Virus genome (UHGV): UHGV-0178594
Strand: one strand, 5' to 3'
Source: a virus
DNA length: 64,000 nucleotides
Part shown: piece after piece, positions 1 through 64,000 of the stretch
Layout: each line of letters opens with the position of its first letter
Position numbering within the stretch: position 1 is the stretch's first letter
Notes under the pieces: generated by a model
Database searches by the model: none
Told to the model about the DNA's origin: nothing
The model's input: the letters and a program-made list of their open reading frames with translations, nothing else
Translations under genes and position numbers: made by a program

Positions 1-969
1 TACTCCTAATATCATTCGTGTTGTATAGCCGATCCGGTCCTCAAAATGGGCTACGTTTTTCACCAACAGCTTACGAGGCAACGATTCGTCCAGCTTATTT
101 TCCTGGTCGTAACGATACACGAGGATCTCAATAACCATTCCCGGCGTGATGTCGGGATTACCCGCGACCTCAATATCCATTTTGGGTACGAGCGACAATT
201 GCATATTGCGCAGAGTTTCCATATCCGGATCGGATATATAGCGTATTGGAAGTGAGCTATCGCCATATTCGACATAGCCTTCAGTCATTGAATAGCCGGT
301 AAATCGATACTGAGTATTTGCCGTAACGGCATACTCTTGCTGTATAAGCCTCATTTTTGAAATCGTGTATTCCGCCCTGGGGTTGTTCCCTTCATAGGTG
401 AATGATGGTTTGGCTTTCATAAGGTCAGCTAATGTATAAAAGTTAAACTGACCACGGCAGGCCCAGCATAAAGCGCCTTTATCGCGGGCCATTTCAGATA
501 GCATTTTGGAGGGTTTTTCCCCGGCGGAAAGATGGTACGTACAGCTTCGTTTCAATGCGCTGGAGGCGATTTTCAGTGTACCGGTATACGTCTTGAAAAT
601 GGTATCAGGCGTTTTATTTGTATGCAGGTTAGCCCGTATGGCGGGGATCTTAAATATCCGAACGTCTTCACTGACTGCAATGACCGTGATGACATCACCA
701 GCCAGCACCGCAGATGTTACGAAAAAAGTTGTTTTAAACGTGCCTGAATTGCCTTGTGGATCTCCCATCTCTGCAACCAGTGCTGCGCCGTATTTTGTTT
801 TCCAGTCATCAATTATGGTGCCGGTAATGTCGTGAATTTCCAGTTTCAGCAATGGTGCACGCAGGTTTGCCTTTTCCACATATACGGAAGTGAATATCCA
901 CTCCCTGGGTACTTTGTTTCCGTTGATGGTAACGGACTGTAGAAAGTATTGCTGTAGCTCCTGGGACAT
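1..969 (-). CDS. hypothetical phage protein (partial; continues beyond left edge)
   Basis: Hand translation from ATG at 969..967 (MSQELQQYFLQSVTINGNKVPRE...) stays open toward position 1; start 3 nt after stop of upstream gene; not in ORF track because no in-window stop. Confidence 0.4.
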   Translation of the reverse strand, partial: MSQELQQYFLQSVTINGNKVPREWIFTSVYVEKANLRAPLLKLEIHDITGTIIDDWKTKYGAALVAEMGDPQGNSGTFKTTFFVTSAVLAGDVITVIAVSEDVRIFKIPAIRANLHTNKTPDTIFKTYTGTLKIASSALKRSCTYHLSAGEKPSKMLSEMARDKGALCWACRGQFNFYTLADLMKAKPSFTYEGNNPRAEYTISKMRLIQQEYAVTANTQYRFTGYSMTEGYVEYGDSSLPIRYISDPDMETLRNMQLSLVPKMDIEVAGNPDITPGMVIEILVYRYDQENKLDESLPRKLLVKNVAHFEDRIGYTTRMILGV

Positions 970-972
970 GGC

Positions 973-1740
973 TTACCCCATTCTCAGAGAGGTTTCAGTA
1001 ATAATTCGTTTCGCGTCCAGCTCCCAGGCGGTGATCACGTCTGCTATAACACTAATTGCCGTTTGTGCAGCATAAATACGCTCTTCCCCAATTGGGGCTG
1101 AAACATCAGTAAAACTGATGTCTTTAGCATCCTGAATCGCGCAAATTAGCGGGACGGGTACTCGTACCAGCGGGGTTGTTGCTTCAAACTGCGTTCCTGC
1201 CATCAAGCGAAGACGTGCTCCTAGCGAGTTACACATCAGACTCATGGTCGCCTTATCCGTCGCCATTAATGTAACGTCATACGTCAGATTTGCCTGGGTG
1301 TATTCCAGGGCTACTAAAGGCATACCGCTGCCAGGTTCGCAGAAGTGATCACATCTTTTGCGGTCTATCTGCTGGTCATTGTTGATATAGCTGATATCCA
1401 TTGAGCGCGAGATATTAATCAGAGGGAGTGCATCGCGATTAATGTTCGGATTCTCTGGCTTTCTCCCTTGCCCGGCATTAGCACGGCGAACCGCTTTAAG
1501 GAACTCGACCGCGTTATCAAAACGGGCAACATAAACACGCTCCGCTGGTGGGCGACTCAGGAATGATGCAAAGCGCCTTTCTTCTTTTGCTGGTTCCACC
1601 AGCGTTACGTCAGAAAAAATGTCACTGATTAGCGTAGCAAAAGCGTTATCCACTCTTTCCAGACCAGTTGTCTGGAATTTTCCAGTACGCGTTGTCTGCC
1701 ACTCGCCAATGCGGGACAGGAGAGTTTTGTTGGGTGTCAT
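973..1740 (-). CDS. hypothetical protein
   Basis: 255-aa ORF, 4-nt overlap with upstream ORF (operon); no recognisable motif. Confidence 0.55.
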   Translation of the reverse strand: MTPNKTLLSRIGEWQTTRTGKFQTTGLERVDNAFATLISDIFSDVTLVEPAKEERRFASFLSRPPAERVYVARFDNAVEFLKAVRRANAGQGRKPENPNINRDALPLINISRSMDISYINNDQQIDRKRCDHFCEPGSGMPLVALEYTQANLTYDVTLMATDKATMSLMCNSLGARLRLMAGTQFEATTPLVRVPVPLICAIQDAKDISFTDVSAPIGEERIYAAQTAISVIADVITAWELDAKRIITETSLRMG

Positions 1741-2540
1741 TCGATCACTCCGTTTTGAGTGGTATCAAAGTTCCTGGCCGGGATGCAGTAATAAAGGGAG
1801 CCGACGTGTTGTGTTCCGTAGCTGAAGATTCGATGCACGTACCACCAGCGGCGGGCGAGGCCATTCGCCATTTCTTCGTTCCATTCCAGGATTGAACCAA
1901 CAGGTACGTTGTTTGCAGCAATACGCAGGATTAGCACTTCATCAGCAAGACCATCCTGTTCTCCATCGGCATCAATGGCATGAAACGAATCCCTTCCGTC
2001 CGGGTTATCCAGGACGTATACGATTTCCGGTTCCAGATAGGTAAGCTCACGCTGGTTGTTGTCCAGTTGCGTGAAAGACTCTTCACCTGTTTCATCGTTT
2101 ACGACGCCATAGGTGCCATCAGCCGGGCGGTATAAAAGCGCCTCGAACGCGTCAGGGCTTGATTCAATAATGAGCATCCAATCGGCGCGGATCTGGTCGT
2201 TGAACGCTTTATGTCCGTTATATCGGGTTTTAAGCTGCTGGTTTGGTTCTCTGTTAGCGAGCGATGCCGGTAGGGGAGCGATGTCAGGTTCAATCACTTC
2301 CGTAACAGAGTCACCAGCATTATCAGGCCAATTATCATGGCTATTAGATTGGGTGGCGGCGTGCTCTTCCAGAATACTGAATGGCCCTGCACTGACATTC
2401 CCATTTTCCGTTGTGCTTCCTTCATTCGCTTCAACCGTCGTTGTCTCTTCTCTCTGCGTGCTGTCATGTTCTGTTCCCTTTCTCATCAGGCTTGCATCAT
2501 CAGCAAGCCATTCATCAAAACGGCCCATAAGCGTCCTCAA
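1737..2540 (-). CDS. hypothetical protein with acidic low-complexity N-terminus
   Basis: 267-aa ORF, first gene of leftward operon divergent from higB. Confidence 0.55.
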   Translation of the reverse strand: MRTLMGRFDEWLADDASLMRKGTEHDSTQREETTTVEANEGSTTENGNVSAGPFSILEEHAATQSNSHDNWPDNAGDSVTEVIEPDIAPLPASLANREPNQQLKTRYNGHKAFNDQIRADWMLIIESSPDAFEALLYRPADGTYGVVNDETGEESFTQLDNNQRELTYLEPEIVYVLDNPDGRDSFHAIDADGEQDGLADEVLILRIAANNVPVGSILEWNEEMANGLARRWWYVHRIFSYGTQHVGSLYYCIPARNFDTTQNGVIE

Positions 2541-2691
2541 AGGTCGATTTATCAGGTATCGAAAGGAAGATTTTCGGGAGATTGTGATTTTGGATGGAGG
2601 AGGGGAATTGTTATAATATGCACTTGCGCACGGTGCAACGGTGCGCTATCATTATGACATTCATTAATAATCATGGAGGATAAAATGATCG

Positions 2692-2994
2692 ATGAACAAA
2701 AAGATTAACATAAAGAATTTCAGGGATGAGTGGCTTGATGATTTTTTTGAATTTTCAATACCACACAAAAAGATACCTTCTGATATTCAGATTACATTGT
2801 TGCGGAAGCTGGATATTATCAATGCTGCAACTACTTGGAAGGACTTGAGATCACCACCAGGTAATCGGTATGAGGAATTGTCAGGGAAGCTAAACGGCTA
2901 TTCATCAATAAGGGTGAATAAGCAATACAGGTTAATTTTTAAGTGGGTTAACGGAAAGGCCGAGGACTTGTATCTCGACCCTCACAAATACTAA
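2692..2994 (+). CDS. higB: HigB-family toxin (RelE/ParE superfamily mRNA interferase)
   Basis: 100 aa; C-terminal ...YRLIFKWVNGKAEDLYLDPHKY typical of HigB killer proteins; followed by HTH antitoxin. Confidence 0.75.
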   Translation: MNKKINIKNFRDEWLDDFFEFSIPHKKIPSDIQITLLRKLDIINAATTWKDLRSPPGNRYEELSGKLNGYSSIRVNKQYRLIFKWVNGKAEDLYLDPHKY

Positions 2995-3065
2995 AACAAA
3001 TACCCGGCGGATGGGCCGGGTACTGACCAGAGTCCACTTAATACGCACGCTAGTAAGGGCAAAAA

Positions 3066-3404
3066 ATGAAACAGGCAACCAGAAAACCGACGACTGTAGG
3101 TGATATCCTGCTGTACGAATACCTGGAGCCGTTAGAGCTTAAGATCAACGAGTTAGCAGAAATACTTCATGTTCATCGTAACACCGTAAGTGCTCTTGTT
3201 AATAACAATCGTAAGCTAACGATGGATATGGCATATCGCCTGGCAAAAGCATTCGATACTTCTGTAGATTTTTGGATTAATCTTCAGACCGCAGTAGACC
3301 TGTGGGAAGTCGAAAATGATATGCGCGTTCAGGAAGAGTTAAGTCGTATCAATACTGCTGAAAAATTTATTTCTCAGCGGAACCTGAATAAAAAAGCAGC
3401 CTGA
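3066..3404 (+). CDS. higA: HigA antitoxin, XRE-type HTH
   Basis: 112 aa; HTH LAEILHVHRNTVSALVNNNRKLTMDMAYRLAKAF; directly downstream of higB; hairpin terminator follows at ~3428-3452. Confidence 0.75.
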   Translation: MKQATRKPTTVGDILLYEYLEPLELKINELAEILHVHRNTVSALVNNNRKLTMDMAYRLAKAFDTSVDFWINLQTAVDLWEVENDMRVQEELSRINTAEKFISQRNLNKKAA

Positions 3405-3460
3405 TATAGTTAAACACATACAAAAAGCCCACTTAACAAGTGGGCTTTCCTTTGGAATTA

Positions 3461-3820
3461 ATGAACATTAAACCTATCCGTACAGAACAAGATTATGAGG
3501 CCGCACTGCGTGAAGTCGAACCGATGTTCGATAACGAACCGGAAATGAATACTCCGGAAGGTGATTTCTTTGAGGTTATGAGTCTTCTCATTGAGGAGTA
3601 CGAGAAGAAACATTACCCAATTCAGCCACCATCACCTATTGAGGCCATTAAGTTCCGCATGGAACAGCAAGGGCTGACCGTGAAGGATCTGGAACCGGCT
3701 ATTGGTAAATCAAATCGTGTTTACGAGGTGCTAAATGGGACACGAAATTTGACGTTACCTATGATTCGTCGTTTACATTCCCAGTTTGGCATTCCTCTTG
3801 AAAGCCTGGTTGGTGTTTGA
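3461..3820 (+). CDS. HigA-like HTH regulator (E. coli K-12 HigA architecture), no cognate HigB upstream
   Basis: N-terminal domain plus C-terminal HTH (GTRNLTLPMIRRLHSQFGIPLESL) resembling K-12 HigA; start taken at internal ATG (MNIKPIRTEQ). Confidence 0.6.
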   Translation: MNIKPIRTEQDYEAALREVEPMFDNEPEMNTPEGDFFEVMSLLIEEYEKKHYPIQPPSPIEAIKFRMEQQGLTVKDLEPAIGKSNRVYEVLNGTRNLTLPMIRRLHSQFGIPLESLVGV

Positions 3821-3869
3821 GTTTGGCGGTCTGGAAGACCGCCTTCACCAAAAATAAAGATAAGAAGGT

Positions 3870-4619
3870 TTGAATTTTTATATGAGCAAAGATTCATCAT
3901 TAGAAAATAAAGATGAAAATGTCACAGTCAGGAACACAATAGAAGAAGCCATAAGAGACAAGTTATTTAATAAGTTGTTTGCATATGTTGTGGTTTCTTT
4001 TTTAGTCGTTAACTGGCAGGATATTATTATATTATTTAAATCAAAGTACGATATATATACAACATTGTCTATAGTATGGGTTGGTGAGAAATATCACTTT
4101 CCTTATGTTGGCCCCATCATTGTATCTCCGTTTGTGGCTCATTTTGTTATGCCATTTATATATGGAACCACTGCGTCAGTGGTAATGCCTTATATAACAA
4201 TGTATATATCAAAAGCAACAGGCAGGAACTATGCAAGAATTAGATACATTGACTATGAGTTTGATTTAGAAGAGAGGGCAAGAATAAAAGAGTTGCAGAT
4301 CAACTTGAAGCAAAAAGAGAGCAAGCTTTTAAGTCTAGAAAAGCAAACAGAAGATCAATATAAATTATTGTCTGCAATTGAAGAGAAGAAGAGAGAGACT
4401 GAGAGTGCCAGAGTGGCTCTGTATCACGGCATAAAAGTAATTGTCGATGTATATAAAGCAAAAAAGAAAAGAATTTCCACCCAAGAAGATTTTGCCGATT
4501 TATTAAAAGCAATTGAAGAAAGCGATTTTTATAAAGACACTGGATTGTGGGGTATTAATAAACTAATAGATGACGTAGAGAAAATATATGAGTCTCAATC
4601 GACAACAAAGGACAAGTAA
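3870..4619 (+). CDS. membrane protein with two TM helices and long C-terminal coiled coil
   Basis: AT-rich ORF; hydrophobic segments FAYVVVSFLVVNW and PIIVSPFVAHFVMPFIYG, then K/E-rich coiled coil; terminator at 4622-4648. Confidence 0.55.
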   Translation: MNFYMSKDSSLENKDENVTVRNTIEEAIRDKLFNKLFAYVVVSFLVVNWQDIIILFKSKYDIYTTLSIVWVGEKYHFPYVGPIIVSPFVAHFVMPFIYGTTASVVMPYITMYISKATGRNYARIRYIDYEFDLEERARIKELQINLKQKESKLLSLEKQTEDQYKLLSAIEEKKRETESARVALYHGIKVIVDVYKAKKKRISTQEDFADLLKAIEESDFYKDTGLWGINKLIDDVEKIYESQSTTKDK

Positions 4620-4652
4620 TATAAAAGGCGGGATAACCGCCTTTGTTGTAAA

Positions 4653-5849
4653 TTAAGAACCTTTCTTCACATACTCCATAAACATTTTTTCAGCTTGCTC
4701 AGGTGACGTTCCTGTCATGACCAGCGCATCAATGAACGCTTGCTTCTTCAGTGCGAATTGATCGGCAAGGCGTTGCTGAAGCTCCTTGTTTTTCTGTTTC
4801 TCACGTTGCAAGGCTGCTTCTTTTGCTGCTGCCCGTTTTTTCTGTGCATCGGACAACTTTCTGGCCCTGGTCAGCTGGTCACGTAGCTTGTCAATCTTGC
4901 CGTTGTCCTTTGCCAGTTTTGTGCTTAAAGCGGCCTGGCGTTTCTGATAGAGCTTCCATTCACGTTTAGCTGCCTCAACATTCGTTTTGCTGCTACGGTT
5001 TCGATTGAACGCCTTCTCGTCTTCTTTTGTGAAGTGTTTTGTCGTGCGGCGGCGATCGTCACCAAAGGCAACTTGCGTTGCAGCTTTTTGCAGGGCGCGA
5101 GCAATACTCATCTGCCAACTGGCAGACTGTAGTCGTGTCATTGAGTGGATCACATGTTTACAGGCGACGCCTTGCAGCTTAGGGTTGCGAACTTTTGGAT
5201 AGGCGTATTCTTTTGGCGGGGCCAGGGCAAAGTTACCTGCAGTGGCGATGTAGCGATACCAGTATTGATGGCGACCGCAGTCACAATCGAAAGACACTCG
5301 CCCGGCACACAGTGATTTTGTGACTTTCAGGGCTGATTTATCGTCTTCTGCGATGTCATCGACCATCTGATCCCATTCTTCAAAACGTACCCGGACAATG
5401 TGGTGCTGGTGAACGGATATATCGGACGCTTCCACGCGGATATTAATCACATTGTGACGAAGAGATACGGGCGTAGCTCTTTTGATACCAGAACCGTCGT
5501 CTACGGCGTTATTTGCTCGCTTAATATCGATAGCCTGGCTGGACGCTACCAGTTGTGCGTATGTAATGCCAGCCGTCTTGCTGTCGTATTTTTCGCGAGC
5601 TTTGCTTCGCAGCTTTTCGAAGCCTTTCAGATCGTCACGCGTAAAGAACGTGCCGCCTTTCTTTTTCCCCAGCTTAAGAATGTCTTCGGCTGATTTATTC
5701 CTAAGCCTGCCCGGCGTGAGTGTCCTGTTCGCCTGGCGGCGTTTGCGGTTTTGCTCTTTCCTGATGAGTTCAAATACGCGTGTGAAATCCTTAGAGGACA
5801 GGCCGTCAGTGATATATCGCCCGTCCTGATTTTTCAGGAAGTCAGGCAT
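4653..5849 (-). CDS. SWIM-type zinc-finger protein with basic coiled-coil C-terminus
   Basis: 398 aa; CxC...CxH motif (FDCDCGRHQYWYRY...GVACKHVIH); K/R/Q-rich tail. Confidence 0.55.
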   Translation of the reverse strand: MPDFLKNQDGRYITDGLSSKDFTRVFELIRKEQNRKRRQANRTLTPGRLRNKSAEDILKLGKKKGGTFFTRDDLKGFEKLRSKAREKYDSKTAGITYAQLVASSQAIDIKRANNAVDDGSGIKRATPVSLRHNVINIRVEASDISVHQHHIVRVRFEEWDQMVDDIAEDDKSALKVTKSLCAGRVSFDCDCGRHQYWYRYIATAGNFALAPPKEYAYPKVRNPKLQGVACKHVIHSMTRLQSASWQMSIARALQKAATQVAFGDDRRRTTKHFTKEDEKAFNRNRSSKTNVEAAKREWKLYQKRQAALSTKLAKDNGKIDKLRDQLTRARKLSDAQKKRAAAKEAALQREKQKNKELQQRLADQFALKKQAFIDALVMTGTSPEQAEKMFMEYVKKGS

Positions 5850-6171
5850 TTTCTATCTCCGGTGCCGAGCCAGCGTAATCGCGAATCTTGTTTCTTAGCC
5901 ATGCTGCGTCAGGAAGAGTTAACGTTGTCCCTACCGGCATTTCTTCCATTTCTGACTCATGGCCCACCAGCACGCGAAATACCCAGCGCAAATCAGCGTT
6001 GCCATAGGCGCGATAGGCCGCCAGGTCTGAGCGATAAACCTCATCAATTTTTATCGTGTACTGGAAATTATCGGAGTGATACTCCGATACCCGCTTGATC
6101 ATCTCCTGATGGAATAGTGCGCGCAGCACATCGTCTTCAATGCATCGATCGTCGAGCCTGCTGTAACTCAT
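5842..6171 (-). CDS. hypothetical protein
   Basis: 109-aa ORF overlapping start of downstream SWIM gene by 8 nt (translational coupling). Confidence 0.45.
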   Translation of the reverse strand: MSYSRLDDRCIEDDVLRALFHQEMIKRVSEYHSDNFQYTIKIDEVYRSDLAAYRAYGNADLRWVFRVLVGHESEMEEMPVGTTLTLPDAAWLRNKIRDYAGSAPEIENA

Positions 6172-6502
6172 AACAGTTCCTCACAGTCATAACCTGGGGG
6201 GAACTGTATGCAGGGTGTGAAATGCGAGAAACAGACAGGCCACCAGTTCAGGGGGATGTGGTTCATAAATCCCCTCACTGGTGACAAGTGACTTTCATTA
6301 ATCTTTATGCGGGGGCCAGCTTCATTGTTTGCTGGCTGTAGATTAAAAATTAAATAGTGTGAATGACATGGACGTTATTCTCGAATTGTTAAAGCTAATT
6401 GTTCTGTTTATGAACGCCTCGTTGACCACGCAAATACTGGCGTTAGTATTTTTGTTACTCTTCTACCTGGTATTAAGGGAGTTAACAAAGCTACTGAGTT
6501 GA

Positions 6503-7156
6503 TTAAAGTATCACCGTATCTTCATCAATTACTTGCCCGGCCAGCGATTTTGGTTGGGTATTTCCTGCTTTAGCTTTTTGATCGCTGATAATGGACAGGA
6601 ACGAGGCCATTATCCCTGCTTTGTTTTCTTTCTCTACCGCTCCTGTCATTTGTTTCAGGTAATCCGCGCTGGCAACATTATGGTATACCGTTGCATAGCA
6701 GCACAGAATCATCAGGATGTGCTCTGGTCGGATATCTTGCCAGTTAACTCGATAAACCTCTTCACCGTTGCCGTTGTATTCGGTATCGACGATAGAGTCG
6801 GGGATCTCAAATGCCCCTTTGTTCTTGTCAGGCAGGGATAGCAGCCTTTGTAGTTTCAGCTCCCGGTATCTCTCCATGCCGACAATGATCGCTGCTCTGC
6901 CGTCGGCGTGCCGTGTTTTTAATGTTACCTGGCTGGCACCTGTACCGGCTGAAATGGTTGGCGTGATTTCGTCAACCAGCACCTTAAATTCACTTTTACG
7001 CAGCTCGGCAATTGCTGGTGGAATTTTTCGTTTTTGTTCAATAGCAGATGCAGGGAGCGGCTTTACTTTGTCAATTACAAGCGCGCCGTCTTTCAGGACT
7101 GCCGTAGCCATCAGCGGCTTGTTAGTAGAAAGACTGAATATTGCGATCTTTTGCAT
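6503..7156 (-). CDS. hypothetical protein
   Basis: 217-aa ORF; hairpin with U-run (minus-strand reading) at ~7178-7205. Confidence 0.5.
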   Translation of the reverse strand: MQKIAIFSLSTNKPLMATAVLKDGALVIDKVKPLPASAIEQKRKIPPAIAELRKSEFKVLVDEITPTISAGTGASQVTLKTRHADGRAAIIVGMERYRELKLQRLLSLPDKNKGAFEIPDSIVDTEYNGNGEEVYRVNWQDIRPEHILMILCCYATVYHNVASADYLKQMTGAVEKENKAGIMASFLSIISDQKAKAGNTQPKSLAGQVIDEDTVIL

Positions 7157-7421
7157 GGCTTTTACTCCACGATAGCAGGCACAAAAAAAGGCCGCACATG
7201 GCGGCCTGCTTTGGCGTTATGACTCCCTACCGCGCATCGGCTGAAAGTTAGTCGTCAAAAGAACCTTCAACGGGAGCCGTTTGCGCAATGGATTTTGTCC
7301 AGATTGTGATTTCCAGAATAGTGTCAACAATTTTTTTGAATTTTTTATTCGCGCTGAATTTGGCCTAGGTCATTTTGGCGTAGATGTTTGCTTTTGTAAC
7401 ATAAAACTTCAGTTTTTTTAC

Positions 7422-8045
7422 ATGAAGGATGGTTTTGTGAAGTTAAGGGTTTTGGGAGCAGTGCTCGCGGTTATATTGGGGGGAGTTTCTCTTAATGCTG
7501 CCTATGCAGGCGCATTACCTGCAAAGTATGAGGCTGGGCTGAAGGTGTTGCGAAACGCCAAAACAAACTATACGCCTGATGAAGTTTCAAACTATTGCCA
7601 AAAAGAAAATATCCCACTGAAACCTGTAGAGCCATTCTTTAAAAGCAACATTGAGTTCTGTGTATTTGCGTATGCAGCAGATGAAACAGGAAAGGCCATA
7701 CAAAAGACAGGGTATTCCACCAAAGACACAATGTCGGTGTTAAGTAACGGCGTGTTGCAGTTTGAGCTTTATCGTCAGCAAGGAATGGGAGATCTATTGC
7801 AGCCTTTGTATGGTCTAGCATTGGTGCCGGAAGGTCAGCAGTTTCTGATCAAAAAAGGCCTCATGAGGCAGGAAGATGTAGCTGGTTTCGATGCCATCGT
7901 TGCCTATGAAAAACAACTCAAGGAACAGCGCAATAAAAAACCATCTGCCTCATGCGTGCAAAGCAAAACAGCAGAATACAGCGCAGTGGCTGGGCCTTTA
8001 GCCCCACAAATGGCAGAGCAATGGTGTAAACAATACGGGCAATAA
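7422..8045 (+). CDS. secreted protein (signal peptide)
   Basis: Start at internal ATG giving MKDGFVKLRVLGAVLAVILGGVSLNAAYA signal-like N-terminus. Confidence 0.5.
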   Translation: MKDGFVKLRVLGAVLAVILGGVSLNAAYAGALPAKYEAGLKVLRNAKTNYTPDEVSNYCQKENIPLKPVEPFFKSNIEFCVFAYAADETGKAIQKTGYSTKDTMSVLSNGVLQFELYRQQGMGDLLQPLYGLALVPEGQQFLIKKGLMRQEDVAGFDAIVAYEKQLKEQRNKKPSASCVQSKTAEYSAVAGPLAPQMAEQWCKQYGQ

Positions 8046-8065
8046 GTTACGCAGCGGAGGCAGAA

Positions 8066-8458
8066 TTGAAAAGATTAGCTATTGCTTTATTGGCAGCTTT
8101 CCCTTTGATCGCTCACGCCGGGAATTTACAAGTGAAGTGCGGTAGGTTTGATATAAAAATCTATCCGAACGCCATATTTCTGAATGGGAATAAGGTCGAT
8201 AACGCGCACCGGAAAACTGAATCTGACGTAATGAGCTATGTGTTCCAGGAGTATGCCGAGATGGGGGGAACTTACACGTTGTACTCGCTGGATGTTCCTT
8301 CTCGCGGTGATATGACGTTATCTCATCAATGGCAGAACGCCGATGGCGAAGCTCTGCGCGAGGTTAAAACAGAAAAATGTGGCACTTTCCATTCTTTTAA
8401 AGGGAAAGCGCCCAATGTTAAATCTACGCTTGAAAAACAGCGTGCTGGTGAGCTTTAA
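8066..8458 (+). CDS. small secreted protein (signal peptide)
   Basis: MKRLAIALLAAFPLIAHA signal-like N-terminus; 130 aa. Confidence 0.5.
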   Translation: MKRLAIALLAAFPLIAHAGNLQVKCGRFDIKIYPNAIFLNGNKVDNAHRKTESDVMSYVFQEYAEMGGTYTLYSLDVPSRGDMTLSHQWQNADGEALREVKTEKCGTFHSFKGKAPNVKSTLEKQRAGEL

Positions 8459-8793
8459 GCCCCTTTAATCACGGAGATTTCGTTTCCCGCACGATAGCGG
8501 CGGGGAACGGAACTCTCCATCAGGTCACGAATTACTCCCGCTTCACGCAGTTCCTCTGTCTCCCAGTATCTGTTTGTCACCAGGTCAAGGCTGGCAATGA
8601 CTTTATGCCGGTCATTCGGCATTGCTTCTTTTTCAGCCATTATCATCAGTGAGAACTCTTCATCCAGTAGAATTTGATACCAGACTTTTGACAGTTCCAA
8701 CTCTCTAATGAGGGTGAAGCGCCGCTCAATTGTGGCGGAAGAATAAGTGAAATCAATTTTTTTCGTGACATACATTTTGCTGTGTCCGGTCAC
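8455..8793 (-). CDS. hypothetical protein
   Basis: 112-aa ORF convergent with 8066..8458. Confidence 0.4.
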   Translation of the reverse strand: MTGHSKMYVTKKIDFTYSSATIERRFTLIRELELSKVWYQILLDEEFSLMIMAEKEAMPNDRHKVIASLDLVTNRYWETEELREAGVIRDLMESSVPRRYRAGNEISVIKGA

Positions 8794-8831
8794 TTAGTAG
8801 TTAAAGCCCCGGCATGACCGGGGCAAATCTA

Positions 8832-9758
8832 TTAACTAACAATCCAGTCGGTCGCTGCTACATCTTCTGGCTGTAAATCAATCGCACAGATCTTGCCGTC
8901 GCGAAAGGTGCGCCAGTTTTTCCGTGAGCCTCTTTCGGGCCATACCCAGACACTTTCAGGCCAGGATGCTCGACGGCATACGGTTGCATACCCTGTTTTA
9001 ATCTTCTCTCTGGCGGTATGCAACGACAGGTTTGCCTTTGGACTTTCAGGCACAGGATGGTGAATGGCCTGAAATAGCCCCATCCTGGGATGATACCAGC
9101 GTTTGTTGCGTGGTTCAGCCTCCGACATAACCTGCTTAAAGGCTTTCCGGAAGGGGGCCAGGGCCACAATGGAGCGTCTCGCAAGCAAACCATCGGGAGT
9201 TAAAAACTCATGCGTATCTGTGGGGATCCGGTAAGCGTTGACCAGGTTGCGGCATTTGGCTTCAGTCAGGCCGCATTTCGCCGCTAACTGGCGATAGCCA
9301 ATGTAGCCTTCCGGAATATTGCCTTTCTTTATTTGCTCGACGGTTTCAGCGACTTTGGTCACTTGTGCCGATACTTCGGCTACCTGGGCATTAACGGCGT
9401 TGATCCGGCGTTCATGCTCAAGATGCATTTGCGCCATTTCGGCCAGAATTTCGGCTTTTGATTTTAACGGTCCTCTGGCATTCTCCAGTTCGCGCCAGCG
9501 GTCCACCAGCCGGGCGGTGAATTCGGGAGAGAGCTGCGCGACGACGATAATGCTATCGCGCTTGCCTTGTTCGCCTTCGAAGACGTAATAGCTCGCCGGG
9601 CGGCCTGCAGTGGGCTTTTCCTCAATTTGAGGAAAAGTTATTACGCCCCGTTCCGCCAGGTGTTCAATGGTGCGTTTAACGTTGTCAGGACGCTTACCCA
9701 CCAGCTCCGCGATCTCAATACTGGTCATTGTCGCTTTTTGAGAGATGGACAGATTCAT
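8832..9758 (-). CDS. antirepressor-like protein (Rha/Bro-N-type N-terminus) fused to DUF2829-like C-terminal domain
   Basis: N-terminus MTSIEIAELVGKRPDNVKRTIEHL...; C-terminus ...WVWPE...DWIVS; homologous to 50236..50943 plus 50039..50251. Confidence 0.6.
   Translation of the reverse strand: MNLSISQKATMTSIEIAELVGKRPDNVKRTIEHLAERGVITFPQIEEKPTAGRPASYYVFEGEQGKRDSIIVVAQLSPEFTARLVDRWRELENARGPLKSKAEILAEMAQMHLEHERRINAVNAQVAEVSAQVTKVAETVEQIKKGNIPEGYIGYRQLAAKCGLTEAKCRNLVNAYRIPTDTHEFLTPDGLLARRSIVALAPFRKAFKQVMSEAEPRNKRWYHPRMGLFQAIHHPVPESPKANLSLHTAREKIKTGYATVCRRASWPESVWVWPERGSRKNWRTFRDGKICAIDLQPEDVAATDWIVS
9190..9600. repeat. ~0.4-kb direct repeat (left copy) inside antirepressor gene, ~90% identical to 50390-50760
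   Basis: Long identical runs, e.g. aaaactcatgcgtatctgtggggatccggtaagcgttgaccaggtt and ttcgcgccagcggtccaccagccgggcggtgaattcgggagagagctgcgc. Confidence 0.7.
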
Positions 9759-9973
9759 CAGTGCACCTCCACGCAGTTCATTGGCAGATTCCAGTAATTG
9801 AGGATCTCCATCGCATCAAGAGTGAAGCGAGCAGCAAAAATGCAGGGTTCTTCGGGAAGGTATGAGCGCGCTTCTGCTTCGGTTGCAGCCATGACGCAGA
9901 TATACAGGTGTTTTTGGCAGGAATAGAAACGCCAGATAAATTCAGAATGAGTTGGGGTAGGGATAGTAGCCAT
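9758..9973 (-). CDS. Icd-like small protein (immI-type module)
   Basis: 71 aa, ATGA-coupled to antirepressor gene; paralog of 50943..51167 (EFIWRF...AATE.EARS). Confidence 0.4.
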   Translation of the reverse strand: MATIPTPTHSEFIWRFYSCQKHLYICVMAATEAEARSYLPEEPCIFAARFTLDAMEILNYWNLPMNCVEVH

Positions 9974-10785
9974 ATTGGCAGCCTCCTTTGACTAAGTTAA
10001 GGAGCTACCGCGTGAGGTTCCAATCTCAATGGCGGTAGCACTGACTGGGTTGGAACTACCGGCGTCAAAGGGAACCGGCCTGCCTTTCGGCAGCCCAGCC
10101 AGCACTACCATTGATCTCTGAGCTAAACGCTAAGTATGGCTGTGCGATGGCATGACACAAAAAAAGACGCGTTCGGCGTCTGTGTCGCCTTTGACATTAT
10201 CCGGGGTTCCAATCCCGGCACCCGTTTTTCTAAGGTGCCGTAGAAATATACCCCACGATAATGCCAGGGCGCAACTGTGTGTTTTCTTATGCTTTTCTTT
10301 TCTTCTTTTGGGCTTGCTTGCAGGCGTAGGCCATTGCTTTAGCTTTCACTTCATCCAGCTTTCCGGTGATCACTTCTTTTCCGAGAGTGACAAACCAGTC
10401 ATAGCAACCGCCAGTGATGTTCTGGATTTGAAAGTTGAGGTAGCGAACGGTCATTTTGACACCCCCAGCGCGAGTAAAGAATGCAGATTATCGCGTGAGT
10501 GGCGGACAACGAGTGATGGGAAAAGACAGTAGCTGTTCATAGTGTAGTGACTCCTTGCTTTCGGAGCCGCCATCGACTGTTCCACGGTCTGGTGGCGGCG
10601 CAATAAAGGTTGGAACACCGTGAGTCAACGGGGGCTTTTCAGCCACCTATATTGCACCGCCATTGGTATGGCGGCGGCAATCATACGAAAAACCAAACGG
10701 TTTGTCTCAAAAAGTTGACCGGTGTACCAATCGGTTGTGAATGTACAACGGCGAATCTCACAATTCAACTTAAAATGTTAGAAAA

Positions 10786-11361
10786 TTAATTTATCAATTC
10801 AGTCACCATCTGATACAACGTCATTTCATCAGCATTGTGCCGCCTGAAATCTGCTTTGCCGCCTATTTTTCCATCAGCATGAACAGGAACCAACCAGGGG
10901 TATTGCTCGCGGATCTCTGCTGGCGCTGCGTGTTGATGGTGCCATTTACACAAAGGGAGGACGTATTTATGCGCGTTCTCTGCTGTTCTCCCGAAGATGT
11001 GGTGCAGGGATACCACAGGGCTATGCTGTCCGTGCATATGGCAGGCAATGCAGGGGAGAGCACCGATGGCAGTTTGTATCCGGCGCTCATCTGCTGTGAG
11101 TGTTCTGCCTTTCAGGCCGCGTGACGCGCGAGTTTTTTTGACAGGAGCAGAAGCGGCCTTCTCTTTTCTTCGCTGTTCATATTGCTTCGCTTTTTCAATT
11201 TTCTTTTGCCGATATTCAGGCGATGCGGCTTTTTCTCGCGCACGCTGCTGCTGGCGTTGAGCTTGCTGAAGACGCTTTGCCCTTTGTTCCTCCCGCCATT
11301 TCGGATCAGCCAGTTTTTGCAGGGCTTTTTGTGTCTGTTTCTCCCAATAGCTTTGCTTCAT
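10786..11361 (-). CDS. Ref-like HNH endonuclease (recombination enhancement function)
   Basis: Cys/His cluster LPCIACHMHGQH...LPLCKWHHQH; ORF track begins at TTG 11403, ATG at 11361 preferred; 34-bp palindrome immediately upstream. Confidence 0.55.
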   Translation of the reverse strand: MKQSYWEKQTQKALQKLADPKWREEQRAKRLQQAQRQQQRAREKAASPEYRQKKIEKAKQYEQRRKEKAASAPVKKTRASRGLKGRTLTADERRIQTAIGALPCIACHMHGQHSPVVSLHHIFGRTAENAHKYVLPLCKWHHQHAAPAEIREQYPWLVPVHADGKIGGKADFRRHNADEMTLYQMVTELIN

Positions 11362-11404
11362 AGAAATACCCGGTTTGTCTACATCGCCGCTATGGTTGAT
11401 CAAA

Positions 11405-11438
11405 TGTGTTAGAAAATCAAAATTGATTTTCTAACACA
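11405..11438. promoter_or_regulatory. 34-bp perfect palindrome, bipartite operator candidate (GTTAGAA-N14-TTCTAAC)
   Basis: TGTGTTAGAAAATCAA-AA-TTGATTTTCTAACACA in divergent promoter region between Ref-like gene and rightward early operon. Confidence 0.6.
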
Positions 11439-11633
11439 AAATGAAGATACTTTTTTTCAGACGCTATATCAGGAGGTCATGATGCTTGTCGCAATAAGTG
11501 CAATCCACCAGCAATCCGGTACAGAAATTGGGTTGCTATATGCCCTGTTTTTCACTGTCCTGGCGTTGTTTGAGCTGGGCATTGAACTCTTTGCTCTCAT
11601 CAACTTTTGCGTAACGTTCCTGGGGAAACTTTG

Positions 11634-12245
11634 ATGTCAAAACGCATTATGAAAATTTACATCGCGGGTCCGATGACTGGTTATCCCGACTACAACCGCA
11701 CAGCGTTTTTTTCGAAAGCAAAAGAGCTGATGGAGGTAGGGCATATTGTTCTGAATCCGGCGCTGTTACCTGCTGGCCTCTGCGAGAGCGAATACATGGA
11801 TATTTGCCTTGCAATGGTGCGTTCGGCTAATGCGGTCTATTTGCTCAAGGGGTGGGAGGAATCAGTTGGCGCTCGTGCAGAGCACGAGCTGGCTCAAAAG
11901 CTGGGGCTGAATGTAATTTATGAGTCACCAACCAACATTGAATGCCAGGTTGCTCCGCATATTTACCGGGAACTGGTCAATGCACTGCGTGATATCGCTG
12001 CTGTATATCACGGCACAGAACAGCTTCGTGAGCGTTTAGCCCATACCATTTCCTATTACCTGTCTGCATCTCATGAGCACAAGCTCCGTCAGAAGGTAAT
12101 GATCAAATTTATCATGAGGTTATCGAAATCCCTGGCAAACGCCGATCCAAAGAATCCATTACCGAAAGTGGCAATGAATTACCTGAAGTCCTGCAACATT
12201 GTTTCTGAAGATGGCGTTCTTTTGGTTAGAAGGAGTTCTGCGTGA
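11634..12245 (+). CDS. DUF4406 / nucleoside 2-deoxyribosyltransferase-like protein
   Basis: IYIAGPMTGYPDYN motif near N-terminus; first gene of long rightward operon. Confidence 0.55.
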   Translation: MSKRIMKIYIAGPMTGYPDYNRTAFFSKAKELMEVGHIVLNPALLPAGLCESEYMDICLAMVRSANAVYLLKGWEESVGARAEHELAQKLGLNVIYESPTNIECQVAPHIYRELVNALRDIAAVYHGTEQLRERLAHTISYYLSASHEHKLRQKVMIKFIMRLSKSLANADPKNPLPKVAMNYLKSCNIVSEDGVLLVRRSSA

Positions 12246-12592
12246 GCTGGCGGGGATGGGGAAGGGCAGAAATCATGATACTCCGCCAGTGCGCCGGGAC
12301 TATGACAGTCGAGGGTATTGGGAGACTGATCGGGCGTACCGGTGGTGCTGTCAGGACTAAAGCGCGGCAATTGCGGATCAGCATGATTCTGAAAGGTGAC
12401 TTTCACCAGTCAGCCAAATACCGGCAGAGCGATATAGAGCTGGCGCGGCAGCTTCATCAGTGTGGCGTTCCCCGCCGTGAGATCGCAGAAAAACTCGAAA
12501 TGCCCCTGGGCATGATTAATCAGTACGTTTATTTCGAAAGGAGAGTGCATGAAGTCAGAAGGTTTAACGCCCGCACAACTGGCAGAGCGTAA
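12242..12592 (+). CDS. hypothetical protein
   Basis: 116-aa ORF, ATGA-coupled to upstream gene; overlaps next ORF by 44 nt. Confidence 0.4.
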   Translation: MSWRGWGRAEIMILRQCAGTMTVEGIGRLIGRTGGAVRTKARQLRISMILKGDFHQSAKYRQSDIELARQLHQCGVPRREIAEKLEMPLGMINQYVYFERRVHEVRRFNARTTGRA

Positions 12593-13058
12593 CGCTGAGT
12601 ATGTAACGGAAATTTCCCGACTTGAGAAAGAGCGCGCGGCGCTGGCGGCAGAGAATGCGACACTGAAGGCGATATGTGAGGACCGCCGCACGTTCATCAT
12701 GAATGGCGTGCTGCTTGGTTTTATCCAGATGCCAACAGCGGAAATAGATCCAGCTCTTGAAACAATTCGTGTCGCCCTATCACCACAAAATCCTACCCCT
12801 GCGACCGACGCTTTCTTGGATGAAATGAAGACTGAAGCACGCAAGGAAGGGGCTTACTTTGTGGCGAACAGAATGTTGGCTGCCTGGAAAGCTGGTTTTA
12901 TTGATGATACTGCGAAGAACGCCGCGGATATTGCCCGGATGATTCTTACCTCTACTGATTTTATGGCTAATGCGCCGGAAGGAGATTTTGACCGCTCATT
13001 CTCTGATGGCGTTCTCGAAGATATCGCTGAACAGCTTCGTAAAGGAGTCATCCAGTGA
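12549..13058 (+). CDS. Ead/Ea22-like protein
   Basis: Shares ERAALAAENATLKA coiled-coil and C-terminal IAEQLRKG module with paralogs 14099, 18256. Confidence 0.55.
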   Translation: MKSEGLTPAQLAERNAEYVTEISRLEKERAALAAENATLKAICEDRRTFIMNGVLLGFIQMPTAEIDPALETIRVALSPQNPTPATDAFLDEMKTEARKEGAYFVANRMLAAWKAGFIDDTAKNAADIARMILTSTDFMANAPEGDFDRSFSDGVLEDIAEQLRKGVIQ

Positions 13059-13777
13059 GCGAAATTAATTACCAGGCACTGCGTGAGGCGGCGGAACGTG
13101 CAATTCCAGCAATGGAACGCCTGTTAATGTTGCCAGCTGATGATGATTTGTTAAGTGAACAGGAACTTAAAGATTACGGTGTGGATATTGATGCGCTCAA
13201 CGCCTTCAAATTTCTGGCCGGACCAGAAACCGTGCTGGCACTACTGGATGAACGGGAAAGAAACCAGCAATACATCAAATCTCGCGACCAGGAGAACGAG
13301 GATATTGCGCTAACGGTAGGGAAGCTGTTAATCGAAAACGGTCAGCTTGTTGCCGATACGCTACGCCACTTAGCTGATAACGAAATCGACTCTGATTATT
13401 TTGCTATCACCTCAACTAATGAGAACGGTACTGAAATTGATCATGAGATGTCTATTACCGATTACGCACTGCAAGCTGCCGGAACTGTAGACGAATTGGT
13501 TGCGGCGCTGGAAGCCGCAAAATCAAAACTCAACGAGCAGCGTGAATATTACGAGGGAGTAATCGCGGATGGAAGTAAGCGCATAGCAGAGTTAGAAAGT
13601 GGTTCTCAGGCACAAAAGTTAGTTGAAGCAATCATTGTTGCGATAGAAAACGAACAGGAACGTCTTTTTGATGAAGATTACCTAATGGATTCGAAAGAAT
13701 GCATTGACGTAATTCGTGAAGAAGTAAAGCGATGGAATGATTCCCGCGCCGCTGGCATTCGCATCAAAGGAGAGTGA
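13055..13777 (+). CDS. Ead/Ea22-like protein
   Basis: GTG start in conserved junction; N-terminus [14 protein letters not shown] shared with 19190 ORF. Confidence 0.55.
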
Positions 13778-13778
13778 G

Positions 13779-14102
13779 ATGACCACATCGCATTCTGCAA
13801 TCACCCAGGAAAAAGTATTTCGCTTGCTCGAACGTCTGGAGGCGCTCGCCACGGAGGAGGATATATCCCCGGAGATGCTGGTCGAGTGCAGCCGTGTGAT
13901 ATTGCGTCGCAAGAACGACATCGCGCGGCTGACATCTGGCGCACAATCCGTATCAGCCAGTCCAACGCTTTATTGCAGCTTCTGCAACAAATCCCAGCAC
14001 ACCGTTAAAAAGTTAATTGCCGGGGACAACGTTTTCATCTGCAACGAGTGCGTGAAAGATTGCAACAACATTATCCAGGAAGAGCAAAGGGAATCAGCAT
14101 GA
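13779..14102 (+). CDS. ClpX N-terminal zinc-binding-domain-like protein
   Basis: C-terminus [36 protein letters not shown] closely resembles ClpX ZBD ([20 protein letters not shown]...ICDECV). Confidence 0.6.
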
Positions 14103-14809
14103 AATTTTCCAAATTCTCGGAGTTGGTGAATCGTATTTTGTCCAACAACCACAGCCATCGTCGCGATATGGATGTAACGATCGTTGTTCATTCGCCTGGT
14201 CGCATCGGTTCAACACCATCAGTTGAGGTTCAGTCAATTCAGGTGGGTTTTGATTGGGATGCCGGGAAAGTGCTGATTTTCCCAGCACAGCCACTGACCA
14301 CGCTAACACCAGAACAGATTACTGATATTACGGATAGTGTGCGCAAAGGTCAGTCTTGGCACGCATATCAGGAATACAAGAAGCATAAAGAGCAGTTGGA
14401 AAAATTGTCGATTGAACTGGATGCTGCAAGACGGCGCATTACAGAACTGGAGAGCGAACGCGCGGTGCTGGCGGCGGAGAATGCGGAGCTGAAGTCTGTG
14501 CACCCTCAACCATTCGGAGCTGAGATGATGAAGGCTCTTGATGCGTATGAGAAGCATCAGGATGAAGTGCCAGAGACTGGAATGCTCAATGCATTTTTCA
14601 TCTTGCGCGACAGTATCCGTGTTGACACCCCAGCCACCGATGCTTTCCTGGCTGAAGTACGTGCGCAGGGCGTGGATATGGCTCGTAACGCGATGATTGA
14701 TTTTGTCGATGGTGAAGTTGGGCCAAACAAGAACGTTCCGGGGCTGATTAGAGGCGCAGAGATATGCGTAAGTATTGCTGAACAGCTTCGCAAAGGAGGC
14801 AGCCAGTGA
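14099..14809 (+). CDS. Ead/Ea22-like protein
   Basis: ATGA overlap with upstream stop; [13 protein letters not shown] and [11 protein letters not shown] modules. Confidence 0.55.
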
Positions 14810-15081
14810 ATATCGACACGACAATAACGATCGATACGCTCCTAAATACCGGTCTGGCACTTCTCGGTTGGCTTTACATCATGTCCCGTACATGGCGATG
14901 GCTGGGTTCCATTTTCCTAAAACAGTGGAAAAAACGGCGCAAACAGGAACTACGTCAGAAGGCATTAGAAGCGTTCTATGACGCATTTGAGCTTAGCCGC
15001 ATTGAACCAGGTACAACAGCCAGGATAGCGACAAAAGGCGACCTGATGATAGTGATGTTCAGACAGGAGAAAACAAAATGA
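14806..15081 (+). CDS. small membrane protein
   Basis: 91 aa with hydrophobic segment LLNTGLALLGWLYIM. Confidence 0.45.
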   Translation: MNIDTTITIDTLLNTGLALLGWLYIMSRTWRWLGSIFLKQWKKRRKQELRQKALEAFYDAFELSRIEPGTTARIATKGDLMIVMFRQEKTK

Positions 15082-15302
15082 CAGAACAGACGATGACAAA
15101 TCGCGAACTTGTTGATGCCGCGATTGAACTTGCTGGCGATTTTTATTCCATGTTGGGTTACGAGCATCGACCTGGTTTTAAGTATTGGGAGTCACCGCAT
15201 CCGCAAGAACAACAGGTGTTTGAAATGGCCTGCCGTGCTTTTGAGGTTATTCGCGGTTCTGATGTGATGGAGGCCGTTGCCGACTTGGAGGATGAAGAGT
15301 GA
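15078..15302 (+). CDS. hypothetical protein
   Basis: 74-aa ORF, overlapping stop/start with neighbours. Confidence 0.45.
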   Translation: MTEQTMTNRELVDAAIELAGDFYSMLGYEHRPGFKYWESPHPQEQQVFEMACRAFEVIRGSDVMEAVADLEDEE

Positions 15303-15610
15303 GCATCATTAAAGAAATGCCGGTAGAACGTGATGAATATGGCTGCTGGACACATCCGGAGTATGAAAAGTTTTGCGCAGGTCGTGAATATATATCCACT
15401 GAGGAATTTGACGCCTGGATGAAGGAAAATAATCTTCAGTGGACTATTCGCAGTATGGATGAAGATCATTTTAATCTGGACGCAGATGGTCCCGATATTG
15501 CCGCCTGGGAACCAGAGCGACCAGAGGGCGAAGGATGGTTTGTTGGCTCTATTCATGACACTGAAGATGGCCCGGTTTGTATCTGGCTGCGGGAGAAGGT
15601 TGCCGCATGA
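15299..15610 (+). CDS. hypothetical protein
   Basis: 103-aa ORF in coupled operon. Confidence 0.45.
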
Positions 15611-16293
15611 CCCAGGCGCTGCATGAAGTGAATTTATATAGCCGTATTGATGGTTCAGGCTACAGAAACATATGGGTTGTTGGTGATCTGCATGGTTGCT
15701 ACACCAGATTGATGTCTGAACTTCATCGTGTGGACTTTGACCCGACACAGGATTTACTGATATCGGTTGGCGACCTTATCGATCGCGGCACCGAAAATGT
15801 TGAATGCCTGGAGCTATTGCAGATGCCCTGGTTTCGGTCGGTTATGGGAAACCACGAGCGATTAATGATCGATGCGTTAAGCCCCGCAGGCAACGTGAAT
15901 AACTGGCTAATGAATGGCGGCCAATGGTTCTTCATGCTGGACGCTGATCGGGAAATATTAGCCAGGGCGCTGGTGGAGCTGGTAAAGCGTCTGCCCTATA
16001 TCATTGAGTTGAACACCGGGCATGAAACTATCGTTATAGCCCATGCCGACTATCCTGATAACGAATACCAGTTTGGTAAACCTGTTAGCGATCTCAATGT
16101 TACCTGGCGGCGTGAGCGATTTTATGACGCGGTTGATGGTGTTGGTGGAATGATCACTGGTGCAGATAGCTTTATTTTCGGGCATACGCCAGTAAACAGC
16201 CCGAAATCTTTCTGGAACCAGCACTACATAGACACTGGCGCGGTTTTTTGCGGAAATCTGACGCTAAAGCAGGTGAAGGGAGGCCAGCCGTAA
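15607..16293 (+). CDS. Ser/Thr protein phosphatase (lambda PPase / NinI-like metallophosphatase)
   Basis: Motifs GDLHG, GDLIDRG, GNHE characteristic of PPP-family phosphatases; ATGA-coupled start. Confidence 0.8.
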
Positions 16294-16324
16294 TCCTGAA
16301 CACATCGTTTATGCACTCAAAACC

Positions 16325-16356
16325 GTGTTAGAATATTGATTTTAATTTTCTAACAT
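16325..16356. promoter_or_regulatory. palindromic operator candidate (GTTAGAA-N14-TTCTAAC)
   Basis: GTGTTAGAATATTGATTTTAATTTTCTAACAT between phosphatase gene and 16398 ORF. Confidence 0.5.
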
Positions 16357-16397
16357 ATTATTTTACCGCTCGGAACAAAACAGAGTCGGTATACATT

Positions 16398-17393
16398 ATG
16401 AGTGCAATAATCACACCTCATTTCGTAAACGGAGCTGGTGTGGCTGTCTTTCCGGTAGACAAGCCCACCAGCAACTACATTGGCGCAGGTCGCCGTTTCA
16501 TTATCTCTCCACTTCCGCGCGAACAGGCTGAAAACACGCCAGATGGCGTAGTGGATCTGAACTATTCGCTGGTTGCCAACCAGTCTCTGAAAGCATTTTT
16601 TCAAAGCGAGCGCGTATTTAACGCATTAGGCGGTGAAGATTCGCTTGTTCATTGGGTAAGTTCCAATATCCACGATTGCCAGGCGCACGATAAGCGCGAT
16701 TGCAGCCACCAGCTAACCACTCATTTCTATAACGGCTCTGCCGTTCGCCTGTGCTGGAAGCATGATGCGGAATACATGATGAAGGGGTACGGCAAGCTGG
16801 ATGACCAGTTATCCCTAAATCGTGCCAACTGGGTTATGAACTGGGCTGCGAGCGAGTTAAAACTACCGCCAGAACGCGATCTGAGCATGGTTGAACTCAC
16901 TTTTTGGGCCATTCGCCGGAATCTGAAAGACGAGCTGCCAGATGAAGCCGGTCGCATTGCATTTTGTCAGCCAAAACAGGAAATCCCTACCGGCACACTG
17001 AAAGAATCGGATATCACCTGGGAGCACAGCACCCGTGAGCTGGTGGACATAACCGCAGAGCAGATCGTCAACCTGTCTGTAGATGAGGATTCCGGCCTGC
17101 TGTATATGCGCCGACCAAAAGCGGTTCTCGGTAAAAGCCCGGCTTATCTCCGGTTTGTGATTTCTCGTCCGTGCATCGGATGCGGAGGCAAAGTTAATCA
17201 CCCGTTCATGTACCGCGCCCGCTCGTTAAACGAACACGATCGCTGGGCCGTTCCTCTTTGCGATGAATGCGCCAGAAGCGCAGAAAACGATGTCCGGGCA
17301 TGGGAAAAAGCACATGGCATACGCCTTTACGTAGCCGCCAACCAGCTTTTCGACTTCGCCATCGAGCGCGGAGTGATCACGTTCAATAACTGA
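16398..17393 (+). CDS. hypothetical phage protein with C-terminal Cys cluster
   Basis: 331 aa; CIGCGG...PLCDEC zinc-ribbon-like motif; palindromic site 16325-16356 upstream. Confidence 0.5.
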   Translation: MSAIITPHFVNGAGVAVFPVDKPTSNYIGAGRRFIISPLPREQAENTPDGVVDLNYSLVANQSLKAFFQSERVFNALGGEDSLVHWVSSNIHDCQAHDKRDCSHQLTTHFYNGSAVRLCWKHDAEYMMKGYGKLDDQLSLNRANWVMNWAASELKLPPERDLSMVELTFWAIRRNLKDELPDEAGRIAFCQPKQEIPTGTLKESDITWEHSTRELVDITAEQIVNLSVDEDSGLLYMRRPKAVLGKSPAYLRFVISRPCIGCGGKVNHPFMYRARSLNEHDRWAVPLCDECARSAENDVRAWEKAHGIRLYVAANQLFDFAIERGVITFNN

Positions 17394-17397
17394 TGGA

Positions 17398-17976
17398 GTG
17401 GATCAAAAAATGAAAGAACGCGGGATGATTTTTAACGATGAGATGGTCCGGGCAATTCTTGGCGGGAATAAAACACAGACTCGCAGGATTGTTGAAGAAA
17501 AATTCTATGGACGAGCAGTTGCCGCAGAGTTGCTTGCCAAGCATTGTCCATATGGTCAACCGGGCGATCGTATTTGGGTTCGCGAAACCTACCGGGTACA
17601 TGGCAAAGCGACGGACGTCGCAACGCTGGTTTATCGCGCAAGCGTGCGTAACTCCTGGACAGAACAAACGCACCGGGTTCCGGTCGATGTTTGTAATAAA
17701 CCAGTATCAGAAAAGTGGACGCCATCAATTCACATGCCGCGCTGGGCATCGCGCATTCTTCTGGAAATTACCGACGTGCGTGTGGAACGGCTGCATGACA
17801 TGAGCGAGGCAGATGCTAAAGCAGAAGGCGCAACTCCGGCGACGTACAAGATTACGCCACCTGAAGCTGTTTATCGCGTTGGTTTTGGTGATATCTGGCG
17901 CAGTATTTACGGGCAGGATAACTGGCTATCTAACCCGTGGGTATGGGTAATCGAGTTTAAGCGCATTCAGGAATAA
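17398..17976 (+). CDS. hypothetical phage protein
   Basis: 192-aa ORF; start uncertain (ATG at 17398, 17410 or 17425). Confidence 0.45.
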   Translation: MDQKMKERGMIFNDEMVRAILGGNKTQTRRIVEEKFYGRAVAAELLAKHCPYGQPGDRIWVRETYRVHGKATDVATLVYRASVRNSWTEQTHRVPVDVCNKPVSEKWTPSIHMPRWASRILLEITDVRVERLHDMSEADAKAEGATPATYKITPPEAVYRVGFGDIWRSIYGQDNWLSNPWVWVIEFKRIQE

Positions 17977-18059
17977 ACCGTGAGTATGCATCAAATCGTC
18001 AGTTTTTCAGGTGGACGAGCATCGGCCTGTCTCGTTCATCTGTTCGAAGAGGTAGTGGA

Positions 18060-18263
18060 ATGACAATCGTAAAAACCCATACCGGTACCGTGATCACCAA
18101 AGATGGCCCGCAGGTAAAAAAACTGCACCAAACAGAGCGGATGTGGGTCGTTGGCAAAAACGAGTTTTACCACAAAGAAACTGGACGCCGCCATTTTGCA
18201 GAAAATACGCGCCGCCGACTGCTGTTAGACACCATCAAGCCTATCGAGGTGAAGCATGTTTAA
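18060..18263 (+). CDS. hypothetical small protein
   Basis: 67-aa ORF. Confidence 0.4.
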   Translation: MTIVKTHTGTVITKDGPQVKKLHQTERMWVVGKNEFYHKETGRRHFAENTRRRLLLDTIKPIEVKHV

Positions 18264-18495
18264 ACAGAACGAAAAAGCTATCGCTCAAATTGCTGATTAT
18301 ATCCCGCGTGCGTGCCGAGGTATGCAGTTGCAGGAAGCCAAAGCGCGCCTGGAGAAAAAAATTGCGCTCTATATTGATGACGGCTGTGATGCCGCCGTTC
18401 TTAACGCGGCGTTCGCACCAGCTCTTAACCGTCATACTCGGGAGTCTTTTTTTTCGTGCATCGCAGCGCAACTCCGCAAAGGAGGCAACCAGTGA
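18256..18495 (+). CDS. Ea22-like C-terminal module protein
   Basis: Ends ...CIAAQLRKGGNQ, same C-terminal module as other Ea22-like ORFs. Confidence 0.4.
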   Translation: MFKQNEKAIAQIADYIPRACRGMQLQEAKARLEKKIALYIDDGCDAAVLNAAFAPALNRHTRESFFSCIAAQLRKGGNQ

Positions 18496-18758
18496 GTGAG
18501 TCAAAATGCCAAATTAATGGCAACAAGATAGAACCGTGCGCGGCGTTGACGCAATCCCTGGAACATGACGCTGAATACACGACGCGAAAAGGTCTGCTGA
18601 AATACAAAATCTATAACCATGCATTAATTCATTCACAAGACCTGATCATGCTGCGGTCAGGCGAGTTTTCTAAATCGCCGATTCGAATTTCATTTTGCCC
18701 GTTCTGTGGTGAAAGTCTGAAAACGTGGGAAGCGGAGGCAACCAGTGATCAAAATTAA
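18492..18758 (+). CDS. hypothetical protein with zinc-ribbon-like motif
   Basis: GTG start in conserved junction; ...ISFCPFCGESLKTWEA. Confidence 0.4.
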   Translation: MSESKCQINGNKIEPCAALTQSLEHDAEYTTRKGLLKYKIYNHALIHSQDLIMLRSGEFSKSPIRISFCPFCGESLKTWEAEATSDQN

Positions 18759-19203
18759 CTATCAAGAACTGCGCGAGGCGGCGGAACAGGCAACGCAAGA
18801 TGAATGGGTAGCATATATTTTGCCGGGTCATAACGGCATTTATCCTGCGCGCACGTCTGAGGGTAGGCATTGCGGATACTTTATTGACTGGCCTGGTATT
18901 GATGGGCTGAGAAACGCTGGTGCCAATGCCCGTTATATCGCGGCTATCCCACCAAAAGTTGCTCTGGCGCTACTGGGCGAAATTAAGCGCCTGGAAGACG
19001 CAAATATTGATGCCATGTGCCGAATTGCAGAACTGGAGAGCAATCGCGCGACGCTGGCGGCGGAGCAGCGTATTCAGATTGCAATAAATGAACTGGTTGC
19101 TCTGGCCCCGCGCCTGGATAAACGAGCGATGGATGCACTCTCTGTGACTGTGGTGCACCTGTATAAACTGATTAATAAGGAGGCAACCAGTGAGCGAAAT
19201 TAA
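18745..19203 (+). CDS. Ead/Ea22-like protein
   Basis: N-terminus (V)IKINYQELREAAEQ; internal ELESNRATLAAEQ. Confidence 0.5.
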   Translation: MIKINYQELREAAEQATQDEWVAYILPGHNGIYPARTSEGRHCGYFIDWPGIDGLRNAGANARYIAAIPPKVALALLGEIKRLEDANIDAMCRIAELESNRATLAAEQRIQIAINELVALAPRLDKRAMDALSVTVVHLYKLINKEATSERN

Positions 19204-19888
19204 TTACCAGGCACTGCGTGAGGCGGCAGTGAAAGCAACGTGGGGAGACTGGGACTCATATAAACCACACCGTGGCGCACGTGGTTATGAGGTCCGACTA
19301 AGTAGTCAGGCCATTGCGCAACACGTTCTGAAAAACAACGCTGAATTTATTGCTGCCTTTAATCCCAAGGTTGCTTTGGCACTACTGGATGAGATCAACG
19401 CATTAGAGGAAACGCGTATCAACGATGTTTGCCGTATTGTGGAACTAACAAAACAACTGGAGTCGGCAAAATCAAAACTCAACGAGCAGCGCGAGCATTA
19501 CGAGGGAGTAATCGCGGATGGAGGTAAGCGCATAGCAGAACTGGAAAAACAATGCGCTGAATCGGAGCGAAAAGCATTAAGCAACTTTGAAGAGTGTGCT
19601 GCGATGGCTGAACGTATCGAAGAGTTGGAGCAGGCCAACACAAGACAGGACGCCAATATAAACCACCAGCAGGAGGGCGTGACTCAATCAGTCACCCGAT
19701 ACATATATCACTACAACGCAGTGAATGGTTCTGACTCTATGTCTGGAATTGCGCGGTTAACTTTCATGATCAAATCACAATCTGACCTTGACGCACTTAA
19801 AAGCGCACTTAGCAAGGTTGGTGGTTTCCGTGCAAAAGCAATTACATCTCTTTCATATCTTGGGTGTGAGGAAGATAGCAAACGATGA
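19190..19888 (+). CDS. Ead/Ea22-like protein
   Basis: N-terminus [13 protein letters not shown]; shares [25 protein letters not shown] with 13055 ORF. Confidence 0.5.
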   Translation: MSEINYQALREAAVKATWGDWDSYKPHRGARGYEVRLSSQAIAQHVLKNNAEFIAAFNPKVALALLDEINALEETRINDVCRIVELTKQLESAKSKLNEQREHYEGVIADGGKRIAELEKQCAESERKALSNFEECAAMAERIEELEQANTRQDANINHQQEGVTQSVTRYIYHYNAVNGSDSMSGIARLTFMIKSQSDLDALKSALSKVGGFRAKAITSLSYLGCEEDSKR

Positions 19889-20418
19889 AAGAAGGATTTA
19901 AAGATAATTCAGGTGCAGCGCAAAACACTGGAGAAATCATTGAGGCATTTAATGGGGAGGAAATGCCCACTTTATTCAGAAAAGAATATCCGCGAAAGAG
20001 TAGAGCACTAGAATTGCTGTTTATCATTCTGTTTTTCGTGTTGCTGATACCAATAGCCTCAATATTAGTGACTGTTCTAATGGGGAAAGTATTTGAACCG
20101 TTAGTTGAACTGTATATCGATATAGTGTGGACCCCATTCAGGAAGCTACACAATAAAATTAACCCACATAAGGAAACAGATATGGCAACTTTGAAAAAAG
20201 AAGATCGTTTTACCAAAAAACAAATCGCCGAGGCAAAAATCCTCGATAACAACGGAACCTACTTCATCAACGGTTCCATTCTTCCTGTTTATATCAATGA
20301 AGATGGAGACACTTACCTTATTGAAGAGTACGAAAAAGGCGAGCCGAGCGAACACCTCATTAAAGATTTGTTCGCGGATGGCGTTATTGTTGCTGTTAAT
20401 CCGATTGGCTACAACTAA
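19885..20418 (+). CDS. hypothetical AT-rich membrane protein (possibly two small genes)
   Basis: Hydrophobic segment LLFIILFFVLLIPIASILVTVLMG; second possible start at MATLKK (~20182). Confidence 0.35.
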   Translation: MKEGFKDNSGAAQNTGEIIEAFNGEEMPTLFRKEYPRKSRALELLFIILFFVLLIPIASILVTVLMGKVFEPLVELYIDIVWTPFRKLHNKINPHKETDMATLKKEDRFTKKQIAEAKILDNNGTYFINGSILPVYINEDGDTYLIEEYEKGEPSEHLIKDLFADGVIVAVNPIGYN

Positions 20419-20428
20419 AGCATAAATT

Positions 20429-20941
20429 ATGACCAGTATTACCAGAGAACAGGCCAAGAAAATTATTGAAGCTGCCGATGAGGTTATTAGTGCGCTTGCC
20501 GGAACTAACGAGGATGTTCACCCTGGTAGCGATAACATGCTACGTCTGTGGGATGACCTGAATGACCGTTACGCGCCGCCGGAAGTTGTGCGTGAGCTGG
20601 CGCGTATCGTGCTGGCATCGCTGGAAGCGGAGCCTGTAGCGTGGCGATATCGCTACGTGAAAAAAGGCGTTACGGACTCTCAGGGGGAGCCGTGGGTTGG
20701 TGACTGGAAATATGTACCGACAAAAGAGGATTGCAACGACAGGCCGAGCTATGAGATTCAGGCCTTATTCACTGCCCCGCCAGTCCCGGTGACATCAGAA
20801 GGACTGGTTAAAGCCGTGCGTTTCTATGAACAAGTTAAGCGTGAAAATCCGCCAGTCGAAACCGGAGCATGGAAAGACGCGATTGACTGGGTGCTCAAAG
20901 AGGCCTGCCAGGTTGTAAACACTGGCATCAAAGGAGACTGA
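20429..20941 (+). CDS. hypothetical protein
   Basis: 170 aa; shares LASLEAEPVA...PPVPVT module with 21149 ORF. Confidence 0.45.
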   Translation: MTSITREQAKKIIEAADEVISALAGTNEDVHPGSDNMLRLWDDLNDRYAPPEVVRELARIVLASLEAEPVAWRYRYVKKGVTDSQGEPWVGDWKYVPTKEDCNDRPSYEIQALFTAPPVPVTSEGLVKAVRFYEQVKRENPPVETGAWKDAIDWVLKEACQVVNTGIKGD

Positions 20942-20942
20942 T

Positions 20943-21152
20943 ATGGCTATTGCCGCAAGTTACACCATGCATCTCTATTGTGATTGCCTCCAGTGTACAG
21001 ATGGCAAATATAAGTCGCCAGACTTCGGTGAGTATATCGGTACGTCATGGGCTGGCTGTGCAAAAGAGGCGCGCAAAGATGGCTGGCGAATAAGCAAAGA
21101 CAAAACGCGTGCTTTTGCGCCCGGGCATAAAGTTTTGAGGATTAACAAATGA
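20943..21152 (+). CDS. hypothetical small Cys-rich protein
   Basis: 69 aa; CDCLQC...C. Confidence 0.4.
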   Translation: MAIAASYTMHLYCDCLQCTDGKYKSPDFGEYIGTSWAGCAKEARKDGWRISKDKTRAFAPGHKVLRINK

Positions 21153-22213
21153 CCACTTTAACCGACAAAGAACTGATTAAAGAAATCAAAGAGCGAATCG
21201 GCAGCCTGGACGTGCGAGACAATATTGAGCGCCGTGCTTATGAAATTGCTCTGGCATCGCTGGAGGCAGAGCCAGTGGCAAAAATTATAGCTCACTACCC
21301 ATTAGGAATTGACGTAGGCAAACAAAAGTTCGTACAGGCCATTGGAGAGCTTCCTGACTTTGGAGGATATCTATTCGCCGCTCCACCTGTGCCGGTAACA
21401 CAGGCTAATGTCGCGCAAGCAATTGAAAATCTTAAGCAGAAGTTAGTGGAATGCAATCGCTATAACTACTGCGCAGATGCAGTTAAAGATGTTGAGGATG
21501 CCAGCCGCGTCTTGGCACTCCAAAATCAAAATATGTCAGCACCGATAACGCAGGAGGCCATTGAAAACGCAATTGAATATATCCGCAGTATTGCTTTTCA
21601 CATCGATGAAGACGATTACCACGGCAAGCATATTGCGTATTTCATGCGACAAGCACTGGTCTGGCTGGAAGGGCATTCATGCAGCGACGACAGACAGGAT
21701 AAAGCCGAGAATCAACCAGTACGCGGTAACCAGGCTGCCGAATCCAATCGCGGTAATGAGTGGACCGGCAATCCTGATATTGATAACGCCATCATCATGC
21801 TTGACCGCATAGATACGGCGGAAAGTTACGATGATGACCGTATTGAGGCTGTTAAGGCTGTTTTGCGTAGACTGGCAGGCAACTCTCCGGTAATTCCGGA
21901 TGGTTTATCCACGGTATGCGCTGAGGCTTATCAGGTTGTAGGAGTTATGGCAGATGCGCTTGGTGTATTCGGTGATGCAGCAGTACAGAAAGTTCTGGAT
22001 AACCTGTCACAGCAAAAACTTGTTCACAGAGATGTGCTGCCGTTCTCGCTTCCGGTAACTCCGGATGGTTGGGTTATGGTTCCTAAACAGGTAACGCCGG
22101 AAATCAGCAACGCGATAAACGTTGTGGGTCAACGCTGTACATGCGGAAATTGCTCTCAGCGGTTGTGGGATTTATTACTCGACGCCACACAGCAAGGAGT
22201 TAACCGTGGCTAA
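21149..22213 (+). CDS. hypothetical protein
   Basis: 354 aa; ATGA-coupled; N-terminal module paralogous to 20429 ORF. Confidence 0.5.
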   Translation: MTTLTDKELIKEIKERIGSLDVRDNIERRAYEIALASLEAEPVAKIIAHYPLGIDVGKQKFVQAIGELPDFGGYLFAAPPVPVTQANVAQAIENLKQKLVECNRYNYCADAVKDVEDASRVLALQNQNMSAPITQEAIENAIEYIRSIAFHIDEDDYHGKHIAYFMRQALVWLEGHSCSDDRQDKAENQPVRGNQAAESNRGNEWTGNPDIDNAIIMLDRIDTAESYDDDRIEAVKAVLRRLAGNSPVIPDGLSTVCAEAYQVVGVMADALGVFGDAAVQKVLDNLSQQKLVHRDVLPFSLPVTPDGWVMVPKQVTPEISNAINVVGQRCTCGNCSQRLWDLLLDATQQGVNRG

Positions 22214-22389
22214 CCTGCAACTTATCCTCAAAGGTGAAAAGATTTGAGGATTCGCATCATTAATAACACCGACAAGCATCCGGATGATTATTTGGATTGC
22301 TCGTTAGCAGAGCGCGTGGAATTGATATAAGAGAATCTCCGCGCATCGGCAACACACAGCTAAATATGTTCGCAATAAAGGGTAAATCA

Positions 22390-22791
22390 ATGGCTAAATT
22401 TCGGAGAACTATTATTTTTCTGGCAATGTTATCTGCCTGCCATTTATCACATGCATCGGTTATTGTTGCAACCGCCGCAACAACGGCAGCAATTAGCGCC
22501 TCAGCCGCAAGCGAGCAGGAGCAACGCACTGCAATCAATGCATCCGCAAATACTACCACTGTAGCAGTCACGCAAGATAAGCCAAATATAGGCTTTGTTA
22601 CTTGCGGAAAACGGTATGGAGAGACGGTCGGTTCTCTTGGTTGCGCAGTGTGGCATGACGAACGAGCAGAAATTCCGTGGAAATCATGGCCTGGTTACAT
22701 TCTTGGCGAAAAGATACCCACCAGCTATGAAGTAAATGCTATTTCGTTCGACCAATATAACAGAGTCGCAACGGTCTACTTTTCTTATTAA
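22390..22791 (+). CDS. secreted protein (signal peptide)
   Basis: Internal start gives MAKFRRTIIFLAMLSACHLSHA signal-like N-terminus. Confidence 0.4.
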   Translation: MAKFRRTIIFLAMLSACHLSHASVIVATAATTAAISASAASEQEQRTAINASANTTTVAVTQDKPNIGFVTCGKRYGETVGSLGCAVWHDERAEIPWKSWPGYILGEKIPTSYEVNAISFDQYNRVATVYFSY

Positions 22792-22797
22792 CACGGA

Positions 22798-23097
22798 GTG
22801 ATTATGTGGCGCGGTAATAATCATGGCAGAAGCCATATGATACTTACCGAATATAAGCTAGACCACAAAACCAATAAATCACGCTCAGTATATTTGCTCC
22901 GGCACAATAGCCGCGTAAGGAATACCGTGCTGGAGCAATATCTGACCGTTGAAATGGATAATTTCGGGAATTTCAAGCCAACAATATCGCTTGATGATTT
23001 CCCTCGTGGTTTAAGCGAAAGAGAAGCAATGCTGAAATTAGCAGAATGGCTACAAAGATTGAGCATTGTTATTGAAGATAACTGGAGTCAACCATAA
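22798..23097 (+). CDS. hypothetical protein
   Basis: 99-aa ORF. Confidence 0.4.
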   Translation: MIMWRGNNHGRSHMILTEYKLDHKTNKSRSVYLLRHNSRVRNTVLEQYLTVEMDNFGNFKPTISLDDFPRGLSEREAMLKLAEWLQRLSIVIEDNWSQP

Positions 23098-23273
23098 TGA
23101 AAAACAGAAAGAAATTTTGGATTACTTTTTTGTTTGTATGCCTTTGCGGTTCATTTGTTTTGTTGGCTGGTGGTGTTGAATGGGGAACGATGGGATGTGG
23201 AGTTGGGAGTGGCTTTACGCTTCTTGCAGCCTGGGTTATCGCTGGCGTTCAGTCTGGAGGAGGGTATTACTAA
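23097..23273 (+). CDS. small hydrophobic protein (58 aa)
   Basis: Hand-found ORF below track cutoff, MKNRKKFWITFLFVCLCGSFVLLAGG...; start overlaps upstream stop. Confidence 0.3.
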   Translation: MKNRKKFWITFLFVCLCGSFVLLAGGVEWGTMGCGVGSGFTLLAAWVIAGVQSGGGYY

Positions 23274-23352
23274 GTAATTTTATTACCCCCTTCATAACGG
23301 ATATCACTCTCGTGATAACGGATATTCCAATTTTGATAACGGATAAAGCCAA

Positions 23353-23562
23353 ATGAGGCATTTTTTAAGGCTGGCATTTGTTCTGGCGCTATTTGCTCCT
23401 CCGGCTGCGATGGCTGGAGAACAGCAGCACTGTGTAACTGAATCAGAGAATCTTGTAATAGTCACTCAATGCGATGACGGAACGGTGACCGTGGTTAATG
23501 TACGAGATAACCGTGTAGCCGTGTGTCGTAAAGGCGAATCATGCAAGGAGATAAAGCTATGA
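23353..23562 (+). CDS. small secreted protein
   Basis: MRHFLRLAFVLALFAPPAAMA signal-like N-terminus, Cys-rich mature part. Confidence 0.4.
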   Translation: MRHFLRLAFVLALFAPPAAMAGEQQHCVTESENLVIVTQCDDGTVTVVNVRDNRVAVCRKGESCKEIKL

Positions 23563-24323
23563 CCAAAATCACTAAAGAGCGTATATCAGAGATTATTTCC
23601 CGTATCGAAATGTATGGTCACGGTGCTGGATATACGGCAGATGAAGTATTGGCGCTTGCCAAAATAGCGTTAGCGCCTTGCAAGGATGGTAACGGAATGA
23701 CACTGATTGACTTTTTAGTGAAGGAATTATCTAAGGGAGCTGGATGGCCTGATGGAAAAGATTTTTGCTATCTACCCATTCCGCTGGCAGGTTGTAGTTG
23801 GGCTACGGTTCGTTTTGATACGCGCCATAAAAATTACCAATCATCAAAGAATTATTCCTTTGATGGCATTATTTGCGATATCAGTGACCTTGATCGCAGT
23901 GCGTTTACATCGGTTGTCACTCGTGAACAATATGAAGCAGCTCGCATAGCGTCTCAGAAAGTCGAGTTCAATGGTGATGAACTTGAAAGTAAGGCTTACA
24001 AGTTAGATTTTGAGCAATGGCTGGAACAGCAACGCGGGAAAATCGATGTGGACTGCGGTTGTGTGTCTGCGGAAACATTCATGCACTGGTTGCGGGTAGC
24101 TTATGAGGCTGGCAACCATCCGGATTTTCCGGATAGTTCCCAACAATCGCCCAAGAAAAGCGTAAAAACCTCTCTGGAAAGAGGCTATCTTGAGGCCGCA
24201 TTAAAGATTAAGCCGGGCCATACGCTAGGCGTCATTGATGCCATGTTGGTTCATGAAATGGCTAAGGCTTTATTGCCACTGGTAGCAGATCAACATGAGG
24301 CGAGTCATGCCAACGAAAGCTGA
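23559..24323 (+). CDS. hypothetical protein
   Basis: ATGA-coupled start (MTKITKERIS). Confidence 0.45.
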   Translation: MTKITKERISEIISRIEMYGHGAGYTADEVLALAKIALAPCKDGNGMTLIDFLVKELSKGAGWPDGKDFCYLPIPLAGCSWATVRFDTRHKNYQSSKNYSFDGIICDISDLDRSAFTSVVTREQYEAARIASQKVEFNGDELESKAYKLDFEQWLEQQRGKIDVDCGCVSAETFMHWLRVAYEAGNHPDFPDSSQQSPKKSVKTSLERGYLEAALKIKPGHTLGVIDAMLVHEMAKALLPLVADQHEASHANES

Positions 24324-24591
24324 ACTACAGACGCGTGTAGAGGAACTTGAAAAAGAGAACACTGGCCTCAAAAAAATGCTGGCACGGGCAGAAAGGGAGT
24401 TATCTGGCAAACTTCTGCCAGAAGAACTGCCACCAGCAGATATACCAAAGCGAGTGTCTCGGTGGATGAAGTCTTTTTGTTTGCCGTGGGAGGCGTTTTG
24501 GTGCTACGACCATCGCAGATGGTGTGATGAACTTGATAGCAGTTTTCCCTACTTTGCGGAAGGTAACACCTGCCCTCAATGCAGGGGATAG
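24295..24591 (+). CDS. hypothetical protein
   Basis: 98-aa ORF with coiled-coil N-terminus and Cys-rich C-terminus. Confidence 0.35.
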   Translation: MRRVMPTKAELQTRVEELEKENTGLKKMLARAERELSGKLLPEELPPADIPKRVSRWMKSFCLPWEAFWCYDHRRWCDELDSSFPYFAEGNTCPQCRG

Positions 24592-24926
24592 CATTTAACG
24601 AAATCGATCACCCTATCCTGAACTTCGGAAAGAAGGTATTTTTCACGAGCCAGGACGTCAGGATATTGACGTTCTGGCCTTACCAGATGCCGGAGCTTCC
24701 CATTAAGCAGAATGGCCTCAGAAAACACTTTTACGCTGTGCTTTATCCCCTCTGTTTCACTTTTCAGCGTCAAAATAAAGCGCAATTGCTTGTTAGCCTG
24801 ATTCAGATTCAATACCCGAATTTGCAGTTCGTCTATGCTATTTCGCAATGGGATTGATGCCACCACACTGGTGCAGTCTCTGATTGTCTGAATTGAACGG
24901 CTAACATTGAGAACGTTATTGTGCAT
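24576..24926 (-). CDS. hypothetical protein (paralog of 25234..25584)
   Basis: Shared N-terminal motif ...SIQTIRDCTSVVASIP vs ...SMQTIRTNTAVVDSFP. Confidence 0.45.
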   Translation of the reverse strand: MHNNVLNVSRSIQTIRDCTSVVASIPLRNSIDELQIRVLNLNQANKQLRFILTLKSETEGIKHSVKVFSEAILLNGKLRHLVRPERQYPDVLAREKYLLSEVQDRVIDFVKCYPLH

Positions 24927-24958
24927 GTGCCTGATCCACTAACTCCGGGAGGTTTCTT

Positions 24959-25231
24959 GTGTCAGATCGAAATATAGCAGCTAAAAGCAAGGAAGAGCGA
25001 GACAAGGTGAACGTAGACCTTGCCGCCAGCGGCGTTGCTTACAAAGAACGGCTGAATATACCTGTGATTGCAGAGCAGGTGGCCCGTGAGCAACCGGAAA
25101 ACCTGCGCGCCTATTTCATGGAACGGCTACGGCACTACCGGCTGTTAAGCCTCCAGTTGCCAAAAGGGAGCGATCCGGTGTATCAGAACGAGGATGCGAA
25201 AAAAAATAACGGCAAGATGGGGGAGACTTAA
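24959..25231 (+). CDS. hypothetical protein
   Basis: 90-aa ORF between inverted paralogs. Confidence 0.4.
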
Positions 25232-25233
25232 AC

Positions 25234-25584
25234 ATGCTTAACTATCACGACAACACGCGTTCTATGCAGACAATCCGCACCAATACAGCGGTGGTCGATA
25301 GCTTTCCTGTACATACTCAAGGCCGTGAAGATACCGTGGAAGTGCGACGCATGTTGTGTCGCCGGTCACCGGGCCACCAGCACTTCATCGTAACGTTTAA
25401 AAGCGATGTAGAGCGCGCCGAGAAAATCTCTAACTCCACATCTCTGGTTAAGCCGTTAGCGGAGGTTATTGTGCGCAACAATAAGGCGCGCTTTGTCCTT
25501 GAGGAGCATCATTCTGATTTTAATGAAAAAATCGAGTCAAGCATTTTGCAATATATGAATGGCACGTTCACGCCACCAATGTGA
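25234..25584 (+). CDS. hypothetical protein (paralog of 24576..24926)
   Basis: See paralog; ATGA-like coupling with upstream ORF. Confidence 0.45.
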   Translation: MLNYHDNTRSMQTIRTNTAVVDSFPVHTQGREDTVEVRRMLCRRSPGHQHFIVTFKSDVERAEKISNSTSLVKPLAEVIVRNNKARFVLEEHHSDFNEKIESSILQYMNGTFTPPM

Positions 25585-25645
25585 TTAGCCCCCAGCGTGG
25601 CGCGCGTACAAACCCCGCTTTCACAAACTATGCCTTTTCAATGTA

Positions 25646-25665
25646 TACTGTATGAATAAACAGTA
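25646..25665. promoter_or_regulatory. LexA box (SOS operator) upstream of umuD-like gene
   Basis: TACTGTATGAATAAACAGTA matches CTGT-N8-ACAG consensus, ~20 bp upstream of ORF start. Confidence 0.75.
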
Positions 25666-25683
25666 TTATTGAGGTAAAACGCT

Positions 25684-26073
25684 ATGGGCTTCCCTTCTCC
25701 TGCGGCGGATTATGCAGAGAGCCGTATTTCTCTTGATCAGCAACTAATCAGACATCCTTCTGCGACCTACTTCATGCGGGCGGCAGACAGCCATCACCGT
25801 GAGGGAATATTGCAAGGTGCTTTGCTGGTGGTTGATTCCTCACTTACTCCGGTTGATGGTTCACTGCTTATATGCGCTATGGAGGGTGAATATCGCATAA
25901 AGAGATACAGGAAGTATCCGCGCCAGCACCTGGAGGATTTAAGCACCGGGAAGAAAGAGGCGTTACCAGTGGATGACGATGGATACACGGGCAGTAATGC
26001 TGTTTTTGGTGTGATCACTCATGTCATCAATGATGCCCGAAGTGGGGAATTTGATGATTGTCCGGTTATTTAA
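25684..26073 (+). CDS. UmuD'-like protein (P1 HumD-like, S24 peptidase fold)
   Basis: Strong similarity to UmuD core (GFPSPAADY...HPSATYF...VFGVITHV); 129 aa; LexA box upstream; no umuC adjacent. Confidence 0.7.
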   Translation: MGFPSPAADYAESRISLDQQLIRHPSATYFMRAADSHHREGILQGALLVVDSSLTPVDGSLLICAMEGEYRIKRYRKYPRQHLEDLSTGKKEALPVDDDGYTGSNAVFGVITHVINDARSGEFDDCPVI

Positions 26074-26145
26074 GCTGCAAAGTGCTGGTGCTTTATGCCT
26101 GTGAAGTTTATAATTGTGTACACATAACGAGTACACGAGGTGTTT

Positions 26146-26367
26146 ATGCAATCCATTAACTTCCGTACCGCGCGCGGCAACCTTTCTGAAGTGCTCAACA
26201 ATGTTGAAGCCGGGGAAGAGGTTGAAATCACCCGCAGAGGCCGTGAGCCAGCAGTAATTGTCAGCAAGGCTACTTTCGAAGCCTACAAAAAAGCGGCGCT
26301 GGATGCTGAATTTGCATCCCTGTTTGACACCCTGGACTCCACCAACAAGGAACTGGTTAACCGATAA
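26146..26367 (+). CDS. phd: Phd antitoxin (prevent-host-death)
   Basis: [39 protein letters not shown] matches P1 Phd as I recall it. Confidence 0.85.
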
Positions 26368-26747
26368 TGAGGCATATATCACCGGAAGAACTTATTGCGC
26401 TTCATGATGCGAATATAAACCGCTACGGCGGCCTGCCGGGAATGTCAGATCCGGGTAGGGCAGAGGCCATTATCGGGAGAGTTCAGGCAAGAGTTGCCTA
26501 CGAAGAGATCACCGACCTTTTCGAAGTCTCCGCAACCTACCTGGTGGCTACAGCGAGAGGGCATATATTCAATGATGCCAATAAGCGTACCGCGCTAAAC
26601 AGTGCGCTGCTATTTCTACGCCGTAACGGTATACAGGTATATGATTCTCCCGTGCTGGTGGAACTTGCGGTGGGGGCTGCAACTGGTGAAATCCCCGTAT
26701 CTTCAGTAGCGGAAAAACTACGTGAACTATATGGTTCCAATATTTGA
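26367..26747 (+). CDS. doc: Doc toxin (death-on-curing, Fic fold)
   Basis: [17 protein letters not shown]...[11 protein letters not shown]; ATGA-coupled to phd. Confidence 0.85.
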
Positions 26748-26776
26748 AAAGAAGCCCGCTCAACCAAGCGGGCTTC
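26746..26776 (-). terminator. rho-independent terminator (minus-strand reading)
   Basis: Hairpin gaagcccgct/gcgggcttc preceded on plus strand by A-run (U-run in minus transcript). Confidence 0.5.
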
Positions 26777-26827
26777 CTACTATCACTCAATGATTTTTTC
26801 TGCTGTCAGCCAGCTAATTTCTTGCTT

Positions 26828-27625
26828 TTAGGCGTCAGCATCAGCATCCTCTGCTTCCACATCTGCCGCGACTTCATCGGACTGTTCTTCTTTGGCCTGT
26901 TCTGCAATCGCCGCACGGCATTTCGCCCTGGCTGTAGCGATGGCCTCAACTTTCACGTCATTAGGAATACTTGAGGTGACATACATATCCAGTTCTTCAG
27001 CACGGAATACTGTTTTGTCCAGGAATTCATCAAGCATCCAGGTTAAGGAAAAGTCGCAGGAAATCAGCTCTACTTCGCCTTCCGCGCCGTTTGGGAAATG
27101 GATAAACATCTGCTTGCCCAAGCCAAGCACGCGACAAGCAGCCATCATTACTGCAAGTTCCAGGTCTTTGTTTTCACCTGCTACTGGTTGATCCACACCA
27201 GTAATAGTGCCGTTCAAATGGATATTATATGGCTGATATTTAGAGATGCGTTCTACACGCCATGTGCCGGTTAAGGTTCCCTGGCGGAAGATTATTGGCG
27301 TGACCGAAAGCGACAGCTCTCGAATGAGTTGTTGTGCTATGGCTGGGTCATACAGGGGATCTAACGCGATGCATCCATAAGACTGCGCCAGTTCAAACAA
27401 TTCTTCCTGTGTGCACTGAATGTCTCTTGCCGTAATAAAACGTCTGACTCCCGTTTTTCCGTCACGCCAGATAGCAATGCCATTCTCACTATCTAACTCT
27501 TCGTCTAAACCCAGGTATGTAAGGATGGTTCGCTCAATGGTGGCAAAGGGCAGGGACATATCATCGTTTACATCCACCAGCAGGCCGTTACGCAGGCGAT
27601 ATTGAATGTTTTTGGTATTTTCCAC
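26828..27625 (-). CDS. hypothetical protein with acidic C-terminal tail
   Basis: 265-aa ORF, last gene of leftward operon starting at cre-like gene. Confidence 0.5.
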   Translation of the reverse strand: MENTKNIQYRLRNGLLVDVNDDMSLPFATIERTILTYLGLDEELDSENGIAIWRDGKTGVRRFITARDIQCTQEELFELAQSYGCIALDPLYDPAIAQQLIRELSLSVTPIIFRQGTLTGTWRVERISKYQPYNIHLNGTITGVDQPVAGENKDLELAVMMAACRVLGLGKQMFIHFPNGAEGEVELISCDFSLTWMLDEFLDKTVFRAEELDMYVTSSIPNDVKVEAIATARAKCRAAIAEQAKEEQSDEVAADVEAEDADADA

Positions 27626-27631
27626 GTTAAA

Positions 27632-28282
27632 TCACTCCACAACAAACCAGTCACAGGCCAGTAAATCATCCACAGACGGCAACCAAACGCTGTCCATATT
27701 TTGTGCATCTTTCAATACAAAATGGTCACCATAAGGAACGTGAATGCCGTGTAAATTGACGCTTCCAGCGAGAACTAACCAGCAGAATTGCTTTTCGCCT
27801 TTCCACTCGCGTCGGGCAACTTTCTTGCCTTCCTTCAACCACATTAGCGCATCAGAGAAGTCGGCTGCTTCAAGGTCGATTTCTTCTTGCTGGGTGGTGA
27901 TGCCACCAGCAGAAATAGTTACGCTCCCAGTAAGATTAATCATTACGCCGTTGTCATCCGTAATGATGACCGTGGTTCCATTTTTGGAGGCGTCGTTAAC
28001 CAGGCCATAGCATTCCTCAAATGGTTTCTCCGGGGCATAGAACAGATAACCGTTTTCATAAACGATCAGATACCCGCCAGTTTTTGGTCGGTGTTTTTGT
28101 AAAAACATTGCGTCAACACAAACTGTTGCCCCTTTTGGTTCAACGAGTTCGATGCAGCCCCAAAGTGGGGCATCAGTTACTCCGAAAATAACAACATTTT
28201 TGATTTTCGATGCACTAACGTTTTTGTGAGCTTTGTATTTGGGAAGGAACTTAAAAAGCTCTTTCGTTGGCATGTTATTCAT
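27632..28282 (-). CDS. hypothetical protein with C-terminal DUF2829-like domain
   Basis: C-terminus FSDALMWLKEGKKVARREW...DWFVVE resembles DUF2829 phage domain. Confidence 0.5.
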   Translation of the reverse strand: MNNMPTKELFKFLPKYKAHKNVSASKIKNVVIFGVTDAPLWGCIELVEPKGATVCVDAMFLQKHRPKTGGYLIVYENGYLFYAPEKPFEECYGLVNDASKNGTTVIITDDNGVMINLTGSVTISAGGITTQQEEIDLEAADFSDALMWLKEGKKVARREWKGEKQFCWLVLAGSVNLHGIHVPYGDHFVLKDAQNMDSVWLPSVDDLLACDWFVVE

Positions 28283-28296
28283 AGCCTTTCCTCTAC

Positions 28297-28791
28297 TTAA
28301 AACTTTGCGTACTGAAGCGGTGTACGCTTGATTTCAATGCGGTCTTCCGATGTGCTACCAAAGCCACCAGCACCTCGCTCTGTTTCATCGAGTTCATCAA
28401 CTTCTACCAGCGATACCGGTTCAACACGCTCAAAAATGCCTTGCATGACCGCCATTCCTGGCTTGAGGCAAACGCCTTCACCACCGGGATCTGTAATCAG
28501 TTTTGCTTTGATTTCACCGCGATAATCGGAGTCGATAATTCCTACGCAGTTAGCCAGGCGCGTATGCTTTTTGCAGCCCAATCCGGAACGAGGATAAAGT
28601 TTCAGACACCAGCCAGGAGGGATCGCCATAGCGAGGCCGGTATGCACCCACCAGCTTGAGGAAATAGCGCCGTTGCTATTGATACCTGGCGTTATTTCAA
28701 CAGCAATAAAATCCATCGCCGCCGATCCGGCGGTGGCGTAAACGGGGAGTCTTGCCGCCGGATGAAGGCGTTTCACTTTCACGTTAATCAT
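28297..28791 (-). CDS. dUTPase-like protein
   Basis: dUTPase-like motifs AGSAAMDF, RSGLG, GIIDSDYRGEI, RGAGGFGST. Confidence 0.6.
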   Translation of the reverse strand: MINVKVKRLHPAARLPVYATAGSAAMDFIAVEITPGINSNGAISSSWWVHTGLAMAIPPGWCLKLYPRSGLGCKKHTRLANCVGIIDSDYRGEIKAKLITDPGGEGVCLKPGMAVMQGIFERVEPVSLVEVDELDETERGAGGFGSTSEDRIEIKRTPLQYAKF

Positions 28792-29276
28792 TGCTTTTTA
28801 GCTCTCCGGGTAAATGTATAAATCCGGCGTTTGATATGCGGAGCGGTCGGAACGGAGACGCAGGTATTCTCGATAACACCTTGTTCCTCCAGCGATCGCA
28901 CAGCACGCAAGAACTGTGATGCATCACCACCGCCAGACAGCCAGAATTTGCGGGCATAGACGCTGCCATTACGGATAATTTCTGCGATCACCCGCGCTTG
29001 CGTCTGGCTTTCTCGATAGCCAAAGAGTTCTCTTGCCTCTCCTTGTGGGATAGCCAACTGATAGCCTTTCCCGCTACGGTGACGGACAAAACCGTGAGCA
29101 ATGAGGTTCTTCAGCTCATTTCGGGTGCGGATACACCCGTACTCAGGGAACTGTGTGTTGATATCACCAGGCTTATGCCATTCATCAGGACTATCAGCCA
29201 GGAGGGACAGAAGTTTCCCTGACAGCTCAGGATTAGTGGTTGGATAGCAGTTCAGGGATGGGTAGTAAGTTTTCAT
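28788..29276 (-). CDS. hypothetical protein
   Basis: 162-aa ORF, overlapping stop/start coupling. Confidence 0.45.
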   Translation of the reverse strand: MKTYYPSLNCYPTTNPELSGKLLSLLADSPDEWHKPGDINTQFPEYGCIRTRNELKNLIAHGFVRHRSGKGYQLAIPQGEARELFGYRESQTQARVIAEIIRNGSVYARKFWLSGGGDASQFLRAVRSLEEQGVIENTCVSVPTAPHIKRRIYTFTRRAKKQ

Positions 29277-29617
29277 TTGCGCCCCCTTGCCGGATAGCGC
29301 CCGGCATTTGCATCAGGAGCAATGAAGCCGCTGGTGGGGCGAGTGAAAACATGGTTAATTTTCTCGGTCATAGCGCGATAATTTTCCTGATAGTGGGCCA
29401 GGAGTTTTTCAGCAGCAATGACGGTTACTTTCCGGACGTAGCGTTCAGCTTCCTCCAGATTTCGCCAGTTTTTTTCGAGGGTAAACACGGGAACGGCATC
29501 AAGTCCGGTCATAACACCGAACACCACGACCGCCTGGTCGCGCTTAACGCCCGCAGTGAAGGTTATGGTGTAACCGTCAACAGTGAAGCGTTTTGATTCC
29601 GTAATACGATTGTGCAA
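29273..29617 (-). CDS. hypothetical protein (immediately downstream of cre-like gene)
   Basis: 114-aa ORF. Confidence 0.45.
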   Translation of the reverse strand: MHNRITESKRFTVDGYTITFTAGVKRDQAVVVFGVMTGLDAVPVFTLEKNWRNLEEAERYVRKVTVIAAEKLLAHYQENYRAMTEKINHVFTRPTSGFIAPDANAGRYPARGRK

Positions 29618-29689
29618 AGTACCCTCCGCAATAGGCGAGGGTACTTTACATTAAAATGCACTGTCTAAAAAGATTGTTAGAAAATTAAT

Positions 29690-30718
29690 TTATGAATCCA
29701 TCAGGCGACTATTTGCACCAACGGATGCCCCGCTACGGCGCAAATATCGCATAAGTGTTTCGGGCTTTTTCCATGTGCCTTCCTGCATGATCTCGACCAT
29801 TGACACCTGTTTCTCAGCCATATCAATTGCCGCACCAACACGCGCACTATGGCCTGTCCACGTCCGGTATCTTCCTTTGTTCGGCGTGGCATCTCGTTTG
29901 TTCAGCAACCCCCAGGCATCGCTGAATATTTTCTCCATTGCAGGTGCAGTAAGGGGAGTTGTCGTGATTCTGGCCTTATTACTGCGGTGTATTGGCGGGA
30001 ATAGCACCGCGTCCGGATGTTGACGAAGTCCGGACACCTCCAGCCAGTCGTTCAGTACGGCGGTAGTGCAACGAGAAAGCACCTTATCAAGTCCGGCGGC
30101 GGTCGTGATGGTCTTCGTGTGCGAAATATGCAGCGTTACAGTGTCACCTGTTTGGTCCAGATCTCCGACGCGGATGCGCGAGATTTCTGACATACGCATC
30201 AGGGTATTGTATGCCACGAAGAGAAACGCCCGATTGCGCAGGTCCACCAGCCGCTCGGAACGGGACAGCAATACGTCGAGCAATTTCAGATCATCCCACC
30301 GCAACGGTATAGCCTGGCCTGTTCGCTCGCCTTTTTCCGTTGCCGCTTCGCGCCGGATGCGCCGCATGGCCAGAGACACACTTTTATCGTCCGACAGCGG
30401 CGGGAGGCCACATTGCGAAAGCAGCATGTTAAGCATGGCATAGTGCTTATCAATGGTGGTCGAAGCCAGATCGGCCTCATGCAACTGGAGAAGATACTCG
30501 CGGGCCATTTCCGACGTAATCGGGAACCAGGGGCGCTGGCGCGAGTTACACCACCGCGCCCAGGAATGAAACACCAGACGGAGATCACGAAGTGTATTTG
30601 GGGCATAAGCTCCCTGGTCGTTCATGAACTGCATAAAGTTTTTTGCAGCTTCCTGGTATTCGGTGCCAATATCGCGCAGAAAACCACCAGAACCGCCGGA
30701 GATAACTAGTTCACCCAT
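29690..30718 (-). CDS. Cre-like tyrosine site-specific recombinase
   Basis: Extended similarity to P1 Cre (WFP...YLL.L...SLAMRRIRRE...RNRAFLFVAYNTLMR, SGHSARVGAA.DMA); 342 aa. Confidence 0.8.
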   Translation of the reverse strand: MGELVISGGSGGFLRDIGTEYQEAAKNFMQFMNDQGAYAPNTLRDLRLVFHSWARWCNSRQRPWFPITSEMAREYLLQLHEADLASTTIDKHYAMLNMLLSQCGLPPLSDDKSVSLAMRRIRREAATEKGERTGQAIPLRWDDLKLLDVLLSRSERLVDLRNRAFLFVAYNTLMRMSEISRIRVGDLDQTGDTVTLHISHTKTITTAAGLDKVLSRCTTAVLNDWLEVSGLRQHPDAVLFPPIHRSNKARITTTPLTAPAMEKIFSDAWGLLNKRDATPNKGRYRTWTGHSARVGAAIDMAEKQVSMVEIMQEGTWKKPETLMRYLRRSGASVGANSRLMDS

Positions 30719-30870
30719 GAAACTATTAAACCTCTATATACAGATAACGCTACGTGAAAAATAGAAAACTGACAGGGTAGTTATAAGTTAATTTTCAAAA
30801 TTCAAGCCTTTGATTCGAGGCATGATTTTTCATCCTTGTCAATACTGCCAGTTTACTGGAGATTATAGCC

Positions 30871-30902
30871 TAACTTTAAATAATGCCAATTATTTAAAGT
30901 TA
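30871..30902. promoter_or_regulatory. lox-like recombination site candidate (13-bp inverted repeats, 6-bp spacer)
   Basis: TAACTTTAAATAA-tgccaa-TTATTTAAAGTTA, perfect arms; 153 bp upstream of cre-like start; arm begins TAACTT as in loxP. Confidence 0.5.
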
Positions 30903-31098
30903 GAAATCGGAACTTTTTTCCCAAAAAAACACCGACCAGATCACTTCGCAAATCCGTCAGCCATGCGGTAGCCGCTCCTGGTTACATTTTCTAATAGGAA
31001 CAATCAAAAAAAAGCGGTTTTATCCTTTACTCACCTTGTTATTCAGCATAAATTTGTCACAGGACTTTTATGTTAGAAAACTAAATCGAGTAGGAATA

Positions 31099-32136
31099 AT
31101 GAGTAAGAAGTCGATCGAGAATGAGTACAAACGGTTCCTGCAAACCGCTGAACGGTGGAAAGAGCTGGTGGTCGCAAACTCTGTTTTCCATGATACCAGT
31201 TATGTTGGCGAGGAATTTCGCCATGTTGCATTAACACATGATCCGGCTGTATTAGAAGAAGCTGAAAAATGCATAGCCGAATGGAAAGCCTTTGTTGATC
31301 TGTGTCGCAAGGATGATGACAAAGCCTCAAACATTGTTGAGTCGGTTTATTTACCGATCCCATTCATTGTTGAGGATACTAATCAGAGTACGCACATCGT
31401 TATGCAAAGCGCAACCACAACGAGAACATTTACGCGCGAAGACCTGCTGAAAAAATACGATAAAACTATAAAGAAAAGCATGAAAAACAGGATATTTTCA
31501 CAGGTTGTCGGTGCGCTTGAAGAAGAACGCAGATTCTTCGCCGCTGAACGTGAGGGCGAGGTATACCGCGCAAGAAAAGAAGGTTATACCGATGTGGTGA
31601 TTACCACCAATATTGAGGGCAACAATGGACTTTCACGCTTCAGAGTGGGTACGCACGGTGCGCTGATCTTTGCAAAAAAAGCAAACACAGAGATTCCCGT
31701 TGTTAACAACGTTGGTGAGCGCCGCACCCTTACCATTTACACTGGCATTAAACCGCTTCCGTGCGGACTTCTCGGCGAATTTGACCTTTATCGGGTTCGT
31801 GATCTGGAAAAGCAGCAGCCAAGCTACGTCGTGAAGTCATATATCCTGAGAAACATTGATATCCGCAATCAGAGTTTAAAAAACAAATCAGATAAAATGC
31901 TGGCCGAAGCCGATCCAGCCATACACCAGATCGTAAGCCGGAAAATTCAAGAGGCTAAAGATGCAATGGCAAGGCTGGATAAAATGGACCTGGAACTACT
32001 GGAAGTTATGATTGCCTCCGGCGATGACCTGACAGGCATCCGCCTTACTGAAGCCAGGAAAAAATACGGTAAAAGCGTTGAAGAACGCTATGGGTACACA
32101 TTCACACAAACGATGTACGCGGCAAAACTCTGGTAA
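31099..32136 (+). CDS. hypothetical protein; positional analogue of P1 c1 (between pacB and lox)
   Basis: 346-aa ORF convergent with pacB-like gene; GTTAGAA half-site in its leader; no recognisable motif. Confidence 0.4.
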   Translation: MSKKSIENEYKRFLQTAERWKELVVANSVFHDTSYVGEEFRHVALTHDPAVLEEAEKCIAEWKAFVDLCRKDDDKASNIVESVYLPIPFIVEDTNQSTHIVMQSATTTRTFTREDLLKKYDKTIKKSMKNRIFSQVVGALEEERRFFAAEREGEVYRARKEGYTDVVITTNIEGNNGLSRFRVGTHGALIFAKKANTEIPVVNNVGERRTLTIYTGIKPLPCGLLGEFDLYRVRDLEKQQPSYVVKSYILRNIDIRNQSLKNKSDKMLAEADPAIHQIVSRKIQEAKDAMARLDKMDLELLEVMIASGDDLTGIRLTEARKKYGKSVEERYGYTFTQTMYAAKLW

Positions 32137-32153
32137 TCGCAAGCCACCCACAA

Positions 32154-32175
32154 GCCCCGAATCGCCGGGGCTTTT
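32154..32175 (+). terminator. rho-independent terminator
   Basis: gccccg-aatcgc-cggggc hairpin followed by TTTT. Confidence 0.55.
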
Positions 32176-33682
32176 AAATGTCAATATCAGGAATATCCAC
32201 TTCTGCCAACACCTGATCGCGGAATGTTGCGAGTTCTGCGCCAATGTCTTCATTAGCAGGCACGTAATCCACCAGCATAGTGAAGCAGTAGGTATCCCAT
32301 CTGTCCGGTGACTTGATGTTTAACTTCTGCCGCATGTGCTCCTTGCGCATCATCGCTACCTTCCCTTCTTCGTTAAGCATATACGGGATTTTTGATGCCT
32401 GATCTGCGGTTTTGGGGTCACTATCGATACGCATACGCCCGGATTTAATGGCATCCCCTGCCATAATATTGGCGTAAGCACGCTGATTGACAAAGCGTTC
32501 TCTGTCTCTTAGCGCAAACATAGGCTTACCCCAACGGATGCGAACGGGATTAGCACCACGGCGGACAAGCTGCGCACACGTATCTGAACCAAAGCCATCA
32601 GCATCCACAGCAATGGTGATGTTCGGGTATTTATCAGGAGTGCATTCGTTATAGATAAAGTCGGCAAAAGCCAACGGGTCCATAGTGCCTGGCATCTCCA
32701 GTATCTTAAAGTTCACAACGCGTCGTTTCTCACGATAACCGGATACTTTGCATATATTGAGCACCGATTTATCGCGACCATTACCGACGTCAGCGGTCGC
32801 TACCCAGCCCCAATCTTTCTCCAGCAACACTTTACGCCGTGCGGCGCGGTCGCACTCATCACGACCAAGCAAATACCCGTTAATTGCACGCGGGAACTGG
32901 CCCAGCACCTTAACCATGTACTCCAGCGAATCCCTGCCGCCGTACTCCAGCAATTTCTCACGAATAAAGCTCGGTTCAACGAATGGTGATTCTTCAGAGT
33001 TAAGGACTATTGCCGTCCAGACACCTTCCGGATTGCCTTCTGCCTTTGCCCTTGAATGGTGAGATTCATAAAAGTAACCGCTTGGACGCGTAGGCTGGGA
33101 AAGCATGAGCATACGGTTATCTTTCTGCGTTAACGCCCCCGTCATGACGTTAATCGCCTTATCGGATATGCCCGATGCTTCATCAAGAATTAGCAGTAAA
33201 TGCTCCGCGTGCTCCCCCGCCAGTGCCTCTTCGTTACCGAGTCGATAACCTTTACAGAGCACTTCCCATATCCCTTTACGGGAACGCTCATAAAACATGG
33301 TGTCAGACAGGACAAAATAGGTCTGTAACCAGCCGTGGCGCTTAACAGCATTCGCCCAAAACTGTTTCACGTATTTGAATACGCCTGTTTTTACCTGGCC
33401 TATTTTGTTCGCAACAATAATGACGCGGGCGTCGGGGAACAGGATCATAAAAATTAGTAGCAACATCGCGGTAAGGGACGACTTACCCGTTCCGTGTCCG
33501 GACGTAACGGTCGTCCTGCTTCCCGTCTCCTGCACTGACTGAATGATCTGCTGCTGCTGGTGGGAGGGGAACATCCCAAAAATATCGACAACCGCCTGGG
33601 TAAAGTTGTATCGATACCTGATAACCATATCGCGCCAACGTGGATCACTGGTGACGCACTTAATCTTACGACCACCAGCCAT
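32174..33682 (-). CDS. terminase large subunit (PacB-like)
   Basis: 502 aa; Walker A-like TSGHGTGKSS and overall terminase ATPase/nuclease layout; downstream of PacA-like gene. Confidence 0.7.
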   Translation of the reverse strand: MAGGRKIKCVTSDPRWRDMVIRYRYNFTQAVVDIFGMFPSHQQQQIIQSVQETGSRTTVTSGHGTGKSSLTAMLLLIFMILFPDARVIIVANKIGQVKTGVFKYVKQFWANAVKRHGWLQTYFVLSDTMFYERSRKGIWEVLCKGYRLGNEEALAGEHAEHLLLILDEASGISDKAINVMTGALTQKDNRMLMLSQPTRPSGYFYESHHSRAKAEGNPEGVWTAIVLNSEESPFVEPSFIREKLLEYGGRDSLEYMVKVLGQFPRAINGYLLGRDECDRAARRKVLLEKDWGWVATADVGNGRDKSVLNICKVSGYREKRRVVNFKILEMPGTMDPLAFADFIYNECTPDKYPNITIAVDADGFGSDTCAQLVRRGANPVRIRWGKPMFALRDRERFVNQRAYANIMAGDAIKSGRMRIDSDPKTADQASKIPYMLNEEGKVAMMRKEHMRQKLNIKSPDRWDTYCFTMLVDYVPANEDIGAELATFRDQVLAEVDIPDIDI

Positions 33683-35046
33683 TAGTCATCCTCCGGCTGG
33701 TCTATCGCAATCTCGTCATCTACAGCATCAAAACCGGTATCCCCCGCGTCATAATCACCGTAGATATCAGCCGTGGCGTAAGGGTCTATATTCAGGTCTT
33801 CATCATTGGCCTCAAATTCACCGGCTTTACGTTCTCCGTTCCGGTCGTAATCCCCCATCCCAAGCCTATCAACGATTTTCGCTACTTCAGCCCGGCGTTG
33901 TGCAAGCCATTGTGGGAGTCCAGCTTGTTGCTCGGCAAACTGCTTCGCCTCTTTATCCAGTTGCTCATCATCAACATCGTTAACGTCAGAAACCGGAGGC
34001 TCCAGAAGTGAGATCGCTTTTGCCGCTCGTGCCGCCAGGATAGCCGGGACACTGACGCCCTGCCGCTCGATATATTCAGCAACACCTATATCATCCAGCT
34101 CCTCGCGCTCACGCATACGTATAGCGGCGGCGATAACCCTGGCGGCGCGTGCGTCAGCGCCAATGCGATACTCAATCTCCTTGCCACGCTGCTCGGCTTG
34201 TAGGCGGGCAATCGCCAGTTTTTCTCTGGCCTCAGCCTCCCTGAATGCCTGCTGACGCGCGCCCTGCGCAAGTTTTTCATCCCCCTGGCGTAGCTTCTGC
34301 TCGTTCTGATAGATGGCTGCCAGCCTGGTGATAAAGTCATTCATGTAGTAGGCCGCATCGCTGATCAGTCCGAGAAGACGCTGCCCTGGGTGCATCCCCT
34401 CTGGCTGTGTATCACCGAGGGCGTCAATCTCTTCCTGTAGTCGCTCCGCTTCCTGGTCAACGATAGCCTGATACTGAATTGCTCGTTCCTGCGCCATCTG
34501 AATCGCAAGTCGTAAATGTTCAGTCGCGCCGTTCTTCATCATCTCACGGGCGACGTTGGTGGCAGGCAAAGTGGTGCTTTGAGCTGATGAATCAGGGATC
34601 ATTTGCAATGATCCCTTGTTTCGTTGGGCTTTATCGCTGCTTTTAGGGATCATTTCTCCCATTTCATCACAAAATGATCCCTTCACATCCTTGTGTATCT
34701 TGTTGTTATTACTTGGCTTTTCTTTGTGATCCGCATTTTGTTTTTGCGGCATGGCGCGGAACCGTCCACCAGCCAAAGATTTGTCAGTTTTTGTAAATTC
34801 TGTGCTTTTATTAGCCTTTTTTTGCTCTTTTTTTGAGCCGGTGGCGCTGCTTTTTGCGCGCTGTTTTGTACTTTTCCCGGTAGCCTTAGCTTTCGCCTTA
34901 ACCTCATTTTTTTTCATATTGAGATGCTTTCTGGCGGTGTTAAAGCTGAGGTCATGCTGCTCGCAATATTCTTTTATGGTGATCCCGGTTTCTTCTCTTA
35001 ACTCCAGGAACTTAGCTCGATGCGCTTCCCAGTTAATTAACGTCAT
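33682..35046 (-). CDS. terminase small / pac-recognition subunit (PacA-like)
   Basis: N-terminal HTH-like segment; GATC hexamer cluster inside the gene as in P1 pacA; ATGA-coupled to pacB-like. Confidence 0.55.
   Translation of the reverse strand: MTLINWEAHRAKFLELREETGITIKEYCEQHDLSFNTARKHLNMKKNEVKAKAKATGKSTKQRAKSSATGSKKEQKKANKSTEFTKTDKSLAGGRFRAMPQKQNADHKEKPSNNNKIHKDVKGSFCDEMGEMIPKSSDKAQRNKGSLQMIPDSSAQSTTLPATNVAREMMKNGATEHLRLAIQMAQERAIQYQAIVDQEAERLQEEIDALGDTQPEGMHPGQRLLGLISDAAYYMNDFITRLAAIYQNEQKLRQGDEKLAQGARQQAFREAEAREKLAIARLQAEQRGKEIEYRIGADARAARVIAAAIRMREREELDDIGVAEYIERQGVSVPAILAARAAKAISLLEPPVSDVNDVDDEQLDKEAKQFAEQQAGLPQWLAQRRAEVAKIVDRLGMGDYDRNGERKAGEFEANDEDLNIDPYATADIYGDYDAGDTGFDAVDDEIAIDQPEDD
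34594..34731. promoter_or_regulatory. candidate pac site: cluster of GATC-containing hexamers (TGATCC)
   Basis: GGGATCATT x2 and AATGATCCC x2 as inverted pairs plus TGATCC at 34726; five GATC in ~135 bp inside pacA-like gene. Confidence 0.45.
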
Positions 35047-35435
35047 AGGGAAGCCTCACGTTTTTTCACAGCGGCGTTCCATAGCTGGTTAGTCATCGCC
35101 ACCAACTGACGCTGCTCCTTTCGTAATTGAGCTTCTATCTTTCGGTTGGTGTTTTTCACCAACAGCCGACCGAATTCAGGAGTGCGCCCGCGCACCTTGA
35201 ACTGGTATCCATTCAGGCCATGTAACCAATATTTCCGGGGGTATACGCGGTCGTCTATTTCGCAAATGGCACGACTGGAACGAACAAAAAAACGTATGAT
35301 GTTATTTACGTTTACGCGCGACACATGAAGGTGAGGATATTGTGCTTTTGCACGGCTGGTGATTTCGGTGACCGTCAGATAGCAGTTAGCCCTGATCATG
35401 ATATCCGCTATTTCGGCGCTACTGATTTGCTCCAT
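35043..35435 (-). CDS. hypothetical protein; positional analogue of P1 Lpa (late promoter activator)
   Basis: 130-aa ORF immediately upstream of and coupled to pacA-like gene. Confidence 0.35.
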   Translation of the reverse strand: MEQISSAEIADIMIRANCYLTVTEITSRAKAQYPHLHVSRVNVNNIIRFFVRSSRAICEIDDRVYPRKYWLHGLNGYQFKVRGRTPEFGRLLVKNTNRKIEAQLRKEQRQLVAMTNQLWNAAVKKREASL

Positions 35436-35511
35436 TTATCCCCCGGATAGAAAAAGACCGAGGGGATGATAATCAGCTTGTTAATACTGAGAAGACTGTC
35501 AAAAACACGAT

Positions 35512-35543
35512 CTATTAGAAAATTAATATCAATTTGCTAACAC
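35512..35543. promoter_or_regulatory. degenerate palindromic operator candidate (ATTAGAA-N14-TGCTAAC)
   Basis: Upstream of Lpa-position gene; right arm abuts stop of 35543 ORF. Confidence 0.4.
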
Positions 35544-35926
35544 TACCAGCGGGATAAACGAACAACATGCTTAACTTTTGCCTCCCACTTCCCTTTATGT
35601 TTGTTGATCACCGCCTGCGCCATCTTCAGACTGGCTTCAAAATCGGCTTTTCGACCACTATTGCCCACCAGCAACGCTCCGTCTATTTCGGGTAAGCATA
35701 AATAATCCTGCTCGACGGTAAGCGGCATTGATGATGTAACCTGGCAGGCTTTCCATCTGAAGCGTATGCGCACACTCCTGACTGACATCACGACATAACC
35801 TGATATTGTGCTCTTGTGTCCGGCGTCTGTGCGTGTAGCCTTGCATGATGTTATCTTGCAGGTGATGATGTCCCAACCAATGTGCATCGCATCCTCAGTG
35901 CGTAATTTAGTAGTCTCGTACATCAA
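35543..35926 (-). CDS. hypothetical protein
   Basis: 127-aa ORF; stop abuts palindromic site 35512-35543. Confidence 0.35.
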   Translation of the reverse strand: MMYETTKLRTEDAMHIGWDIITCKITSCKATRTDAGHKSTISGYVVMSVRSVRIRFRWKACQVTSSMPLTVEQDYLCLPEIDGALLVGNSGRKADFEASLKMAQAVINKHKGKWEAKVKHVVRLSRW

Positions 35927-36498
35927 AAAACCTCCCAGTCAGTAGCGATAATATCAACTCCAGTTGCAAACCAGTCTGTCTGCGCCTGTAAATCCCCATT
36001 CATCATTACCAGGCGAGGCATAACCATCACATCACAACCTTCAACAATATCGAATGCCTCTTCCGGCAGGAATTCGACGAGCTTTTCTTTGCTACCAACA
36101 CTGCCACGGAGCATCGATATATAGCTCCCTTTAGGCCATGATGTTCGCCGGGCATCAAGCCCCTTCATCATCCAGTAAAAGGCCGATGAGAACGGGATGT
36201 TCTTTTTGGCGATGAGCACGTTATTCGCTTCTGTGTACTTCAGGAACTTAACTAACCTTACCATCGACTCGGATAACGCAATGTACGGCTCATGATTGAT
36301 TGCTGACACACTTACGCCGTGCAGTCCAACACTTACCACTGTCATATCACCGTTCTGTGCAGTTTCGATGTTGACGCCTTTACGAACTAACGCTGCATAA
36401 AGCTCCTCGCGCTTTTGCGTCCAGCATTCTCGTCGCCCTATAAAGTCACTCAAAACGAGATCATCTTCTAAATACGCGTTATCGTTCGCCGTTAACAT
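35923..36498 (-). CDS. hypothetical protein
   Basis: 191-aa ORF, coupled to downstream ORF. Confidence 0.45.
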   Translation of the reverse strand: MLTANDNAYLEDDLVLSDFIGRRECWTQKREELYAALVRKGVNIETAQNGDMTVVSVGLHGVSVSAINHEPYIALSESMVRLVKFLKYTEANNVLIAKKNIPFSSAFYWMMKGLDARRTSWPKGSYISMLRGSVGSKEKLVEFLPEEAFDIVEGCDVMVMPRLVMMNGDLQAQTDWFATGVDIIATDWEVF

Positions 36499-36950
36499 AA
36501 CGTCTCCTTTTTTACACGCGCGACTATCCCCCGGCTGAACCGGTAGTGACGTCGTAACTTCGTATTAATTAAGGGTTACAGCCTGAGCGGCTATATGATG
36601 AATTGAAAGGAGTTGTGGCGGTGGTGCCTCCACCTGCCAGGTTAGCCACGCCCGGCGACGACACTTATCAGAACGTAGTGAATGAAAATGGCTTCGTCAC
36701 GAGCGCATAGCCGCAATTACCACAACGGAAACGGCGCTCACGCTAATTAAACGCCTTTTCCTGTTGTACGCCGTGCTCTTCCGGCTGTCACACCGAATCG
36801 CCAGGATGGTGAATCCGCAGTCCGACGCTATGAACGGGGCTTGCACATTCCGGCTACCTGGTGTGCCCATGCAGTGTTAGTAAAAGGTACCTAACAGCTA
36901 CACCAGACCGCTAACGACGCATGTGCCATACGCCGTGTTACAACCAAATG

Positions 36951-37026
36951 TGGTGGCCCCTACCGGACTTGAACCGGTGACCGTGCGATTATGAGTCGCC
37001 CGCTCTAACCACTGAGCTAAAGGGCC
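36951..37026 (-). tRNA. tRNA, anticodon CAU (tRNA-Ile2/ileX-like or Met)
   Basis: 76 nt, GGCCCTTTAGCTCAGTGGTTAGAGC...CTCATAA...GGTTCAAGTCC...CCA; close to E. coli tRNA-Ile(LAU). Confidence 0.8.
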
Positions 37027-37455
37027 AGATTACTGTTAATTACGCTTACGCTTTTTGCCAGAACCGCGTAAGGCTTTTGCCGCTTGCTCTACCCCGTATG
37101 CAACCACCAGCAGAAACAATAATGTCCACTCCGGGTTTTTATCGGCAAACGCCCAAAAATCCATCACTTGCAGCCACCTTTTAAGACAAAACGCCATTGC
37201 TGTTAGGTTGCGGTGCCGGGTGCCTCCCGGTGACGTTAACCAGTTAACAATTAACGCCGGATCACTTATGGATTCTCGTTACGCCAGTAAAAAGACCACC
37301 TTTACTGTTTTAACTGTTCCGCGTGCGCTTAGCCGCATTCACCGCAATGGTAAGAGCATTTGGCTGACTGGGCGGCGATGACGCCTGTACGCATTTGGTG
37401 ATCCGGTTCTGCTTCCGGCATTCGCTTAATTAGCCAAATACTCTTAACGTTGCGC

Positions 37456-37542
37456 TGGCGGAGAGTAATGGAATCGAACCATCATCGCTTGCGCAATGGG
37501 ACGGTTTTCAAGACCGCTTGAGCACCATGCTCCCTACTCTCC
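37456..37542 (-). tRNA. type II tRNA, anticodon UGA (Ser candidate), atypical D-arm
   Basis: 87 nt; acceptor GGAGAGT/ACTCTCC, loop CTTGAAA, long variable arm, T-loop TTCGATT, encoded CCA. Confidence 0.5.
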
Positions 37543-37647
37543 AGTGATTGTGATGGTCGGTGCTGAACTCCGACACAGGGTTGTAGCAAGCCCCGCAAAG
37601 CGCGCACTACTGTAGTTGCGGCACATCAGCCTGTGCATTCATCACAA

Positions 37648-37725
37648 CGGTAAGGGTACTTCGTAGGGATTCGAACCCTCTGCCAAGCTCGGCGATCTCC
37701 GACGTCGCAAAATACCCTTACCTGT
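37648..37725 (-). other. tRNA-like fragment / degenerate tRNA
   Basis: Contains GGGTTCGAATCCC T-arm inside an 8-bp closing helix but no canonical D or anticodon arm. Confidence 0.3.
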
Positions 37726-37730
37726 TGTGT

Positions 37731-37806
37731 TGGTGCCGGTTAACGGACTCGAACCGCTGACATCCTGCTTACAAGGCAGGCGCTCTACCAACTGAGCTAA
37801 ACCGGC
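37731..37806 (-). tRNA. tRNA-Thr (anticodon UGU)
   Basis: GCCGGTTTAGCTCAGTTGGTAGAGC...CTTGTAA...GGTTCGAGTCC...AACCGGCACCA. Confidence 0.8.
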
Positions 37807-37810
37807 AATT

Positions 37811-37897
37811 TGGTGGGGAGTGATGGAGTCGAACCATCCGAGTCGCAATGACAGTAGATTTACAGTCTACCCCGCTACCCCTACGGACTAACTCCCC
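37811..37897 (-). tRNA. tRNA-Tyr (anticodon GUA), type II
   Basis: 87 nt; anticodon loop CTGTAAA, long variable arm, T-loop TTCGACT, CCA end. Confidence 0.75.
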
Positions 37898-37902
37898 TAA
37901 AT

Positions 37903-37979
37903 TGGCGATGGTGGGTGGATTCGAACCACCGACCGACAGCTTAGAAGGCTGCTGCTCTATCCTACTGAGCTACACCATC
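37903..37979 (-). tRNA. tRNA-Arg (anticodon UCU)
   Basis: GATGGTGTAGCTCAGTAGGATAGAGC...CTTCTAA...GGTTCGAATCC...CACCATCGCCA. Confidence 0.75.
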
Positions 37980-38440
37980 ACTTGCCGGGTACGTCTCCGG
38001 CGAGGGCTTCCACCTCCGTATGCTTTTCGGCGCACCGCGCCCTGGCTGCAATTCGGTAACAGGGGATGCATAACCCTGGCTTCCAGCGTGATTAGCGCCT
38101 TCAGCATGACGGGATATACCCGTTACAAGACATTATCCCAGAAAGCCATTAACCAATGGCTGTTACGCGGGAGGGACGTAACAGGTAAGGGCGCTGACCA
38201 GAAAGACCTGACCCTTCTCATTCATCTGGTTAATCACACCAGCGCCCTTGCCTGTTATGCCTCCCCGTTCCCTAATACACAGACGGGGACACTCTGCGGT
38301 CGATTTTTTGACGGGGGACGACTCATACCCCGTGGCGTCAGGCTTCTTAGGCCGCTACCATCATCAGATCATCGTTTGCATTTACTTTAATGGTCGGGTT
38401 CTAAACCGCCGCAAAGTCGCTAACCATGACGAAAACACTG

Positions 38441-38464
38441 AAAAAACACCCACCCGAAGGTGGG
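38441..38464 (-). terminator. rho-independent terminator (minus-strand reading)
   Basis: cccacc-cgaa-ggtggg hairpin with A6 on plus side (U6 after hairpin in minus transcript). Confidence 0.55.
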
Positions 38465-39290
38465 CAAATATCCCACTCGCGGTATTGCCACTTAGGCGTA
38501 TGGTCAACCTGGCAACTCGGTGTCCTCAACGGGGAAGGAATAACCCCGCCATACTTACCGCCGCGCCTGTCGCGGTTATCGCTACGTATCAACATAAAAG
38601 CCGACTGCCTGAGCAAGATTCACTTTCAAAGGCCCGCAGAAAGGAATCCATAGTCGGCTTTTATCTTGAAGCGGCTCTCTCTCCGCCCGTCACCGTCCTA
38701 TCCCGGTTGTCGCGTTTGCCACGCCAGCCGTAACGAGGTTTAAAGTCTTTTCACGTTTTCATCACTCGACTGCCGTCTATGGCTGTTCGTTGCAGCGGGG
38801 GTGCCTCCCCCTGGGAATATCCCCGGCCTTACCCCATTCTTTCAAGACACAATGCAAGGCCACATCCGCATAGGTGCATTACCGCAACGTTAAGGAGACT
38901 CAGAGTCAGCAAAATAAGAGGAAAACCCAACTCTGCGCCTCCTTAACGTTGAGGATGTGCACTGATGATGACCCGATGCAGCCTGGCCCACTTAACATAC
39001 TCACTGCCAGATCATCATCAATGAACACCATAAAAAGACCTTCCGTGGCTCAAGTCACTGTCGTTTACTCCGTAAAATGCTCTCGCTGAAACCACTTTAC
39101 GCACTAAACCTGCCGGGCATGTATTTGCACGGTGCCGGAGCTTTCCCTTACCTTAAAATTTACTTTCTAACACTTAAAATTGTTTGATGCTGGTGGGGAA
39201 AGACAATGAAGTGACTATCAAACCCGCAAGCGACATGGGAAGCTCCCCACCAGCACGAAAAATTCTATGTTAAGTTAACTACATAATCAA

Positions 39291-39323
39291 TATGTTAGAA
39301 AAACAATTTTAATTTTCTAACAC
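39291..39323. promoter_or_regulatory. palindromic operator candidate (GTTAGAA-N14-TTCTAAC)
   Basis: ATGTTAGAAAAACAATTTTAATTTTCTAACACA, 4 bp from stop of 39325 ORF. Confidence 0.5.
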
Positions 39324-39324
39324 A

Positions 39325-40533
39325 TTATTTCCCGTAAAGATTTTCAACTCCACCGTTCTTCTTATCCCACTCGTTCGCCCATACCCGGCAAGCATCAATT
39401 ATTTCCTGACGGCGATCGCCCTGCATGAACGGAATGCTTTCATGAAAGCTGCTTGGAATGCAGGCCACACTGAACACTGTATCAAACTCAGTCTGCTTGA
39501 TTGCCTCCAACGTCTCTGGACGCATTTTCAATTCGTCGATCGGTGCATCCTTAGAGTCCATAATCCGGCGATGCAAGCGTGGAAAATCCGTTTCAAGGTA
39601 CGCCATAATTTTATCTGCCAGACATTCGTCTATGTCGGTATTCCAGTCAGTTTCGAAGCCAGGAATTCGGTAGTAAAGCGGCGTTCCCCATACTGACGGG
39701 ATCACATCCATCGTCAGCAGGCGGCTGGTTCTGATTTGCTGATGGTAATTTGCCGTCAGCAACGCTTCGCCACGTTGCCCAGTCTCCGCGACCAGACCAT
39801 GCGGAAACTCATGGATATAGGCAATAGCTTCTCTTCCGTCATACATTAGCGGGAATGTCTCTGGCCTTTGCCCCATGCCACAGGCGCGATTCAGATCATG
39901 ACCAAGCTCTGAGCACTCTCGTTTCAATGTTTCAATAATGCTCTGCGCCGCTGCTAACTTTTTACGCAGTGTGACGAGTTCGCCTTGATACTCAACGCAT
40001 TGCTGATTTAGCTTGGTTAAACGCTCTTTTAGTTCCCGACGCTCTCTTTTCAGCGTGCGGTTATCTTTCTCCGCAACATCCAGTCGTTTTGTCAGGCTTG
40101 GCGGATAGTCTTTTTTGTAACGACTCAAATCGACTTCAGCAGATTTGCGCAGTGTATTTGCCTGCTCAAGACGCGCCTCCAGATTGCCGATCTCATTACG
40201 CATATTCGCGGCAAATTGATTAACTGCATCCCCCAGGCTTTCAACTGTCGCTGATACACCAGTGACTTGAGAAAAACGGATCAAGCCATCATTAACGGCT
40301 TGCTGATATTCCTCAAACTGATCCACCAGCTTATTGTAATCAACTGCCCCATCATCAAGGAGCTGGTTGATTTCCGCCACCAGGTTATCTGTAGTGGCAA
40401 TGACGCTCTCATGCAGTCGCTTTGACAGGTCATCGCCCGGATTTCGTTTCTGTATAAGCGCGATTTGTGTCCGCAGCGTTTCAATTGCGGTTGAGATGAT
40501 CTCCAGGCTTGATGATTCTACTTGCTGACTCAT
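39325..40533 (-). CDS. coiled-coil protein with C-terminal globular domain
   Basis: 402 aa; N-terminal ~200 aa heptad-rich; flanked by GTTAGAA palindromic sites and terminator 40606-40631. Confidence 0.5.
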   Translation of the reverse strand: MSQQVESSSLEIISTAIETLRTQIALIQKRNPGDDLSKRLHESVIATTDNLVAEINQLLDDGAVDYNKLVDQFEEYQQAVNDGLIRFSQVTGVSATVESLGDAVNQFAANMRNEIGNLEARLEQANTLRKSAEVDLSRYKKDYPPSLTKRLDVAEKDNRTLKRERRELKERLTKLNQQCVEYQGELVTLRKKLAAAQSIIETLKRECSELGHDLNRACGMGQRPETFPLMYDGREAIAYIHEFPHGLVAETGQRGEALLTANYHQQIRTSRLLTMDVIPSVWGTPLYYRIPGFETDWNTDIDECLADKIMAYLETDFPRLHRRIMDSKDAPIDELKMRPETLEAIKQTEFDTVFSVACIPSSFHESIPFMQGDRRQEIIDACRVWANEWDKKNGGVENLYGK

Positions 40534-40605
40534 GTTTGTTCCCTTTCTTGAAATTAGTTTTCTAACATATTTTATTAGTATGCAATTTCAATAAAAAGAC
40601 TCAGG

Positions 40606-40631
40606 CAACAAAAAACCCGCCAACTGGCGGG
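40606..40631 (-). terminator. rho-independent terminator (minus-strand reading)
   Basis: cccgcc-aact-ggcggg hairpin adjacent to A-run on plus strand. Confidence 0.6.
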
Positions 40632-40642
40632 TTTATGACCGT

Positions 40643-40969
40643 TTAGACGTGTTGGAGTAGCATGTATGCCATATAAATCAAAGCTATCAGTACGACAACT
40701 ACCTCTGAAATTCTAAACGCGCGCTTTACTATCTGCCGCTCACCGTGGGGTATACCATCCGAGTATTCCTGATCCGTCATTTTCCCCAGCCAGCTTACCG
40801 ATAACAGAGCTGCATTCTCACTCATATCAAGTTCACTTACGGCCTCTCGTATAAGTGGCGCGGTTACTTTCCTGGAAGCAACTTTCATGGTTATGCTTCT
40901 GGTTCTTCCGGCGTCATCAGCAAACGTCAGATTTACGTGGTGTTTTCTGCTCAATGAACAAACTCCCAA
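40643..40969 (-). CDS. tail-anchored membrane protein
   Basis: 108 aa with single C-terminal hydrophobic helix VVVVLIALIYMAYMLL. Confidence 0.45.
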   Translation of the reverse strand: MGVCSLSRKHHVNLTFADDAGRTRSITMKVASRKVTAPLIREAVSELDMSENAALLSVSWLGKMTDQEYSDGIPHGERQIVKRAFRISEVVVVLIALIYMAYMLLQHV

Positions 40970-41151
40970 TCATTGGCTTTCGCGCTTTCCGGGGTAATGC
41001 ATACCTTGTCGCCGGTAACTATGTTTCGGGCTTCTAATGCCCCATCATCCATCTTTTTAAGCTCTATACAGAAAGAATGAGGCCATGAGCAGCGACGAGC
41101 AACAACGTTAGCACCGGCAGGGATAAGTTCAGCCACGTTAAGTAAACGCAA
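40951..41151 (-). CDS. hypothetical small protein
   Basis: 66-aa ORF overlapping downstream start. Confidence 0.35.
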   Translation of the reverse strand: MRLLNVAELIPAGANVVARRCSWPHSFCIELKKMDDGALEARNIVTGDKVCITPESAKANDWEFVH

Positions 41152-41165
41152 AACGATTTCTCCGT

Positions 41166-41609
41166 TTAATCAAGATTTACATATTCCGTGATAGCTTTTA
41201 TGGCTTCATCGGCACTGCGCGCCTCAAAGCAGTAATAGCCTGCTTCCGTGAGGCGAGTCATCCAGACGAGCTGTTCGGGAGTCAGACGGTTTCTCCCGTG
41301 CTTCATCTCAATGCGCATTCCGTGATACCCACCACGAGCAAGGTCAATAGAAAGGTCCGGATAGCCCTTCTTCTGACCTTCTGCCACCATCTTAATGGCT
41401 GTCCTTTTGCCTCTCAGGCCGCCGTTCGGTGTTGAGTGTGTGTGCTCATACACGTATCGCATGTTGCGATACAGCCAATCCAGAACGCGAACCTGTTCGT
41501 AATGTTCGTAATTCCGTTTTAATAAGTCAGGATTTCTTTCTAACTCTCTCAGTGCAGCAGCGTGCGGGGATATTTCAGAATACGCACTATGATGCCTGCG
41601 TCTTCGCAT
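41166..41609 (-). CDS. VRR-NUC domain nuclease
   Basis: PD-(D/E)xK-type motif GYPDLSIDL...GMRIEMKHG; ATG directly abuts a GTTAGAA half-site. Confidence 0.55.
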   Translation of the reverse strand: MRRRRHHSAYSEISPHAAALRELERNPDLLKRNYEHYEQVRVLDWLYRNMRYVYEHTHSTPNGGLRGKRTAIKMVAEGQKKGYPDLSIDLARGGYHGMRIEMKHGRNRLTPEQLVWMTRLTEAGYYCFEARSADEAIKAITEYVNLD

Positions 41610-41798
41610 CAAATTTCTAACACAAACTTCCTGAAATCATGAACACGATAATAACAAGAGCGTTAGTTTTATCAAAACCGAGGGGAATACTACTGAAGAG
41701 ATAGGCGGATGCAACAGGTCGGACTTGTTTTTAGAGTAAATGGTGATGCGGGTCAACAAGCCGGGTAAATTGTATGTCATTTACCCAACTTGTTATTT

Positions 41799-42059
41799 TT
41801 AATGGTTTATTTTATCAGGTTCGTTAATTTCCGTAACCGCCTTGTCGATAGCAATCATCCATCCTTCATAGGATAAATCATCAACAAGTCCCACCAGCTT
41901 ATCGTCAGTGTGCGGAAAATAAATCCATCCCCATTTCGAAGGGTTTTCTATATGCCGCAGGGTAAATACCCGCTTATAACGGTGGTATTCAAGGGCGTAT
42001 CCCTTCCCTTGTGAGTACGCTTTTAAGTCGTCGATCGTAAACCTACGATTCTTCCGCAT
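41799..42059 (-). CDS. hypothetical protein
   Basis: 86-aa ORF coupled to upstream ORF. Confidence 0.4.
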   Translation of the reverse strand: MRKNRRFTIDDLKAYSQGKGYALEYHRYKRVFTLRHIENPSKWGWIYFPHTDDKLVGLVDDLSYEGWMIAIDKAVTEINEPDKINH

Positions 42060-42061
42060 GG

Positions 42062-42496
42062 CTACCCCACGATTCGATATTTCTCTATAGACTCGTCGTA
42101 ACTTGTGTATACGTATGGCTCTGTATCATCAGCATAAGGCGCGACTTCCAGAGCATGAACGGGATTGTATACCGCGTCATTTTCCAGGCGATCGCTCGAA
42201 TACAGATGCCCGGCTAAAACCGTAAGCGCCGGGCGACTCATTTTGTAGATTTCTGCCACATCACTATCTACAACTTGTCCAAATGATATGTCGCCACGCT
42301 CCAGCAATAACGTTTTAAGCGCAGGCCACCACGGCCCATAAAGATGATAAAGCTGTGGATCTCTTTTCAGCCTTTCCGCCATGCCATCCAGATATGCATC
42401 CAGAAACGCCTCTTCACTCCTGCCATTGAGCGCCTGCGGCAAAATGTCCTCAAGGTAGGATTCCGTCGGTTTTACAGTGTCAATTAATGTCGTCAT
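42062..42496 (-). CDS. hypothetical protein
   Basis: 144-aa ORF downstream of darB-like gene. Confidence 0.45.
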   Translation of the reverse strand: MTTLIDTVKPTESYLEDILPQALNGRSEEAFLDAYLDGMAERLKRDPQLYHLYGPWWPALKTLLLERGDISFGQVVDSDVAEIYKMSRPALTVLAGHLYSSDRLENDAVYNPVHALEVAPYADDTEPYVYTSYDESIEKYRIVG

Positions 42497-42532
42497 TCAA
42501 ATTCGGCCCCGGTTGGGGCCGCTCCTTATCTG

Positions 42533-45500
42533 TTAGGCCGCATCGGCGATTATTTTACGCAGTTCATCTAACGAGTAACGCGTAGATACCATCCATGCAG
42601 GACGGTCAAAGTTCACATCAGCAACCGGGTTTGCTTCAAAATTCCAGAAACGCCCGCCAATCTTCTTAATCGCGTCTTTGGCGTTCCGTATTGTCGAGGA
42701 ACCAGGTTGGTCGGCAATGAGATAAACCGCACCGACGTCCTCGCTGACACTCCACCAGCGCCCGCGAACACGCGCCTTAGCGCGAATCGGCTTATCATTA
42801 ACCACAATGATATAGTCATCATTCGCCGCTTCATCAGCTCTTGCTTCAGCCACTGCCGCCTGCTCTTCTCTTTTGCTTTCAGCCTGTTCAAGCCTTTCCG
42901 CGATCTCTGATTCGGTGGCCCCGCCGTTTTTCAGCGATACATAGTCTTGCCACGTTGCTGATTTGAGCGCATCCGGCAACTCATTCACATAGTCACCGTC
43001 TTTCAACTCACGGGCGCGGCGGGTAGCCATTTCTACCAGGCGATTAACAGAAACAGCATCAGCAAAATCGTCCTTACTAATGTGTTTTTCATCAAATGCA
43101 TTGATGACAGCCCCCACCTTAATCCACTGTGATGCCGGTGATTCCAGGGGGTTATCAGCCTGGACTATGGCGAGTTTCGCTCCATCTACCCCATTATTCG
43201 CCAACTGTTCCAATGCCGCCCATCCATCTGCATCACTGAGTGATTTATATTGCTCAAACAATGCATCGCGCCAGGCCACCAGCGCAGAACGTGTTTTTTC
43301 GATCTTCGTCTTAATTTTGGCGATCTTGACCTGATTAAACATCCGTTCAATATCATCGATATTGCTAAAGGCTTTCATTCTGCCCTTGAATAAACGGTAT
43401 GCCAGCACGGTCCTCCAGAATGATTCCAGACCTTCTCCGGACGGTTTGCGGAACAAGCTAAGAATATCTTCAGAAGTGACTTTATTAAGCGAACGACCTG
43501 ACAGACCACGCCCAGCCATCCAGTTTTCGAACTCCTGGACAACATCATCCATCGTTGCCTGTGCGCCCCATGCCTGCATTCCCTGGATGTAATCATACCC
43601 ATACAATGCCTGGAGGAATCCCTCGCCGTCCACGATATTCAGCGGGTTATCACTGGCTTGTATTTTTGCCACTTCACGCTTCAGCGCCTCATCGTTGCCA
43701 TCTGGATATATCCATCGTTCAGGTGCTATATCCGATGCTCGCCCGATTTTTTGGCCTATCACGCCATCATAGGCCGATGACAGCGCGATCTGACCATCAT
43801 CTGTGCGATATGCCCAGTATTTAATAGCTGACCCACCGCCCCATGCATTACCAGGTTTACCAGCAATAACATTCATTACCCCATTGCGAATAGCATCATA
43901 GAACTGATCGCGAGTAAGTATTGTTGATAGCTGGTGGCACTGAACACCACGCGCAGCCGTTGCGCGCGATTCAGCTACCCCCTCTTCAAAAGTTACCGCT
44001 TCAATCACAGAGTCAAACGGCAATGTAACGATTGACCCCGGTGATCGAGCGTAACGACTTGCTCTATCCAGCCAGGCGATACGGCAGAGGTATTGTGCTT
44101 TTTCACCGTCAATTTTTTCCACCCGGACAATCGCTGTTGTTTCGCGATCATCAATGACTGCACGGTAATAACTACCTTTATGCAACAGGATATTCTTGTC
44201 AGTGCGCATATATTCCTGTGGGTTCTGAATAACATCGATACTGATATCCAGCACACCAGACTTAATAGCGCGCTCCACATCACCACGAGAGCGTTTCATT
44301 ATGGTATCCGCGTCTTTTGCCCTGGTGATCGCAAACCGCAGCACCCGCGCACGTTTTCTGTAGCTACTCAACTGCTCAAGCGCGAATTTTTGCCCATTCC
44401 TGTTCGTACCCGCTTTTATCAGGTCGTCAAGATTGCGCTGGTAATACTCTATCTGTTCCATCGCGCTTTTCAGTTCTGTCTCCATCATGCCGATATCTTT
44501 TCCGGCGGCGTTTGCCGCTTTCAGGTAGATATCGAGAGCATTGTTGGCCTCGCGCTGTGCTTTCAGTTTCAGACGTTCTTCACGCTCTTGCGCCTGGCGA
44601 GCCATGATTGCGCGGCGTTCTTCCGGGTTTGCCGCCAGCATAATAGCGCGTTCATCAGCATCATCCGCATCACCATTGGCGATCTCTGACATGTCGGAGG
44701 TCATCACCATCTTGATCCAGTCTTTCTTACGTTTCAGCGTATCCAGACGGAAGTCGTCGAATGTGCCTTTGCCACAATAGTAGTGAACATTGACCTTCTC
44801 TTGCGGTGAACCTACGCGCGCACCGCGCCCATTTCGTTGGTCGATACTGGCTGGTGTCCAGGGTAGTGTCAGGTGGTGGATATCGGTTGTCCCGATATGC
44901 AGGTTAATACCTACTTCAGCCTTCTTGTTACAGATAATGATGCGCGTGCGCCCTTCGTTATAGTCGGCGGCAATGCCTTCCATACCCTCAAGGCCAGCAT
45001 CATTTTTAGCTGAGAGATAATCCTCATATTGGGCAAGTTTGCTGTAGTAGGTTTCCCATGCCCCTTCTTTGTATTCACCGTTTTTATTCGGAGTAGGTTC
45101 AGTCGGCTTATTCACCTTCTTCAGCTTGATGCCGCCAGCCTGGCTAACGGTCGTCGCATTGATAATGCCTATCTCCTGCTCCGGCATTTGCAGTGCACTG
45201 GCGATAATACGGCGCAGCTTCTGGTGCTGGGCTTTTTCATCAATGAAGACAATTTGTTTACCGTTCTTCAGACCTTCACGAAGGTTTTCGATCAGCGCGG
45301 CATACTTCGGCGGGATGGGGTGTGATACCTGCTGCAGATCAATCCCGGCGGCAGCAATGGCCTTCAGTATTTCAGCTTCCAGTTCAATGCTGGCACGTAT
45401 TTCAACATGCGCCGGATGTTCACTAAAGGTGGTCTTCACTACCTTACTGGTGCGCGTACTAACCAGCCCACCAGCGCCGTCTTCTTCGGCCTCGTCTGCA

Positions 45501-48500
45501 TCATCTGCCACTTTACCGCCAGCTACTTTTGGCAGGGCATCAGCAATAGCTTTTACCTTGTCTGCAAGCTCAACGGGGAACTGGAATGTAATCGCACTGG
45601 CATACAGATCCGGATCTATAGCAACCTTATCCATGTCGCGGATGATGGAGAAGATGAAATCATCCGGTTTTTCGTTTGTGATATGCCCGTTTTCATCAAC
45701 CGTCAGCGCATCTTTACTACTTAACTCCTGTGCACGCTTACGAAGCTCTTCATAAGCAGCCTCCTGCTCCCCTGTCATCGGGATCTGCAAGGTATTCTCG
45801 ACAATATCAGGGATTTTAACCGTCGCCCCGACGTCCGCAGCAGTCTTCAGAGTAGTCCAGCGATGGAAAATACCACGCAGGCCATCAAGGTTCTGGAAGC
45901 CAACCAGCCCCTGCTTCTCTTCCACTTCCCCGGAAATTTTCTGGACCTGAACTGTGGCTGTTTTACCAAACACACGAACGAAATCATCAGGCGTAATGAT
46001 GCCCATGCGCATCCACTCTTCCTGCGGAATGACAGTAGACAGCATGTTGAAGGCATCAATCGGACTGTTCACCAGCGGTGTTGCCGTCAGCATGACTACA
46101 CCACGCCCGTTGTTGCGTTTCATCATGTACGCAGCTTTTACAGCCATGTCGCGGGCCATCTTGGATACTGCCGGGTTAGGCAAATATGCCAGTTGTCCCG
46201 CTTCACGCCCGGCATTAAAGGAGTTGCGGTAGTTATGCCCCTCGTCGGCAATCACGCTATCGAAGTTCATATCCTCAAAGTACGGGATATTCTGCTTCTT
46301 CGTTGTACCGGTATTCGCGGCCTGATCCTTAATCTTGTTCTTCTTCTGCGCATCACGGTGTTTACCAGACGCCAGGTCAAGACGCCCCATTTCCACAGCA
46401 TTAAAGACAGCTTGCTGTGAGTTCTCCTCGATGGTTTTTTCTCGTAGCGGGATAGACGCGAATTGTTCTTTTGTCATGATGACCGTTCGCCAATTTGACG
46501 ACGGGATCATGTTCATGCGCTGAACGATAACGGCGCTGGCGGACTCTTTCACAACATTTCTGGTAAGAGGCTGCCCGTTACTGTCGAGGCGGGGTTCGCC
46601 ATTTTCATCAAGCACCGGCGCGGTCAGAATATTGCCGTCTTCATCACGAACTTCATCCAGACCGATAAACATCATATTTGCGAAGGCATCAGCACTGTAG
46701 AAGCTCTGTGCCTCGTGATACCAGTTCTGATAAACCGCCTTCGGAACAACAATACACGTGCGTTTAGTGCGACCTGTTTCGAAGTTATACGCCTCAAGCG
46801 CAAGCGCGGTCGTGGTTTTACCCAGCCCGGTACCAAATCCCATGATGCCGCGCCCATCTTCTGACAAGCGACGAACTTCTTCATTCTGATAAGTCAGAGG
46901 AATGCGCTTTCCACTAATCCCTTCCAGGCCAAGCGGTGCGTTAGAGTGCGTGAACGGAATGAAGCCATTGAATGCGTCGTTATAGTCACGGGCTATCTGA
47001 TCCGCCTGCGGGTGGGTGCGTAACCAGTCGTTAAAGCTAACTTCCAGTTGAGCAATTTTATCCAAGTACTCGTTAGCGTTCTGCCCACGCGGTTTAACAC
47101 CGTTCAGGTAGTTTTCTAACTGGTTCAGGAAGCCGTCTTTATTGTTGGCCTTCTTGAACTCATTCCCGTTTTTGCCGTTTACGGTTCGTAGTTGATAGCC
47201 GGTAAATACCCCGTCCTTACCTTCGTAATCGTCCGGAGATACCAGAATGCCATCGACGACCTTCAGATCAGGTTCAGTGTACTTAAACTCGTCATAGCCC
47301 TGCTCTGCCAGGAACTCTTTTATCAAGCGGCGATCCAGCCAGCGGGCGTTCAGATTAACGGTGACTTTATTTAGTGGCGTGAAAATGCGTTTCTCTTCGA
47401 TTTTCGCCAACTGACGCTCAAAGTTCGCTTTCTGCTCACCTGTTGACGCATCACGCCAACCCACCAGCAATGTTGTTTTGGTTGCAATATCGCCGCTGGT
47501 GGCGCGGTCCATCGGCAGCAGGCAGCCATACCCATCAATAGCGATATCATCAAATTTCGCCAGGTATTCAAGGGCCGCGTCGTCGTCCTCTGGCAGTTCA
47601 CCAGCAAACGCCTCACGAAAGTCGCCCAGCGTTATAGGATTAAGGGCTACATCACTGAAAAGATGTGCTATCACTTGTTCAGGACGTGTAAAGTCAATAC
47701 CGGCAGCACCATCCGTTACATCAAGTCGCCCTGCCAGAAGGTCAGAAGTGGAACCATCCTGTTTCACATTGCCAGTGAACGTCATCCAGTTTTTAGCGCC
47801 AGCTTCAGCAAGCCCATTCAGCTTAATCGCGTGCGGTGGTCCATACTTCGCAACTTCTGCTGCCGCCAGGCGGGATGCATCTGCCAGTTTGTCATCAACG
47901 TTCACCCCCAGGTTACGCAAATCAAGTGCCTTGTTGATCAACTGCCCTATCAACGCACCGCGCATAACGCGCTCCCTGTCTTTTTCTCGCTGTTTGCCAG
48001 CAAAGCGAATCATTGCTGCCACTTCATCACTGACAACCGATGGATAGTCGGACGCGATCGCCGATATCTGGTCCCATGACAAAGCCAGAATCCCGTTTGT
48101 TGACTGGAACGCGATCTGCAGATCGCCAAACGTCGAAACACCATATCGACTTACATCAAGCGCGGAGGATTTGGTTGTCGTGTCCTTAACCCATTTCAGA
48201 CCATCAAACTCATGCCAGATACCGCCTACAAGGCGTTTATCGCCCACTTTCGCGCCCTGCCATGCCTGGGTAGTTACTCCGAGCAAATCCCAATTAATAC
48301 GGCTTTCAAAGCGGCGTGATAACGCGGTTTTCATCGACTCATTGGATACACGACCGTCCTTTTTCACCACCAGGGTATTGCGGAAGCTGGTGCGTTCCAT
48401 GTCGCCGTAAACAAATCGCTTCCCTTCGGTTGTAAACCATTTCCCTTTGAGGAAGGTATCCCAAAGGACGTTTGCCGATTTGAGCGTTGCATCATCCGTG

Positions 48501-49384
48501 TCGGGGATCATCTCCAGGAAGGTTTCCGGGTGTTTACGCAATACCCATACGTCCACCACCGTATCTGTACCGGATTCGCTGAACGTACCAGAAGGCATAC
48601 GATGCGCGCCCAAAAATTCCGCTTTACGGCTGACTTTATCGCGCAATTTTTTGTATTTCGTACCATCGGTCATGCCATTCGGCACCACCAATACAATTAG
48701 TCCACCAGGCTTAACCTTGTCGATTGTGCGCAGCACAAAGTAATTGCCAACGTTCTTCTCGTTTGCATATGCCGGATCAAGCCCGGCGACACCGGAACGC
48801 CCTTCACCAAACGGTACGTTACCAACAGCGTGATCATACATTGCGTCTTTCGCCGCCAGCGCCTCAAACGCCCCGATATTCACATCGTCTTCCGGGTGCA
48901 AAAGCTGGTTTATTCGACCGGAAATCGGAGACAGTTCGGCGCTGGTCATTATCATGCCCTGCCGTTTTGTCTCCTGGAAAATACCTGTGCCCGCTGATGG
49001 TTCCAGTACGTGCCCGCCATCAATACCGTAGTCAGCAAACAGATCCCATATACCTTCAGCCATAAACTGTGGCGTGTAGTATTCGTATTGGCTGCCCTCA
49101 CCATCTGTCAGGCCGCCTTCACCGGTATACCCGGCAAGAATCTGACGTTGTGCGTCAGTTAATTTCGCCCCATCGAAGCCGGGCGGAAGGGAATTAAGAA
49201 GATTTACTGCGGCGTTGTTTGCTGCCCGGCGTGTTTTCTGAATACTGACGCCATCGACTTTCTTAACGCCAAAGGTCACTACAGCTCGCGGTTTATGCAA
49301 CCGACTAACAATTTCAATCAGCGCCCCAATGCTGGTGGCCTGGCTAATTGAATCAATTATTTTGTCCAAAGGAAGCCCCCTCAA
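42533..49384 (-). CDS. DarB-like anti-restriction protein: N6-adenine methyltransferase fused to SF2 helicase
   Basis: 2283 aa (P1 DarB is of similar size as I recall); MTase motifs EPSAGTGIF and GNVPFG; helicase motifs GTGLGKTT, DEGHNYRN, LTATPLVNSP. Confidence 0.75.
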   Translation of the reverse strand: MRGLPLDKIIDSISQATSIGALIEIVSRLHKPRAVVTFGVKKVDGVSIQKTRRAANNAAVNLLNSLPPGFDGAKLTDAQRQILAGYTGEGGLTDGEGSQYEYYTPQFMAEGIWDLFADYGIDGGHVLEPSAGTGIFQETKRQGMIMTSAELSPISGRINQLLHPEDDVNIGAFEALAAKDAMYDHAVGNVPFGEGRSGVAGLDPAYANEKNVGNYFVLRTIDKVKPGGLIVLVVPNGMTDGTKYKKLRDKVSRKAEFLGAHRMPSGTFSESGTDTVVDVWVLRKHPETFLEMIPDTDDATLKSANVLWDTFLKGKWFTTEGKRFVYGDMERTSFRNTLVVKKDGRVSNESMKTALSRRFESRINWDLLGVTTQAWQGAKVGDKRLVGGIWHEFDGLKWVKDTTTKSSALDVSRYGVSTFGDLQIAFQSTNGILALSWDQISAIASDYPSVVSDEVAAMIRFAGKQREKDRERVMRGALIGQLINKALDLRNLGVNVDDKLADASRLAAAEVAKYGPPHAIKLNGLAEAGAKNWMTFTGNVKQDGSTSDLLAGRLDVTDGAAGIDFTRPEQVIAHLFSDVALNPITLGDFREAFAGELPEDDDAALEYLAKFDDIAIDGYGCLLPMDRATSGDIATKTTLLVGWRDASTGEQKANFERQLAKIEEKRIFTPLNKVTVNLNARWLDRRLIKEFLAEQGYDEFKYTEPDLKVVDGILVSPDDYEGKDGVFTGYQLRTVNGKNGNEFKKANNKDGFLNQLENYLNGVKPRGQNANEYLDKIAQLEVSFNDWLRTHPQADQIARDYNDAFNGFIPFTHSNAPLGLEGISGKRIPLTYQNEEVRRLSEDGRGIMGFGTGLGKTTTALALEAYNFETGRTKRTCIVVPKAVYQNWYHEAQSFYSADAFANMMFIGLDEVRDEDGNILTAPVLDENGEPRLDSNGQPLTRNVVKESASAVIVQRMNMIPSSNWRTVIMTKEQFASIPLREKTIEENSQQAVFNAVEMGRLDLASGKHRDAQKKNKIKDQAANTGTTKKQNIPYFEDMNFDSVIADEGHNYRNSFNAGREAGQLAYLPNPAVSKMARDMAVKAAYMMKRNNGRGVVMLTATPLVNSPIDAFNMLSTVIPQEEWMRMGIITPDDFVRVFGKTATVQVQKISGEVEEKQGLVGFQNLDGLRGIFHRWTTLKTAADVGATVKIPDIVENTLQIPMTGEQEAAYEELRKRAQELSSKDALTVDENGHITNEKPDDFIFSIIRDMDKVAIDPDLYASAITFQFPVELADKVKAIADALPKVAGGKVADDADEAEEDGAGGLVSTRTSKVVKTTFSEHPAHVEIRASIELEAEILKAIAAAGIDLQQVSHPIPPKYAALIENLREGLKNGKQIVFIDEKAQHQKLRRIIASALQMPEQEIGIINATTVSQAGGIKLKKVNKPTEPTPNKNGEYKEGAWETYYSKLAQYEDYLSAKNDAGLEGMEGIAADYNEGRTRIIICNKKAEVGINLHIGTTDIHHLTLPWTPASIDQRNGRGARVGSPQEKVNVHYYCGKGTFDDFRLDTLKRKKDWIKMVMTSDMSEIANGDADDADERAIMLAANPEERRAIMARQAQEREERLKLKAQREANNALDIYLKAANAAGKDIGMMETELKSAMEQIEYYQRNLDDLIKAGTNRNGQKFALEQLSSYRKRARVLRFAITRAKDADTIMKRSRGDVERAIKSGVLDISIDVIQNPQEYMRTDKNILLHKGSYYRAVIDDRETTAIVRVEKIDGEKAQYLCRIAWLDRASRYARSPGSIVTLPFDSVIEAVTFEEGVAESRATAARGVQCHQLSTILTRDQFYDAIRNGVMNVIAGKPGNAWGGGSAIKYWAYRTDDGQIALSSAYDGVIGQKIGRASDIAPERWIYPDGNDEALKREVAKIQASDNPLNIVDGEGFLQALYGYDYIQGMQAWGAQATMDDVVQEFENWMAGRGLSGRSLNKVTSEDILSLFRKPSGEGLESFWRTVLAYRLFKGRMKAFSNIDDIERMFNQVKIAKIKTKIEKTRSALVAWRDALFEQYKSLSDADGWAALEQLANNGVDGAKLAIVQADNPLESPASQWIKVGAVINAFDEKHISKDDFADAVSVNRLVEMATRRARELKDGDYVNELPDALKSATWQDYVSLKNGGATESEIAERLEQAESKREEQAAVAEARADEAANDDYIIVVNDKPIRAKARVRGRWWSVSEDVGAVYLIADQPGSSTIRNAKDAIKKIGGRFWNFEANPVADVNFDRPAWMVSTRYSLDELRKIIADAA

Positions 49385-49521
49385 AACCGTTAAATCCGCC
49401 TTAAGCGGTTCGGTTTGAGAGGGTATGGAGAATGTTATTTTCAGGGATGAACGACACTACCGTCAAAATCACATACTCACCATAGTTTGCCTACTTATTA
49501 ACCCATGAGCGGGAGAAATAT

Positions 49522-50007
49522 ATGGCAAACATTGAACCTCGCTGGCTTATTGAGGCCCGTAAAAATATTGGAGTCACCGAAATAAAAGGAGCGAAACACA
49601 ATCCAGAGATCGTTCAGTTCTGGCGGGATATTAAGCGCAGCGGAATTAAAGACGACGAAACGCCGTGGTGCGCTGCATTTGTTGGTGCAATGCTGGAACG
49701 TGTAGGTATCCGCTCAACAAGATTTGAGTCGGCAAAATCCTATCTGGATTGGGGCGAGAAATTAGATACACCGGCATACGGATGTATCGTTGTATTTACC
49801 CGCGTAGGCGGTGGGCACGTAGGCTTCGTTGTCGGACACCGCGCCAATGGCGATCTGCTTGTCTTGGGTGGGAACCAGGGGGATGCTGTTAATATTCGCG
49901 CATTCCCAACATCAAGAGTGTCTGGCTATCGCTGGCCTGCTGGCGAACCACGCAATACAGCTCTGTTACCAGTCGGAGACGCAGCAACCTCAACTAATGA
50001 GGCATAA
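49522..50007 (+). CDS. putative cysteine peptidase / cell-wall hydrolase (CHAP or NlpC/P60-like)
   Basis: Candidate catalytic Cys (TPWCAAFV) and His (GGGHVGFVV) spacing; 161 aa. Confidence 0.4.
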   Translation: MANIEPRWLIEARKNIGVTEIKGAKHNPEIVQFWRDIKRSGIKDDETPWCAAFVGAMLERVGIRSTRFESAKSYLDWGEKLDTPAYGCIVVFTRVGGGHVGFVVGHRANGDLLVLGGNQGDAVNIRAFPTSRVSGYRWPAGEPRNTALLPVGDAATSTNEA

Positions 50008-50030
50008 AAAAGCCCCGGCCAAGCCGGGGC
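50005..50030 (-). terminator. rho-independent terminator (minus-strand reading)
   Basis: gccccggc-caa-gccggggc hairpin next to A7 on plus strand. Confidence 0.6.
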
Positions 50031-50038
50031 ATCACACT

Positions 50039-50251
50039 TCAAGTTACGATCCAATCATTACCGACTGCATCCGCCGTCGATAAATCGACTTCCCGGATCT
50101 GGTATCCATTAATACAAAACCATCCAGTAGTAGAGCTATTATCAGGCCAGACCCATACACCAACACTCCATGCTTTACGGCGGCACACTTCAGCCTGTCC
50201 TTCCCTGATTTTTTTTACCGCCTGCATGATGTCCATCACTCGCCTCCCCAA
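50039..50251 (-). CDS. DUF2829-like small protein (separate ORF here, fused to antirepressor in left copy)
   Basis: ...EVCRRKAWSVGVWVWPD...DWIVT; 16-nt overlap with upstream antirepressor ORF. Confidence 0.45.
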   Translation of the reverse strand: MGRRVMDIMQAVKKIREGQAEVCRRKAWSVGVWVWPDNSSTTGWFCINGYQIREVDLSTADAVGNDWIVT

Positions 50252-50943
50252 CCGATTACCTGGAATTGCCCCATCCTTGGGTGATACCAGCGTTTTCCTC
50301 GGTGTTCAGCCTCCGACATCATCAGGGTAAAGGCATTCATGAAGGGAGATAAGGCCACAATAGTACGACGCGACAATACCCCCTCTGGCGTCAAAAACTC
50401 ATGCGTATCTGTGGGGATCCGGTAAGCGTTGACCAGGTTACGGCATTTGGCTTCAGTCAGGCCGCATTTCGCCGCCAGTTGGCGGTAGCCAATGTAGCCT
50501 TCTGGTATGTTGCCTTTCTTGATCTGCTCGACGGTTTCAGCGACCTGGCTAACCTTTGACTCAACAGCATGAAGCCGCTTTTGCTGCTGAACTGCATTCG
50601 CAGCCATTGCAGCGATCATCTCTATTTCGGTCAACGGCTGGCGTACTTGTTCTTCCAGTTCGCGCCAGCGGTCCACCAGCCGGGCGGTGAATTCGGGAGA
50701 GAGCTGCGCAACGACAATAATGCTGTCTCGTTTGCCTTGCTCGCCTTCGAAGACGTAAGCCTCAACGCCACGACGCAATCCTAAGTTATTGATTTTTTCG
50801 AAAACAGCCATTGGCGGTTTTCGGATAATGCTTCGAGCAACCATACGCTCAATACTACGTTTAACGTCAGAGTGTTGACTTCCCACCAGCTCCGCAATCT
50901 CAATGCTGGTCATTGATAGTTTTTCGAGAATGCAGATATCCAT
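50236..50943 (-). CDS. antirepressor-like protein (Rha/Bro-N-type)
   Basis: Paralog of 8832..9758 N-terminal 230 aa; ~90% identical DNA stretches. Confidence 0.6.
   Translation of the reverse strand: MDICILEKLSMTSIEIAELVGSQHSDVKRSIERMVARSIIRKPPMAVFEKINNLGLRRGVEAYVFEGEQGKRDSIIVVAQLSPEFTARLVDRWRELEEQVRQPLTEIEMIAAMAANAVQQQKRLHAVESKVSQVAETVEQIKKGNIPEGYIGYRQLAAKCGLTEAKCRNLVNAYRIPTDTHEFLTPEGVLSRRTIVALSPFMNAFTLMMSEAEHRGKRWYHPRMGQFQVIGWGGE
50390..50760. repeat. ~0.4-kb direct repeat (right copy) inside antirepressor gene
   Basis: See left copy; same orientation, ~41 kb apart. Confidence 0.7.
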
Positions 50944-51167
50944 CAGTGAGCCTCCGCAATGCCGGGATTGGTAATATTGCGATACCAGGGATTAGTGTTT
51001 GGTTGTGGGGAAGTAGAGAAACGACCAGTGAGAACGCCATACTGATCAGGGATCAGAGAACGGGCTTCTTTTTCAGTTGCGGCAATTGCGAAGTGATCAC
51101 AATGTTTTTGCAGGGAGTGGAAACGCCAGATGAATTCTGGACGTGAGCAATGATTGGCATTAACCAT
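50943..51167 (-). CDS. Icd-like small protein
   Basis: Paralog of 9758..9973; ATGA-coupled to antirepressor. Confidence 0.4.
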   Translation of the reverse strand: MVNANHCSRPEFIWRFHSLQKHCDHFAIAATEKEARSLIPDQYGVLTGRFSTSPQPNTNPWYRNITNPGIAEAH

Positions 51168-51494
51168 AGTTACGGCCTCGTAAGTTGATAAACAACCTGC
51201 GACCCGCTGTCAAACAGGTGGCAGGACGTGACAGGGTTGACAGACTGGCACTTACGAAACCAGCAGGCCGAAGCCTCCCCATCACGCCCCACCATAATTC
51301 GGGCGTAACGTGGTTTTACGGACACAAAAATACCGCAATATCGGAAATGTGCGGTTGTCCGCGTAAGTATTCAGGCTGTCAAACCTGGTCGCAGAATTTG
51401 CTACGACGGCATGAATATAAGCCTGAACATTAGAAAGATCAACAGAATTTTTATCAAATGCTGTTTTTTAGTGACAATGTAAATCATACATTCT

Positions 51495-51526
51495 TGATTA
51501 GAAACATCAATTTAATTTTCTAACAT
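51495..51526. promoter_or_regulatory. palindromic operator candidate (ATTAGAA-N14-TTCTAAC)
   Basis: Between RepL-like gene and icd-ant module. Confidence 0.5.
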
Positions 51527-51582
51527 ACATTTTCGAGCGATGAAATTCCCGCCGCACGGTTATTGTACAGTCAATCGCAACA

Positions 51583-52542
51583 TCATCCCCGAAAGCCCTC
51601 CGGAATTGACCAGTCTTCCCGGTCAAATTCAGACCGATAGCCACGCTGTATCATCAGGTCAAATGCTTCATTGATGGTTGCACATCCCTGGGAACCAGAA
51701 TAATCCATAGAGAAATCCAGGGCGCTGGATCGTTTGGGCTTATTCACTGTGGTAGCACTACGTAACCATGCAAATTTTTTTGCCAGTTTTTCAGCGGTAC
51801 GATACAGAGCCTGCCGTTTTGCGTACCCCTCGTCTGAACGACGCTTTGCAGCTCTCGCTTTTGCTGCCGCCAGGCAGTGGTTGGTATGTTCTTCCCTGAT
51901 TACTGTTTTTTTATCCAGCAAGCCATTATCCGCTTGAGAACTATCTGCTGGTGAAGCCTTTGGCTGAACCGCGCATGATCTTTCTCTTCTTTTGGCTATA
52001 GAGTGACTCTTATTTTCTATTGGCTGTTCATTTTGAACATGGGGGGGCTTGTTCAATTTGAACAGGGGGTTCCCAGTTTCAAAAAAATAACGAACCTTTG
52101 AAATCAACTGCTTAACCAGTTTTGTGGCGTTGGCAAATTTGATGCCCTGCTTACTCCCTATCTCCATTGCTACATGAATGAAGTGGAGAAATTGTGTTGT
52201 AAACCGGTACACGTTACACACCTGAGCATTGTTATTCGCTACCTGATGCTGCTTAACAAGCATTCCGCACTTCGTCGCTTCGGCAAATGCCCGGCGCACA
52301 GTAGAAATACTGCGTCCTGTAATCTCGGACATATCCGCATATGAGCGACGGATCATGTATTCATCGGTAGCTCCTGCCAGGTTGGCGAACTCGGCAATAA
52401 TGGCGCTATGTGAAGGGGAAAGAAAACCGCTATGACGAGCAAAAAAACTCAACTGATGACCTTTGATTTTTTTGTGGTATTCAGTGTTGTTTTTATACTC
52501 AGAAGTGTTGAAAGTAACTGAAACTGAATTTAAAATACTCAC
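51583..52542 (-). CDS. RepL-like replication protein (lytic replicon type)
   Basis: N-terminus MSILNSVSVTFNTSEY...; internal direct repeats suggest an origin inside the gene as in P1 repL/oriL. Confidence 0.45.
   Translation of the reverse strand: MSILNSVSVTFNTSEYKNNTEYHKKIKGHQLSFFARHSGFLSPSHSAIIAEFANLAGATDEYMIRRSYADMSEITGRSISTVRRAFAEATKCGMLVKQHQVANNNAQVCNVYRFTTQFLHFIHVAMEIGSKQGIKFANATKLVKQLISKVRYFFETGNPLFKLNKPPHVQNEQPIENKSHSIAKRRERSCAVQPKASPADSSQADNGLLDKKTVIREEHTNHCLAAAKARAAKRRSDEGYAKRQALYRTAEKLAKKFAWLRSATTVNKPKRSSALDFSMDYSGSQGCATINEAFDLMIQRGYRSEFDREDWSIPEGFRG
52026..52070. repeat. two ~20-bp direct repeats inside repL-like gene (candidate oriL iterons)
   Basis: GTTCATTTTGAACATGGGGGGG and GTTCAATTTGAACAGGGGGT. 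Confidence 0.35.
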
Positions 52543-52741
52543 CAGATAGTTCCGTGAAAAATCTATCTACCGTATAAATCTATGCCAGTGGATTTATACA
52601 CCCAAAAGCCGCTACTCAGCGGCTTTTGCTTTTTTTGGCAGTCGCTACCGGAGCAGTGACCGCGATCCTACTCGATCACGTGCCGTCGGATCAACAGTGT
52701 ATAAAAACACACTGTGTTAGAAAATTAAGCTAGCTTTTAGC

Positions 52742-53740
52742 TCACATCCTCTTAGACACAAAGATCAGCGGAGTCACCGTCTTGTTCTCTTTCACCGGTA
52801 TTTCTTGTTGTTTATTGGCTGATATTGGCAGACCATAAGTGGCATTAGCCCCCAGGGATTCAAGCATCGCCGCGACAATGCGTGCATCATCCTCTGACTG
52901 CATACGGCAGAGCGCCCGGCGCTGTTCTGCGCTGATAAAAACAGGCATTTCCTGGATAGCATCACGCAAAATACGGCGGCATTTCTTCGCGTTCTCCCCC
53001 TGGCTTTCCATCATCGCGGCCTGGTCGCGTAGTTTGTCGCGAAGCTGCATATTTTCCACTTCAAGATGTATCAGTTCCGACTCCAGAACTTCACGTTGTG
53101 CTGATTCGAATATGGCTTGCTGACTCTTCATTGCTGAAAAGTGGTGAACCAGATCCGTAGCAGCATTATCGGTAAAACCTTGTTCGATAAGTGCCGCATG
53201 AATCGCCGCGTCGCGTTCTTCTGCTGATTCAAGCATCAGGCTTTTCTTGTCGAGGCTGATATAGTTAGGCACAGTTACGTAATCAAAACCGTGAAAAGAC
53301 TTTACCAGGGATACAGAGTAATCTGGACCAGATGTAGCCCATGACCAACCACCTGCGCAAGAATTAATCATACCCTGAACAATACGTCCGGTGTCCGTAT
53401 CCAGTATTTCCTGTGTATGGGTAACAATGCCGTTGTCGTCAATTGAAATGTCGATAGTCCTGTTTGACGGCACGTTCTCCAATACAACAGGCTTCCCATC
53501 TACCATCACAACAGAGACTTCCGGCAAGTCCAGGCTTTTCGTTTTGTTATAGTGCATCGCCCGGCGACCATGACCATAATAACCATACATCTCACCCAGT
53601 GCGATACGCTCTTTTGTTTCTGGCGAGTTGAATGTGTCTCGTACCGACTGGATAACGTAATTGCGATTGTTCTGAGGTGTGTGTTTGCGGATTTTCTCTA
53701 CCAGGGAGAAGCGATCCGTAACGGTATTCAGTGATTGCAT
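52742..53740 (-). CDS. hypothetical virion-associated protein (possible prohead protease)
   Basis: 332-aa ORF directly downstream of and coupled to 561-aa portal-like ORF; assignment is positional. Confidence 0.35.
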   Translation of the reverse strand: MQSLNTVTDRFSLVEKIRKHTPQNNRNYVIQSVRDTFNSPETKERIALGEMYGYYGHGRRAMHYNKTKSLDLPEVSVVMVDGKPVVLENVPSNRTIDISIDDNGIVTHTQEILDTDTGRIVQGMINSCAGGWSWATSGPDYSVSLVKSFHGFDYVTVPNYISLDKKSLMLESAEERDAAIHAALIEQGFTDNAATDLVHHFSAMKSQQAIFESAQREVLESELIHLEVENMQLRDKLRDQAAMMESQGENAKKCRRILRDAIQEMPVFISAEQRRALCRMQSEDDARIVAAMLESLGANATYGLPISANKQQEIPVKENKTVTPLIFVSKRM

Positions 53741-53753
53741 TATTTCCCTCCGG

Positions 53754-55439
53754 TTAATTATTGCTCATCACAAATTTTGCAAAGTTGATTAATTGTTCTT
53801 GCGTCCAGTTTTCCGGATCGTCACCGGACGACAACGGCGCGGATTCGTACATACCATGCTCGTTGTTTTGCTCTGATTCATTCGCCTTAAACTCTTGGAT
53901 CATTACGTTGAGAGTGTCATCGTCGATACGAAGCTGTTCGGTGAACAGATAACGCATAAACGCGTCGCTACCCGCCAGTTTCGGGTTGTTCTGGATCTGG
54001 TCCATTATTTGCGAGATGACAGCTACGAAGTTGGCGCGCGCATCCAGCTCTCGGTTTTCCTCTTCCTGGATAGCTGTGTTCATTGAGTTGAATTGCACGT
54101 CATAAGGACGGTTTTTTTCGGTGTAAACCTTCCCGTATTTATAAGCGAGGTGAATGTCATGAAGCCGATAAATAGTCCGCTGGGCGGCCTGTCTGATCCA
54201 GTTCGCGCGTAAGGCGGCCTGGATAGCTGTTTGCTGCCAACCGCCTTCTCCAAGTCCACCACTCATCTGATCAGCCCAGCCAAGCATTGTTGCGTCAATA
54301 CCGAGGCTTGCCGCGAGCTGTCGGAGATGAAACATAACGTCTTCGATACCACTGATATCTGCGGGTATAGATTGCGTATCAATGGTGATCCCGTTCTTCC
54401 CATCCCCCATGACGGGTATCAGATGGTTAAGTACAGATGGGAGAGCATTAGAATTAATCGACCGTTGCGCTACGAGGTCGCTATGACGCTTCAGTGCCTG
54501 GCTGACCCCGCGCGTATAATTCGCCGCGTTTACCGGATCTATCGTGTTCGTTGTGAGTGCAATCAGGCGATCAATTTTTGCAGCGTTGTTTCGCGTTGCT
54601 TTCAGCGCAGCAAGCGCGGCACATAAATTCAGGTAGGGTTCATAACTGTATTCAAGAAACGACGTACCGTAGTTCTGCGTCTCCATTAACGGCTTGTCCT
54701 GCTGTTCACTAAGCAAGGAATAGCCTTTAGTGCCGTAAGTTACTGGCATTACTTTATGCTGAGGCGTCCAGTACGGGTTTTTCATGGAAACCAGATTCCA
54801 CGGTTCGGTTATAACTCTGCGCAAAGTATGCGTATCCAGAATATAATCACCGCTGAATCCGACAAGTTGGCTACCGCGATAAAACTCCTGAACGAAATGA
54901 GGGAGCGTGTAATAGCTCGACTCAATTCCAGTTATCCCCTTCCCTTGCTCTGCATATGGACGAATATAAGACACACCGAAAATAGCCATGATCATGGCCC
55001 ACGATGGCAGGCCATCATTAATCATTGAGCTTAAATCAGCGGTCAATTCCTCACATCGACTTACAGCCTCCTTATCCGCCCCATTTTTCGGAGAGAGAAT
55101 AAATGCGAGGCCTGTTTTTTTTGATGGAGCCAGAGAATGCGCAATGTGAATGTTTAATGCTGTGGAGATAGTCGGACTTTTCGCCATCGTCTCCAGTATG
55201 TTGTATTTTTGCAGGCGGTCACTCGGTAATTCTGCCGATATAGATACAGTATCCGCCGCGCTTGTCATGCCATCGCTATTGCTCCCCAGGATGCCAGGAC
55301 GCAAGGCGGACAGGCCAGAACGAGCAACGACGCTATGCCCGCTCGCAAATACGACCGGATCGGCAGGCGTAACATCACCACCGCTGAAGGCTTTCTTCAA
55401 TGCCGACAGAAAGCCCTTGTTTTTGTCTTTCGTTGCCAT
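53754..55439 (-). CDS. hypothetical virion protein (possible portal)
   Basis: 561-aa ORF downstream of dar-like operon; size consistent with portal; no motif confirmed. Confidence 0.35.
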   Translation of the reverse strand: MATKDKNKGFLSALKKAFSGGDVTPADPVVFASGHSVVARSGLSALRPGILGSNSDGMTSAADTVSISAELPSDRLQKYNILETMAKSPTISTALNIHIAHSLAPSKKTGLAFILSPKNGADKEAVSRCEELTADLSSMINDGLPSWAMIMAIFGVSYIRPYAEQGKGITGIESSYYTLPHFVQEFYRGSQLVGFSGDYILDTHTLRRVITEPWNLVSMKNPYWTPQHKVMPVTYGTKGYSLLSEQQDKPLMETQNYGTSFLEYSYEPYLNLCAALAALKATRNNAAKIDRLIALTTNTIDPVNAANYTRGVSQALKRHSDLVAQRSINSNALPSVLNHLIPVMGDGKNGITIDTQSIPADISGIEDVMFHLRQLAASLGIDATMLGWADQMSGGLGEGGWQQTAIQAALRANWIRQAAQRTIYRLHDIHLAYKYGKVYTEKNRPYDVQFNSMNTAIQEEENRELDARANFVAVISQIMDQIQNNPKLAGSDAFMRYLFTEQLRIDDDTLNVMIQEFKANESEQNNEHGMYESAPLSSGDDPENWTQEQLINFAKFVMSNN

Positions 55440-55671
55440 GATTCACCGCAAAAGGTTTCCGATTTCGTGGCAGCTTATCCAGTGTGTGATTTCATCAGTA
55501 ATTTTTCGTTGTTTTCACCATATGCTGATGTTTTTTCATATGCGGAAATGCTTTTCCAAAAACGCAACCACCAAACAAGGAAGTTATGTTTATAAACATT
55601 TTTGTTGTGTTTTATATCTTTTGTGTTAGTATTCTTATCGCCCATGATGGATAAATTGCATAAGGAAACTT

Positions 55672-55854
55672 GTGAAGTATTCAGAGTTCAAACGCTGGTT
55701 AATCCAGCAAGGGGCAGAGTTCAGGAAAGCGCCTGGTGGCGGCAGTCATCAGAAAGTGAACCTGAACGGAAAGCGGTCGGTTTTCCCGGACCACGGTTCA
55801 AAGGAAATGCCTGAACCGCTACGCAAGAAAATAATGAAGGACCTGGGGCTTTAA
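55672..55854 (+). CDS. hicA: HicA toxin (mRNA interferase)
   Basis: MKYSEFKRWLIQQGAEFRK...GSHQK...LRKKIMKDLGL closely matches HicA family. Confidence 0.8.
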   Translation: MKYSEFKRWLIQQGAEFRKAPGGGSHQKVNLNGKRSVFPDHGSKEMPEPLRKKIMKDLGL

Positions 55855-55884
55855 GCCCCAGCCTTTTTCACTAGGAGCTTCTCT

Positions 55885-56316
55885 ATGTTTAACTATCCGG
55901 TAAAACTGGAGCGCGACGACAAAACCGGCGCGTATGTCGTATCATGCCGCGACCTACCATTGTTTAATTCCGTGGGTGACTCAGTTGAAGAAGCGTTGCT
56001 TGAGGCTGGTTATGGATTGGTCGCAGCGGTTGCGATTGAGATTGAAGAACGCCGACCTGTTCCCACTGGTAGCGAGCCAAAAGAAGGTGAGTACGTTGTC
56101 TCTTTGCCAGTGCTACCAGCAATGAAGGCTGCACTCCACAACGCGATGATAGAAACCGGCACACGCAAAGCAGAGTTGGCGCGCAAACTCGGAAAAAATG
56201 GAACACAGATTGATCGTCTTCTCGACGTCGAACATTCATCGAAAGTTGAAACTGTCGAGCTGGCACTGCATCAACTGAATAAAAATATCGTCGTATCTGT
56301 CACACCAATGCGGTGA
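55885..56316 (+). CDS. hicB: HicB antitoxin
   Basis: 143 aa directly downstream of hicA; N-terminal RNase H-like segment (YPV.LERDDKTGAYVVSCRDLP) plus C-terminal HTH-like region. Confidence 0.75.
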   Translation: MFNYPVKLERDDKTGAYVVSCRDLPLFNSVGDSVEEALLEAGYGLVAAVAIEIEERRPVPTGSEPKEGEYVVSLPVLPAMKAALHNAMIETGTRKAELARKLGKNGTQIDRLLDVEHSSKVETVELALHQLNKNIVVSVTPMR

Positions 56317-56427
56317 CTGCTCCCCGCCCTGCTGGGCGAGGATTTACGGGGTATTTGTTAAAAACGCTCTATTCAAAGAAGAAATACCGAATCCCCCGGA
56401 GGTTATCCGGGGTGTCCGGTCGCCAGG

Positions 56428-57813
56428 TCAGGTTTCCAGCCCAAAATCGCTTTGTTCTGTTTTGGCTTCGAACATCGTGAAGTTAAGCCCTTTCCCCTCT
56501 CCATGTTCCAGTTCAATCTCATTAGAAACAGCGGTCAAAATACTACGTAGATCGACATCTCCACCGCCGAACATATCGCCCAACGCCTGCTGTTTATGAA
56601 TCAGTTCGTCGTTGATTTTTTGTGCCATTTTTTTGAATGCAGCCCCCATGCGCTTCGCGCTTCGATTATTTGCCACGATGAATAGCGCCAACGCCTCAGC
56701 TTCCGGCGTGCTATCACCGAAGAGTCCGCGCTGGGCTATCACCTCTTCCACTGCCTGACCGTTGTCTTTGGCTTCACGAACAAGGTTAATCGCGTCCTGG
56801 AGTGCTGCTATAGCCTGTTTATCCAGACCGTTCACCTGCTCTATACCATCAACCAGACCAGTTACAGCATCATGATGTGCATCGCCAGAAATCGACTGCA
56901 TTTGCGCAAAGTCACTGGCCGCTGTATTAAGCGCGGTCAGGATATTGCGCATTTCCGGATCCGGTTCTTCCGCCACAAGCCGAACAAGTCGCTCATCCTT
57001 ATAGGCTTTGGCAAAAATCGCATTCTGAATGCGATCGATAAGCTGTTTCGTTGGACGTCCATCGGCTGTAAGCAAACCTGCCGTCGCGGTATCGCCTATT
57101 TCGTGCAAAAACGCACGAATAAACGCATCATTGGACCGCGCCAGTAGATTTCCATCATCTGAAGGATTAAATAGCGCCATGACGCTCTCAGTGAGAAATT
57201 GCGCATCCGCATACGCTTTCTCACTTGCAGCCATCTCTTGCAGATCGCTGATGTTTGAGTCGCGTGCAAATTGAGCACGATCAACGTCAGTGAGGCGCTC
57301 GCGAACCAGTACAGGCATCACCATTGCCCTGACGTCTTCGGGATTAAGGCCAAACTCTTTAGCGTGATCGATAAGATATTGTCGGTAATCTTCAGCCTGC
57401 CCTTGTTCATAAGCACGCCAGATTCCCATGCTTCGACCATTACCAGACTCAACGACATTATCCGGACCAACAATCGGGGAACCATGACTACTCATACCCG
57501 AATCAGTGAGTTGTGCCGGGCGTAAATTGGCGGCGATACGGTTAACCTGGAGCTTACTTGACAGTCGGGTGCGATCGCGAGGCTGGAGTTCCTCCGGAAA
57601 TGACGGATTTATACTTCCGTCCAGGTTGTTAGAAATGATGAGCTTTTTGGCATCAATAACCTTGAACGCTGTTTTAACTTCGTCGCCTTTGCTGGTGACG
57701 ACATAGCTGCTACGCCCCAACTTCGTCTCTTGCTTTTCAAGAGATGACACCACAGCGATAACCCCCTCAATGTTCGCTGCGGCCAGAAGTGCTGATGTTA
57801 CGTTTTGAGTCAC
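56428..57813 (-). CDS. dar-operon protein (DdrB-like position)
   Basis: 461-aa ORF last in lydA-lydB-hdf-darA-like operon; positional assignment only. Confidence 0.4.
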   Translation of the reverse strand: MTQNVTSALLAAANIEGVIAVVSSLEKQETKLGRSSYVVTSKGDEVKTAFKVIDAKKLIISNNLDGSINPSFPEELQPRDRTRLSSKLQVNRIAANLRPAQLTDSGMSSHGSPIVGPDNVVESGNGRSMGIWRAYEQGQAEDYRQYLIDHAKEFGLNPEDVRAMVMPVLVRERLTDVDRAQFARDSNISDLQEMAASEKAYADAQFLTESVMALFNPSDDGNLLARSNDAFIRAFLHEIGDTATAGLLTADGRPTKQLIDRIQNAIFAKAYKDERLVRLVAEEPDPEMRNILTALNTAASDFAQMQSISGDAHHDAVTGLVDGIEQVNGLDKQAIAALQDAINLVREAKDNGQAVEEVIAQRGLFGDSTPEAEALALFIVANNRSAKRMGAAFKKMAQKINDELIHKQQALGDMFGGGDVDLRSILTAVSNEIELEHGEGKGLNFTMFEAKTEQSDFGLET

Positions 57814-57904
57814 AATTAACCACCTTTCTGTAAAAAAGGCAGTGTAAAAAGTGTGTTATTTCGGTGACTATTTTAAGAAGAAAGGGGCATTTTGCCCCTC
57901 TCTT

Positions 57905-58276
57905 TTACGCTGCATACCCGTTAGCTGAAACCCAGTTTACGGTCTGTTCTTTGGCCTGGTCGAGTGTCAAAAATTCACCAACATATTGAGATATGCCTCT
58001 CAAAGCATCGATGAACTCCATTTGTGATGATTTAGTAAATGCACCACTAAGGAAGTCAGCAACAATTTTAGGCGTTTCTTGTGCCGCCGGTTGCACTTCC
58101 TCTTCTTGCTGTTGTGCTGGATTATTCGATGAACCAAGCCCCAGCTTCATCATCACTTCAACTATCCGCACGCCAATAGTGACACGTTGTACCGCAGTCG
58201 CGCTTTTTTGCGCTGACATCAGCTCAGACAGTTCTTTGCCTAAGCTAAGGCGCTCCGTTACTGATATTTTCACCAC
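57905..58276 (-). CDS. DdrA-like small protein (positional)
   Basis: 123-aa ORF coupled to DarA-like gene. Confidence 0.4.
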   Translation of the reverse strand: MVKISVTERLSLGKELSELMSAQKSATAVQRVTIGVRIVEVMMKLGLGSSNNPAQQQEEEVQPAAQETPKIVADFLSGAFTKSSQMEFIDALRGISQYVGEFLTLDQAKEQTVNWVSANGYAA

Positions 58277-60222
58277 ACGCCCCCTTGTTGTATCTCTGCC
58301 AGAATGTTGATCAGGTGATCGGCTGCCGCACCAACAAGTGACTCGTTCTCATCATATCGACCTGCGTTGATAAGAACATTAGCTGCCTCCTGAATGCGAT
58401 CAAACTCCGCTCTAATCACCGTCAAATCACGGGACGTAAACTGCAACGGCACGGATTTCAGATATTCCAGCGCACTGTCCGCCTCCTGATCAGCCTCACT
58501 AACTACTGGCCCATCTGAACCTGTATCAGACTCTTGGGGGGATTCAGGTTCAGACTCAGGTTCTGGTTCTTGTACTGCTTCCGGTGCCTGATCTAATGTC
58601 TGTTCAGCTTCGACTACTTCTGATTGATTCTGAAGCGCGTCATAGATATCCATTATAAAAAGGTTCTCCCCATCTCCAAGTGGATAAGCGACGTTAGGAA
58701 ATGCTTTGCGGAAGAGGATTTTTATCTGCGCCTTAAAGGTTTTCAAGTCGCTTCCAAACAGATCAACGTAGCCATCAATATGGTTCGACATACTGGACGC
58801 AACCAATTCGCCTGCAATCTCTTTCAATTCATCGTCACCAGGGAGATATAGCAACTCGTACTGACTGACTTCTTCGTCTGTCAGTTTGCGGTCATACGTA
58901 ATGATTCCGTGACGAGCATATTCGTAATACGGATCAGCCTGATCAGGACGGTCAAGTACAGCTTTATTTCCTTCAGGAACCGCACCAACACCCGCCGGGC
59001 GAGATTGGAGCGCATAGCGATATTTACCAACCTCCAGGGGATCAGGATGTGATGCTGGTTGTGGCTCCTGTTCAGGCTGCGGCTGATCAGTTGGCTCAGG
59101 CTGGCCCGGCAACACATCCACTTTGTATTGATCAGCATTATGTTCACGATAGGCTTTAAGTAATTTGGTTGCAGCGTCCGCTGAACTCCCACCTTTAACA
59201 GCACTGACATCAATACTGAAATTGCCTTCTGGTGCCTCAATCGTGACAAAGCTATCACTGCCTGACGTGACATACTTAACTACAGCACCATTATCCAGCG
59301 TTGTTTGGCCTTCTGTAGCAAGATTATGTTTTATGTGTCGCAGTTGATCATTGAAGGCACGCTCTTTAGTTCCTTGGCTCTTAGCTGACAATAAATTATC
59401 GCGCTTAGCCTGCAATTCCGCGTTAAGGGCTTTTTGTGCGTCTAATTTATTCTGCATATCATTGAGTGTTGAGCGTTTCTCTGCCAGCCCCCGCTGTGCG
59501 TCTTCAACCTGCTCAATCAGCACAGAACGTTCTTCTGCCAGCTTGTCGGCTTCATTGAGATACCCCTCAATATCAGCCTTCATTTTGTCCTGGCGCTCCT
59601 TTGCTTTTTTGAATTTTGCACTGTTACGCTCAATGAGGTTAGAAAGCGCCTGACACACCTGGCTCAGAGATACATCACGCCCACCGATTGGCGCAACAAC
59701 ATGCGTAACGTTTCTTTTGTTAAGAAGAAACTGAAACGCAACCAGCTCGTCATCCCCTTTAATTCTTGTGCCGTCTGCGGTTGGAGAATGGAAAATTATG
59801 CTTGTCGTTTGTCCATCGGTTAGAGGTATTTGTGCTGTTACAACAGGGATATTAGCAACCCGGCGCACGCGCCCAATGATTGCCCCACCGATACTATTAC
59901 GTCCGTCTTCATATTCACCTGCCTCATCCGTACCCGCAGCAATGTCAGTGCCATTCAGGCCGCGATTAAGCGCCCGGACAAATGCTCGCATTGTTTGCGC
60001 TAACCGCAATTTTGTTGTGGTTATAGCTTCGAACATTGCCTCATTGGTAGTTACCAAAATTTCGTTGCCCATATAGGCCAGCTCGATATCTTCCAGCGTC
60101 GCAGGCTCGATAAGTAAATCATCCTCGGTGATATCTTCCGCCACCCAACGATTAGGCGTATATCCAGTGAGCGTATCTGCAAAAGTGGACTGGATATTTA
60201 TTCGAATAGGTTTCTTTATCAT
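58270..60222 (-). CDS. DarA-like capsid-internal anti-restriction protein
   Basis: 650 aa (P1 DarA ~639 aa as I recall); operon order lydA-lydB-hdf-darA mirrors P1. Confidence 0.5.
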   Translation of the reverse strand: MIKKPIRINIQSTFADTLTGYTPNRWVAEDITEDDLLIEPATLEDIELAYMGNEILVTTNEAMFEAITTTKLRLAQTMRAFVRALNRGLNGTDIAAGTDEAGEYEDGRNSIGGAIIGRVRRVANIPVVTAQIPLTDGQTTSIIFHSPTADGTRIKGDDELVAFQFLLNKRNVTHVVAPIGGRDVSLSQVCQALSNLIERNSAKFKKAKERQDKMKADIEGYLNEADKLAEERSVLIEQVEDAQRGLAEKRSTLNDMQNKLDAQKALNAELQAKRDNLLSAKSQGTKERAFNDQLRHIKHNLATEGQTTLDNGAVVKYVTSGSDSFVTIEAPEGNFSIDVSAVKGGSSADAATKLLKAYREHNADQYKVDVLPGQPEPTDQPQPEQEPQPASHPDPLEVGKYRYALQSRPAGVGAVPEGNKAVLDRPDQADPYYEYARHGIITYDRKLTDEEVSQYELLYLPGDDELKEIAGELVASSMSNHIDGYVDLFGSDLKTFKAQIKILFRKAFPNVAYPLGDGENLFIMDIYDALQNQSEVVEAEQTLDQAPEAVQEPEPESEPESPQESDTGSDGPVVSEADQEADSALEYLKSVPLQFTSRDLTVIRAEFDRIQEAANVLINAGRYDENESLVGAAADHLINILAEIQQGGVW

Positions 60223-60836
60223 GCATCTTCCTCCAGGCGCGCTATTTCTTCTTTCAATACGCGAGTTTTCGCCAGTTCCTGCGCCATCTCGGTTCTAATG
60301 ATTTCAGTTTCTCTTGTTGCGCGGTCTGAATTACCTTGCACCTGATTTAATTTTTCTTTGGCCCTTTCAATATCCTCGCGGATCGCATCGCGAGATTCCT
60401 TTGCCTCTGCTAGTTTCTGCGCATTGGACTTAACGCCTTTTATTTTCTTATTCCCATCATCAATATCTTTCGCCGCACGAGCTAACTTACGCGCCAATGA
60501 TTTCTGAAATGATGATGCGCCTTTATTAAATAAAGCAGCCAGTGATTGCCCTAAAGCCATCAGCGTTTTAACTGGCTTGAAAGGAACAATTTTTCCGTTC
60601 AGTTTTACACCAGAAATATCACCAGTATCATTAACCTGAACGTCCATCGTCTGCTCATCGATTCCGATAAGGGTAAACGTGCGCGTCATGATCCCGTCTT
60701 TCTTCCTGCCATTACTGGCGGGGATCACCCTCGCTATCTTGTAGCCTCCTTTACCGATTTCTTTGACGAGTTTTGCCAGCCCCTTTTCGTTTAACTCATC
60801 ATAATTAAGAAGAACATAATTAGACTTATTTGACAT
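60219..60836 (-). CDS. Hdf-like protein (positional)
   Basis: ORF between lydB-like and darA-like genes; start taken at internal ATG (MSNKSNY). Confidence 0.4.
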   Translation of the reverse strand: MSNKSNYVLLNYDELNEKGLAKLVKEIGKGGYKIARVIPASNGRKKDGIMTRTFTLIGIDEQTMDVQVNDTGDISGVKLNGKIVPFKPVKTLMALGQSLAALFNKGASSFQKSLARKLARAAKDIDDGNKKIKGVKSNAQKLAEAKESRDAIREDIERAKEKLNQVQGNSDRATRETEIIRTEMAQELAKTRVLKEEIARLEEDA

Positions 60837-61272
60837 TCCAGTCTCCTTCACACTTTTCAATCATAAACTGGCGTTCTATGCAGTCATTGATAGGGAAAAT
60901 GCGATAAAGCGGATTCAGGCGGCAATTACCGTTAGTCAATGTGACCTTTAGATCCCACTTCGCTGGCTCAAGATATTTCGTGTCGATGAGCAAATATTCT
61001 TCTCTCTCACCGCGTTTTGATGCGTCAACTGGTCTTGTTTTCCCCGAAATAACCACAGATGGATTTTTCAAGTCCTGCAACCAATATTCGATTTGTGCAT
61101 TGCTTACCCAGCTTCGCTTAACGCGAAGCGACACAGGAAACGCTATAGCAGACTCTTTCACTACAGCTTCGCCAATGCTCAAAATATCAACACTCTTGCG
61201 ACGAAATAAGAAACGGTCAATAACGGCAACAAATGCCATGATAAAAATGAAATAATTTCCAAAGTCACCCAT
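60826..61272 (-). CDS. LydB-like antiholin (positional)
   Basis: 148 aa, ATGA-coupled downstream of holin-like gene. Confidence 0.45.
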   Translation of the reverse strand: MGDFGNYFIFIMAFVAVIDRFLFRRKSVDILSIGEAVVKESAIAFPVSLRVKRSWVSNAQIEYWLQDLKNPSVVISGKTRPVDASKRGEREEYLLIDTKYLEPAKWDLKVTLTNGNCRLNPLYRIFPINDCIERQFMIEKCEGDWNVK

Positions 61273-61598
61273 TACTTCTCTCCACCTTTTCCCCCACTCG
61301 CTATTACGCTTAAGAGATTCAAGACGTTACTAGCTCTGGACTTCAAGCCCTGTAAAATTTCACTTCCGTTGTTACTGGCAATCAGAACAACGCAGTAAAT
61401 GATGCCTTCCGGCCATTCATAGCTATCAGCCACCCAAAACCCCGCAAGCCCGGCAGTTACCGCAGTAAACAATTCACTCGCGAGGTTGAGCAGTGACGCA
61501 GAAATGCGCCCGTCTCTAACTCCGAGAAGGAATACGCCGGTTCCACTCAGCAGGGATGTTATGACTGCTACAGCCAGATTTTCATAATCTGCAAACAT
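61272..61598 (-). CDS. holin (LydA-like)
   Basis: 108 aa with hydrophobic helices AVAVITSLLSGTGVFLLGV, LASELFTAVTAGLAGFWV, IIYCVVLIA. Confidence 0.5.
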   Translation of the reverse strand: MFADYENLAVAVITSLLSGTGVFLLGVRDGRISASLLNLASELFTAVTAGLAGFWVADSYEWPEGIIYCVVLIASNNGSEILQGLKSRASNVLNLLSVIASGGKGGEK

Positions 61599-62058
61599 AC
61601 CCCTCCAGAAATGACGTTTAACGCGGCTTCAACTTATCCAGTTTGTTATTTTCCGACTAAATGCCATTCACACAAAATGGATGCATATGATGGCCCGGTG
61701 GTCCGTAAACCTCGTCACTCAGAGCGTGGAGGATGCCAAATTCGCGTATCAACAAAATGGTCCAAACACGGCTTTAAAGAGAAATACGCTTGAATGCGCA
61801 AGATGTGAGCTGATTCTTGAGGACAAAATGATGACATGTGAGTCTTCACAAGCGTCATTCAGTGAATATAATGCCCCCCTCTCAGATACCACTAACTGAG
61901 TGTTCATTTTGCCCGCCGTCATTGACTGGACGGCGGCCTTTTTGTACCAAAGGATTGTATTACTAAAAAAGGTCACAAAAGCACTCACTAATAAAGCCCT
62001 CAACAAAAGAGGGCTTGAAATATCAAAAAAGCAGTGCTGATTGGATTGTTATGATTGT

Positions 62059-62481
62059 TTATACAGGCATCTCAGGCCATGAGATATCTGCATCAACAGA
62101 AGTGTCAACTCTATTAAGAAGAACTCTATACCTCTTTAACTTTGTCAACATTTCTATTTCCTCATCAGTGGCAATATCCATATCAACAGCATCCTGAAGC
62201 GTTGATATTTTTATGCTCACATCATTCATAAGACTACTTTTGGTGTTTTCAGCAATGCTGACTCTATCCTCTAAGCTCATAGGTTGTGGGTCAGATAACA
62301 TTGGATAACCATCGCCATTTGCAATTATTATTTTCCCATTGCCATACCCTGATAACAATTCATCATATAAGTCATCAGGTATATGTACAGTATCGGACGG
62401 CCATGAACCGTTTTTATCGTAATCTTCTTTTAGACTGTCGTCGTAGAAACCACCAGTCTCTTTGCTGTAATACTTTGCCAT
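62059..62481 (-). CDS. tail fibre assembly protein (Tfa / gene U-like)
   Basis: MAKYYSKETGGFYDD... N-terminus and C-terminal ...DISWPEMPV typical of Tfa chaperones; directly downstream of tail fibre gene. Confidence 0.7.
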   Translation of the reverse strand: MAKYYSKETGGFYDDSLKEDYDKNGSWPSDTVHIPDDLYDELLSGYGNGKIIIANGDGYPMLSDPQPMSLEDRVSIAENTKSSLMNDVSIKISTLQDAVDMDIATDEEIEMLTKLKRYRVLLNRVDTSVDADISWPEMPV

Positions 62482-62512
62482 TTAAGCACCTTCATTCTAA
62501 TTAACTATATTT

Positions 62513-64000
62513 TTAATAACCATAAGCAACATACTGTGCATATATTTTATCAGTGGAGCTACTTTTCACTGTAAAACCAGTGGCTGAGTGGTTGTATGTA
62601 TAAAGAATTGAATTGACAGCATTCCCGCTGTGAGGCGAAATCACAACTACCGCACACGCCTCAGGAAAAGTAGTCGGAAAGTTAACCACGCTTCCTGGAG
62701 TTAAATTTGTTATAAACCCCCACTGCATCATCACCCTAGTTGATGTATCCTTATGCCATCCATGAATGTTGGCATATGCTGTGTTTTTAGCCTGATATTT
62801 CGTGTTGAAATTACTATAGTTACCAGGGGTAATCTGACCAGCGGCAGATAAATTCCCCATAACCCTTACATGACCATCAGCACGTCCTAATTCTACGCGA
62901 CCATCACCGCCATCTATCTTTAATGGAGTGTAAACGACATCACCATTAACATTTTGCCCAGTGGTTGATATCTGGAAACTATATCCAGTATTAGTTATTA
63001 GGAATCCATAGTTATTATTATAAGTTAGGCGTATAGCATTTTGGCTGCTGGATATAATTTCACCGGTAACAGTACCACCTGTTGTTGGTAACGCACCAAC
63101 ATGACTTGCCGTTAATGTGATGTCTGCAGAACCATCAAAAGCCACTCCACTTATTTTTCTGGCAGTTTTTAACTTTGTCGCTGTAGCTGCATTACCACTT
63201 GTATTTTGATTTCCGGCAATATTAACGCCCGGAAGATTGATGTTTGCTGTACCATCAAACGAAACCCCGCCTATTGTGCGCGCTGTTTGTAGTTTCGTTG
63301 CAGTTGCAGCATTGCCGGTAGTGCTCTGATTACCTGTTTTATTCACGCCCGGCAGGTCGATGTTTGCGGTGCCATTAAATGAAACACCACCAATAGTTCT
63401 TGCCGTTTGTAATTTCGTTGCAGACGCCGCGTTTCCGGTTGTGTTCTGGTTGCCTGTTGTATTTACACCAGGGATGGAATCCTTCGATGTGTAGACCTGC
63501 GCCCACTCAGACCAACTGGCTGTATCAGTATCTCGTCGCGAACGTACATGTACAGGCGCATGAGCACCACTTGTACCGCTCCAACCTATGAACAACTCGC
63601 CTTCACCAGCGGCAGTTGCGCCCTTAAGATGAAGCACATTCCCGTAAGCAGAAGGATAGCCGTTGTTGTACGCCTCATACATCTGCAATCCAGCAGCAGC
63701 ACCTTGCGTTGTACCGGTGAGCGCAGTAACACGCCCTCTGGACGTAATTGTTGGTATCGAAATGTTCGCAGAACCATCAAAATTAACACCGTTGATTGTG
63801 CGGGCTGTTTGCAGTTTTGTAGCGGTTGCAGCATTACCTGTTGTGTTCTGGTTACCGGCAATGTTCACACCCGGCAGGTTGATATTGGCGCTGCCATCAA
63901 ATGACACTCCGCCGATTGTGCGTGCCGTCTGAAGTTTCGTTGCGGTTGCAGCATTGCCGGTAGTGCTCTGATTACCTGTTTTATTCACGCCTGGCAGGTC
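62513..64000 (-). CDS. tail fibre protein (partial; likely continues beyond right edge)
   Basis: Repeated ~40-aa unit GNQ.TTGNAATATKLQTARTIGGVSFDG.ANI.LPGVN; ORF track start at 63988 may be internal. Confidence 0.7.
   Translation of the reverse strand, partial: DLPGVNKTGNQSTTGNAATATKLQTARTIGGVSFDGSANINLPGVNIAGNQNTTGNAATATKLQTARTINGVNFDGSANISIPTITSRGRVTALTGTTQGAAAGLQMYEAYNNGYPSAYGNVLHLKGATAAGEGELFIGWSGTSGAHAPVHVRSRRDTDTASWSEWAQVYTSKDSIPGVNTTGNQNTTGNAASATKLQTARTIGGVSFNGTANIDLPGVNKTGNQSTTGNAATATKLQTARTIGGVSFDGTANINLPGVNIAGNQNTSGNAATATKLKTARKISGVAFDGSADITLTASHVGALPTTGGTVTGEIISSSQNAIRLTYNNNYGFLITNTGYSFQISTTGQNVNGDVVYTPLKIDGGDGRVELGRADGHVRVMGNLSAAGQITPGNYSNFNTKYQAKNTAYANIHGWHKDTSTRVMMQWGFITNLTPGSVVNFPTTFPEACAVVVISPHSGNAVNSILYTYNHSATGFTVKSSSTDKIYAQYVAYGY
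63118..64000. repeat. intragenic ~120-bp tandem repeats in tail fibre gene
   Basis: At least five copies of the 40-codon unit at DNA and protein level. Confidence 0.6.

Follow-up and report, generated by a model that had tools for sequence, protein, structure and literature searches.

Genes 25 and 26 of a P1-like phage-plasmid

The window analysed here is a stretch of 64,000 nucleotides from the virus genome UHGV-0178594, and its DNA is 99.9% identical to that of a 92 kb E. coli phage-plasmid. An ORF on the minus strand (4653..5849) encodes a protein of 398 amino acids that matched phrog_1722 across residues 2-396 (E 3.3e-195), was 96% identical to D6 orf74 ("similar to P1 gene 25") and, in a tblastn comparison, was 56.7% identical to P1 gp25 (AF234172) over aa 1-334 (E 1e-112). 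The likeness to P1 gp25 and D6 orf74 is one of full-length orthology within the same length class, and it extends to the Cys/His motif and to a position behind gene 26 within the late tail operon; over the C-terminal ~64 residues the sequence departs from the P1 type. Judged by these matches, the ORF is orthologous to gene 25 of phage P1, which encodes the "tail stability" protein of P1-like phages. An AF2 model of the protein had a pLDDT of 82.6 and a pTM of 0.73. As gene 25 of a P1/D6-like phage-plasmid, the ORF is ordinary, has been catalogued before and is not new. The reading in the earlier note is not supported as framed: the protein is assigned with confidence to a phage family annotated as structural, P1 gene 25 and phrog_1722 ("tail protein"), which is the outcome that the note itself named as refuting.

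Searches of Pfam (at E <= 0.1) and NCBIfam with the gp25 ortholog returned zero matches, and PADLOC found nothing for gp25, for the product of the upstream gene mat or for orf73, a membrane protein encoded downstream. Phmmer and profile searches of the PDB, run with the full protein, with a 60-member diverse alignment and with the core, gave spurious matches only and retrieved no true chain.

The ORF immediately upstream (5842..6171, minus strand) encodes 109 amino acids and matched phrog_1269 ("baseplate wedge subunit"; E 1e-35) and, by phmmer, the P1 Gp26 chains 9ay5_S / 9vzk (E 2.4e-18, residues 3-100). It is P1 gene 26, encoding a T4 gp53-like baseplate plug/wedge, and is an ordinary ortholog with no difference of note from T4 gp53 or P1 gp26. 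Two P1 cryo-EM studies have located Gp26 in the baseplate and solved its structure. The stop codon of gene 26 and the start codon of gene 25 overlap by 8 nt (ATGCCTGA; 5842..5849, minus strand), and a GGAG ribosome-binding site precedes the gene 25 ATG, an arrangement that points to translational coupling and agrees with the small, coupled upstream gene described from the letters alone. The close spacing is general: among viral loci, which we collected with a sub-alignment of the very diverse family alignment, the interval from gene 26 to gene 25 was -8 to +12 nt in 63 of 77, and the two genes were adjacent in 21 of 24 non-redundant clusters.

The SWIM-like finger and the basic regions of gp25

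Midway along the protein lies the motif C189-D-C191 ... C230-K-H232, encoded at nt 5154-5285 on the minus strand; the CxC...CxH finger that the earlier note placed mid-sequence is present. From the translation, its conservation and a weak match to Pfam SWIM, we describe it as a SWIM-like Cys2-Cys-His finger, C189-x-C191-x38-C230-x-H232, with a conserved 38-residue insert (YWYRY...PKVRNP...G), in which R199, Y200, E214, P218, K219, N222 and G227 are invariant. None of the four ligand residues varies among 34 homologs whose identity falls as low as 45%, nor among 60 diverse members reaching down to 22%. The gp25 family has about 650 cluster representatives. The pattern C.C.{36-43}C.H was found in 141 of 149 representatives of 50% clusters; the eight that did not carry it were 93-230 aa long, and five of these matched only profile regions outside the motif. 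The finger is the most conserved segment of gp25 (1.42 bits of entropy, against 2.4-3.0 elsewhere), and in these alignments conservation of the Cys/His motif is far beyond chance.

Pfam SWIM (PF04434) was the sole recurrent Pfam match. At E <= 1 it was detected in 11 of 60 members, with a best E of 0.0024, and its gathering score was not reached by any of the 60. When two of the matches were scored singly, both fell on the motif with 10.4-10.9 bits, compared with a gathering score of 19.6. The match is sub-threshold because the conserved 36-43-residue insert splits the finger. HMM and structure searches had been proposed as a check of the finger: Pfam SWIM stayed sub-threshold, and Foldseek against BFVD retrieved, at prob >= 0.97, matches that include phage "SWIM-type domain-containing" proteins. 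In the predicted structure, the CKH motif sits at the N-terminus of a helix, as in SWIM. The SWIM reading of the gp25 finger, with zinc binding predicted, is moderately supported by these sequence and model comparisons.

The CxCxnCxH signature of SWIM (PF04434; ZSWIM8, Shu2 and the "SWIM-type" proteins of phages Motura and BcepSauron) is also found in gp25. Unlike these systems, gp25 carries a helix-plus-loop insert of 36-43 residues between the CxC and CxH halves, and its flanking polybasic helical regions have no counterpart in them. The canonical SWIM spacer is roughly 6-25 residues, and the SWIM domains of ZSWIM8, Shu2 and MEKK1 are protein-interaction modules. A literature search combining SWIM with phage tail gave a sole match, to the word "swimming". 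The unusual length of the spacer and the sub-threshold Pfam score would fit a Cys/His pattern that is not a metal site at all, serving instead for disulfides or as a purely structural motif, in which case "SWIM finger" would be a misnomer. However, the four ligands were counted as invariant over the approximately 650 cluster representatives of a protein that is cytoplasmic, the CKH motif has the helix position expected of SWIM, and two independent fold searches both recovered SWIM proteins. We regard a non-metal motif as very improbable.

The regions around the finger are strongly basic. The N-terminal region (aa 1-90; 5580..5849, minus strand) is mostly helical, with helices at 19-39 and 71-87, and has a net charge of +12 and a pI of 10.4; G10, R11, F22, F26, R37, T45, P46 and G61 are conserved there in the 34-homolog alignment. 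A beta/alpha domain (aa 91-184; 5298..5579, minus strand) precedes the finger. The C-terminal third (aa 263-398; 4656..5063, minus strand) is polybasic and fast-evolving, with 26% K+R, 48% K/R/Q/A, a net charge of +17 and a pI of 10.2, and the AF2 model predicts it to be all-helical (291-314, 318-331, 334-378 and 383-397). The core contributes +7, and the whole ortholog reaches +36 with a pI of 10.07. The basic tail of the earlier note, with its putative coiled coil, is borne out in its composition and predicted helices, but the basicity spans the whole protein rather than the tail alone. Across the family the C-terminal third varies in sequence and length, the pI exceeds 9 in 97% of 128 representatives and a net charge of about +30 is conserved. 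Such charge suggests that gp25 may bind nucleic acid.

The late tail operon and its inserted cassette

Across 25 clusters of viral loci the gene order 26-25-7-24-6-5 is maintained, with stop/start overlaps on both sides of gene 25. The usual gene just 3' of gene 25 is gene 7, whose ortholog in the window (1737..2529, minus strand) was recognized from phrog_1906 and D6 orf69 ("similar to P1 gene 7") and corresponds to the neck stopper, the role assigned to P1 gp7 by cryo-EM in the whole-virion paper. In 65 of 71 loci at most 15 nt separated gene 25 from gene 7, and the pair was adjacent in 20 of 21 clusters.

In the window, genes 7 and 24 lie downstream of gene 25 on the same strand, beyond an inserted cassette. 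In contrast to P1, the D6-like lineage has this 2.1 kb cassette and a terminator parting gene 25 from gene 7, and only in the D6-like cluster did all members have an insert between the two genes. The cassette (2541..4652, plus strand) is recognized as specific to the lineage from its GC content (0.384, against 0.49-0.50 in the flanking genes) and from the D6 annotation, and it encodes a RelE-like protein, two HTH proteins and the membrane protein orf73. Its last gene (3870..4619, plus strand) converges on gene 25, has a GC content of 0.327 and encodes two hydrophobic segments. A hairpin terminator, AAAGGCGG-N5-CCGCCTTT (4624..4644), was found by folding within the 33 nt that separate the stop codons of the two genes; U-rich tracts follow it. 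It folds at -15.4 kcal/mol (z -4.5) on the plus strand and at -11.7 kcal/mol (z -3.1) on the minus strand; a terminator pattern scan flagged it on the minus strand only. The convergent AT-rich membrane gene and bidirectional terminator to which gene 25 had been tied are both present, but they are not a functional pairing with gene 25; both belong to a cassette inserted in this lineage only.

Upstream of gene 26, the window contains an ortholog of mat (maturation control; 6503..7156, minus strand), assigned from phrog_1837 and D6 orf78 ("similar to P1 gene mat"). A mat-like ORF is a frequent upstream neighbour, found in 41 of 80 viral loci. The leader/intergenic region between mat and gene 26 (6172..6502, minus strand) is structured: a 151-nt leader of gene 26 folds at -53.2 kcal/mol (z -4.2), and a hairpin at 6173-6207 pairs the gene 26 Shine-Dalgarno sequence, with conservation restricted to the closest D6-like loci. 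Searches for a convincing promoter of gene 26 or gene 7 found none, and Rfam reported nothing over 3800-7400. The palindrome TCACTTGTCACCAGTGA upstream of gene 26 was considered as a general Lpa late-promoter box and rejected because it occurs as a single copy in the window.

In this lineage the leader is structured and sequesters a ribosome-binding site, and mat is a frequent neighbour; with the basic charge and the zinc finger, these features could indicate that gp25 binds nucleic acid to regulate late gene expression or the translation of its own operon. A distant homolog from Xanthomonas phage Rb1 also bears the annotation of an MvaT-type nucleoid-associated regulator. Against this, the leader hairpin is limited to the closest relatives, no Pfam match to H-NS, MvaT or helix-turn-helix was found in the 60 members or in the window protein, and NCBIfam gave none for the latter; the MvaT name of the Rb1 homolog looks like an automatic mis-transfer. 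Moreover, gp25 is detected in virions, and the P1 phenotype, as given in secondary citations, is confined to tails rather than pleiotropic. A regulatory role is, in our estimation, highly unlikely.

Possible roles of gp25 in tail assembly

Among transducing phages P1 is the classic example, and resistance genes are spread by P1-like phage-plasmids. Two near-complete cryo-EM models now exist, and gp25 is among the very few essential P1 morphogenesis proteins without a place in the particle or a mechanism. Genes 25 and 26 of P1 are "known essentials" from amber mutants, with an efficiency of plating (EOP) of 0.11 under CRISPRi (PMC10695390), and in secondary citations gp25 and gp7 carry one phenotype label, "tail stability". 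LC-MS/MS of CsCl-purified P1 virions detected gp25 by 2 peptides (8.4% coverage), similar to gp7 and PmgG, and the authors flagged it as being without a clear structural role (PMC9024508). The tail-baseplate cryo-EM preprint describes ten baseplate proteins that do not include gp25, and the whole-virion cryo-EM paper never mentions it; gp7, gp24 and gp26 are placed in the P1 models, whereas gp25 is in neither. Because of this absence from both models, the structural label of gp25 ("tail protein") is weak, and calling it a "phage tail protein", as databases do, may claim more than is established.

That label would be correct if gp25 were an ordinary ordered tail or baseplate subunit in a part left unresolved by cryo-EM, for example where the fibres attach, in the tripod region or at the wedge periphery. 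Its PHROG and NCBI names, the position of gene 25 in a structural operon and its detection by LC-MS/MS agree with this reading, as does the blurred or unmodelled density that both cryo-EM studies have at the baseplate rim, fibres, tripod and tape measure. However, the name derives from a genetic phenotype only, and the cryo-EM authors attribute this density to UpfB, gpR/gp16, Sit and the fibres. An HHpred structural search for gp25 was reported as "None >50%". In addition, gp25 combines a pI of 10 with a zinc finger, which is atypical of tail lattice proteins. We consider an ordered subunit distinctly unlikely.

We instead propose, with about even confidence, that gp25 is a low-copy or transient accessory factor of morphogenesis with a SWIM-type finger, predicted to bind zinc, and not a repeating building block of the tail. 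Low copy is suggested by the few peptides recovered from virions, and the lack of a PDB chain and of a cryo-EM placement argues against a lattice subunit. The conserved gene order, the overlapping stop and start codons and the amber essentials of P1 fit a morphogenetic role, and gp25 carries the phenotype label that is also given to gp7, which has since been identified as the neck stopper. Under this proposal, synthesis of gp25 would be coordinated with that of the plug gp26 and of the neck stopper gp7. Its core, stabilised by zinc, would dock onto a partner protein while the polybasic helices hold an acidic surface; together, docking and helices may let tails be completed or capped and stay extended until head joining. 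The family also offers concrete handles for experiments, namely an invariant SWIM-like Cys2-Cys-His site with its conserved insert, a uniform polybasicity and a position locked between the plug and stopper genes.

An analogy with the non-structural baseplate assembly cofactors of the T4 gp26/gp51 type was proposed by Gonzales et al. 2022 (PMC9024508). Like those proteins, gp25 is needed for tail morphogenesis, has not turned up as an ordered virion subunit and is encoded among baseplate genes; it differs from them in being weakly detected in purified virions. The detection in CsCl-purified particles also speaks against a purely transient chaperone. Against the proposed accessory factor, too, the conserved net charge of about +30 across the gp25 family would be better explained by binding to nucleic acid than by docking to a protein alone.

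Detection in virions combined with invisibility to symmetric cryo-EM would also suit a DNA-binding head-completion or ejection protein inside the virion, analogous to T4 gp2. A few copies would sit on the DNA end, within the neck channel or the lumen of the tube, and would enter the cell together with the DNA. T4 gp2 binds and protects DNA ends and is needed for head-tail joining. Both proteins belong to one size class with a pI of about 10.1 (gp25 net +36, pI 10.07; T4 gp2 net +29, pI 10.12), and gp25 adds a zinc finger to its polybasic character. Both are also encoded in the same kind of gene cluster, hub/spike genes included: T4 groups gp3 (terminator), gp2, gp4 (head closure), gp53 and gp5, and P1 groups gp24 (terminator), gp25, gp7 (stopper), gp26 (gp53-like), gp6 and gp5, leaving gp25 and gp2 as the sole unmatched members. 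The phenotype label that gp25 has in common with the stopper gp7 would be in keeping with such a site, and phage ABMM1 has a 26-like/25-like pair located between its terminase and capsid genes. However, T4 gp2 has no zinc finger and no cysteines, its gene is oriented divergently from that of gp53, and homology was rejected when hhalign of the 60-member alignment to T4 gp2 gave a probability of 0.2% (E 0.27). A gp2-like role also leaves the tight, conserved coupling to the baseplate plug gene unexplained, and secondary citations describe the P1 phenotype as a tail defect, not as a head or post-injection defect. We judge a gp2-like role to be speculative and unlikely. The ORFs that follow the homologs of ABMM1 and Rb1 were examined as possible gp7-like genes and rejected, as the likeness was undetectable; they belong to phrog_4597, of unknown function.

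A protein has been reported, in work cited in PMC8593670, to join the ends of abortively transduced P1 DNA. It is conceivable that gp25 is a zinc-finger, polybasic DNA-end binder that travels with P1 DNA and has a function like that of T4 gp2 or Mu N. Lying asymmetrically in the neck or tube lumen, it would shield injected linear DNA from exonucleases and would be the very protein that holds the ends of abortively transduced P1 DNA; this extended idea is a long shot.

Genes 25 and 26 and their conserved linkage

The region shares 99.9% identity with a 92 kb E. coli plasmid and 87% with Escherichia phage D6, indicating that it comes from a P1/D6-like phage-plasmid. On the minus strand it contains a 109-aa ORF (5842..6171) and a 398-aa ORF (4653..5849) that overlap by 8 nt (ATGCCTGA), with GGAG present 5' of the ATG of the latter. 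In PHROGs, the 109-aa ORF matched phrog_1269 'baseplate wedge subunit' (E 1e-35). The D6 counterparts are orf74 ('tail protein, similar to P1 gene 25') for the longer ORF and orf75 ('baseplate, similar to P1 gene 26') for the shorter, with mat (maturation control) as the gene upstream of the pair. P1 gp25 was recovered by tblastn with the 398-aa query (56.7% identity, aa 1-334), and the 109-aa protein matched the solved P1 Gp26 chains 9ay5 and 9vzk (E 2.4e-18); two cryo-EM studies describe Gp26 as the T4 gp53-like plug of the P1 baseplate. Together, these matches establish that both genes, 25 and 26, are already known and named.

The elements observed in the earlier note (the protein coupled to a small upstream gene, the Cys/His motif, the basic C-terminal third, the convergent AT-rich gene and the shared terminator) are all present, and its interpretation is partly supported. 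The note had named assignment to a known phage structural family as evidence against its reading, and such an assignment was found for the 398-aa ORF (phrog_1722 'tail protein', E 3e-195). The gp25 family is already known; what the present analysis adds is the assignment of the finger to the SWIM type together with the conserved insert, a polybasic character shared across the family, and the conserved 26-25-7 linkage.

To describe this linkage, we surveyed 80 viral contigs encoding gp25 relatives. A gp26-like ORF lay upstream on the same strand in 79 of them, at a distance of -8 to +12 nt in 63 of the 77 loci with both ORFs, and gp7-, gp24-, gp6- and gp5-like genes lay downstream. After near-duplicate loci were collapsed into 25 clusters, 26 and 25 were adjacent in 21/24 and 25 and 7 in 20/21, the latter pair usually overlapping by 4 nt. 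Gene 25 and the plug gene are co-translated, as are, in most lineages, gene 25 and gene 7 (neck stopper). The pairing also extends to very distant relatives. In ABMM1 (OQ471969; locus L084, 4299-6247), a 76 kb Acinetobacter myophage, a phrog_1269 gene is followed by a gp25-like gene (phrog_4315) and phrog_4597, and this set sits between the large terminase and major capsid genes, away from the baseplate genes. The 26-like/25-like pairing outlasts relocation to a head/neck gene context.

The Cys/His motif and the polybasic character of gp25

The motif that the earlier note had read as a SWIM finger consists of C189-D-C191 and C230-K-H232 (nt 5154-5285, minus strand). From a set of 296 homologs, 34 sequences down to 45% identity were aligned, and C189, C191, C230 and H232 were invariant among them. 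A profile search over 1.84 billion cluster representatives (E <= 0.001) retrieved 646 relatives; among the matches listed, 141 of 149 had the pattern C.C.{36-43}C.H, and the eight without it were 93-230 aa long, five of them matching only profile regions outside the motif. Across 60 diverse members (lowest identity 22%), the only columns without variation were the start Met, G94, C189, C191, E214, P218, N222, G227, C230, K231 and H232. This SWIM-like core is under strong constraint, with segment 185-240 by far the most conserved (mean entropy 1.42 bits vs 2.4-3.0 elsewhere).

The window's gp25 had no Pfam SWIM match. SWIM was the only Pfam family to recur in the 60 members (11 of them, best E 0.0024, none significant), and the sub-threshold hits, where visible, fell on the motif (residues 190-238 of family member P0233 and 232-245 of P0213). 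A confident AlphaFold2 model (pTM 0.73, pLDDT 82.6) places C189 at the end of a strand and C191 before helix 192-205, followed by a long loop, after which C230-K-H232 opens helix 231-240. In a Foldseek search of viral models, proteins named 'SWIM-type domain-containing' were recovered from phages Motura and BcepSauron (probability at least 0.97). From these sequence comparisons and the predicted fold, we conclude that the motif is a putative SWIM-type finger with a family-specific insert of 36-43 residues and a predicted zinc site; the insert would explain the sub-threshold SWIM scores. The finger reading holds on the invariant ligands, the Foldseek matches and the recurrence of SWIM alone in Pfam, and a non-metal motif is less likely. 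SWIM was not found in the public names of the family members looked up, nor in the P1 papers.

The K/R/Q/A-rich tail was also recognized correctly, as aa 263-398 have net charge +17 and pI 10.2 (K+R 26%, K/R/Q/A 48%), but basicity spans the whole protein. With the further positive charge of the N-terminal 90 residues (net +12) and the core (net +7), gp25 reaches net +36 and pI 10.07. Nucleic-acid binding, which the note suggested for the tail, is a putative function. In the family, a net charge of about +30 is conserved and is carried by regions otherwise free to vary in sequence.

A distant gp25-family gene in Xanthomonas phage Rb1 (PQ569993) retains the phrog_4597 neighbour. This homolog (locus L083, 4800-5879) has the full CDCERH...GVACKH motif and carries the deposited name 'transcriptional regulator MvaT / nucleoid associated protein', a name that would suit a regulator, which is a less likely reading of gp25. 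No H-NS or MvaT domain was detectable anywhere in the gp25 family, and the Rb1 name is therefore probably a misannotation prompted by the basic tail.

A possible accessory role in the virion

In P1, gene 25 is defined via amber mutants and labelled 'tail stability' (PMC9024508, PMC10695390). Purified P1 virions yielded two gp25 peptides (8.4% coverage; PMC9024508), a signal no weaker than that of gp7 or PmgG, both present in six copies per virion. The authors' HHpred search returned nothing above 50%, and they considered both a structural component and an assembly cofactor as roles for gp25 (PMC9024508). The ten baseplate proteins of a P1 tail-baseplate preprint do not include gp25, mention of it was not found in the P1 whole-virion cryo-EM paper, and no PDB chain matched it by sequence or family profile. 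The protein is detectable in virions, yet absent from the ordered particle parts; an ordered structural component lying in regions not resolved by cryo-EM is less likely. The database name 'phage tail protein' may claim more than is known about gp25.

Gene 25 is conserved, and essential in P1. When genes 25 and 26 were targeted by CRISPRi, plating fell only about 10-fold, with no polar effect on genes 7, 24, 6 and 5, an outcome that its authors describe as an unexplained contradiction (PMC10695390). From its conservation, essentiality, co-translation, constrained core, charge, detection in virions and absence from ordered parts, we infer that gp25 may be an accessory factor, either transient or present at low copy, rather than a lattice subunit. 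The SWIM domains of ZSWIM8, Shu2 and MEKK1 are protein-interaction modules, and by this analogy the gp25 core could serve for docking, while the polybasic helices would hold on to an acidic surface electrostatically. In P1, the 'tail stability' label is common to gp25, to gp7, now known as the neck stopper, and, in part, to the tail terminator gp24, which points to a step in tail completion or head joining rather than in baseplate nucleation, the label of gene 26. Our confidence in the mechanistic part of this account is moderate to low.

The main rival, that gp25 is a DNA-bound internal protein, is improbable in our judgement. It draws on T4, where the comparable cluster encodes gp3 (terminator), gp2 (DNA-end protector), gp4 (head closure), gp53 and gp5; when functional equivalents are paired off with P1 gp24, gp25, gp7, gp26, gp6 and gp5, the leftovers are T4 gp2 and gp25, both extremely basic (pI 10.12 and 10.07). 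The two are not homologous (hhalign 0.2%), and T4 gp2 has no cysteines. A protein that joins the ends of abortively transduced P1 DNA has been reported (PMC8593670), and gp25, were it DNA-bound, would be a candidate for it.

The 25/7 junction and the region upstream of gene 26

The convergent membrane gene and shared terminator described in the earlier note are both present, and their link to gp25 is incidental. The gene, orf73 (3870..4619, plus strand; GC 0.327), encodes a membrane/coiled-coil protein with two hydrophobic segments (phrog_8191). The 33-nt gap between both stop codons folds into a hairpin (4624-4644) on either strand (-11.7 kcal/mol on the minus and -15.4 kcal/mol on the plus strand), with a U-rich run after each. 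Between tail genes 7 and 25 lies a 2.1 kb low-GC cassette (2541-4652; GC 0.384 vs 0.49-0.50 in the flanking tail genes) on the plus strand, opposite to the tail genes, with a RelE-like toxin gene (2692-2994), a HigA-like HTH gene (3066-3404), a second HTH gene (3440-3820) and orf73, all on the plus strand. In 65 of 71 related loci, gene 7 directly follows gene 25, and the other six carry inserts of 441-2156 nt, making the junction look like a moron hot spot. Only the D6-like cluster, which includes the window, has an insert there in all members (441-2156 nt); the convergent gene and shared terminator are thus consequences of moron insertion, outside the gp25 module.

The 126-aa product of the second HTH gene matched PADLOC PD-Lambda-2_B (E 2.5e-43) over only positions 1-119 of the 402-position profile, and is a free-standing N-terminal module from a defence-system component, located beside a toxin-antitoxin pair. 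A terminator-like hairpin (2999-3024, minus strand; 10 bp stem, six GC pairs) lies antisense between the RelE-like and HigA-like genes. With a terminator behind gene 25, expression of genes 7-24-6-5 in the D6-like lineage should require a separate promoter; a simple sigma-70 scan of the minus strand upstream of gene 7 found none. In the region 5' of gene 7 (2540-2660, minus strand), a TATTAT box comes after the inverted repeat GCGCAC-N9-GTGCGC.

The leader RNA of gene 26 (6150-6300, minus strand) is unusually stable (-53.2 kcal/mol, z -4.2, equalled by 0 of 200 shuffles) and had no Rfam match. In its 3' hairpin (6173-6207; ACAGUUCC...GGAACUGU), the Shine-Dalgarno sequence of gene 26 is base-paired, and the structure may exert translational control of the 26-25 pair; conservation of the hairpin is limited to the nearest D6-like loci and includes a single compensatory change (C:G to A:U) in locus L048. 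Also upstream of gene 26 is a near-perfect 17-nt palindrome, TCACTTGTCACCAGTGA (6275-6291), which we ruled out as a general late-promoter (Lpa) box because it occurs as a single copy in the 64 kb window. Just upstream of mat, a terminator-like hairpin (7189-7207, minus strand), AGGCCGC...GCGGCCT, is followed by T7.

Follow-up and report, generated by a model that had tools for sequence, protein, structure and literature searches.

Tad2 proteins are a main family of phage 'sponges' that defeat signalling-based bacterial immunity. They sequester Thoeris, CBASS and Pycsar signals. Every characterised member acts as a signal sponge, and across the family a wide range of ligands is bound, through more than one pocket. 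Within the Tad2 fold, helix alpha1 is an oligomerisation element, and the insertion between beta2 and beta3, which contains helix alpha2, forms a V-shaped dimer. The closest known proteins are SPO1 Tad2 (8SME-8SMG), ModTad2 (9EIB, 8V3E), HgmTad2/AcrIIA7 (8KBI) and SptTad2 (8WJD).

The second system close to our locus is the immI operon of phages P1 and P7, which consists of the c4 antisense RNA, icd and ant1/2. Two immI-like regions have already been reported in D6-like elements (PMC6799933). In this study, we analysed a 64,000-nucleotide stretch of viral DNA (UHGV-0178594; hereafter the window), which is a D6-like phage-plasmid of the P1 family with two immI-type operons. It encodes one ordinary Tad2 domain protein (copy 3) and two shrunken, divergent copies of the Tad2 fold (copies 1 and 2; hereafter the mini-domain).

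Two immI-type operons end in a 65-residue domain

Both immI-type operons have the order promoter, C4 antisense RNA, icd, ant and, at the end, a domain of 65 residues; all features described below lie on the minus strand. In the left operon, the C4 antisense RNA gene (10028..10115; Rfam RF01695, 77.1 bits) has the loop CCTTTGAC, which is complementary to GTCAAAGG at the icd Shine-Dalgarno region. The left icd-like gene (9758..9973; 71 aa) has a D6 homologue annotated as an Icd-like protein, and its stop codon shares 1 nt with the ATG of ant. The left antirepressor gene (8832..9758) encodes 308 aa comprising a Rha-family N-terminal domain, a coiled-coil middle and a mini Tad2-like C-terminal domain. 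This protein matched PF09669 (30.5 bits) and PHROG 63 (E 5.9e-62), and its D6 homologue, orf82, is annotated as an anti-repressor. Copy 1 (8835..9029) is a C-terminal fusion formed by the last 65 residues of the left Ant (residues 244-308, LSLHTAREK...DWIVS); PHROG 7385 covers residues 247-307, and the Pro-rich linker HHPVPESPKAN connects the copy to the Ant body.

In the right operon, a promoter scan gave a promoter-like site at 51442-51414, just upstream of the a1/b1 target sites of C4 (51368..51420; RF03163, 55.2 bits). The right C4 antisense RNA gene (51214..51299; RF01695, 69.6 bits) has the loop TCGTAAGT, complementary to ACTTACGA at the icd Shine-Dalgarno region. It is followed by an icd-like gene (50943..51167; 74 aa, with a D6 homologue annotated as Icd-like), which overlaps ant by TGATG, and by a Rha-family antirepressor gene (50236..50943; 235 aa). 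The right Ant terminates in ...FQVIGWGGE*, where the left Ant runs on into the linker. Copy 2 is a free-standing mini Tad2-like gene (50039..50236; 65 aa, MDIMQAVKK...DWIVT; PHROG 7385, E 4.9e-47), and directly 3' of it lies an intrinsic terminator (50012..50030) with 8 G-C pairs and then TTTTTT.

These operons resemble immI of P1/P7 in their RF01695 C4 genes, the a1b1 target of the right operon, the complementarity of the C4 loop to the Shine-Dalgarno region of the first ORF, and an icd-like first ORF with a translationally coupled ant (TGATG). They differ in having an additional Tad2-fold domain or gene at the 3' end and a Rha-family Ant that is not detectably P1-type by Pfam, Phage_pRha alone exceeding the Pfam threshold in both Ant proteins. 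The N-terminal 107 aa of Ant are 75% identical to lambdoid Roi, which shares only this part. Both Ant proteins are putative antirepressors, so named for the position of their genes and for belonging to PHROG 63.

The earlier note on this DNA had described a DUF2829 domain joined to one antirepressor, apart from the other, and present a third time at the C terminus of a 216-aa protein. All three segments were found where it had placed them, the domain is DUF2829/PF11195-like, and the accession PF11195 given there is correct. Its remark that the domain has no assigned function is outdated: PF11195 is now named 'Tad2-like, Thoeris anti-defense 2-like domain', and solved ligand complexes exist. 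When the three copies were scored against PF11195 (Pfam gathering threshold, 25 bits), only copy 3 was above the threshold with 66.7 bits (E 2.8e-18), while copies 2 and 1 remained below it with 16.1 and 10.5 bits, indicating that the three copies are not equivalent. Copies 1 and 2 aligned without gaps over 65 residues (38% identity, E 3e-16), whereas copy 3 gave no significant BLASTP alignment with either (E 0.57 and 83). For copy 3, the pairwise comparison thus gave the outcome that the earlier note had named as refuting its observation. This outcome is overturned by profiles and structure, which carry the relationship among the three copies.

The split in the right operon is natural

The right copy had been described as either a frameshifted pseudogene or a natural split, overlapping ant by 16 nt. 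This overlap came from a mechanical TTG start. The 65-aa gene starts at 50236 with a conserved ATG that shares its A with the final base of the ant stop codon (gagTGATGgac), giving a real overlap of 1 nt, and a GGAGG Shine-Dalgarno sequence lies 6 nt upstream of this ATG. An in-frame TGA is present between the TTG position and the ATG, two codons before the latter, in 16/20 related loci, which excludes the longer reading from TTG. The icd-ant and ant-small ORF junctions are all TGATG overlaps.

The comparison of fused and split arrangements across relatives, as the earlier note had suggested, showed the same ant/small-ORF junction in D6 and in 20 complete IMG/VR loci, and the small ORF, its ATG, its Shine-Dalgarno sequence and the terminator were intact in all 20. 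The small ORF also matched 122 plasmid records, with at least 80% of the ORF covered in 121 of them, and the RefSeq plasmid annotation (PGAP) has two genes at this junction. These comparisons indicate that the right-hand split is natural and that copy 2 is a separate gene. The pseudogene half of the earlier alternative falls away because the junction is the same in relatives, and its recurrence in D6, IMG/VR loci and plasmids refutes a sequencing error. Programmed frameshifting that would join the right ant and the small ORF was considered and rejected, as most relatives have an in-frame stop two codons before the ATG.

The mini-domain is a divergent branch of the Tad2 fold

We compared the mini-domain with Tad2 by profile and by structural model. 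In hhalign, a profile of six mini-family sequences aligned with a 34-sequence Tad2 domain profile with a probability of 90.3% (E 1.5e-6, 1-65 vs 1-84), while a thin Tad2 alignment of five sequences gave only E 0.011 and a probability of 3.8%. The relative P0005, which an exhaustive search linked to the mini-family (E 3.4e-9), matched PF11195 with E 6.2e-5 and 23.9 bits, below the 25-bit threshold. The AF2 model of the 65-aa protein, built on a five-sequence alignment, was of moderate confidence (pLDDT 74.7). In a Foldseek search of the PDB with this model, the top 15 matches were all Tad2 (probability 0.75-0.96), and the next reached at most 0.14. Like Tad2, the mini-domain has an N-terminal helix alpha1, an antiparallel beta-sheet and a short helix alpha3 before the last strand, in the same order, and it retains the shared signature A..G..V.R..W...D....DW, with the A..G..V.R..W part N-terminal and D....DW C-terminal. 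A PDB sequence search with a three-sequence mini-profile gave chance matches only, weak DsrB and DUF1233 matches were treated as chance, and NCBIfam and PADLOC yielded nothing relevant.

We then scored ten residues that contact gcADPR in SPO1 Tad2, directly or through water (W25, N26, W73, D79, I63, T65, D67, H71, S76 and T78). The split copy retains W25, S76 and D79, and the fused copy W25 and D79 only; in copies 1 and 2, N26 is replaced by S or P and W73 by V or I. The beta2-beta3 insertion with helix alpha2 is deleted in 6/6 mini-family members, which makes tetramer formation and the canonical pockets doubtful. Copies 1 and 2 further differ from Tad2 in their length (65 aa vs 88-104 aa in solved Tad2 chains), in an invariant CRR..W....W.(W/F)P motif of their own, and in their fusion or coupling to an antirepressor under C4 control. 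Taken together, profile and model comparisons indicate that copies 1 and 2 are a minimal, divergent and very narrow subfamily of the Tad2 (DUF2829) fold, remote relatives of PF11195 below its threshold.

The mini-domain is confined to C4-gated operons

Exhaustive HMMER searches of 1.84 billion cluster representatives gave 7 matches, one of which, the low-complexity repeat protein P0008, was disregarded. A word-index homologue search with the 65-aa ORF returned 3 near-identical clusters only, and scans of genome contigs gave no match. A metagenome scan with P0005 as query found matches only 32-37% identical to it, covering residues 4-94 or 25-94 and putatively representing fused and split copies of the D6 type; nothing closer to P0005 turned up in that scan. 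Standalone relatives of 68 and 96 aa occur in otherwise unrelated elements.

Every mini-domain lineage found lies in an immI operon gated by a C4 antisense RNA, in three arrangements. In two unrelated elements (loci L052 and L053), which lack icd and ant and in this differ from P1/P7 immI, no ORF other than the mini-domain lies between the C4 target sites and a terminator; it fills the icd/ant slot and alone is under C4 control. RF01695 scored 67.8 and 66.6 bits in these two loci, and their C4 loop pairs with the Shine-Dalgarno region of the mini-domain ORF. Complementarity between C4 loop and Shine-Dalgarno region was present in 4/4 operons (the two of the window, L052 and L053), with compensatory differences; the pairing stretches of 7-11 nt stop 11-15 nt short of the end of the start codon. 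As L052 and L053 have no other gene in common with the window, C4 plus mini-domain constitutes the conserved module. A survey of 74 other C4 loci found no canonical Tad2 gene, and the mini-domain occurred there only in D6-type right operons (9 loci) and in one deletion remnant. In locus L095, a deletion took ant and most of the small ORF. These findings reveal that the mini-domain is tied exclusively to C4-gated immI operons and is a branch that current annotation has missed. The operons belong to common E. coli and Salmonella phage-plasmids.

Fused and split copies differ in selection

Across 26 loci, the fused domain had an omega of 0.10-0.18, similar to that of the Ant body, which indicates purifying selection on the fused copy and, at the sequence level, a retained function. 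The split copy had an omega of about 0.8-0.96 and thus appears to evolve almost neutrally; because the split copies have diverged little (pS about 0.03), this omega is noisy, and diversifying selection is equally compatible with it. Nonsynonymous and synonymous changes numbered 18 vs 5 in the split ORF and 21 vs 46 in the fused domain (Fisher p 1.6e-4). Of 15 variable residues in the split copy, 8 fall within 19-29, a concentration in the beta1-beta2 loop (p 1.5e-4). R19, invariant in the family, is C in one split-ORF variant, and truncated or frameshifted versions of the mini-domain were found (P0002, P0003 and P0007). This natural fused/split pair with contrasting selection offers a ready-made genetic experiment.

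Possible functions of the mini-domain

By analogy with the characterised sponges, we tentatively propose that the mini-domain may be an autonomous binding module of the Tad2 kind, expressed in a burst, that sequesters a nucleotide-derived signal. The conserved TGATG overlap and the GGAGG sequence suggest that the separate gene is translated by coupling to ant. Since this coupling lies within a C4-gated operon, the mini-domain would be made only when C4 repression is outrun, which in the P1 model means a burst just after DNA entry or on induction, and C4 gating would hold it off in the lysogen. As lytic growth or establishment begins, it would then oligomerise and sequester a small host signal derived from a nucleotide. 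Because pocket residues are changed, the ligand is probably not canonical 3'cADPR; given the wide Tad2 ligand range and the use of several pockets, these changes do not exclude binding. The standalone 68- and 96-aa relatives in unrelated elements suggest autonomy, and the fusion to Ant would be one of several carrier fusions of Tad2 domains in these elements. The left fusion probably arose from an ancestral standalone state, since Tad2 proteins are free-standing, as are the outgroup relatives. If the mini-domain still binds a signal, the range of sponge ligands and architectures is extended, and immI-type gates time anti-defence expression.

Several observations argue against a sponge. Most SPO1 Tad2 ligand contacts are gone from copies 1 and 2, as is the dimer loop. 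The family, with 7 matches in 1.84 billion, is extremely narrow, which is unusual for a sponge, and the mini-domain never occurs outside C4-gated operons, while the 74 other C4 loci have no canonical Tad2. The split-copy omega of 0.8-0.96 may mean decay, and the 65-aa structural model is of moderate confidence only. As far as is known, the characterised cargo of C4-type gates (P1 Icd and Ant) disrupts lysogeny, not host defence, which also counts against this reading.

It is possible, if doubtful, that the mini-domain is instead an immI effector of the lysis-lysogeny switch, acting as an antirepressor module or as a partner that the Rha-type Ant requires, and binds a protein, for example the C1-type repressor, not a small molecule. 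The Tad2 fold would then have been exapted, and C4 gating would exist since synthesis of the mini-domain would break lysogeny. Its confinement to C4-gated immI operons in three arrangements fits this role, as do the conserved C4-plus-mini-domain module and the L052/L053 loci, where the sole ORF in the icd/ant slot has its Shine-Dalgarno region paired with the C4 loop. The loss of the Tad2 ligand residues and dimer loop, a fused copy as constrained as the Ant body, and split-copy variation concentrated in the beta1-beta2 loop, as expected of a specificity surface, point the same way. Small antirepressors of about 70 aa are known, such as P1 Coi, which also counts in favour. However, the searches found no similarity of the mini-domain to any known antirepressor, no protein-binding Tad2 member is established, and a C4-gated burst at DNA entry would be equally apt for an anti-defence gene. 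As D6-like operons already have Ant, a further antirepressor there would be redundant, and an omega near 1 in the split copy is odd for an essential switch component. If the mini-domain does bind a repressor, it represents a new antirepressor type derived from a sponge fold.

Rather unlikely, in our judgement, is a broader reading in which the lysis-lysogeny switch of phage-plasmids has taken up the Tad2 sponge fold, as the actual antirepressor module or as a ligand sensor that tunes Ant to a host immune or stress nucleotide signal. If true, the prophage's induction or its establishment would be tied to how the host's signalling immunity stands, and the C4-plus-mini-domain cassette of L052/L053 would be the simplest known immI module.

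We consider it improbable that the domain is nothing but an appendage of Ant, structural or for oligomerisation, with the right copy a detached remnant drifting toward loss. The excess of nonsynonymous changes in the split ORF (18 vs 5, against 21 vs 46 in the fused domain), the R19C variant, the truncated and frameshifted versions (P0002, P0003, P0007) and the L095 deletion are in line with such drift, and helix alpha1 of Tad2 serves oligomerisation. Drift is at odds with an ORF, ATG, Shine-Dalgarno sequence and terminator intact in 20/20 complete IMG/VR loci and with matches over 80% or more of the small ORF in 121/122 plasmid records; at pS about 0.03, omega is a noisy estimate, and diversifying selection fits it equally. 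Moreover, C4-gated standalone relatives exist without an Ant partner, which argues for an autonomous role.

That the right split is a sequencing or assembly frameshift, a pseudogene, or a programmed frameshift rejoining ant and the small ORF is highly improbable and is refuted by the comparative data. In its favour, the frame of the small ORF is open for 23 codons upstream in this window only, which explains the 16-nt overlap given earlier; against it, the junction is identical in phage D6 and the 20 IMG/VR loci, the small ORF is matched in 122 plasmid records, PGAP calls two genes, the right Ant has its own stop after ...GWGGE, and the TGA that closes the upstream frame in 16/20 loci leaves few bases, without a slippery run, for any frameshift.

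Copy 3 belongs to a conventional Tad2 protein

The 216-aa protein of copy 3 (27632..28282, minus strand; ending ...DWFVVE) lies in the cre-dUTPase-isaA accessory region. It is predicted to have three parts: an N-terminal Dec-like OB fold (residues 10-95 approximately), a linker modelled with low confidence, and, in residues 141-215 (27635-27862, same strand), a canonical Tad2 domain. In a sequence search of the PDB, the protein matched ModTad2 with E 7.5e-11 and 39-42% identity. The AF2 model of the protein had a pLDDT of 78.6, and Foldseek placed it with ModTad2 (E 9.4e-8, TMt up to 0.90). Copy 3 keeps W25, W73, S76 and D79 and carries N26K; its beta2-beta3/alpha2 loop is shortened compared with sister alleles, which retain GWNG and the long loop. 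Sequence and model together indicate that the 216-aa protein is a conventional candidate sponge of the Tad2 family, closest to ModTad2 (a His-ADPR/cUMP binder), and thus a routine anti-Thoeris candidate in phage-plasmids. Some relatives of these phage-plasmids are reported to carry resistance genes.

For the N-terminal domain, Foldseek gave Dec of phage L (6e3c) with probability 1.00, E 3.6e-3 and 29% identity over 82 columns, and the sequence-level match to phage L Dec had E 0.02. The likeness to phage L Dec (6E3C) concerns the OB fold of this domain only. In copy 3 the OB domain precedes a Tad2 domain, whereas in Dec it precedes a C-terminal spike; the copy 3 gene lies outside the head genes. 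In relatives, canonical Tad2 domains occur as fusions with Dec-like OB, dUTPase, tail-fibre-repeat and crAss001_48 modules.

Relationship of the window to phage D6

In nucleotide comparisons, Escherichia phage D6 was about 89-92% identical to both antirepressor regions of the window and was the only phage record to cover the greater part of each. Gene order at both antirepressor sites was the same in D6 and the window, and the 90 kb E. coli plasmid pEC361_3 encodes a protein 100% identical to the 65-aa ORF at 50039-50236 (-). These results identify the window as a segment of a phage-plasmid of the P1 family that resembles D6. Its other features are a 2283-aa ORF corresponding to one that the D6 annotation likens to P1 darB, an accessory region of the type cre-dUTPase-isaA, and tRNA genes; four tRNA genes cluster at 36954-37979 (-; Rfam RF00005).

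Homology of the three domain copies to Tad2

The earlier note had described a DUF2829-like domain present three times, and we found all three ORFs where it had placed them. Copy 1, the last 65 residues (244-308) of the left Rha-family antirepressor Ant (8832-9758, -), aligned without gaps to copy 2, the separate 65-aa gene after the right ant (50236-50943, -), at 38% identity (E 3e-16). Copy 3, the C-terminal domain of a 216-aa protein (27632-28282, -), matched PF11195, the Tad2-like family formerly named DUF2829, with 66.7 bits (E 2.8e-18), and its sequence also matched the solved proteins ModTad2 (E 7.5e-11) and SPO1 Tad2 (E 5e-6). BLASTP of copy 3 against copies 1 and 2 gave no significant alignment, and PF11195 scored copies 2 and 1 at 16.1 and 10.5 bits, both under its cut-off of 25 bits, so a deeper homology test was needed.

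When 1.84 billion cluster representatives were searched exhaustively with HMMER, only seven proteins matched. Two of them, P0005 (E 3.4e-9; 96 aa) and P0006 (E 2.3e-8; 68 aa), are diverged standalone relatives of the mini-domain (the shrunken form seen in copies 1 and 2). P0005 also matched the full PF11195 profile (E 6.2e-5, 23.9 bits), which links the mini-domain transitively to Tad2. Profile-profile comparison with a 34-sequence Tad2 domain alignment, including four solved Tad2 proteins, aligned the two families end to end (probability 90.3%, E 1.5e-6); an earlier run with a thinner Tad2 profile had reached only E 0.011. The structure prediction proposed in the earlier note gave an AlphaFold2 model (pLDDT 74.7, five-sequence alignment) with the Tad2 element order. 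In a Foldseek search of 350,542 PDB chains, the top 15 matches of this model were Tad2 structures throughout (probability 0.75-0.96, TMq 0.52-0.59), with probability at or below 0.14 thereafter. The mini-domain and Tad2 also had in common an N-terminal A..G..V.R..W and a C-terminal D....DW signature. The bridging relative, profile-profile comparison, predicted structure and signature concordantly indicate that the Ant-linked domain is Tad2-like, and it is a new, narrow variant of this fold with an invariant motif of its own, CRR..W....W.(W/F)P. Homology of the three copies holds at the profile and fold level, but they are not equivalent: only copy 3 exceeds the PF11195 cut-off, and copies 1 and 2 are linked to the family through the profile, the bridging relative and the fold. 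The original observation was correct and non-random; its interpretation needs updating. The domain, described there as having no assigned function, now has one (Tad2).

The right-hand split

On the minus strand, the right ant ends in ...ggt tgg gga ggc gag TGA, and the ATG of the 65-aa gene begins at the A of this stop (gagTGATGgac), giving a true overlap of 1 nt rather than the 16 nt first proposed. GGAGG lies 6 nt upstream of this ATG, and an 8-bp all-G-C hairpin with a T-run lies 3' of the gene. The D6 and RefSeq annotations likewise have this 65-aa gene with the 1-nt overlap. By tblastn, 122 plasmid records contained a match to the 65-aa ORF; most had two matching sites, presumably one for the split and one for the fused copy. 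Comparison of the two arrangements across 47 IMG/VR loci showed that right-type and left-type domains sorted cleanly. In each of the 20 complete right-type loci the domain formed an ORF of its own, 65 aa long; one more right-type locus was partial. The left-type domain was always in frame with upstream ant sequence. The ant/65-aa gene junction was kept in 20/20 loci, and a TGA two codons before the ATG closed the frame in 16 of them, which excludes the TTG start with the 16-nt overlap and a realistic frameshift fusion. Of the alternatives left by the earlier note, the frameshifted pseudogene is therefore rejected and the natural split, with the same junction in D6, RefSeq and the IMG/VR loci, is retained: the split is real. 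A sequencing error or programmed frameshift is effectively excluded, and we give it almost no weight. The icd-ant junctions are likewise TGATG overlaps, so the whole icd-ant-small gene chain is built for translational coupling.

Predicted C4 antisense RNA gating of the mini-domain

By Rfam, both icd-ant operons of the window are preceded by a gene for C4 antisense RNA, at 10028-10115 (left, 77.1 bits) and 51214-51299 (right, 69.6 bits); the right operon also has a1b1 targets at 51368-51420. The C4 specificity loops differ between the two immI operons. The position taken by the a1b1 element in the right operon is occupied in the left one, immediately upstream of its C4 gene, by a match to an isrK-type Hfq-binding sRNA (RF01394, 61.3 bits; 10160-10238, -), so the two operons also differ in leader organisation.

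The standalone relatives lie on 88-90 kb contigs (loci L052 and L053, the latter with ParM/StbA-type partition genes), and apart from the mini-domain no protein common to these loci and the window was detected. Both have the order a1b1 sites, C4 gene, mini-domain gene, with 45-53 nt between the C4 gene and the mini-domain start; a hairpin directly 3' of the mini-domain gene reads as a terminator. These elements form a minimal immI cassette at L052:3752-4291 and L053:3746-4207, both on phage-plasmid-like contigs, from which icd and ant are absent. The C4 loop was complementary to the Shine-Dalgarno region of the first ORF in four of four operons, with compensatory differences among them: loop TCGTAAGT and target ACTTACGA in the window right operon, CCTTTGAC and GTCAAAGG in the left, CTTGAGT and ACTCAAG in L052, and TTTCTTGAGTG and CACTCAAGAAA in L053. 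The C4 loop thus pairs in sequence with the Shine-Dalgarno region in all four operons, and this pairing, together with the cassette layout, places the mini-domain of L052 and L053 in the icd/ant slot as the sole operon protein. Of 74 further IMG/VR loci sharing this C4 core, 50 begin with an Icd-like ORF; canonical Tad2 was not found in any of the 74, and the mini-domain occurred only in D6-type right operons and one deletion remnant. This exclusive link between the mini-domain and C4-gated immI operons, of which we know no prior description, is our main new finding and raises a concrete, testable question.

Candidate functions of the mini-domain

In P1 immI, C4 blocks translation of icd and hence of ant. 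By this established biology, synthesis of the mini-domain would be confined to periods when C4 is outrun, right after DNA entry or upon derepression. The mini-domain may sequester a signal as Tad2 proteins do, a reading that we put at somewhat under an even chance. All characterised Tad2 proteins are signal sponges, and their ligand range is wide, with more than one pocket in use (PMC12393519). Standalone mini-domains exist, canonical Tad2 in these elements is fused to a wide variety of carriers, among them Dec-like OB, dUTPase, tail-fibre repeat and crAss001_48 domains, and a gated burst at entry would fit anti-defence.

A less probable candidate role is that of an effector of the lysis-lysogeny switch. 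The mini-domain is found in immI operons only, where it can be the sole cargo, and it has lost pocket residues and the dimer loop. When the ligand contacts of SPO1 Tad2 (numbered as in bioRxiv 10.1101/2023.05.01.538930) were transferred by alignment, the split copy retained W25, S76 and D79 and the fused copy only W25 and D79; N26 was replaced by S or P, and W73 by V or I. The mini-domain lacks the entire beta2-beta3 insertion, which in Tad2 holds helix alpha2, the builder of the V-shaped dimer. To our knowledge, the cargo of C4-type gates characterised so far disrupts lysogeny.

Selection and decay

Selection differed between the fused and split copies. Purifying selection acts on the fused domain, with an omega of 0.10-0.18 (pS about 0.33-0.36) similar to that of the remaining Ant. 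In the split ORF, where synonymous sites have diverged very little (pS about 0.03), omega was about 0.8-0.96, against 0.28 overall and 0.085 in the C-terminal part for the right-hand Ant of the same loci. Minimal nonsynonymous and synonymous changes numbered 18:5 in the split ORF versus 21:46 in the fused domain (Fisher p 1.6e-4), small counts that disregard phylogeny and recombination. Eight of the 15 variable residues of the split ORF fell within residues 19-29 (hypergeometric p 1.5e-4), the equivalent of the ligand-contacting beta1-beta2 loop of Tad2. Relaxed constraint or diversifying selection would fit this pattern equally, and we consider it unlikely that the split copy is a decaying appendage. 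The pS of the 65-aa gene (50042-50236) was ~5-7x below that of the adjacent ant (50239-50943) in 19 related loci, which may reflect a recent sweep or nucleotide-level constraints. The N-terminal 107 aa of ant are 75% identical to lambdoid Roi, making ant a mosaic.

Decayed mini-domain versions comprised truncated proteins, one deletion variant and frameshifted left ant genes. The left ant was broken upstream of the fused domain in 6 of 26 related loci (L036-L041, IMG/VR relatives of 8832-9758), which could be pseudogenes or assembly errors. The frameshifts of L037 and L038, which we inspected, lay at different positions, the 120-aa ORF of L037 recurred in L039-L041, and a 98-201-aa ORF ending in the mini-domain persisted in L036-L041 despite the broken ant. 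In L095, an IMG/VR relative of 50039-51167, a deletion joins the ant start to small-ORF codon 45; with ant and the greater part of the mini-domain lost, this right immI operon is in decay.

The 216-aa Tad2 protein

Copy 3 is an unremarkable addition to a known family, and public databases already name it "DUF2829 domain-containing" or "Thoeris anti-defense Tad2 family". Its AlphaFold2 model (pLDDT 78.6) had a confident Tad2 domain matching ModTad2 by Foldseek (E 9.4e-8, TMt up to 0.90). It retained W25, W73, S76 and D79 of SPO1 Tad2 but carries N26K, and its loop is shortened; in other phage-plasmids, sister alleles retained GWNG and the long loop. The confident N-terminal beta-barrel, an OB-fold domain (residues 10-95, window 27985-28252), matched the phage L decoration protein Dec (6E3C; Foldseek probability 1.00, E 3.6e-3; sequence E 0.02), with capsid binder or merely oligomerising carrier as candidate roles. 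By tblastn, this N-terminal part alone was matched in several Klebsiella, Ralstonia and Pseudomonas phage records.

The gene lies between dUTPase and isaA-like genes. D6 has a shorter, 146-aa version at the same site, and the SJ46 homologue is directly upstream of isaA. In the P1-like phage RCS47 the homologue is interrupted by IS1 next to isaA (FO818745.1 15495-15950), which raises the possibility that the IS1-associated locus in P1-like phages is a Tad2-domain gene in disrupted form. Among P1/D6-like elements, the Tad2 domain (27635-27874) occurs as two allele types, short-loop REWKGE (window) and long-loop RGWNGE. Even where the proteins are <40% identical overall, the junction peptide IDLEAADFSDALMWLKEGK hardly varies, suggesting a recombination boundary at which N-terminal modules are swapped. 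Canonical Tad2 in relatives of 27632-28282 (P0075, P0038, P0080) is fused to a dUTPase, a phage tail-fibre repeat or a C-terminal crAss001_48 domain. In the window, the copy 3 gene has the dUTPase gene (28297-28791) as its upstream neighbour, so the dUTPase-Tad2 fusion probably arose by deletion.

Follow-up and report, generated by a model that had tools for sequence, protein, structure and literature searches.

Paired C4-gated antirepressor modules in a D6-like phage-plasmid, with conserved blocks that probably exchange by short-patch conversion

The DNA analyzed here, called the window, is a 64,000-nucleotide stretch of the virus genome UHGV-0178594, and it comes from a phage-plasmid that resembles D6 and belongs to the P1 family. 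It is 88-91% identical to D6 and at least 99% identical to NZ_CP104667.1 across the backbone, and the nearest relative of the element is a circle of ~92 kb. The window contains two paralogous c4-icd-ant operons of the P1 immI type in the same orientation, and the direct repeats that a preliminary description had noted are conserved coding blocks of these operons. The whole modules are collinear over ~1.4 kb (8806-10238 versus 50008-51420), a wider and weaker homology that takes in the C4 RNA, icd, ant and a 3' hairpin.

Module 1 has a leader (10160-10238; minus strand, as for all RNA elements, binding sites and reading frames of both modules) that matches the Rfam isrK family (RF01394, 61.3 bits). 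A terminator scan located a terminator-like hairpin within this leader (10165-10181), and exact complements of the C4-1 loops occur in it as decoy targets a1 (10206-10212) and b1 (10188-10195). The C4-1 antisense RNA gene (10028-10115) scores 77.1 bits against RF01695 (gathering score 45); folding and loop mapping place its a' loop, GUUCCAA, at 10050-10056 and its b' loop, CCUUUGAC, at 10064-10071. The target region (9985-10023) has exact matches at a2 (10017-10023) and b2 (9985-9992), of which b2 overlaps the Shine-Dalgarno sequence (GTCAAAGGAGG) of icd-1. This gene (9758-9973, 71 aa, from the open reading frame list) matches phrog_1426 (E=4e-41), and its D6 counterpart, orf83, is annotated as Icd-like. 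Its stop codon overlaps the start of ant1 at 9758. The ant1 gene (8832-9758, 308 aa) matches Pfam PF09669 (30.5 bits) and phrog_63, anti-repressor Ant (E=6e-62). In protein alignments, Ant1 has a variable Rha-type wHTH cassette (~9582-9728) at its N terminus; block B, a linker, block A and a core come next, linker and core both being specific to the locus, and a C-terminal domain of ~65 aa (~8832-9040) is fused to the core. The hairpin that closes the module (~8806-8828) aligns as a homologue of the module 2 terminator, without the T run.

Upstream of module 2 (51483-51525, minus strand) is an operator-like palindrome (GTTAGAAAAT..TGTTTCTAAT) that overlaps one of two promoter-like sites found by a promoter scan, the second being at 51414-51442; matches to the operator-like motif are enriched (29 versus 10.3 expected). 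The decoy region (51362-51420) is recognized by Rfam RF03163, c4-a1b1 (55.2 bits), with exact matches at a1 (51376-51382) and b1 (51362-51368). The C4-2 antisense RNA gene (51214-51299) scores 69.6 bits against RF01695, for which the gathering score is 45. When aligned with the annotated P1 c4, its a' loop, CUGUCAA, is that of P1, and its b' loop is UCGUAAGU versus UCACUAAC in P1. Targets a2 (51207-51213) and b2 (51178-51185) lie within 51178-51213, and b2 overlaps the ribosome-binding site (ACTTACGAGG) of icd-2 (50943-51167, 74 aa, phrog_1426), whose product shares 45% amino acid identity with that of icd-1. The icd-2 stop overlaps the ant2 start at 50943. Encoding 235 aa, ant2 (50236-50943; PF09669, 31.0 bits; phrog_63, E=1e-45) is collinear with ant1 at 57% amino acid identity and has the same architecture, but stops short of the C-terminal domain. 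A 65-aa open reading frame (50039-50236), which overlaps ant2 by 1 nt at a stop/start (TGATG), is a split homologue of that domain. An intrinsic terminator (50012-50030; terminator scan), a hairpin of eight G-C pairs with a T run behind it, closes the module. A CHAP-domain gene is located at 49522-50007. Directly upstream of module 2 is a repL-like lytic replication gene (51583-52542, minus strand), so assigned because D6 orf20 is described as "similar to P1 repL", PGAP names it "lytic replication protein" and it matches phrog_2418.

In both modules, the complements of a' and b' are exact over 7 and 8 nt and occur at a1/b1 upstream and a2/b2 downstream, in a layout identical to that of the annotated P1 sites. 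Relative to P1, module 2 shows a compensatory change across b', b1 and b2. The two C4 RNAs differ in their recognition loops, and no target for the loops of either RNA was found in the opposite module. Because the loops differ, the circuits appear to be orthogonal, each C4 RNA presumably repressing only its own operon. Two C4-gated modules would then constitute two independent switches for relieving repression.

An antirepressor function is assigned to both Rha-type Ant proteins by annotation only. PGAP calls each a "Rha family transcriptional regulator", and their PF09669 (Phage_pRha) scores are barely above the cut-off of 29.9. BLASTP with P1 Ant1 as the query revealed no persuasive homology to either of them (E=0.014 for the ant1 product, with 25% identity over 67 aa, and E=0.21 for the ant2 product). 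The C-terminal domain of ~65 aa, which is fused in module 1 and encoded by a separate, translationally coupled reading frame in module 2, is matched by phrog_7385 in both forms. Its assignment as a Tad2-like/DUF2829 domain (PF11195) was rejected, given scores of 16.7 bits (E=0.011) for the 65-aa reading frame and 10 bits for the Ant1 C terminus against a cut-off of 25. A profile search of the PDB was likewise negative, as was an hhalign comparison with the true DUF2829 protein of the window, and an AF2 model (pLDDT 60) was too poor for use. The fused or split form is strictly locus-specific in 7/7 genomes examined, D6 included, and the C-terminal zone carries 55 fixed differences between the loci versus 1 shared polymorphism. 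This distribution contradicts the earlier proposal that recombination between the repeats could have created the two arrangements.

The repeats are real, direct and far above chance, and both reside, as had been stated, within antirepressor-type genes, which are on the minus strand. Self-BLAST aligns 9068-9588 with 50259-50758 (E=6e-111), and additional pairs join 9697-9770 to 50882-50955 and 9864-9943 to 51058-51137. Overall identity is 76% across ~520 bp. The preliminary description put it at ~90% over ~400 bp, a figure that holds within two blocks but not for the full span (9190-9590 versus 50381-50760), which is 76.3% identical with 55 gap columns. Block A (161 bp; 9190-9350 and 50381-50541, both minus strand) is 91.3% identical between copies and encodes ETVEQIKKGN...HEFLTP, and block B (107 bp; 9484-9590 and 50654-50760, both minus strand) is 92.5% identical and encodes FEGEQGKRD...RWRELE. 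The linker between them (133 versus 112 nt, 48.7% identity) is unalignable. In Escherichia coli, the minimal processing segment for RecA-dependent recombination is roughly 25 bp. By this threshold, the longest exact runs, of 56 (in block B), 47 and 35 bp, would suffice for RecA-mediated exchange.

Evidence on how the blocks evolve came from a detailed population analysis of seven genomes, six of them independent at module 2. Blocks A and B together contain 24 shared polymorphisms versus 1 fixed difference between the loci (17 versus 1 in block A, 7 versus 0 in block B), whereas the flanking zones contain 5 shared versus 209 fixed (Fisher p=5e-27 for the contrast). Synonymous divergence (pS) in the blocks is 0.25-0.32 between loci and about equal within them (0.20-0.30; for block A, 0.32 between and 0.29-0.30 within), compared with 0.57-0.80 between and 0.06-0.26 within loci for the flanking zones. 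Nearest neighbors in the blocks cross between loci. From the shared polymorphism and the equality of between- and within-locus synonymous divergence, both confined to the blocks, we infer short-tract ectopic gene conversion between the two loci that would be restricted to these segments.

A reading without exchange, in which purifying selection on the peptide or on an embedded nucleic acid signal slowed divergence after an old duplication, gains some credit from the invariant peptides that both blocks encode (pN ~0, 0-1 amino acid differences). We consider it very unlikely, since protein selection does not equalize synonymous divergence and since the excess of shared polymorphisms over fixed differences and the cross-locus nearest neighbors are left unexplained.

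The blocks may also act as joints at which the variable N-terminal wHTH cassette is swapped. Relative to NZ_CP104667.1, a recent cassette replacement is bounded by block B, with flanks 99.7% identical. There are at least four N-terminal alleles at locus 1 and three at locus 2, and their similarity across loci is only 76-79%. Phage ant and Rha genes are notoriously mosaic. This background and the number of cassette alleles are what one might expect if each locus recombined independently with ant genes of other phages or prophages, as a shared outside pool. That explanation is nevertheless very unlikely, because no donor is visible: by megablast, at its sensitivity, blocks A and B were found in D6 and in no other of 50,697 phage records, and their occurrences in E. 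coli genomes are nearly all on D6-like plasmids (199 plasmid places versus 2 partial chromosomal places at no more than 84% identity). The median is 2 block copies per genome (100 E. coli genomes), and at least 80% of the module 2 query, which extends from the CHAP-domain gene to repL, is present in 107 plasmid records. Across the seven genomes, paralogue pairs within a genome are no more alike than pairs between genomes, and no case of recent conversion was seen. Most exchange might therefore take place between plasmids that reside together in a cell or infect it together, and not within one molecule.

The intervening arc (9591-50258, unstranded) contains the genes that the preliminary description had listed, from Ref to darB: the recombination-enhancing nuclease Ref (10786-11403), which adjoins module 1, the early operon, doc (26367-26747) with phd, a cre-like recombinase gene (29690-30718), a probable c1-type repressor gene (31036-32136), pacAB (32174-35046), five tRNAs (36951-37979) and a darB-like gene (42533-49384). 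The repL-like gene is outside it. The arc of 41.2 kb is only ~45% of the ~92-kb circle, so that less than half of the element, and not most of it as had been thought, lies between the repeats. No plasmid replicon is present in the arc, and tblastn with RepB and ParM gave no match anywhere in the window; the replicon is located in the other arc of the circle.

It had also been suggested that a crossover between the repeats would delete or circularize the intervening 41 kb. The geometry does permit this, and a reciprocal crossover would yield two circular products, of 41 kb and ~50 kb; the products themselves were not seen in public plasmid records. In finished assemblies, where rare or transient recombinants cannot show, neither the deletion junction nor the circle junction was contiguous among 72,556 plasmid records (0/594 and 0/457 matching records), and the deletion junction was absent from the 694 matching genomes among 5,426 complete E. 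coli genomes searched. Direct orientation, exact runs that exceed the ~25-bp minimum, signs of historical recombination in the blocks and the proximity of Ref to module 1 would all suit repeats that are active recombination substrates, giving 41-kb deletions or excised circles that matter for the biology or variation of the element. We regard this as highly improbable, given that the junctions are missing even though 457-733 records matched the query halves, that identity is 76% overall with ~8-9% divergence inside the blocks, which should strongly depress crossover, and that both products would lack essential functions. The 41-kb circle would carry c1, phd-doc, cre and pac but no replicon, and the ~50-kb circle would keep the replicon and lose the repressor, antitoxin and packaging genes. 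Both products would presumably be dead ends, which may explain why such variants are missing. A published population survey of D6-like plasmids found just one structural variant, an unrelated 15-kb deletion of morphogenesis genes (PMC6799933).

The functions of the two arcs are roughly complementary, module 2 adjoins repL and is 87.5% identical to P1 in its c4-icd part, and module 1 adjoins sim and pmgF homologues, the site of immI in P1. These features could be accommodated by a cointegrate scar, in which recombination between ant genes joined one ancestral circle with immunity, early and packaging functions to another with replicon and structural functions. Such an origin is scarcely credible, however, because module 1 is a discrete 1.8-kb accessory cassette that is cleanly missing from the full-size plasmid pTB423, where a 54-bp junction replaces window positions 8459-10283; insertion or loss of the module fits this absence better. 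Overall, we consider it likely that the repeats are parts of paralogous C4-gated modules subject to short-patch conversion and cassette swapping, and not deletion repeats.

The two-module arrangement is ordinary and already known from D6-like phage-plasmids. The same two icd and ant pairs, orf18/orf19 and orf82/orf83, are annotated at the same genomic positions in the GenBank record of D6 (NC_050154), where, as here, they lie beside repL and beside pmgF/Ref; the N-terminal allele of ant1 in the window differs from that of the nearest relative. A second antisense RNA/icd region was also noted in pYU39_89, as a "second c4/icd region" (Silva et al. 2019, PMC6799933). We found no report of the block-wise homogenization or of the C4 loop differences in the literature consulted outside the D6 genome paper.

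The immI region of P1 (c4-icd-ant1/ant2) shares with both modules the RF01695 C4 RNA, the a1/b1 decoys, the a2/b2 targets, of which b2 lies at the ribosome-binding site of icd, and the coupling of icd to the downstream gene. Its Oc4 operator and two c4 promoters may have counterparts in the operator-like and two promoter-like sites at module 2, and C4-2 matches the P1 C4 RNA apart from the b' loop. In contrast, immI is single copy in P1, the b' specificity differs, the genes lie in the opposite order with respect to repL, and the effectors here are of the Rha/Roi type, without convincing similarity to P1 Ant1. In P1/P7 heteroimmunity, a few bases of a' and b' set C4 specificity, and the targets change to match. 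Loop and target changes of this compensatory kind set module 2 apart from P1; the P1 and P7 specificities distinguish two phages, whereas a single genome here combines two specificities. The leader of module 1 resembles the isrK-anrP locus of Salmonella Gifsy-1, in that isrK (RF01394) matches it, with an internal terminator, upstream of an antirepressor operon, although Gifsy-1 is another host element and the isrK-like segment here coincides with C4-type a1/b1 decoys. Finally, the bacterial tufA and tufB genes, which show concerted evolution through gene conversion, are dispersed paralogues on the same replicon that are kept alike by non-reciprocal exchange while the intervening DNA is retained, whereas the homogenization described here affects only two blocks, each 100-160 bp long, of genes that are otherwise strongly diverged.

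The direct repeats in the two antirepressor genes of this DNA (ant1 in module 1 and ant2 in module 2) were confirmed by a repeat finder and by self-BLAST, and they are collinear. Self-BLAST aligned 9068-9588 with 50259-50758 (76.4% identity over 529 columns with 6 gaps, E=6e-111), as well as 9697-9770 with 50882-50955 (82.7%) and 9864-9943 with 51058-51137 (71%). A preliminary description had put the identity at about 90% over some 0.4 kb. The repeats are real and non-random, but that figure holds only in two patches, block A (161 bp, 9190-9350 versus 50381-50541, 91.3%) and block B (107 bp, 9484-9590 versus 50654-50760, 92.5%); over the whole span (9190-9590 versus 50381-50760) the alignment has 55 gap columns and only 76.3% identity, making the repeat weaker and patchier than claimed. 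The linker between the blocks is essentially unalignable (48.7%), and the longest exact runs shared by the repeats are 56, 47 and 35 bp.

Both repeats lie inside complete, collinear operons on the minus strand. Module 1 consists of an isrK-like leader (10160-10238), the C4-1 antisense RNA gene (10028-10115, 77 bits), icd-1 (9758-9973) and ant1 (8832-9758, 308 aa). Module 2 consists of a c4-a1b1 element (51368-51420), C4-2 (51214-51299, 70 bits), icd-2 (50943-51167), ant2 (50236-50943, 235 aa) and a 65-aa ORF (50039-50236) with its start overlapping the stop of ant2, followed by a strong terminator (50012-50030). This hairpin is bidirectional and is also used by a convergent gene for a CHAP-domain (TIGR02594) peptidoglycan hydrolase, located between darB and module 2 (49522-50007, plus strand). 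Ant1 and Ant2 each have an N-terminal Rha domain whose score only just clears the Pfam threshold, and each protein also hits PHROG 63, "anti-repressor Ant". PGAP calls a 39-aa "ash family protein" at 9992-10111 (37221-37340 of NZ_CP104667.1), on the same strand and almost exactly over C4-1, in what is probably a misreading of an RNA gene as protein-coding. The module 1 leader matches the Rfam isrK model and contains the a1/b1 decoys and an internal terminator. IsrK is an Hfq-binding sRNA of Salmonella Gifsy-1, and the match suggests that loci of the isrK type serve as leaders for C4-type antirepressor circuits.

Phage D6 (NC_050154) is 88.6% identical to the region around the first repeat and 91.1% identical around the second. 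The second region is also 99.9% identical to NZ_CP104667.1, a complete E. coli plasmid of 91,750 bp that is collinear with the whole window in ten segments (94.7-99.7%), interrupted by small variable cassettes. These matches and this collinearity show that the window covers 64 kb of a circular, D6-like plasmid prophage of some 92 kb that belongs to the P1 family. The 41-kb arc between the modules (9591..50258) therefore does not make up most of the element, as had been supposed. The D6 GenBank record annotates both gene pairs, with orf18/19 next to repL and orf82/83 next to pmgF/Ref, and a second c4/icd region was remarked on in a D6-like Salmonella plasmid (Silva et al. 2019, PMC6799933). The duplicated module was therefore known before, as a feature described for D6-like phage-plasmids.

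Module 1 is not universal among these elements. The full-size plasmid pTB423 (NZ_CP034790.1) is a genuine structural variant at the first repeat and has a 54-bp junction (L011 3216-3271) in place of 8459-10283, a 1,825-bp segment holding a pmgF-like ORF, ant1, icd-1, C4-1 and the leader. Hence module 1 is a dispensable 1.8-kb cassette, and some lineages are without any repeat pair. Several other plasmids carry a single copy of module-specific queries (blocks A/B; an icd-2 chimera). The P1-like Escherichia phage JL22 (ON018986.2) matches module-1-type and module-2-type c4/icd at 96407-96736 and 43373-43761 (92% and 88%, respectively); dual C4 regions may range beyond D6-like elements.

The window holds other repeats. 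In the early operon, short direct repeats with 64-89% identity (13044-13127, 18734-18817 and 19179-19262; 13508-13598 versus 19457-19547) sit in paralogous ead/Ea22-like genes. The same operon differs from NZ_CP104667.1 by cassette replacements, with breaks at approximately 13062-13754, 17971-18480, 18976-19364, 20435-21377, 23725-24576 and 26825-26848. At 63120-64000, copies of a 239-nt repeat recur in a 120-bp register (72-80% identity) within a minus-strand ORF (62513-63988) that is probably a tail-fibre gene, because it lies upstream of a tail-fibre assembly gene.

Recombination between the repeats had been expected to delete or circularise the 41 kb between them. The geometry is right for such an event and the blocks have recombined, but no deletion or circle junction was found. 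Each predicted junction was queried as a single contiguous place. For 7800-9225 joined to 50417-51900, none of 594 half-matching plasmid records matched at 80% coverage or more in one place, and none of the 694 matching genomes among 5,426 complete E. coli genomes had the junction in one contiguous place; for 48800-50416 joined to 9226-10700, a contiguous place occurred in none of 457 matching plasmid records. The highest coverages in the plasmid searches (64-66%) reflect the parental arrangement plus the cross-match. Small D6-related plasmids (23, 74.5 and 74.7 kb) have the parental configuration at the repeats, and the sole variant in a survey of D6-like plasmids is an unrelated 15-kb morphogenesis deletion (PMC6799933). 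The spacing of the modules, computed from match coordinates, ranges from about 36.9 to 43.0 kb across relatives, because the cassette content of the arc differs.

The gene content of the two arcs bears on what a crossover would produce. The 41-kb arc carries a c1-type "phage repressor protein" (named c1 after PMC6799933), phd-doc, a cre-like recombinase gene, pacAB, five tRNAs and a darB-like gene. Four of the tRNAs were also detected by Rfam; the fifth, Ser (tga) at 37456-37542 on the minus strand, was called by ARAGORN only and is below the gathering threshold of the Rfam tRNA model. By synteny with NZ_CP104667.1 and with all the other relatives examined, the RepB replicon and parM lie on the other arc, and tblastn with RepB and ParM gave no match within the window. 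A reciprocal crossover would yield a 41-kb circle lacking a replicon and a replicating circle of about 50 kb lacking the repressor, the Phd antitoxin and the packaging genes. Each of these circles is plausibly a dead end, and crossovers would be selected against by the essential genes between the modules.

The preliminary description had also offered such recombination as a possible source of a fused versus split C-terminal domain. The arrangement itself exists: Ant1 aligns end to end with Ant2 plus the 65-aa protein (57% identity, collinear over the full length). However, it is strictly locus-specific, with a fused protein of 308-313 aa at locus 1 and separate proteins of 235 and 65 aa at locus 2 in all seven genomes compared, and the C-terminal zone of these genomes has no signal of exchange between loci. 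The arrangement did not arise by recombination between the repeats and has another origin. A Tad2-like (DUF2829) identity for the C-terminal domain is at most tentative: the Pfam match is sub-threshold and a PDB profile search and hhalign were negative; the single-sequence AF2 model of the domain has a pLDDT of 60. Elsewhere in the window, two minus-strand genes (27632-28282, E=3e-18; 35923-36498, E=4e-10) encode proteins whose C-terminal domains are strongly Tad2-like (DUF2829, Thoeris anti-defence 2-like); PGAP names the second "MW1434 family type I TA system toxin". The ant-associated 65-aa domain would be at best a very distant relative of these proteins.

A different kind of exchange is evident in the blocks. 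Both modules were aligned in seven genomes (the window, NZ_CP104667, NZ_AP027414, NZ_CP056699, NZ_LR890273, NZ_CP058619 and D6). Fixed differences between loci and shared polymorphisms number, respectively, 78 and 1 in icd, 48 and 1 in the linker, 28 and 2 in the C core, and 55 and 1 in the C-terminal domain, as against 1 and 17 in block A and 0 and 7 in block B (blocks versus other zones, Fisher p=5e-27). By the Nei-Gojobori method on the codon alignment, synonymous divergence between loci is 0.25 in block B and 0.32 in block A, equal to that within loci (0.20-0.30), with pN near 0; in flanking zones it is 0.57-0.80 between loci versus 0.06-0.26 within. Counts of four-fold degenerate sites were too small to discriminate. 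Nearest neighbours of the blocks cross loci; for example, the window ant1 is closest to ant2 of NZ_CP056699. An external donor pool could in principle have supplied both loci, but among 50,697 phage records the blocks occur only in D6, and E. coli genomes contain them at 199 plasmid places versus 2 partial chromosomal ones, with a median of two per genome. Since the blocks are private to the D6-like lineage, such a pool is unlikely; the best explanation is that the two loci of D6-like plasmids exchange sequence with each other. Within-genome pairs are no more alike than between-genome pairs in the seven genomes, and no recent conversion event was seen; the exchange could take place either within one molecule or between co-resident plasmids.

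A hypervariable wHTH cassette separates block B from the first ten codons of ant, which are locus-specific; four or more alleles of the cassette exist at locus 1 and at least three at locus 2. The alignment with NZ_CP104667.1 breaks exactly at this cassette (9583-9663), with flanks 99.7% identical and block B forming one boundary, a pattern that resembles a recent replacement of one allele by another. Beside icd-2, 73 plasmids carry a relative of the locus-1 allele of the window; beside icd-1, 15 plasmids carry a relative of its locus-2 allele. Identical N-terminal alleles at both loci of different plasmids were sought, but the wHTH core is only 76-79% identical across loci; this level of identity points to old rather than recent movements between loci. 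It is conceivable, though we consider it doubtful, that the blocks are kept as built-in recombination joints by which wHTH "specificity" cassettes are shuffled within and between orthogonal circuits, with the arc genes as a safeguard. The essential arc genes (c1, phd-doc and pac) would then purge crossover products and leave only gene-conversion outcomes, and the joints would amount to a modular diversification system for anti-immunity.

The practical value of these results is mainly corrective: the dispersed repeats represent paralogous regulatory modules rather than a hotspot for deletions, and annotation or assembly pipelines have no reason to mark them as instability sites. Exchange restricted to two blocks of 100-160 bp that flank a hypervariable DNA-binding cassette is a natural case of short-tract concerted evolution. 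This block-limited evolution and the differing C4 specificities are added detail of modest interest.

In P1 immI as annotated, a is 7 nt and b is 8 nt; a1/b1 lie ahead of c4 and a2/b2 ahead of icd. Both modules copy this layout exactly. The C4-1 loops (a' GUUCCAA, b' CCUUUGAC) have exact complements whose first minus-strand bases are at 10212 and 10195 (a1/b1) and at 10023 and 9992 (a2/b2), and b2 overlaps the icd-1 Shine-Dalgarno sequence. The C4-2 loops (a' CUGUCAA, b' UCGUAAGU) have complements at 51382 and 51368 and at 51213 and 51185, the latter over the icd-2 ribosome-binding site. These sites were located by exact sequence mapping, by which neither module contains C4 targets of the other; RNAduplex, applied to whole C4 against the leaders, unfolded the entire C4. 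We infer that the two circuits are orthogonal antisense-gated switches. Two C4/icd/ant switches with different antisense specificities on one plasmid prophage could answer or disturb two immunity groups.

C4-2 agrees with the P1 C4 outside the b' loop, and its b1 and b2 targets show matching compensatory changes, which argues that the pairing is functional. Upstream of module 2 are two promoter-like sites, one overlapping an operator-like palindrome (GTTAGAAAAT...TTTCTAAT) whose motif is enriched in the window, in parallel with the Oc4 operator and two c4 promoters of P1. A palindromic motif (TGTTAGAAAAT...ATTTTCTAACA), whose half-site is enriched in the window (29 matches versus 10.3 expected), recurs intergenically upstream of ref and the early operon, of module 2 and of repL (11405-11438, 39293-39326, 16327-16354 and 51490-51525, with single sites at 10777, 29676 and 52716), and it probably serves as the operator for the D6-type C1 repressor. 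The window Ants show no convincing similarity to P1 Ant1 (E=0.014 and 0.21), and the Rha/Roi-type effectors are antirepressors by annotation only. The modules thus combine a regulatory front end of the P1 immI type with a Rha/Roi-type protein as cargo.
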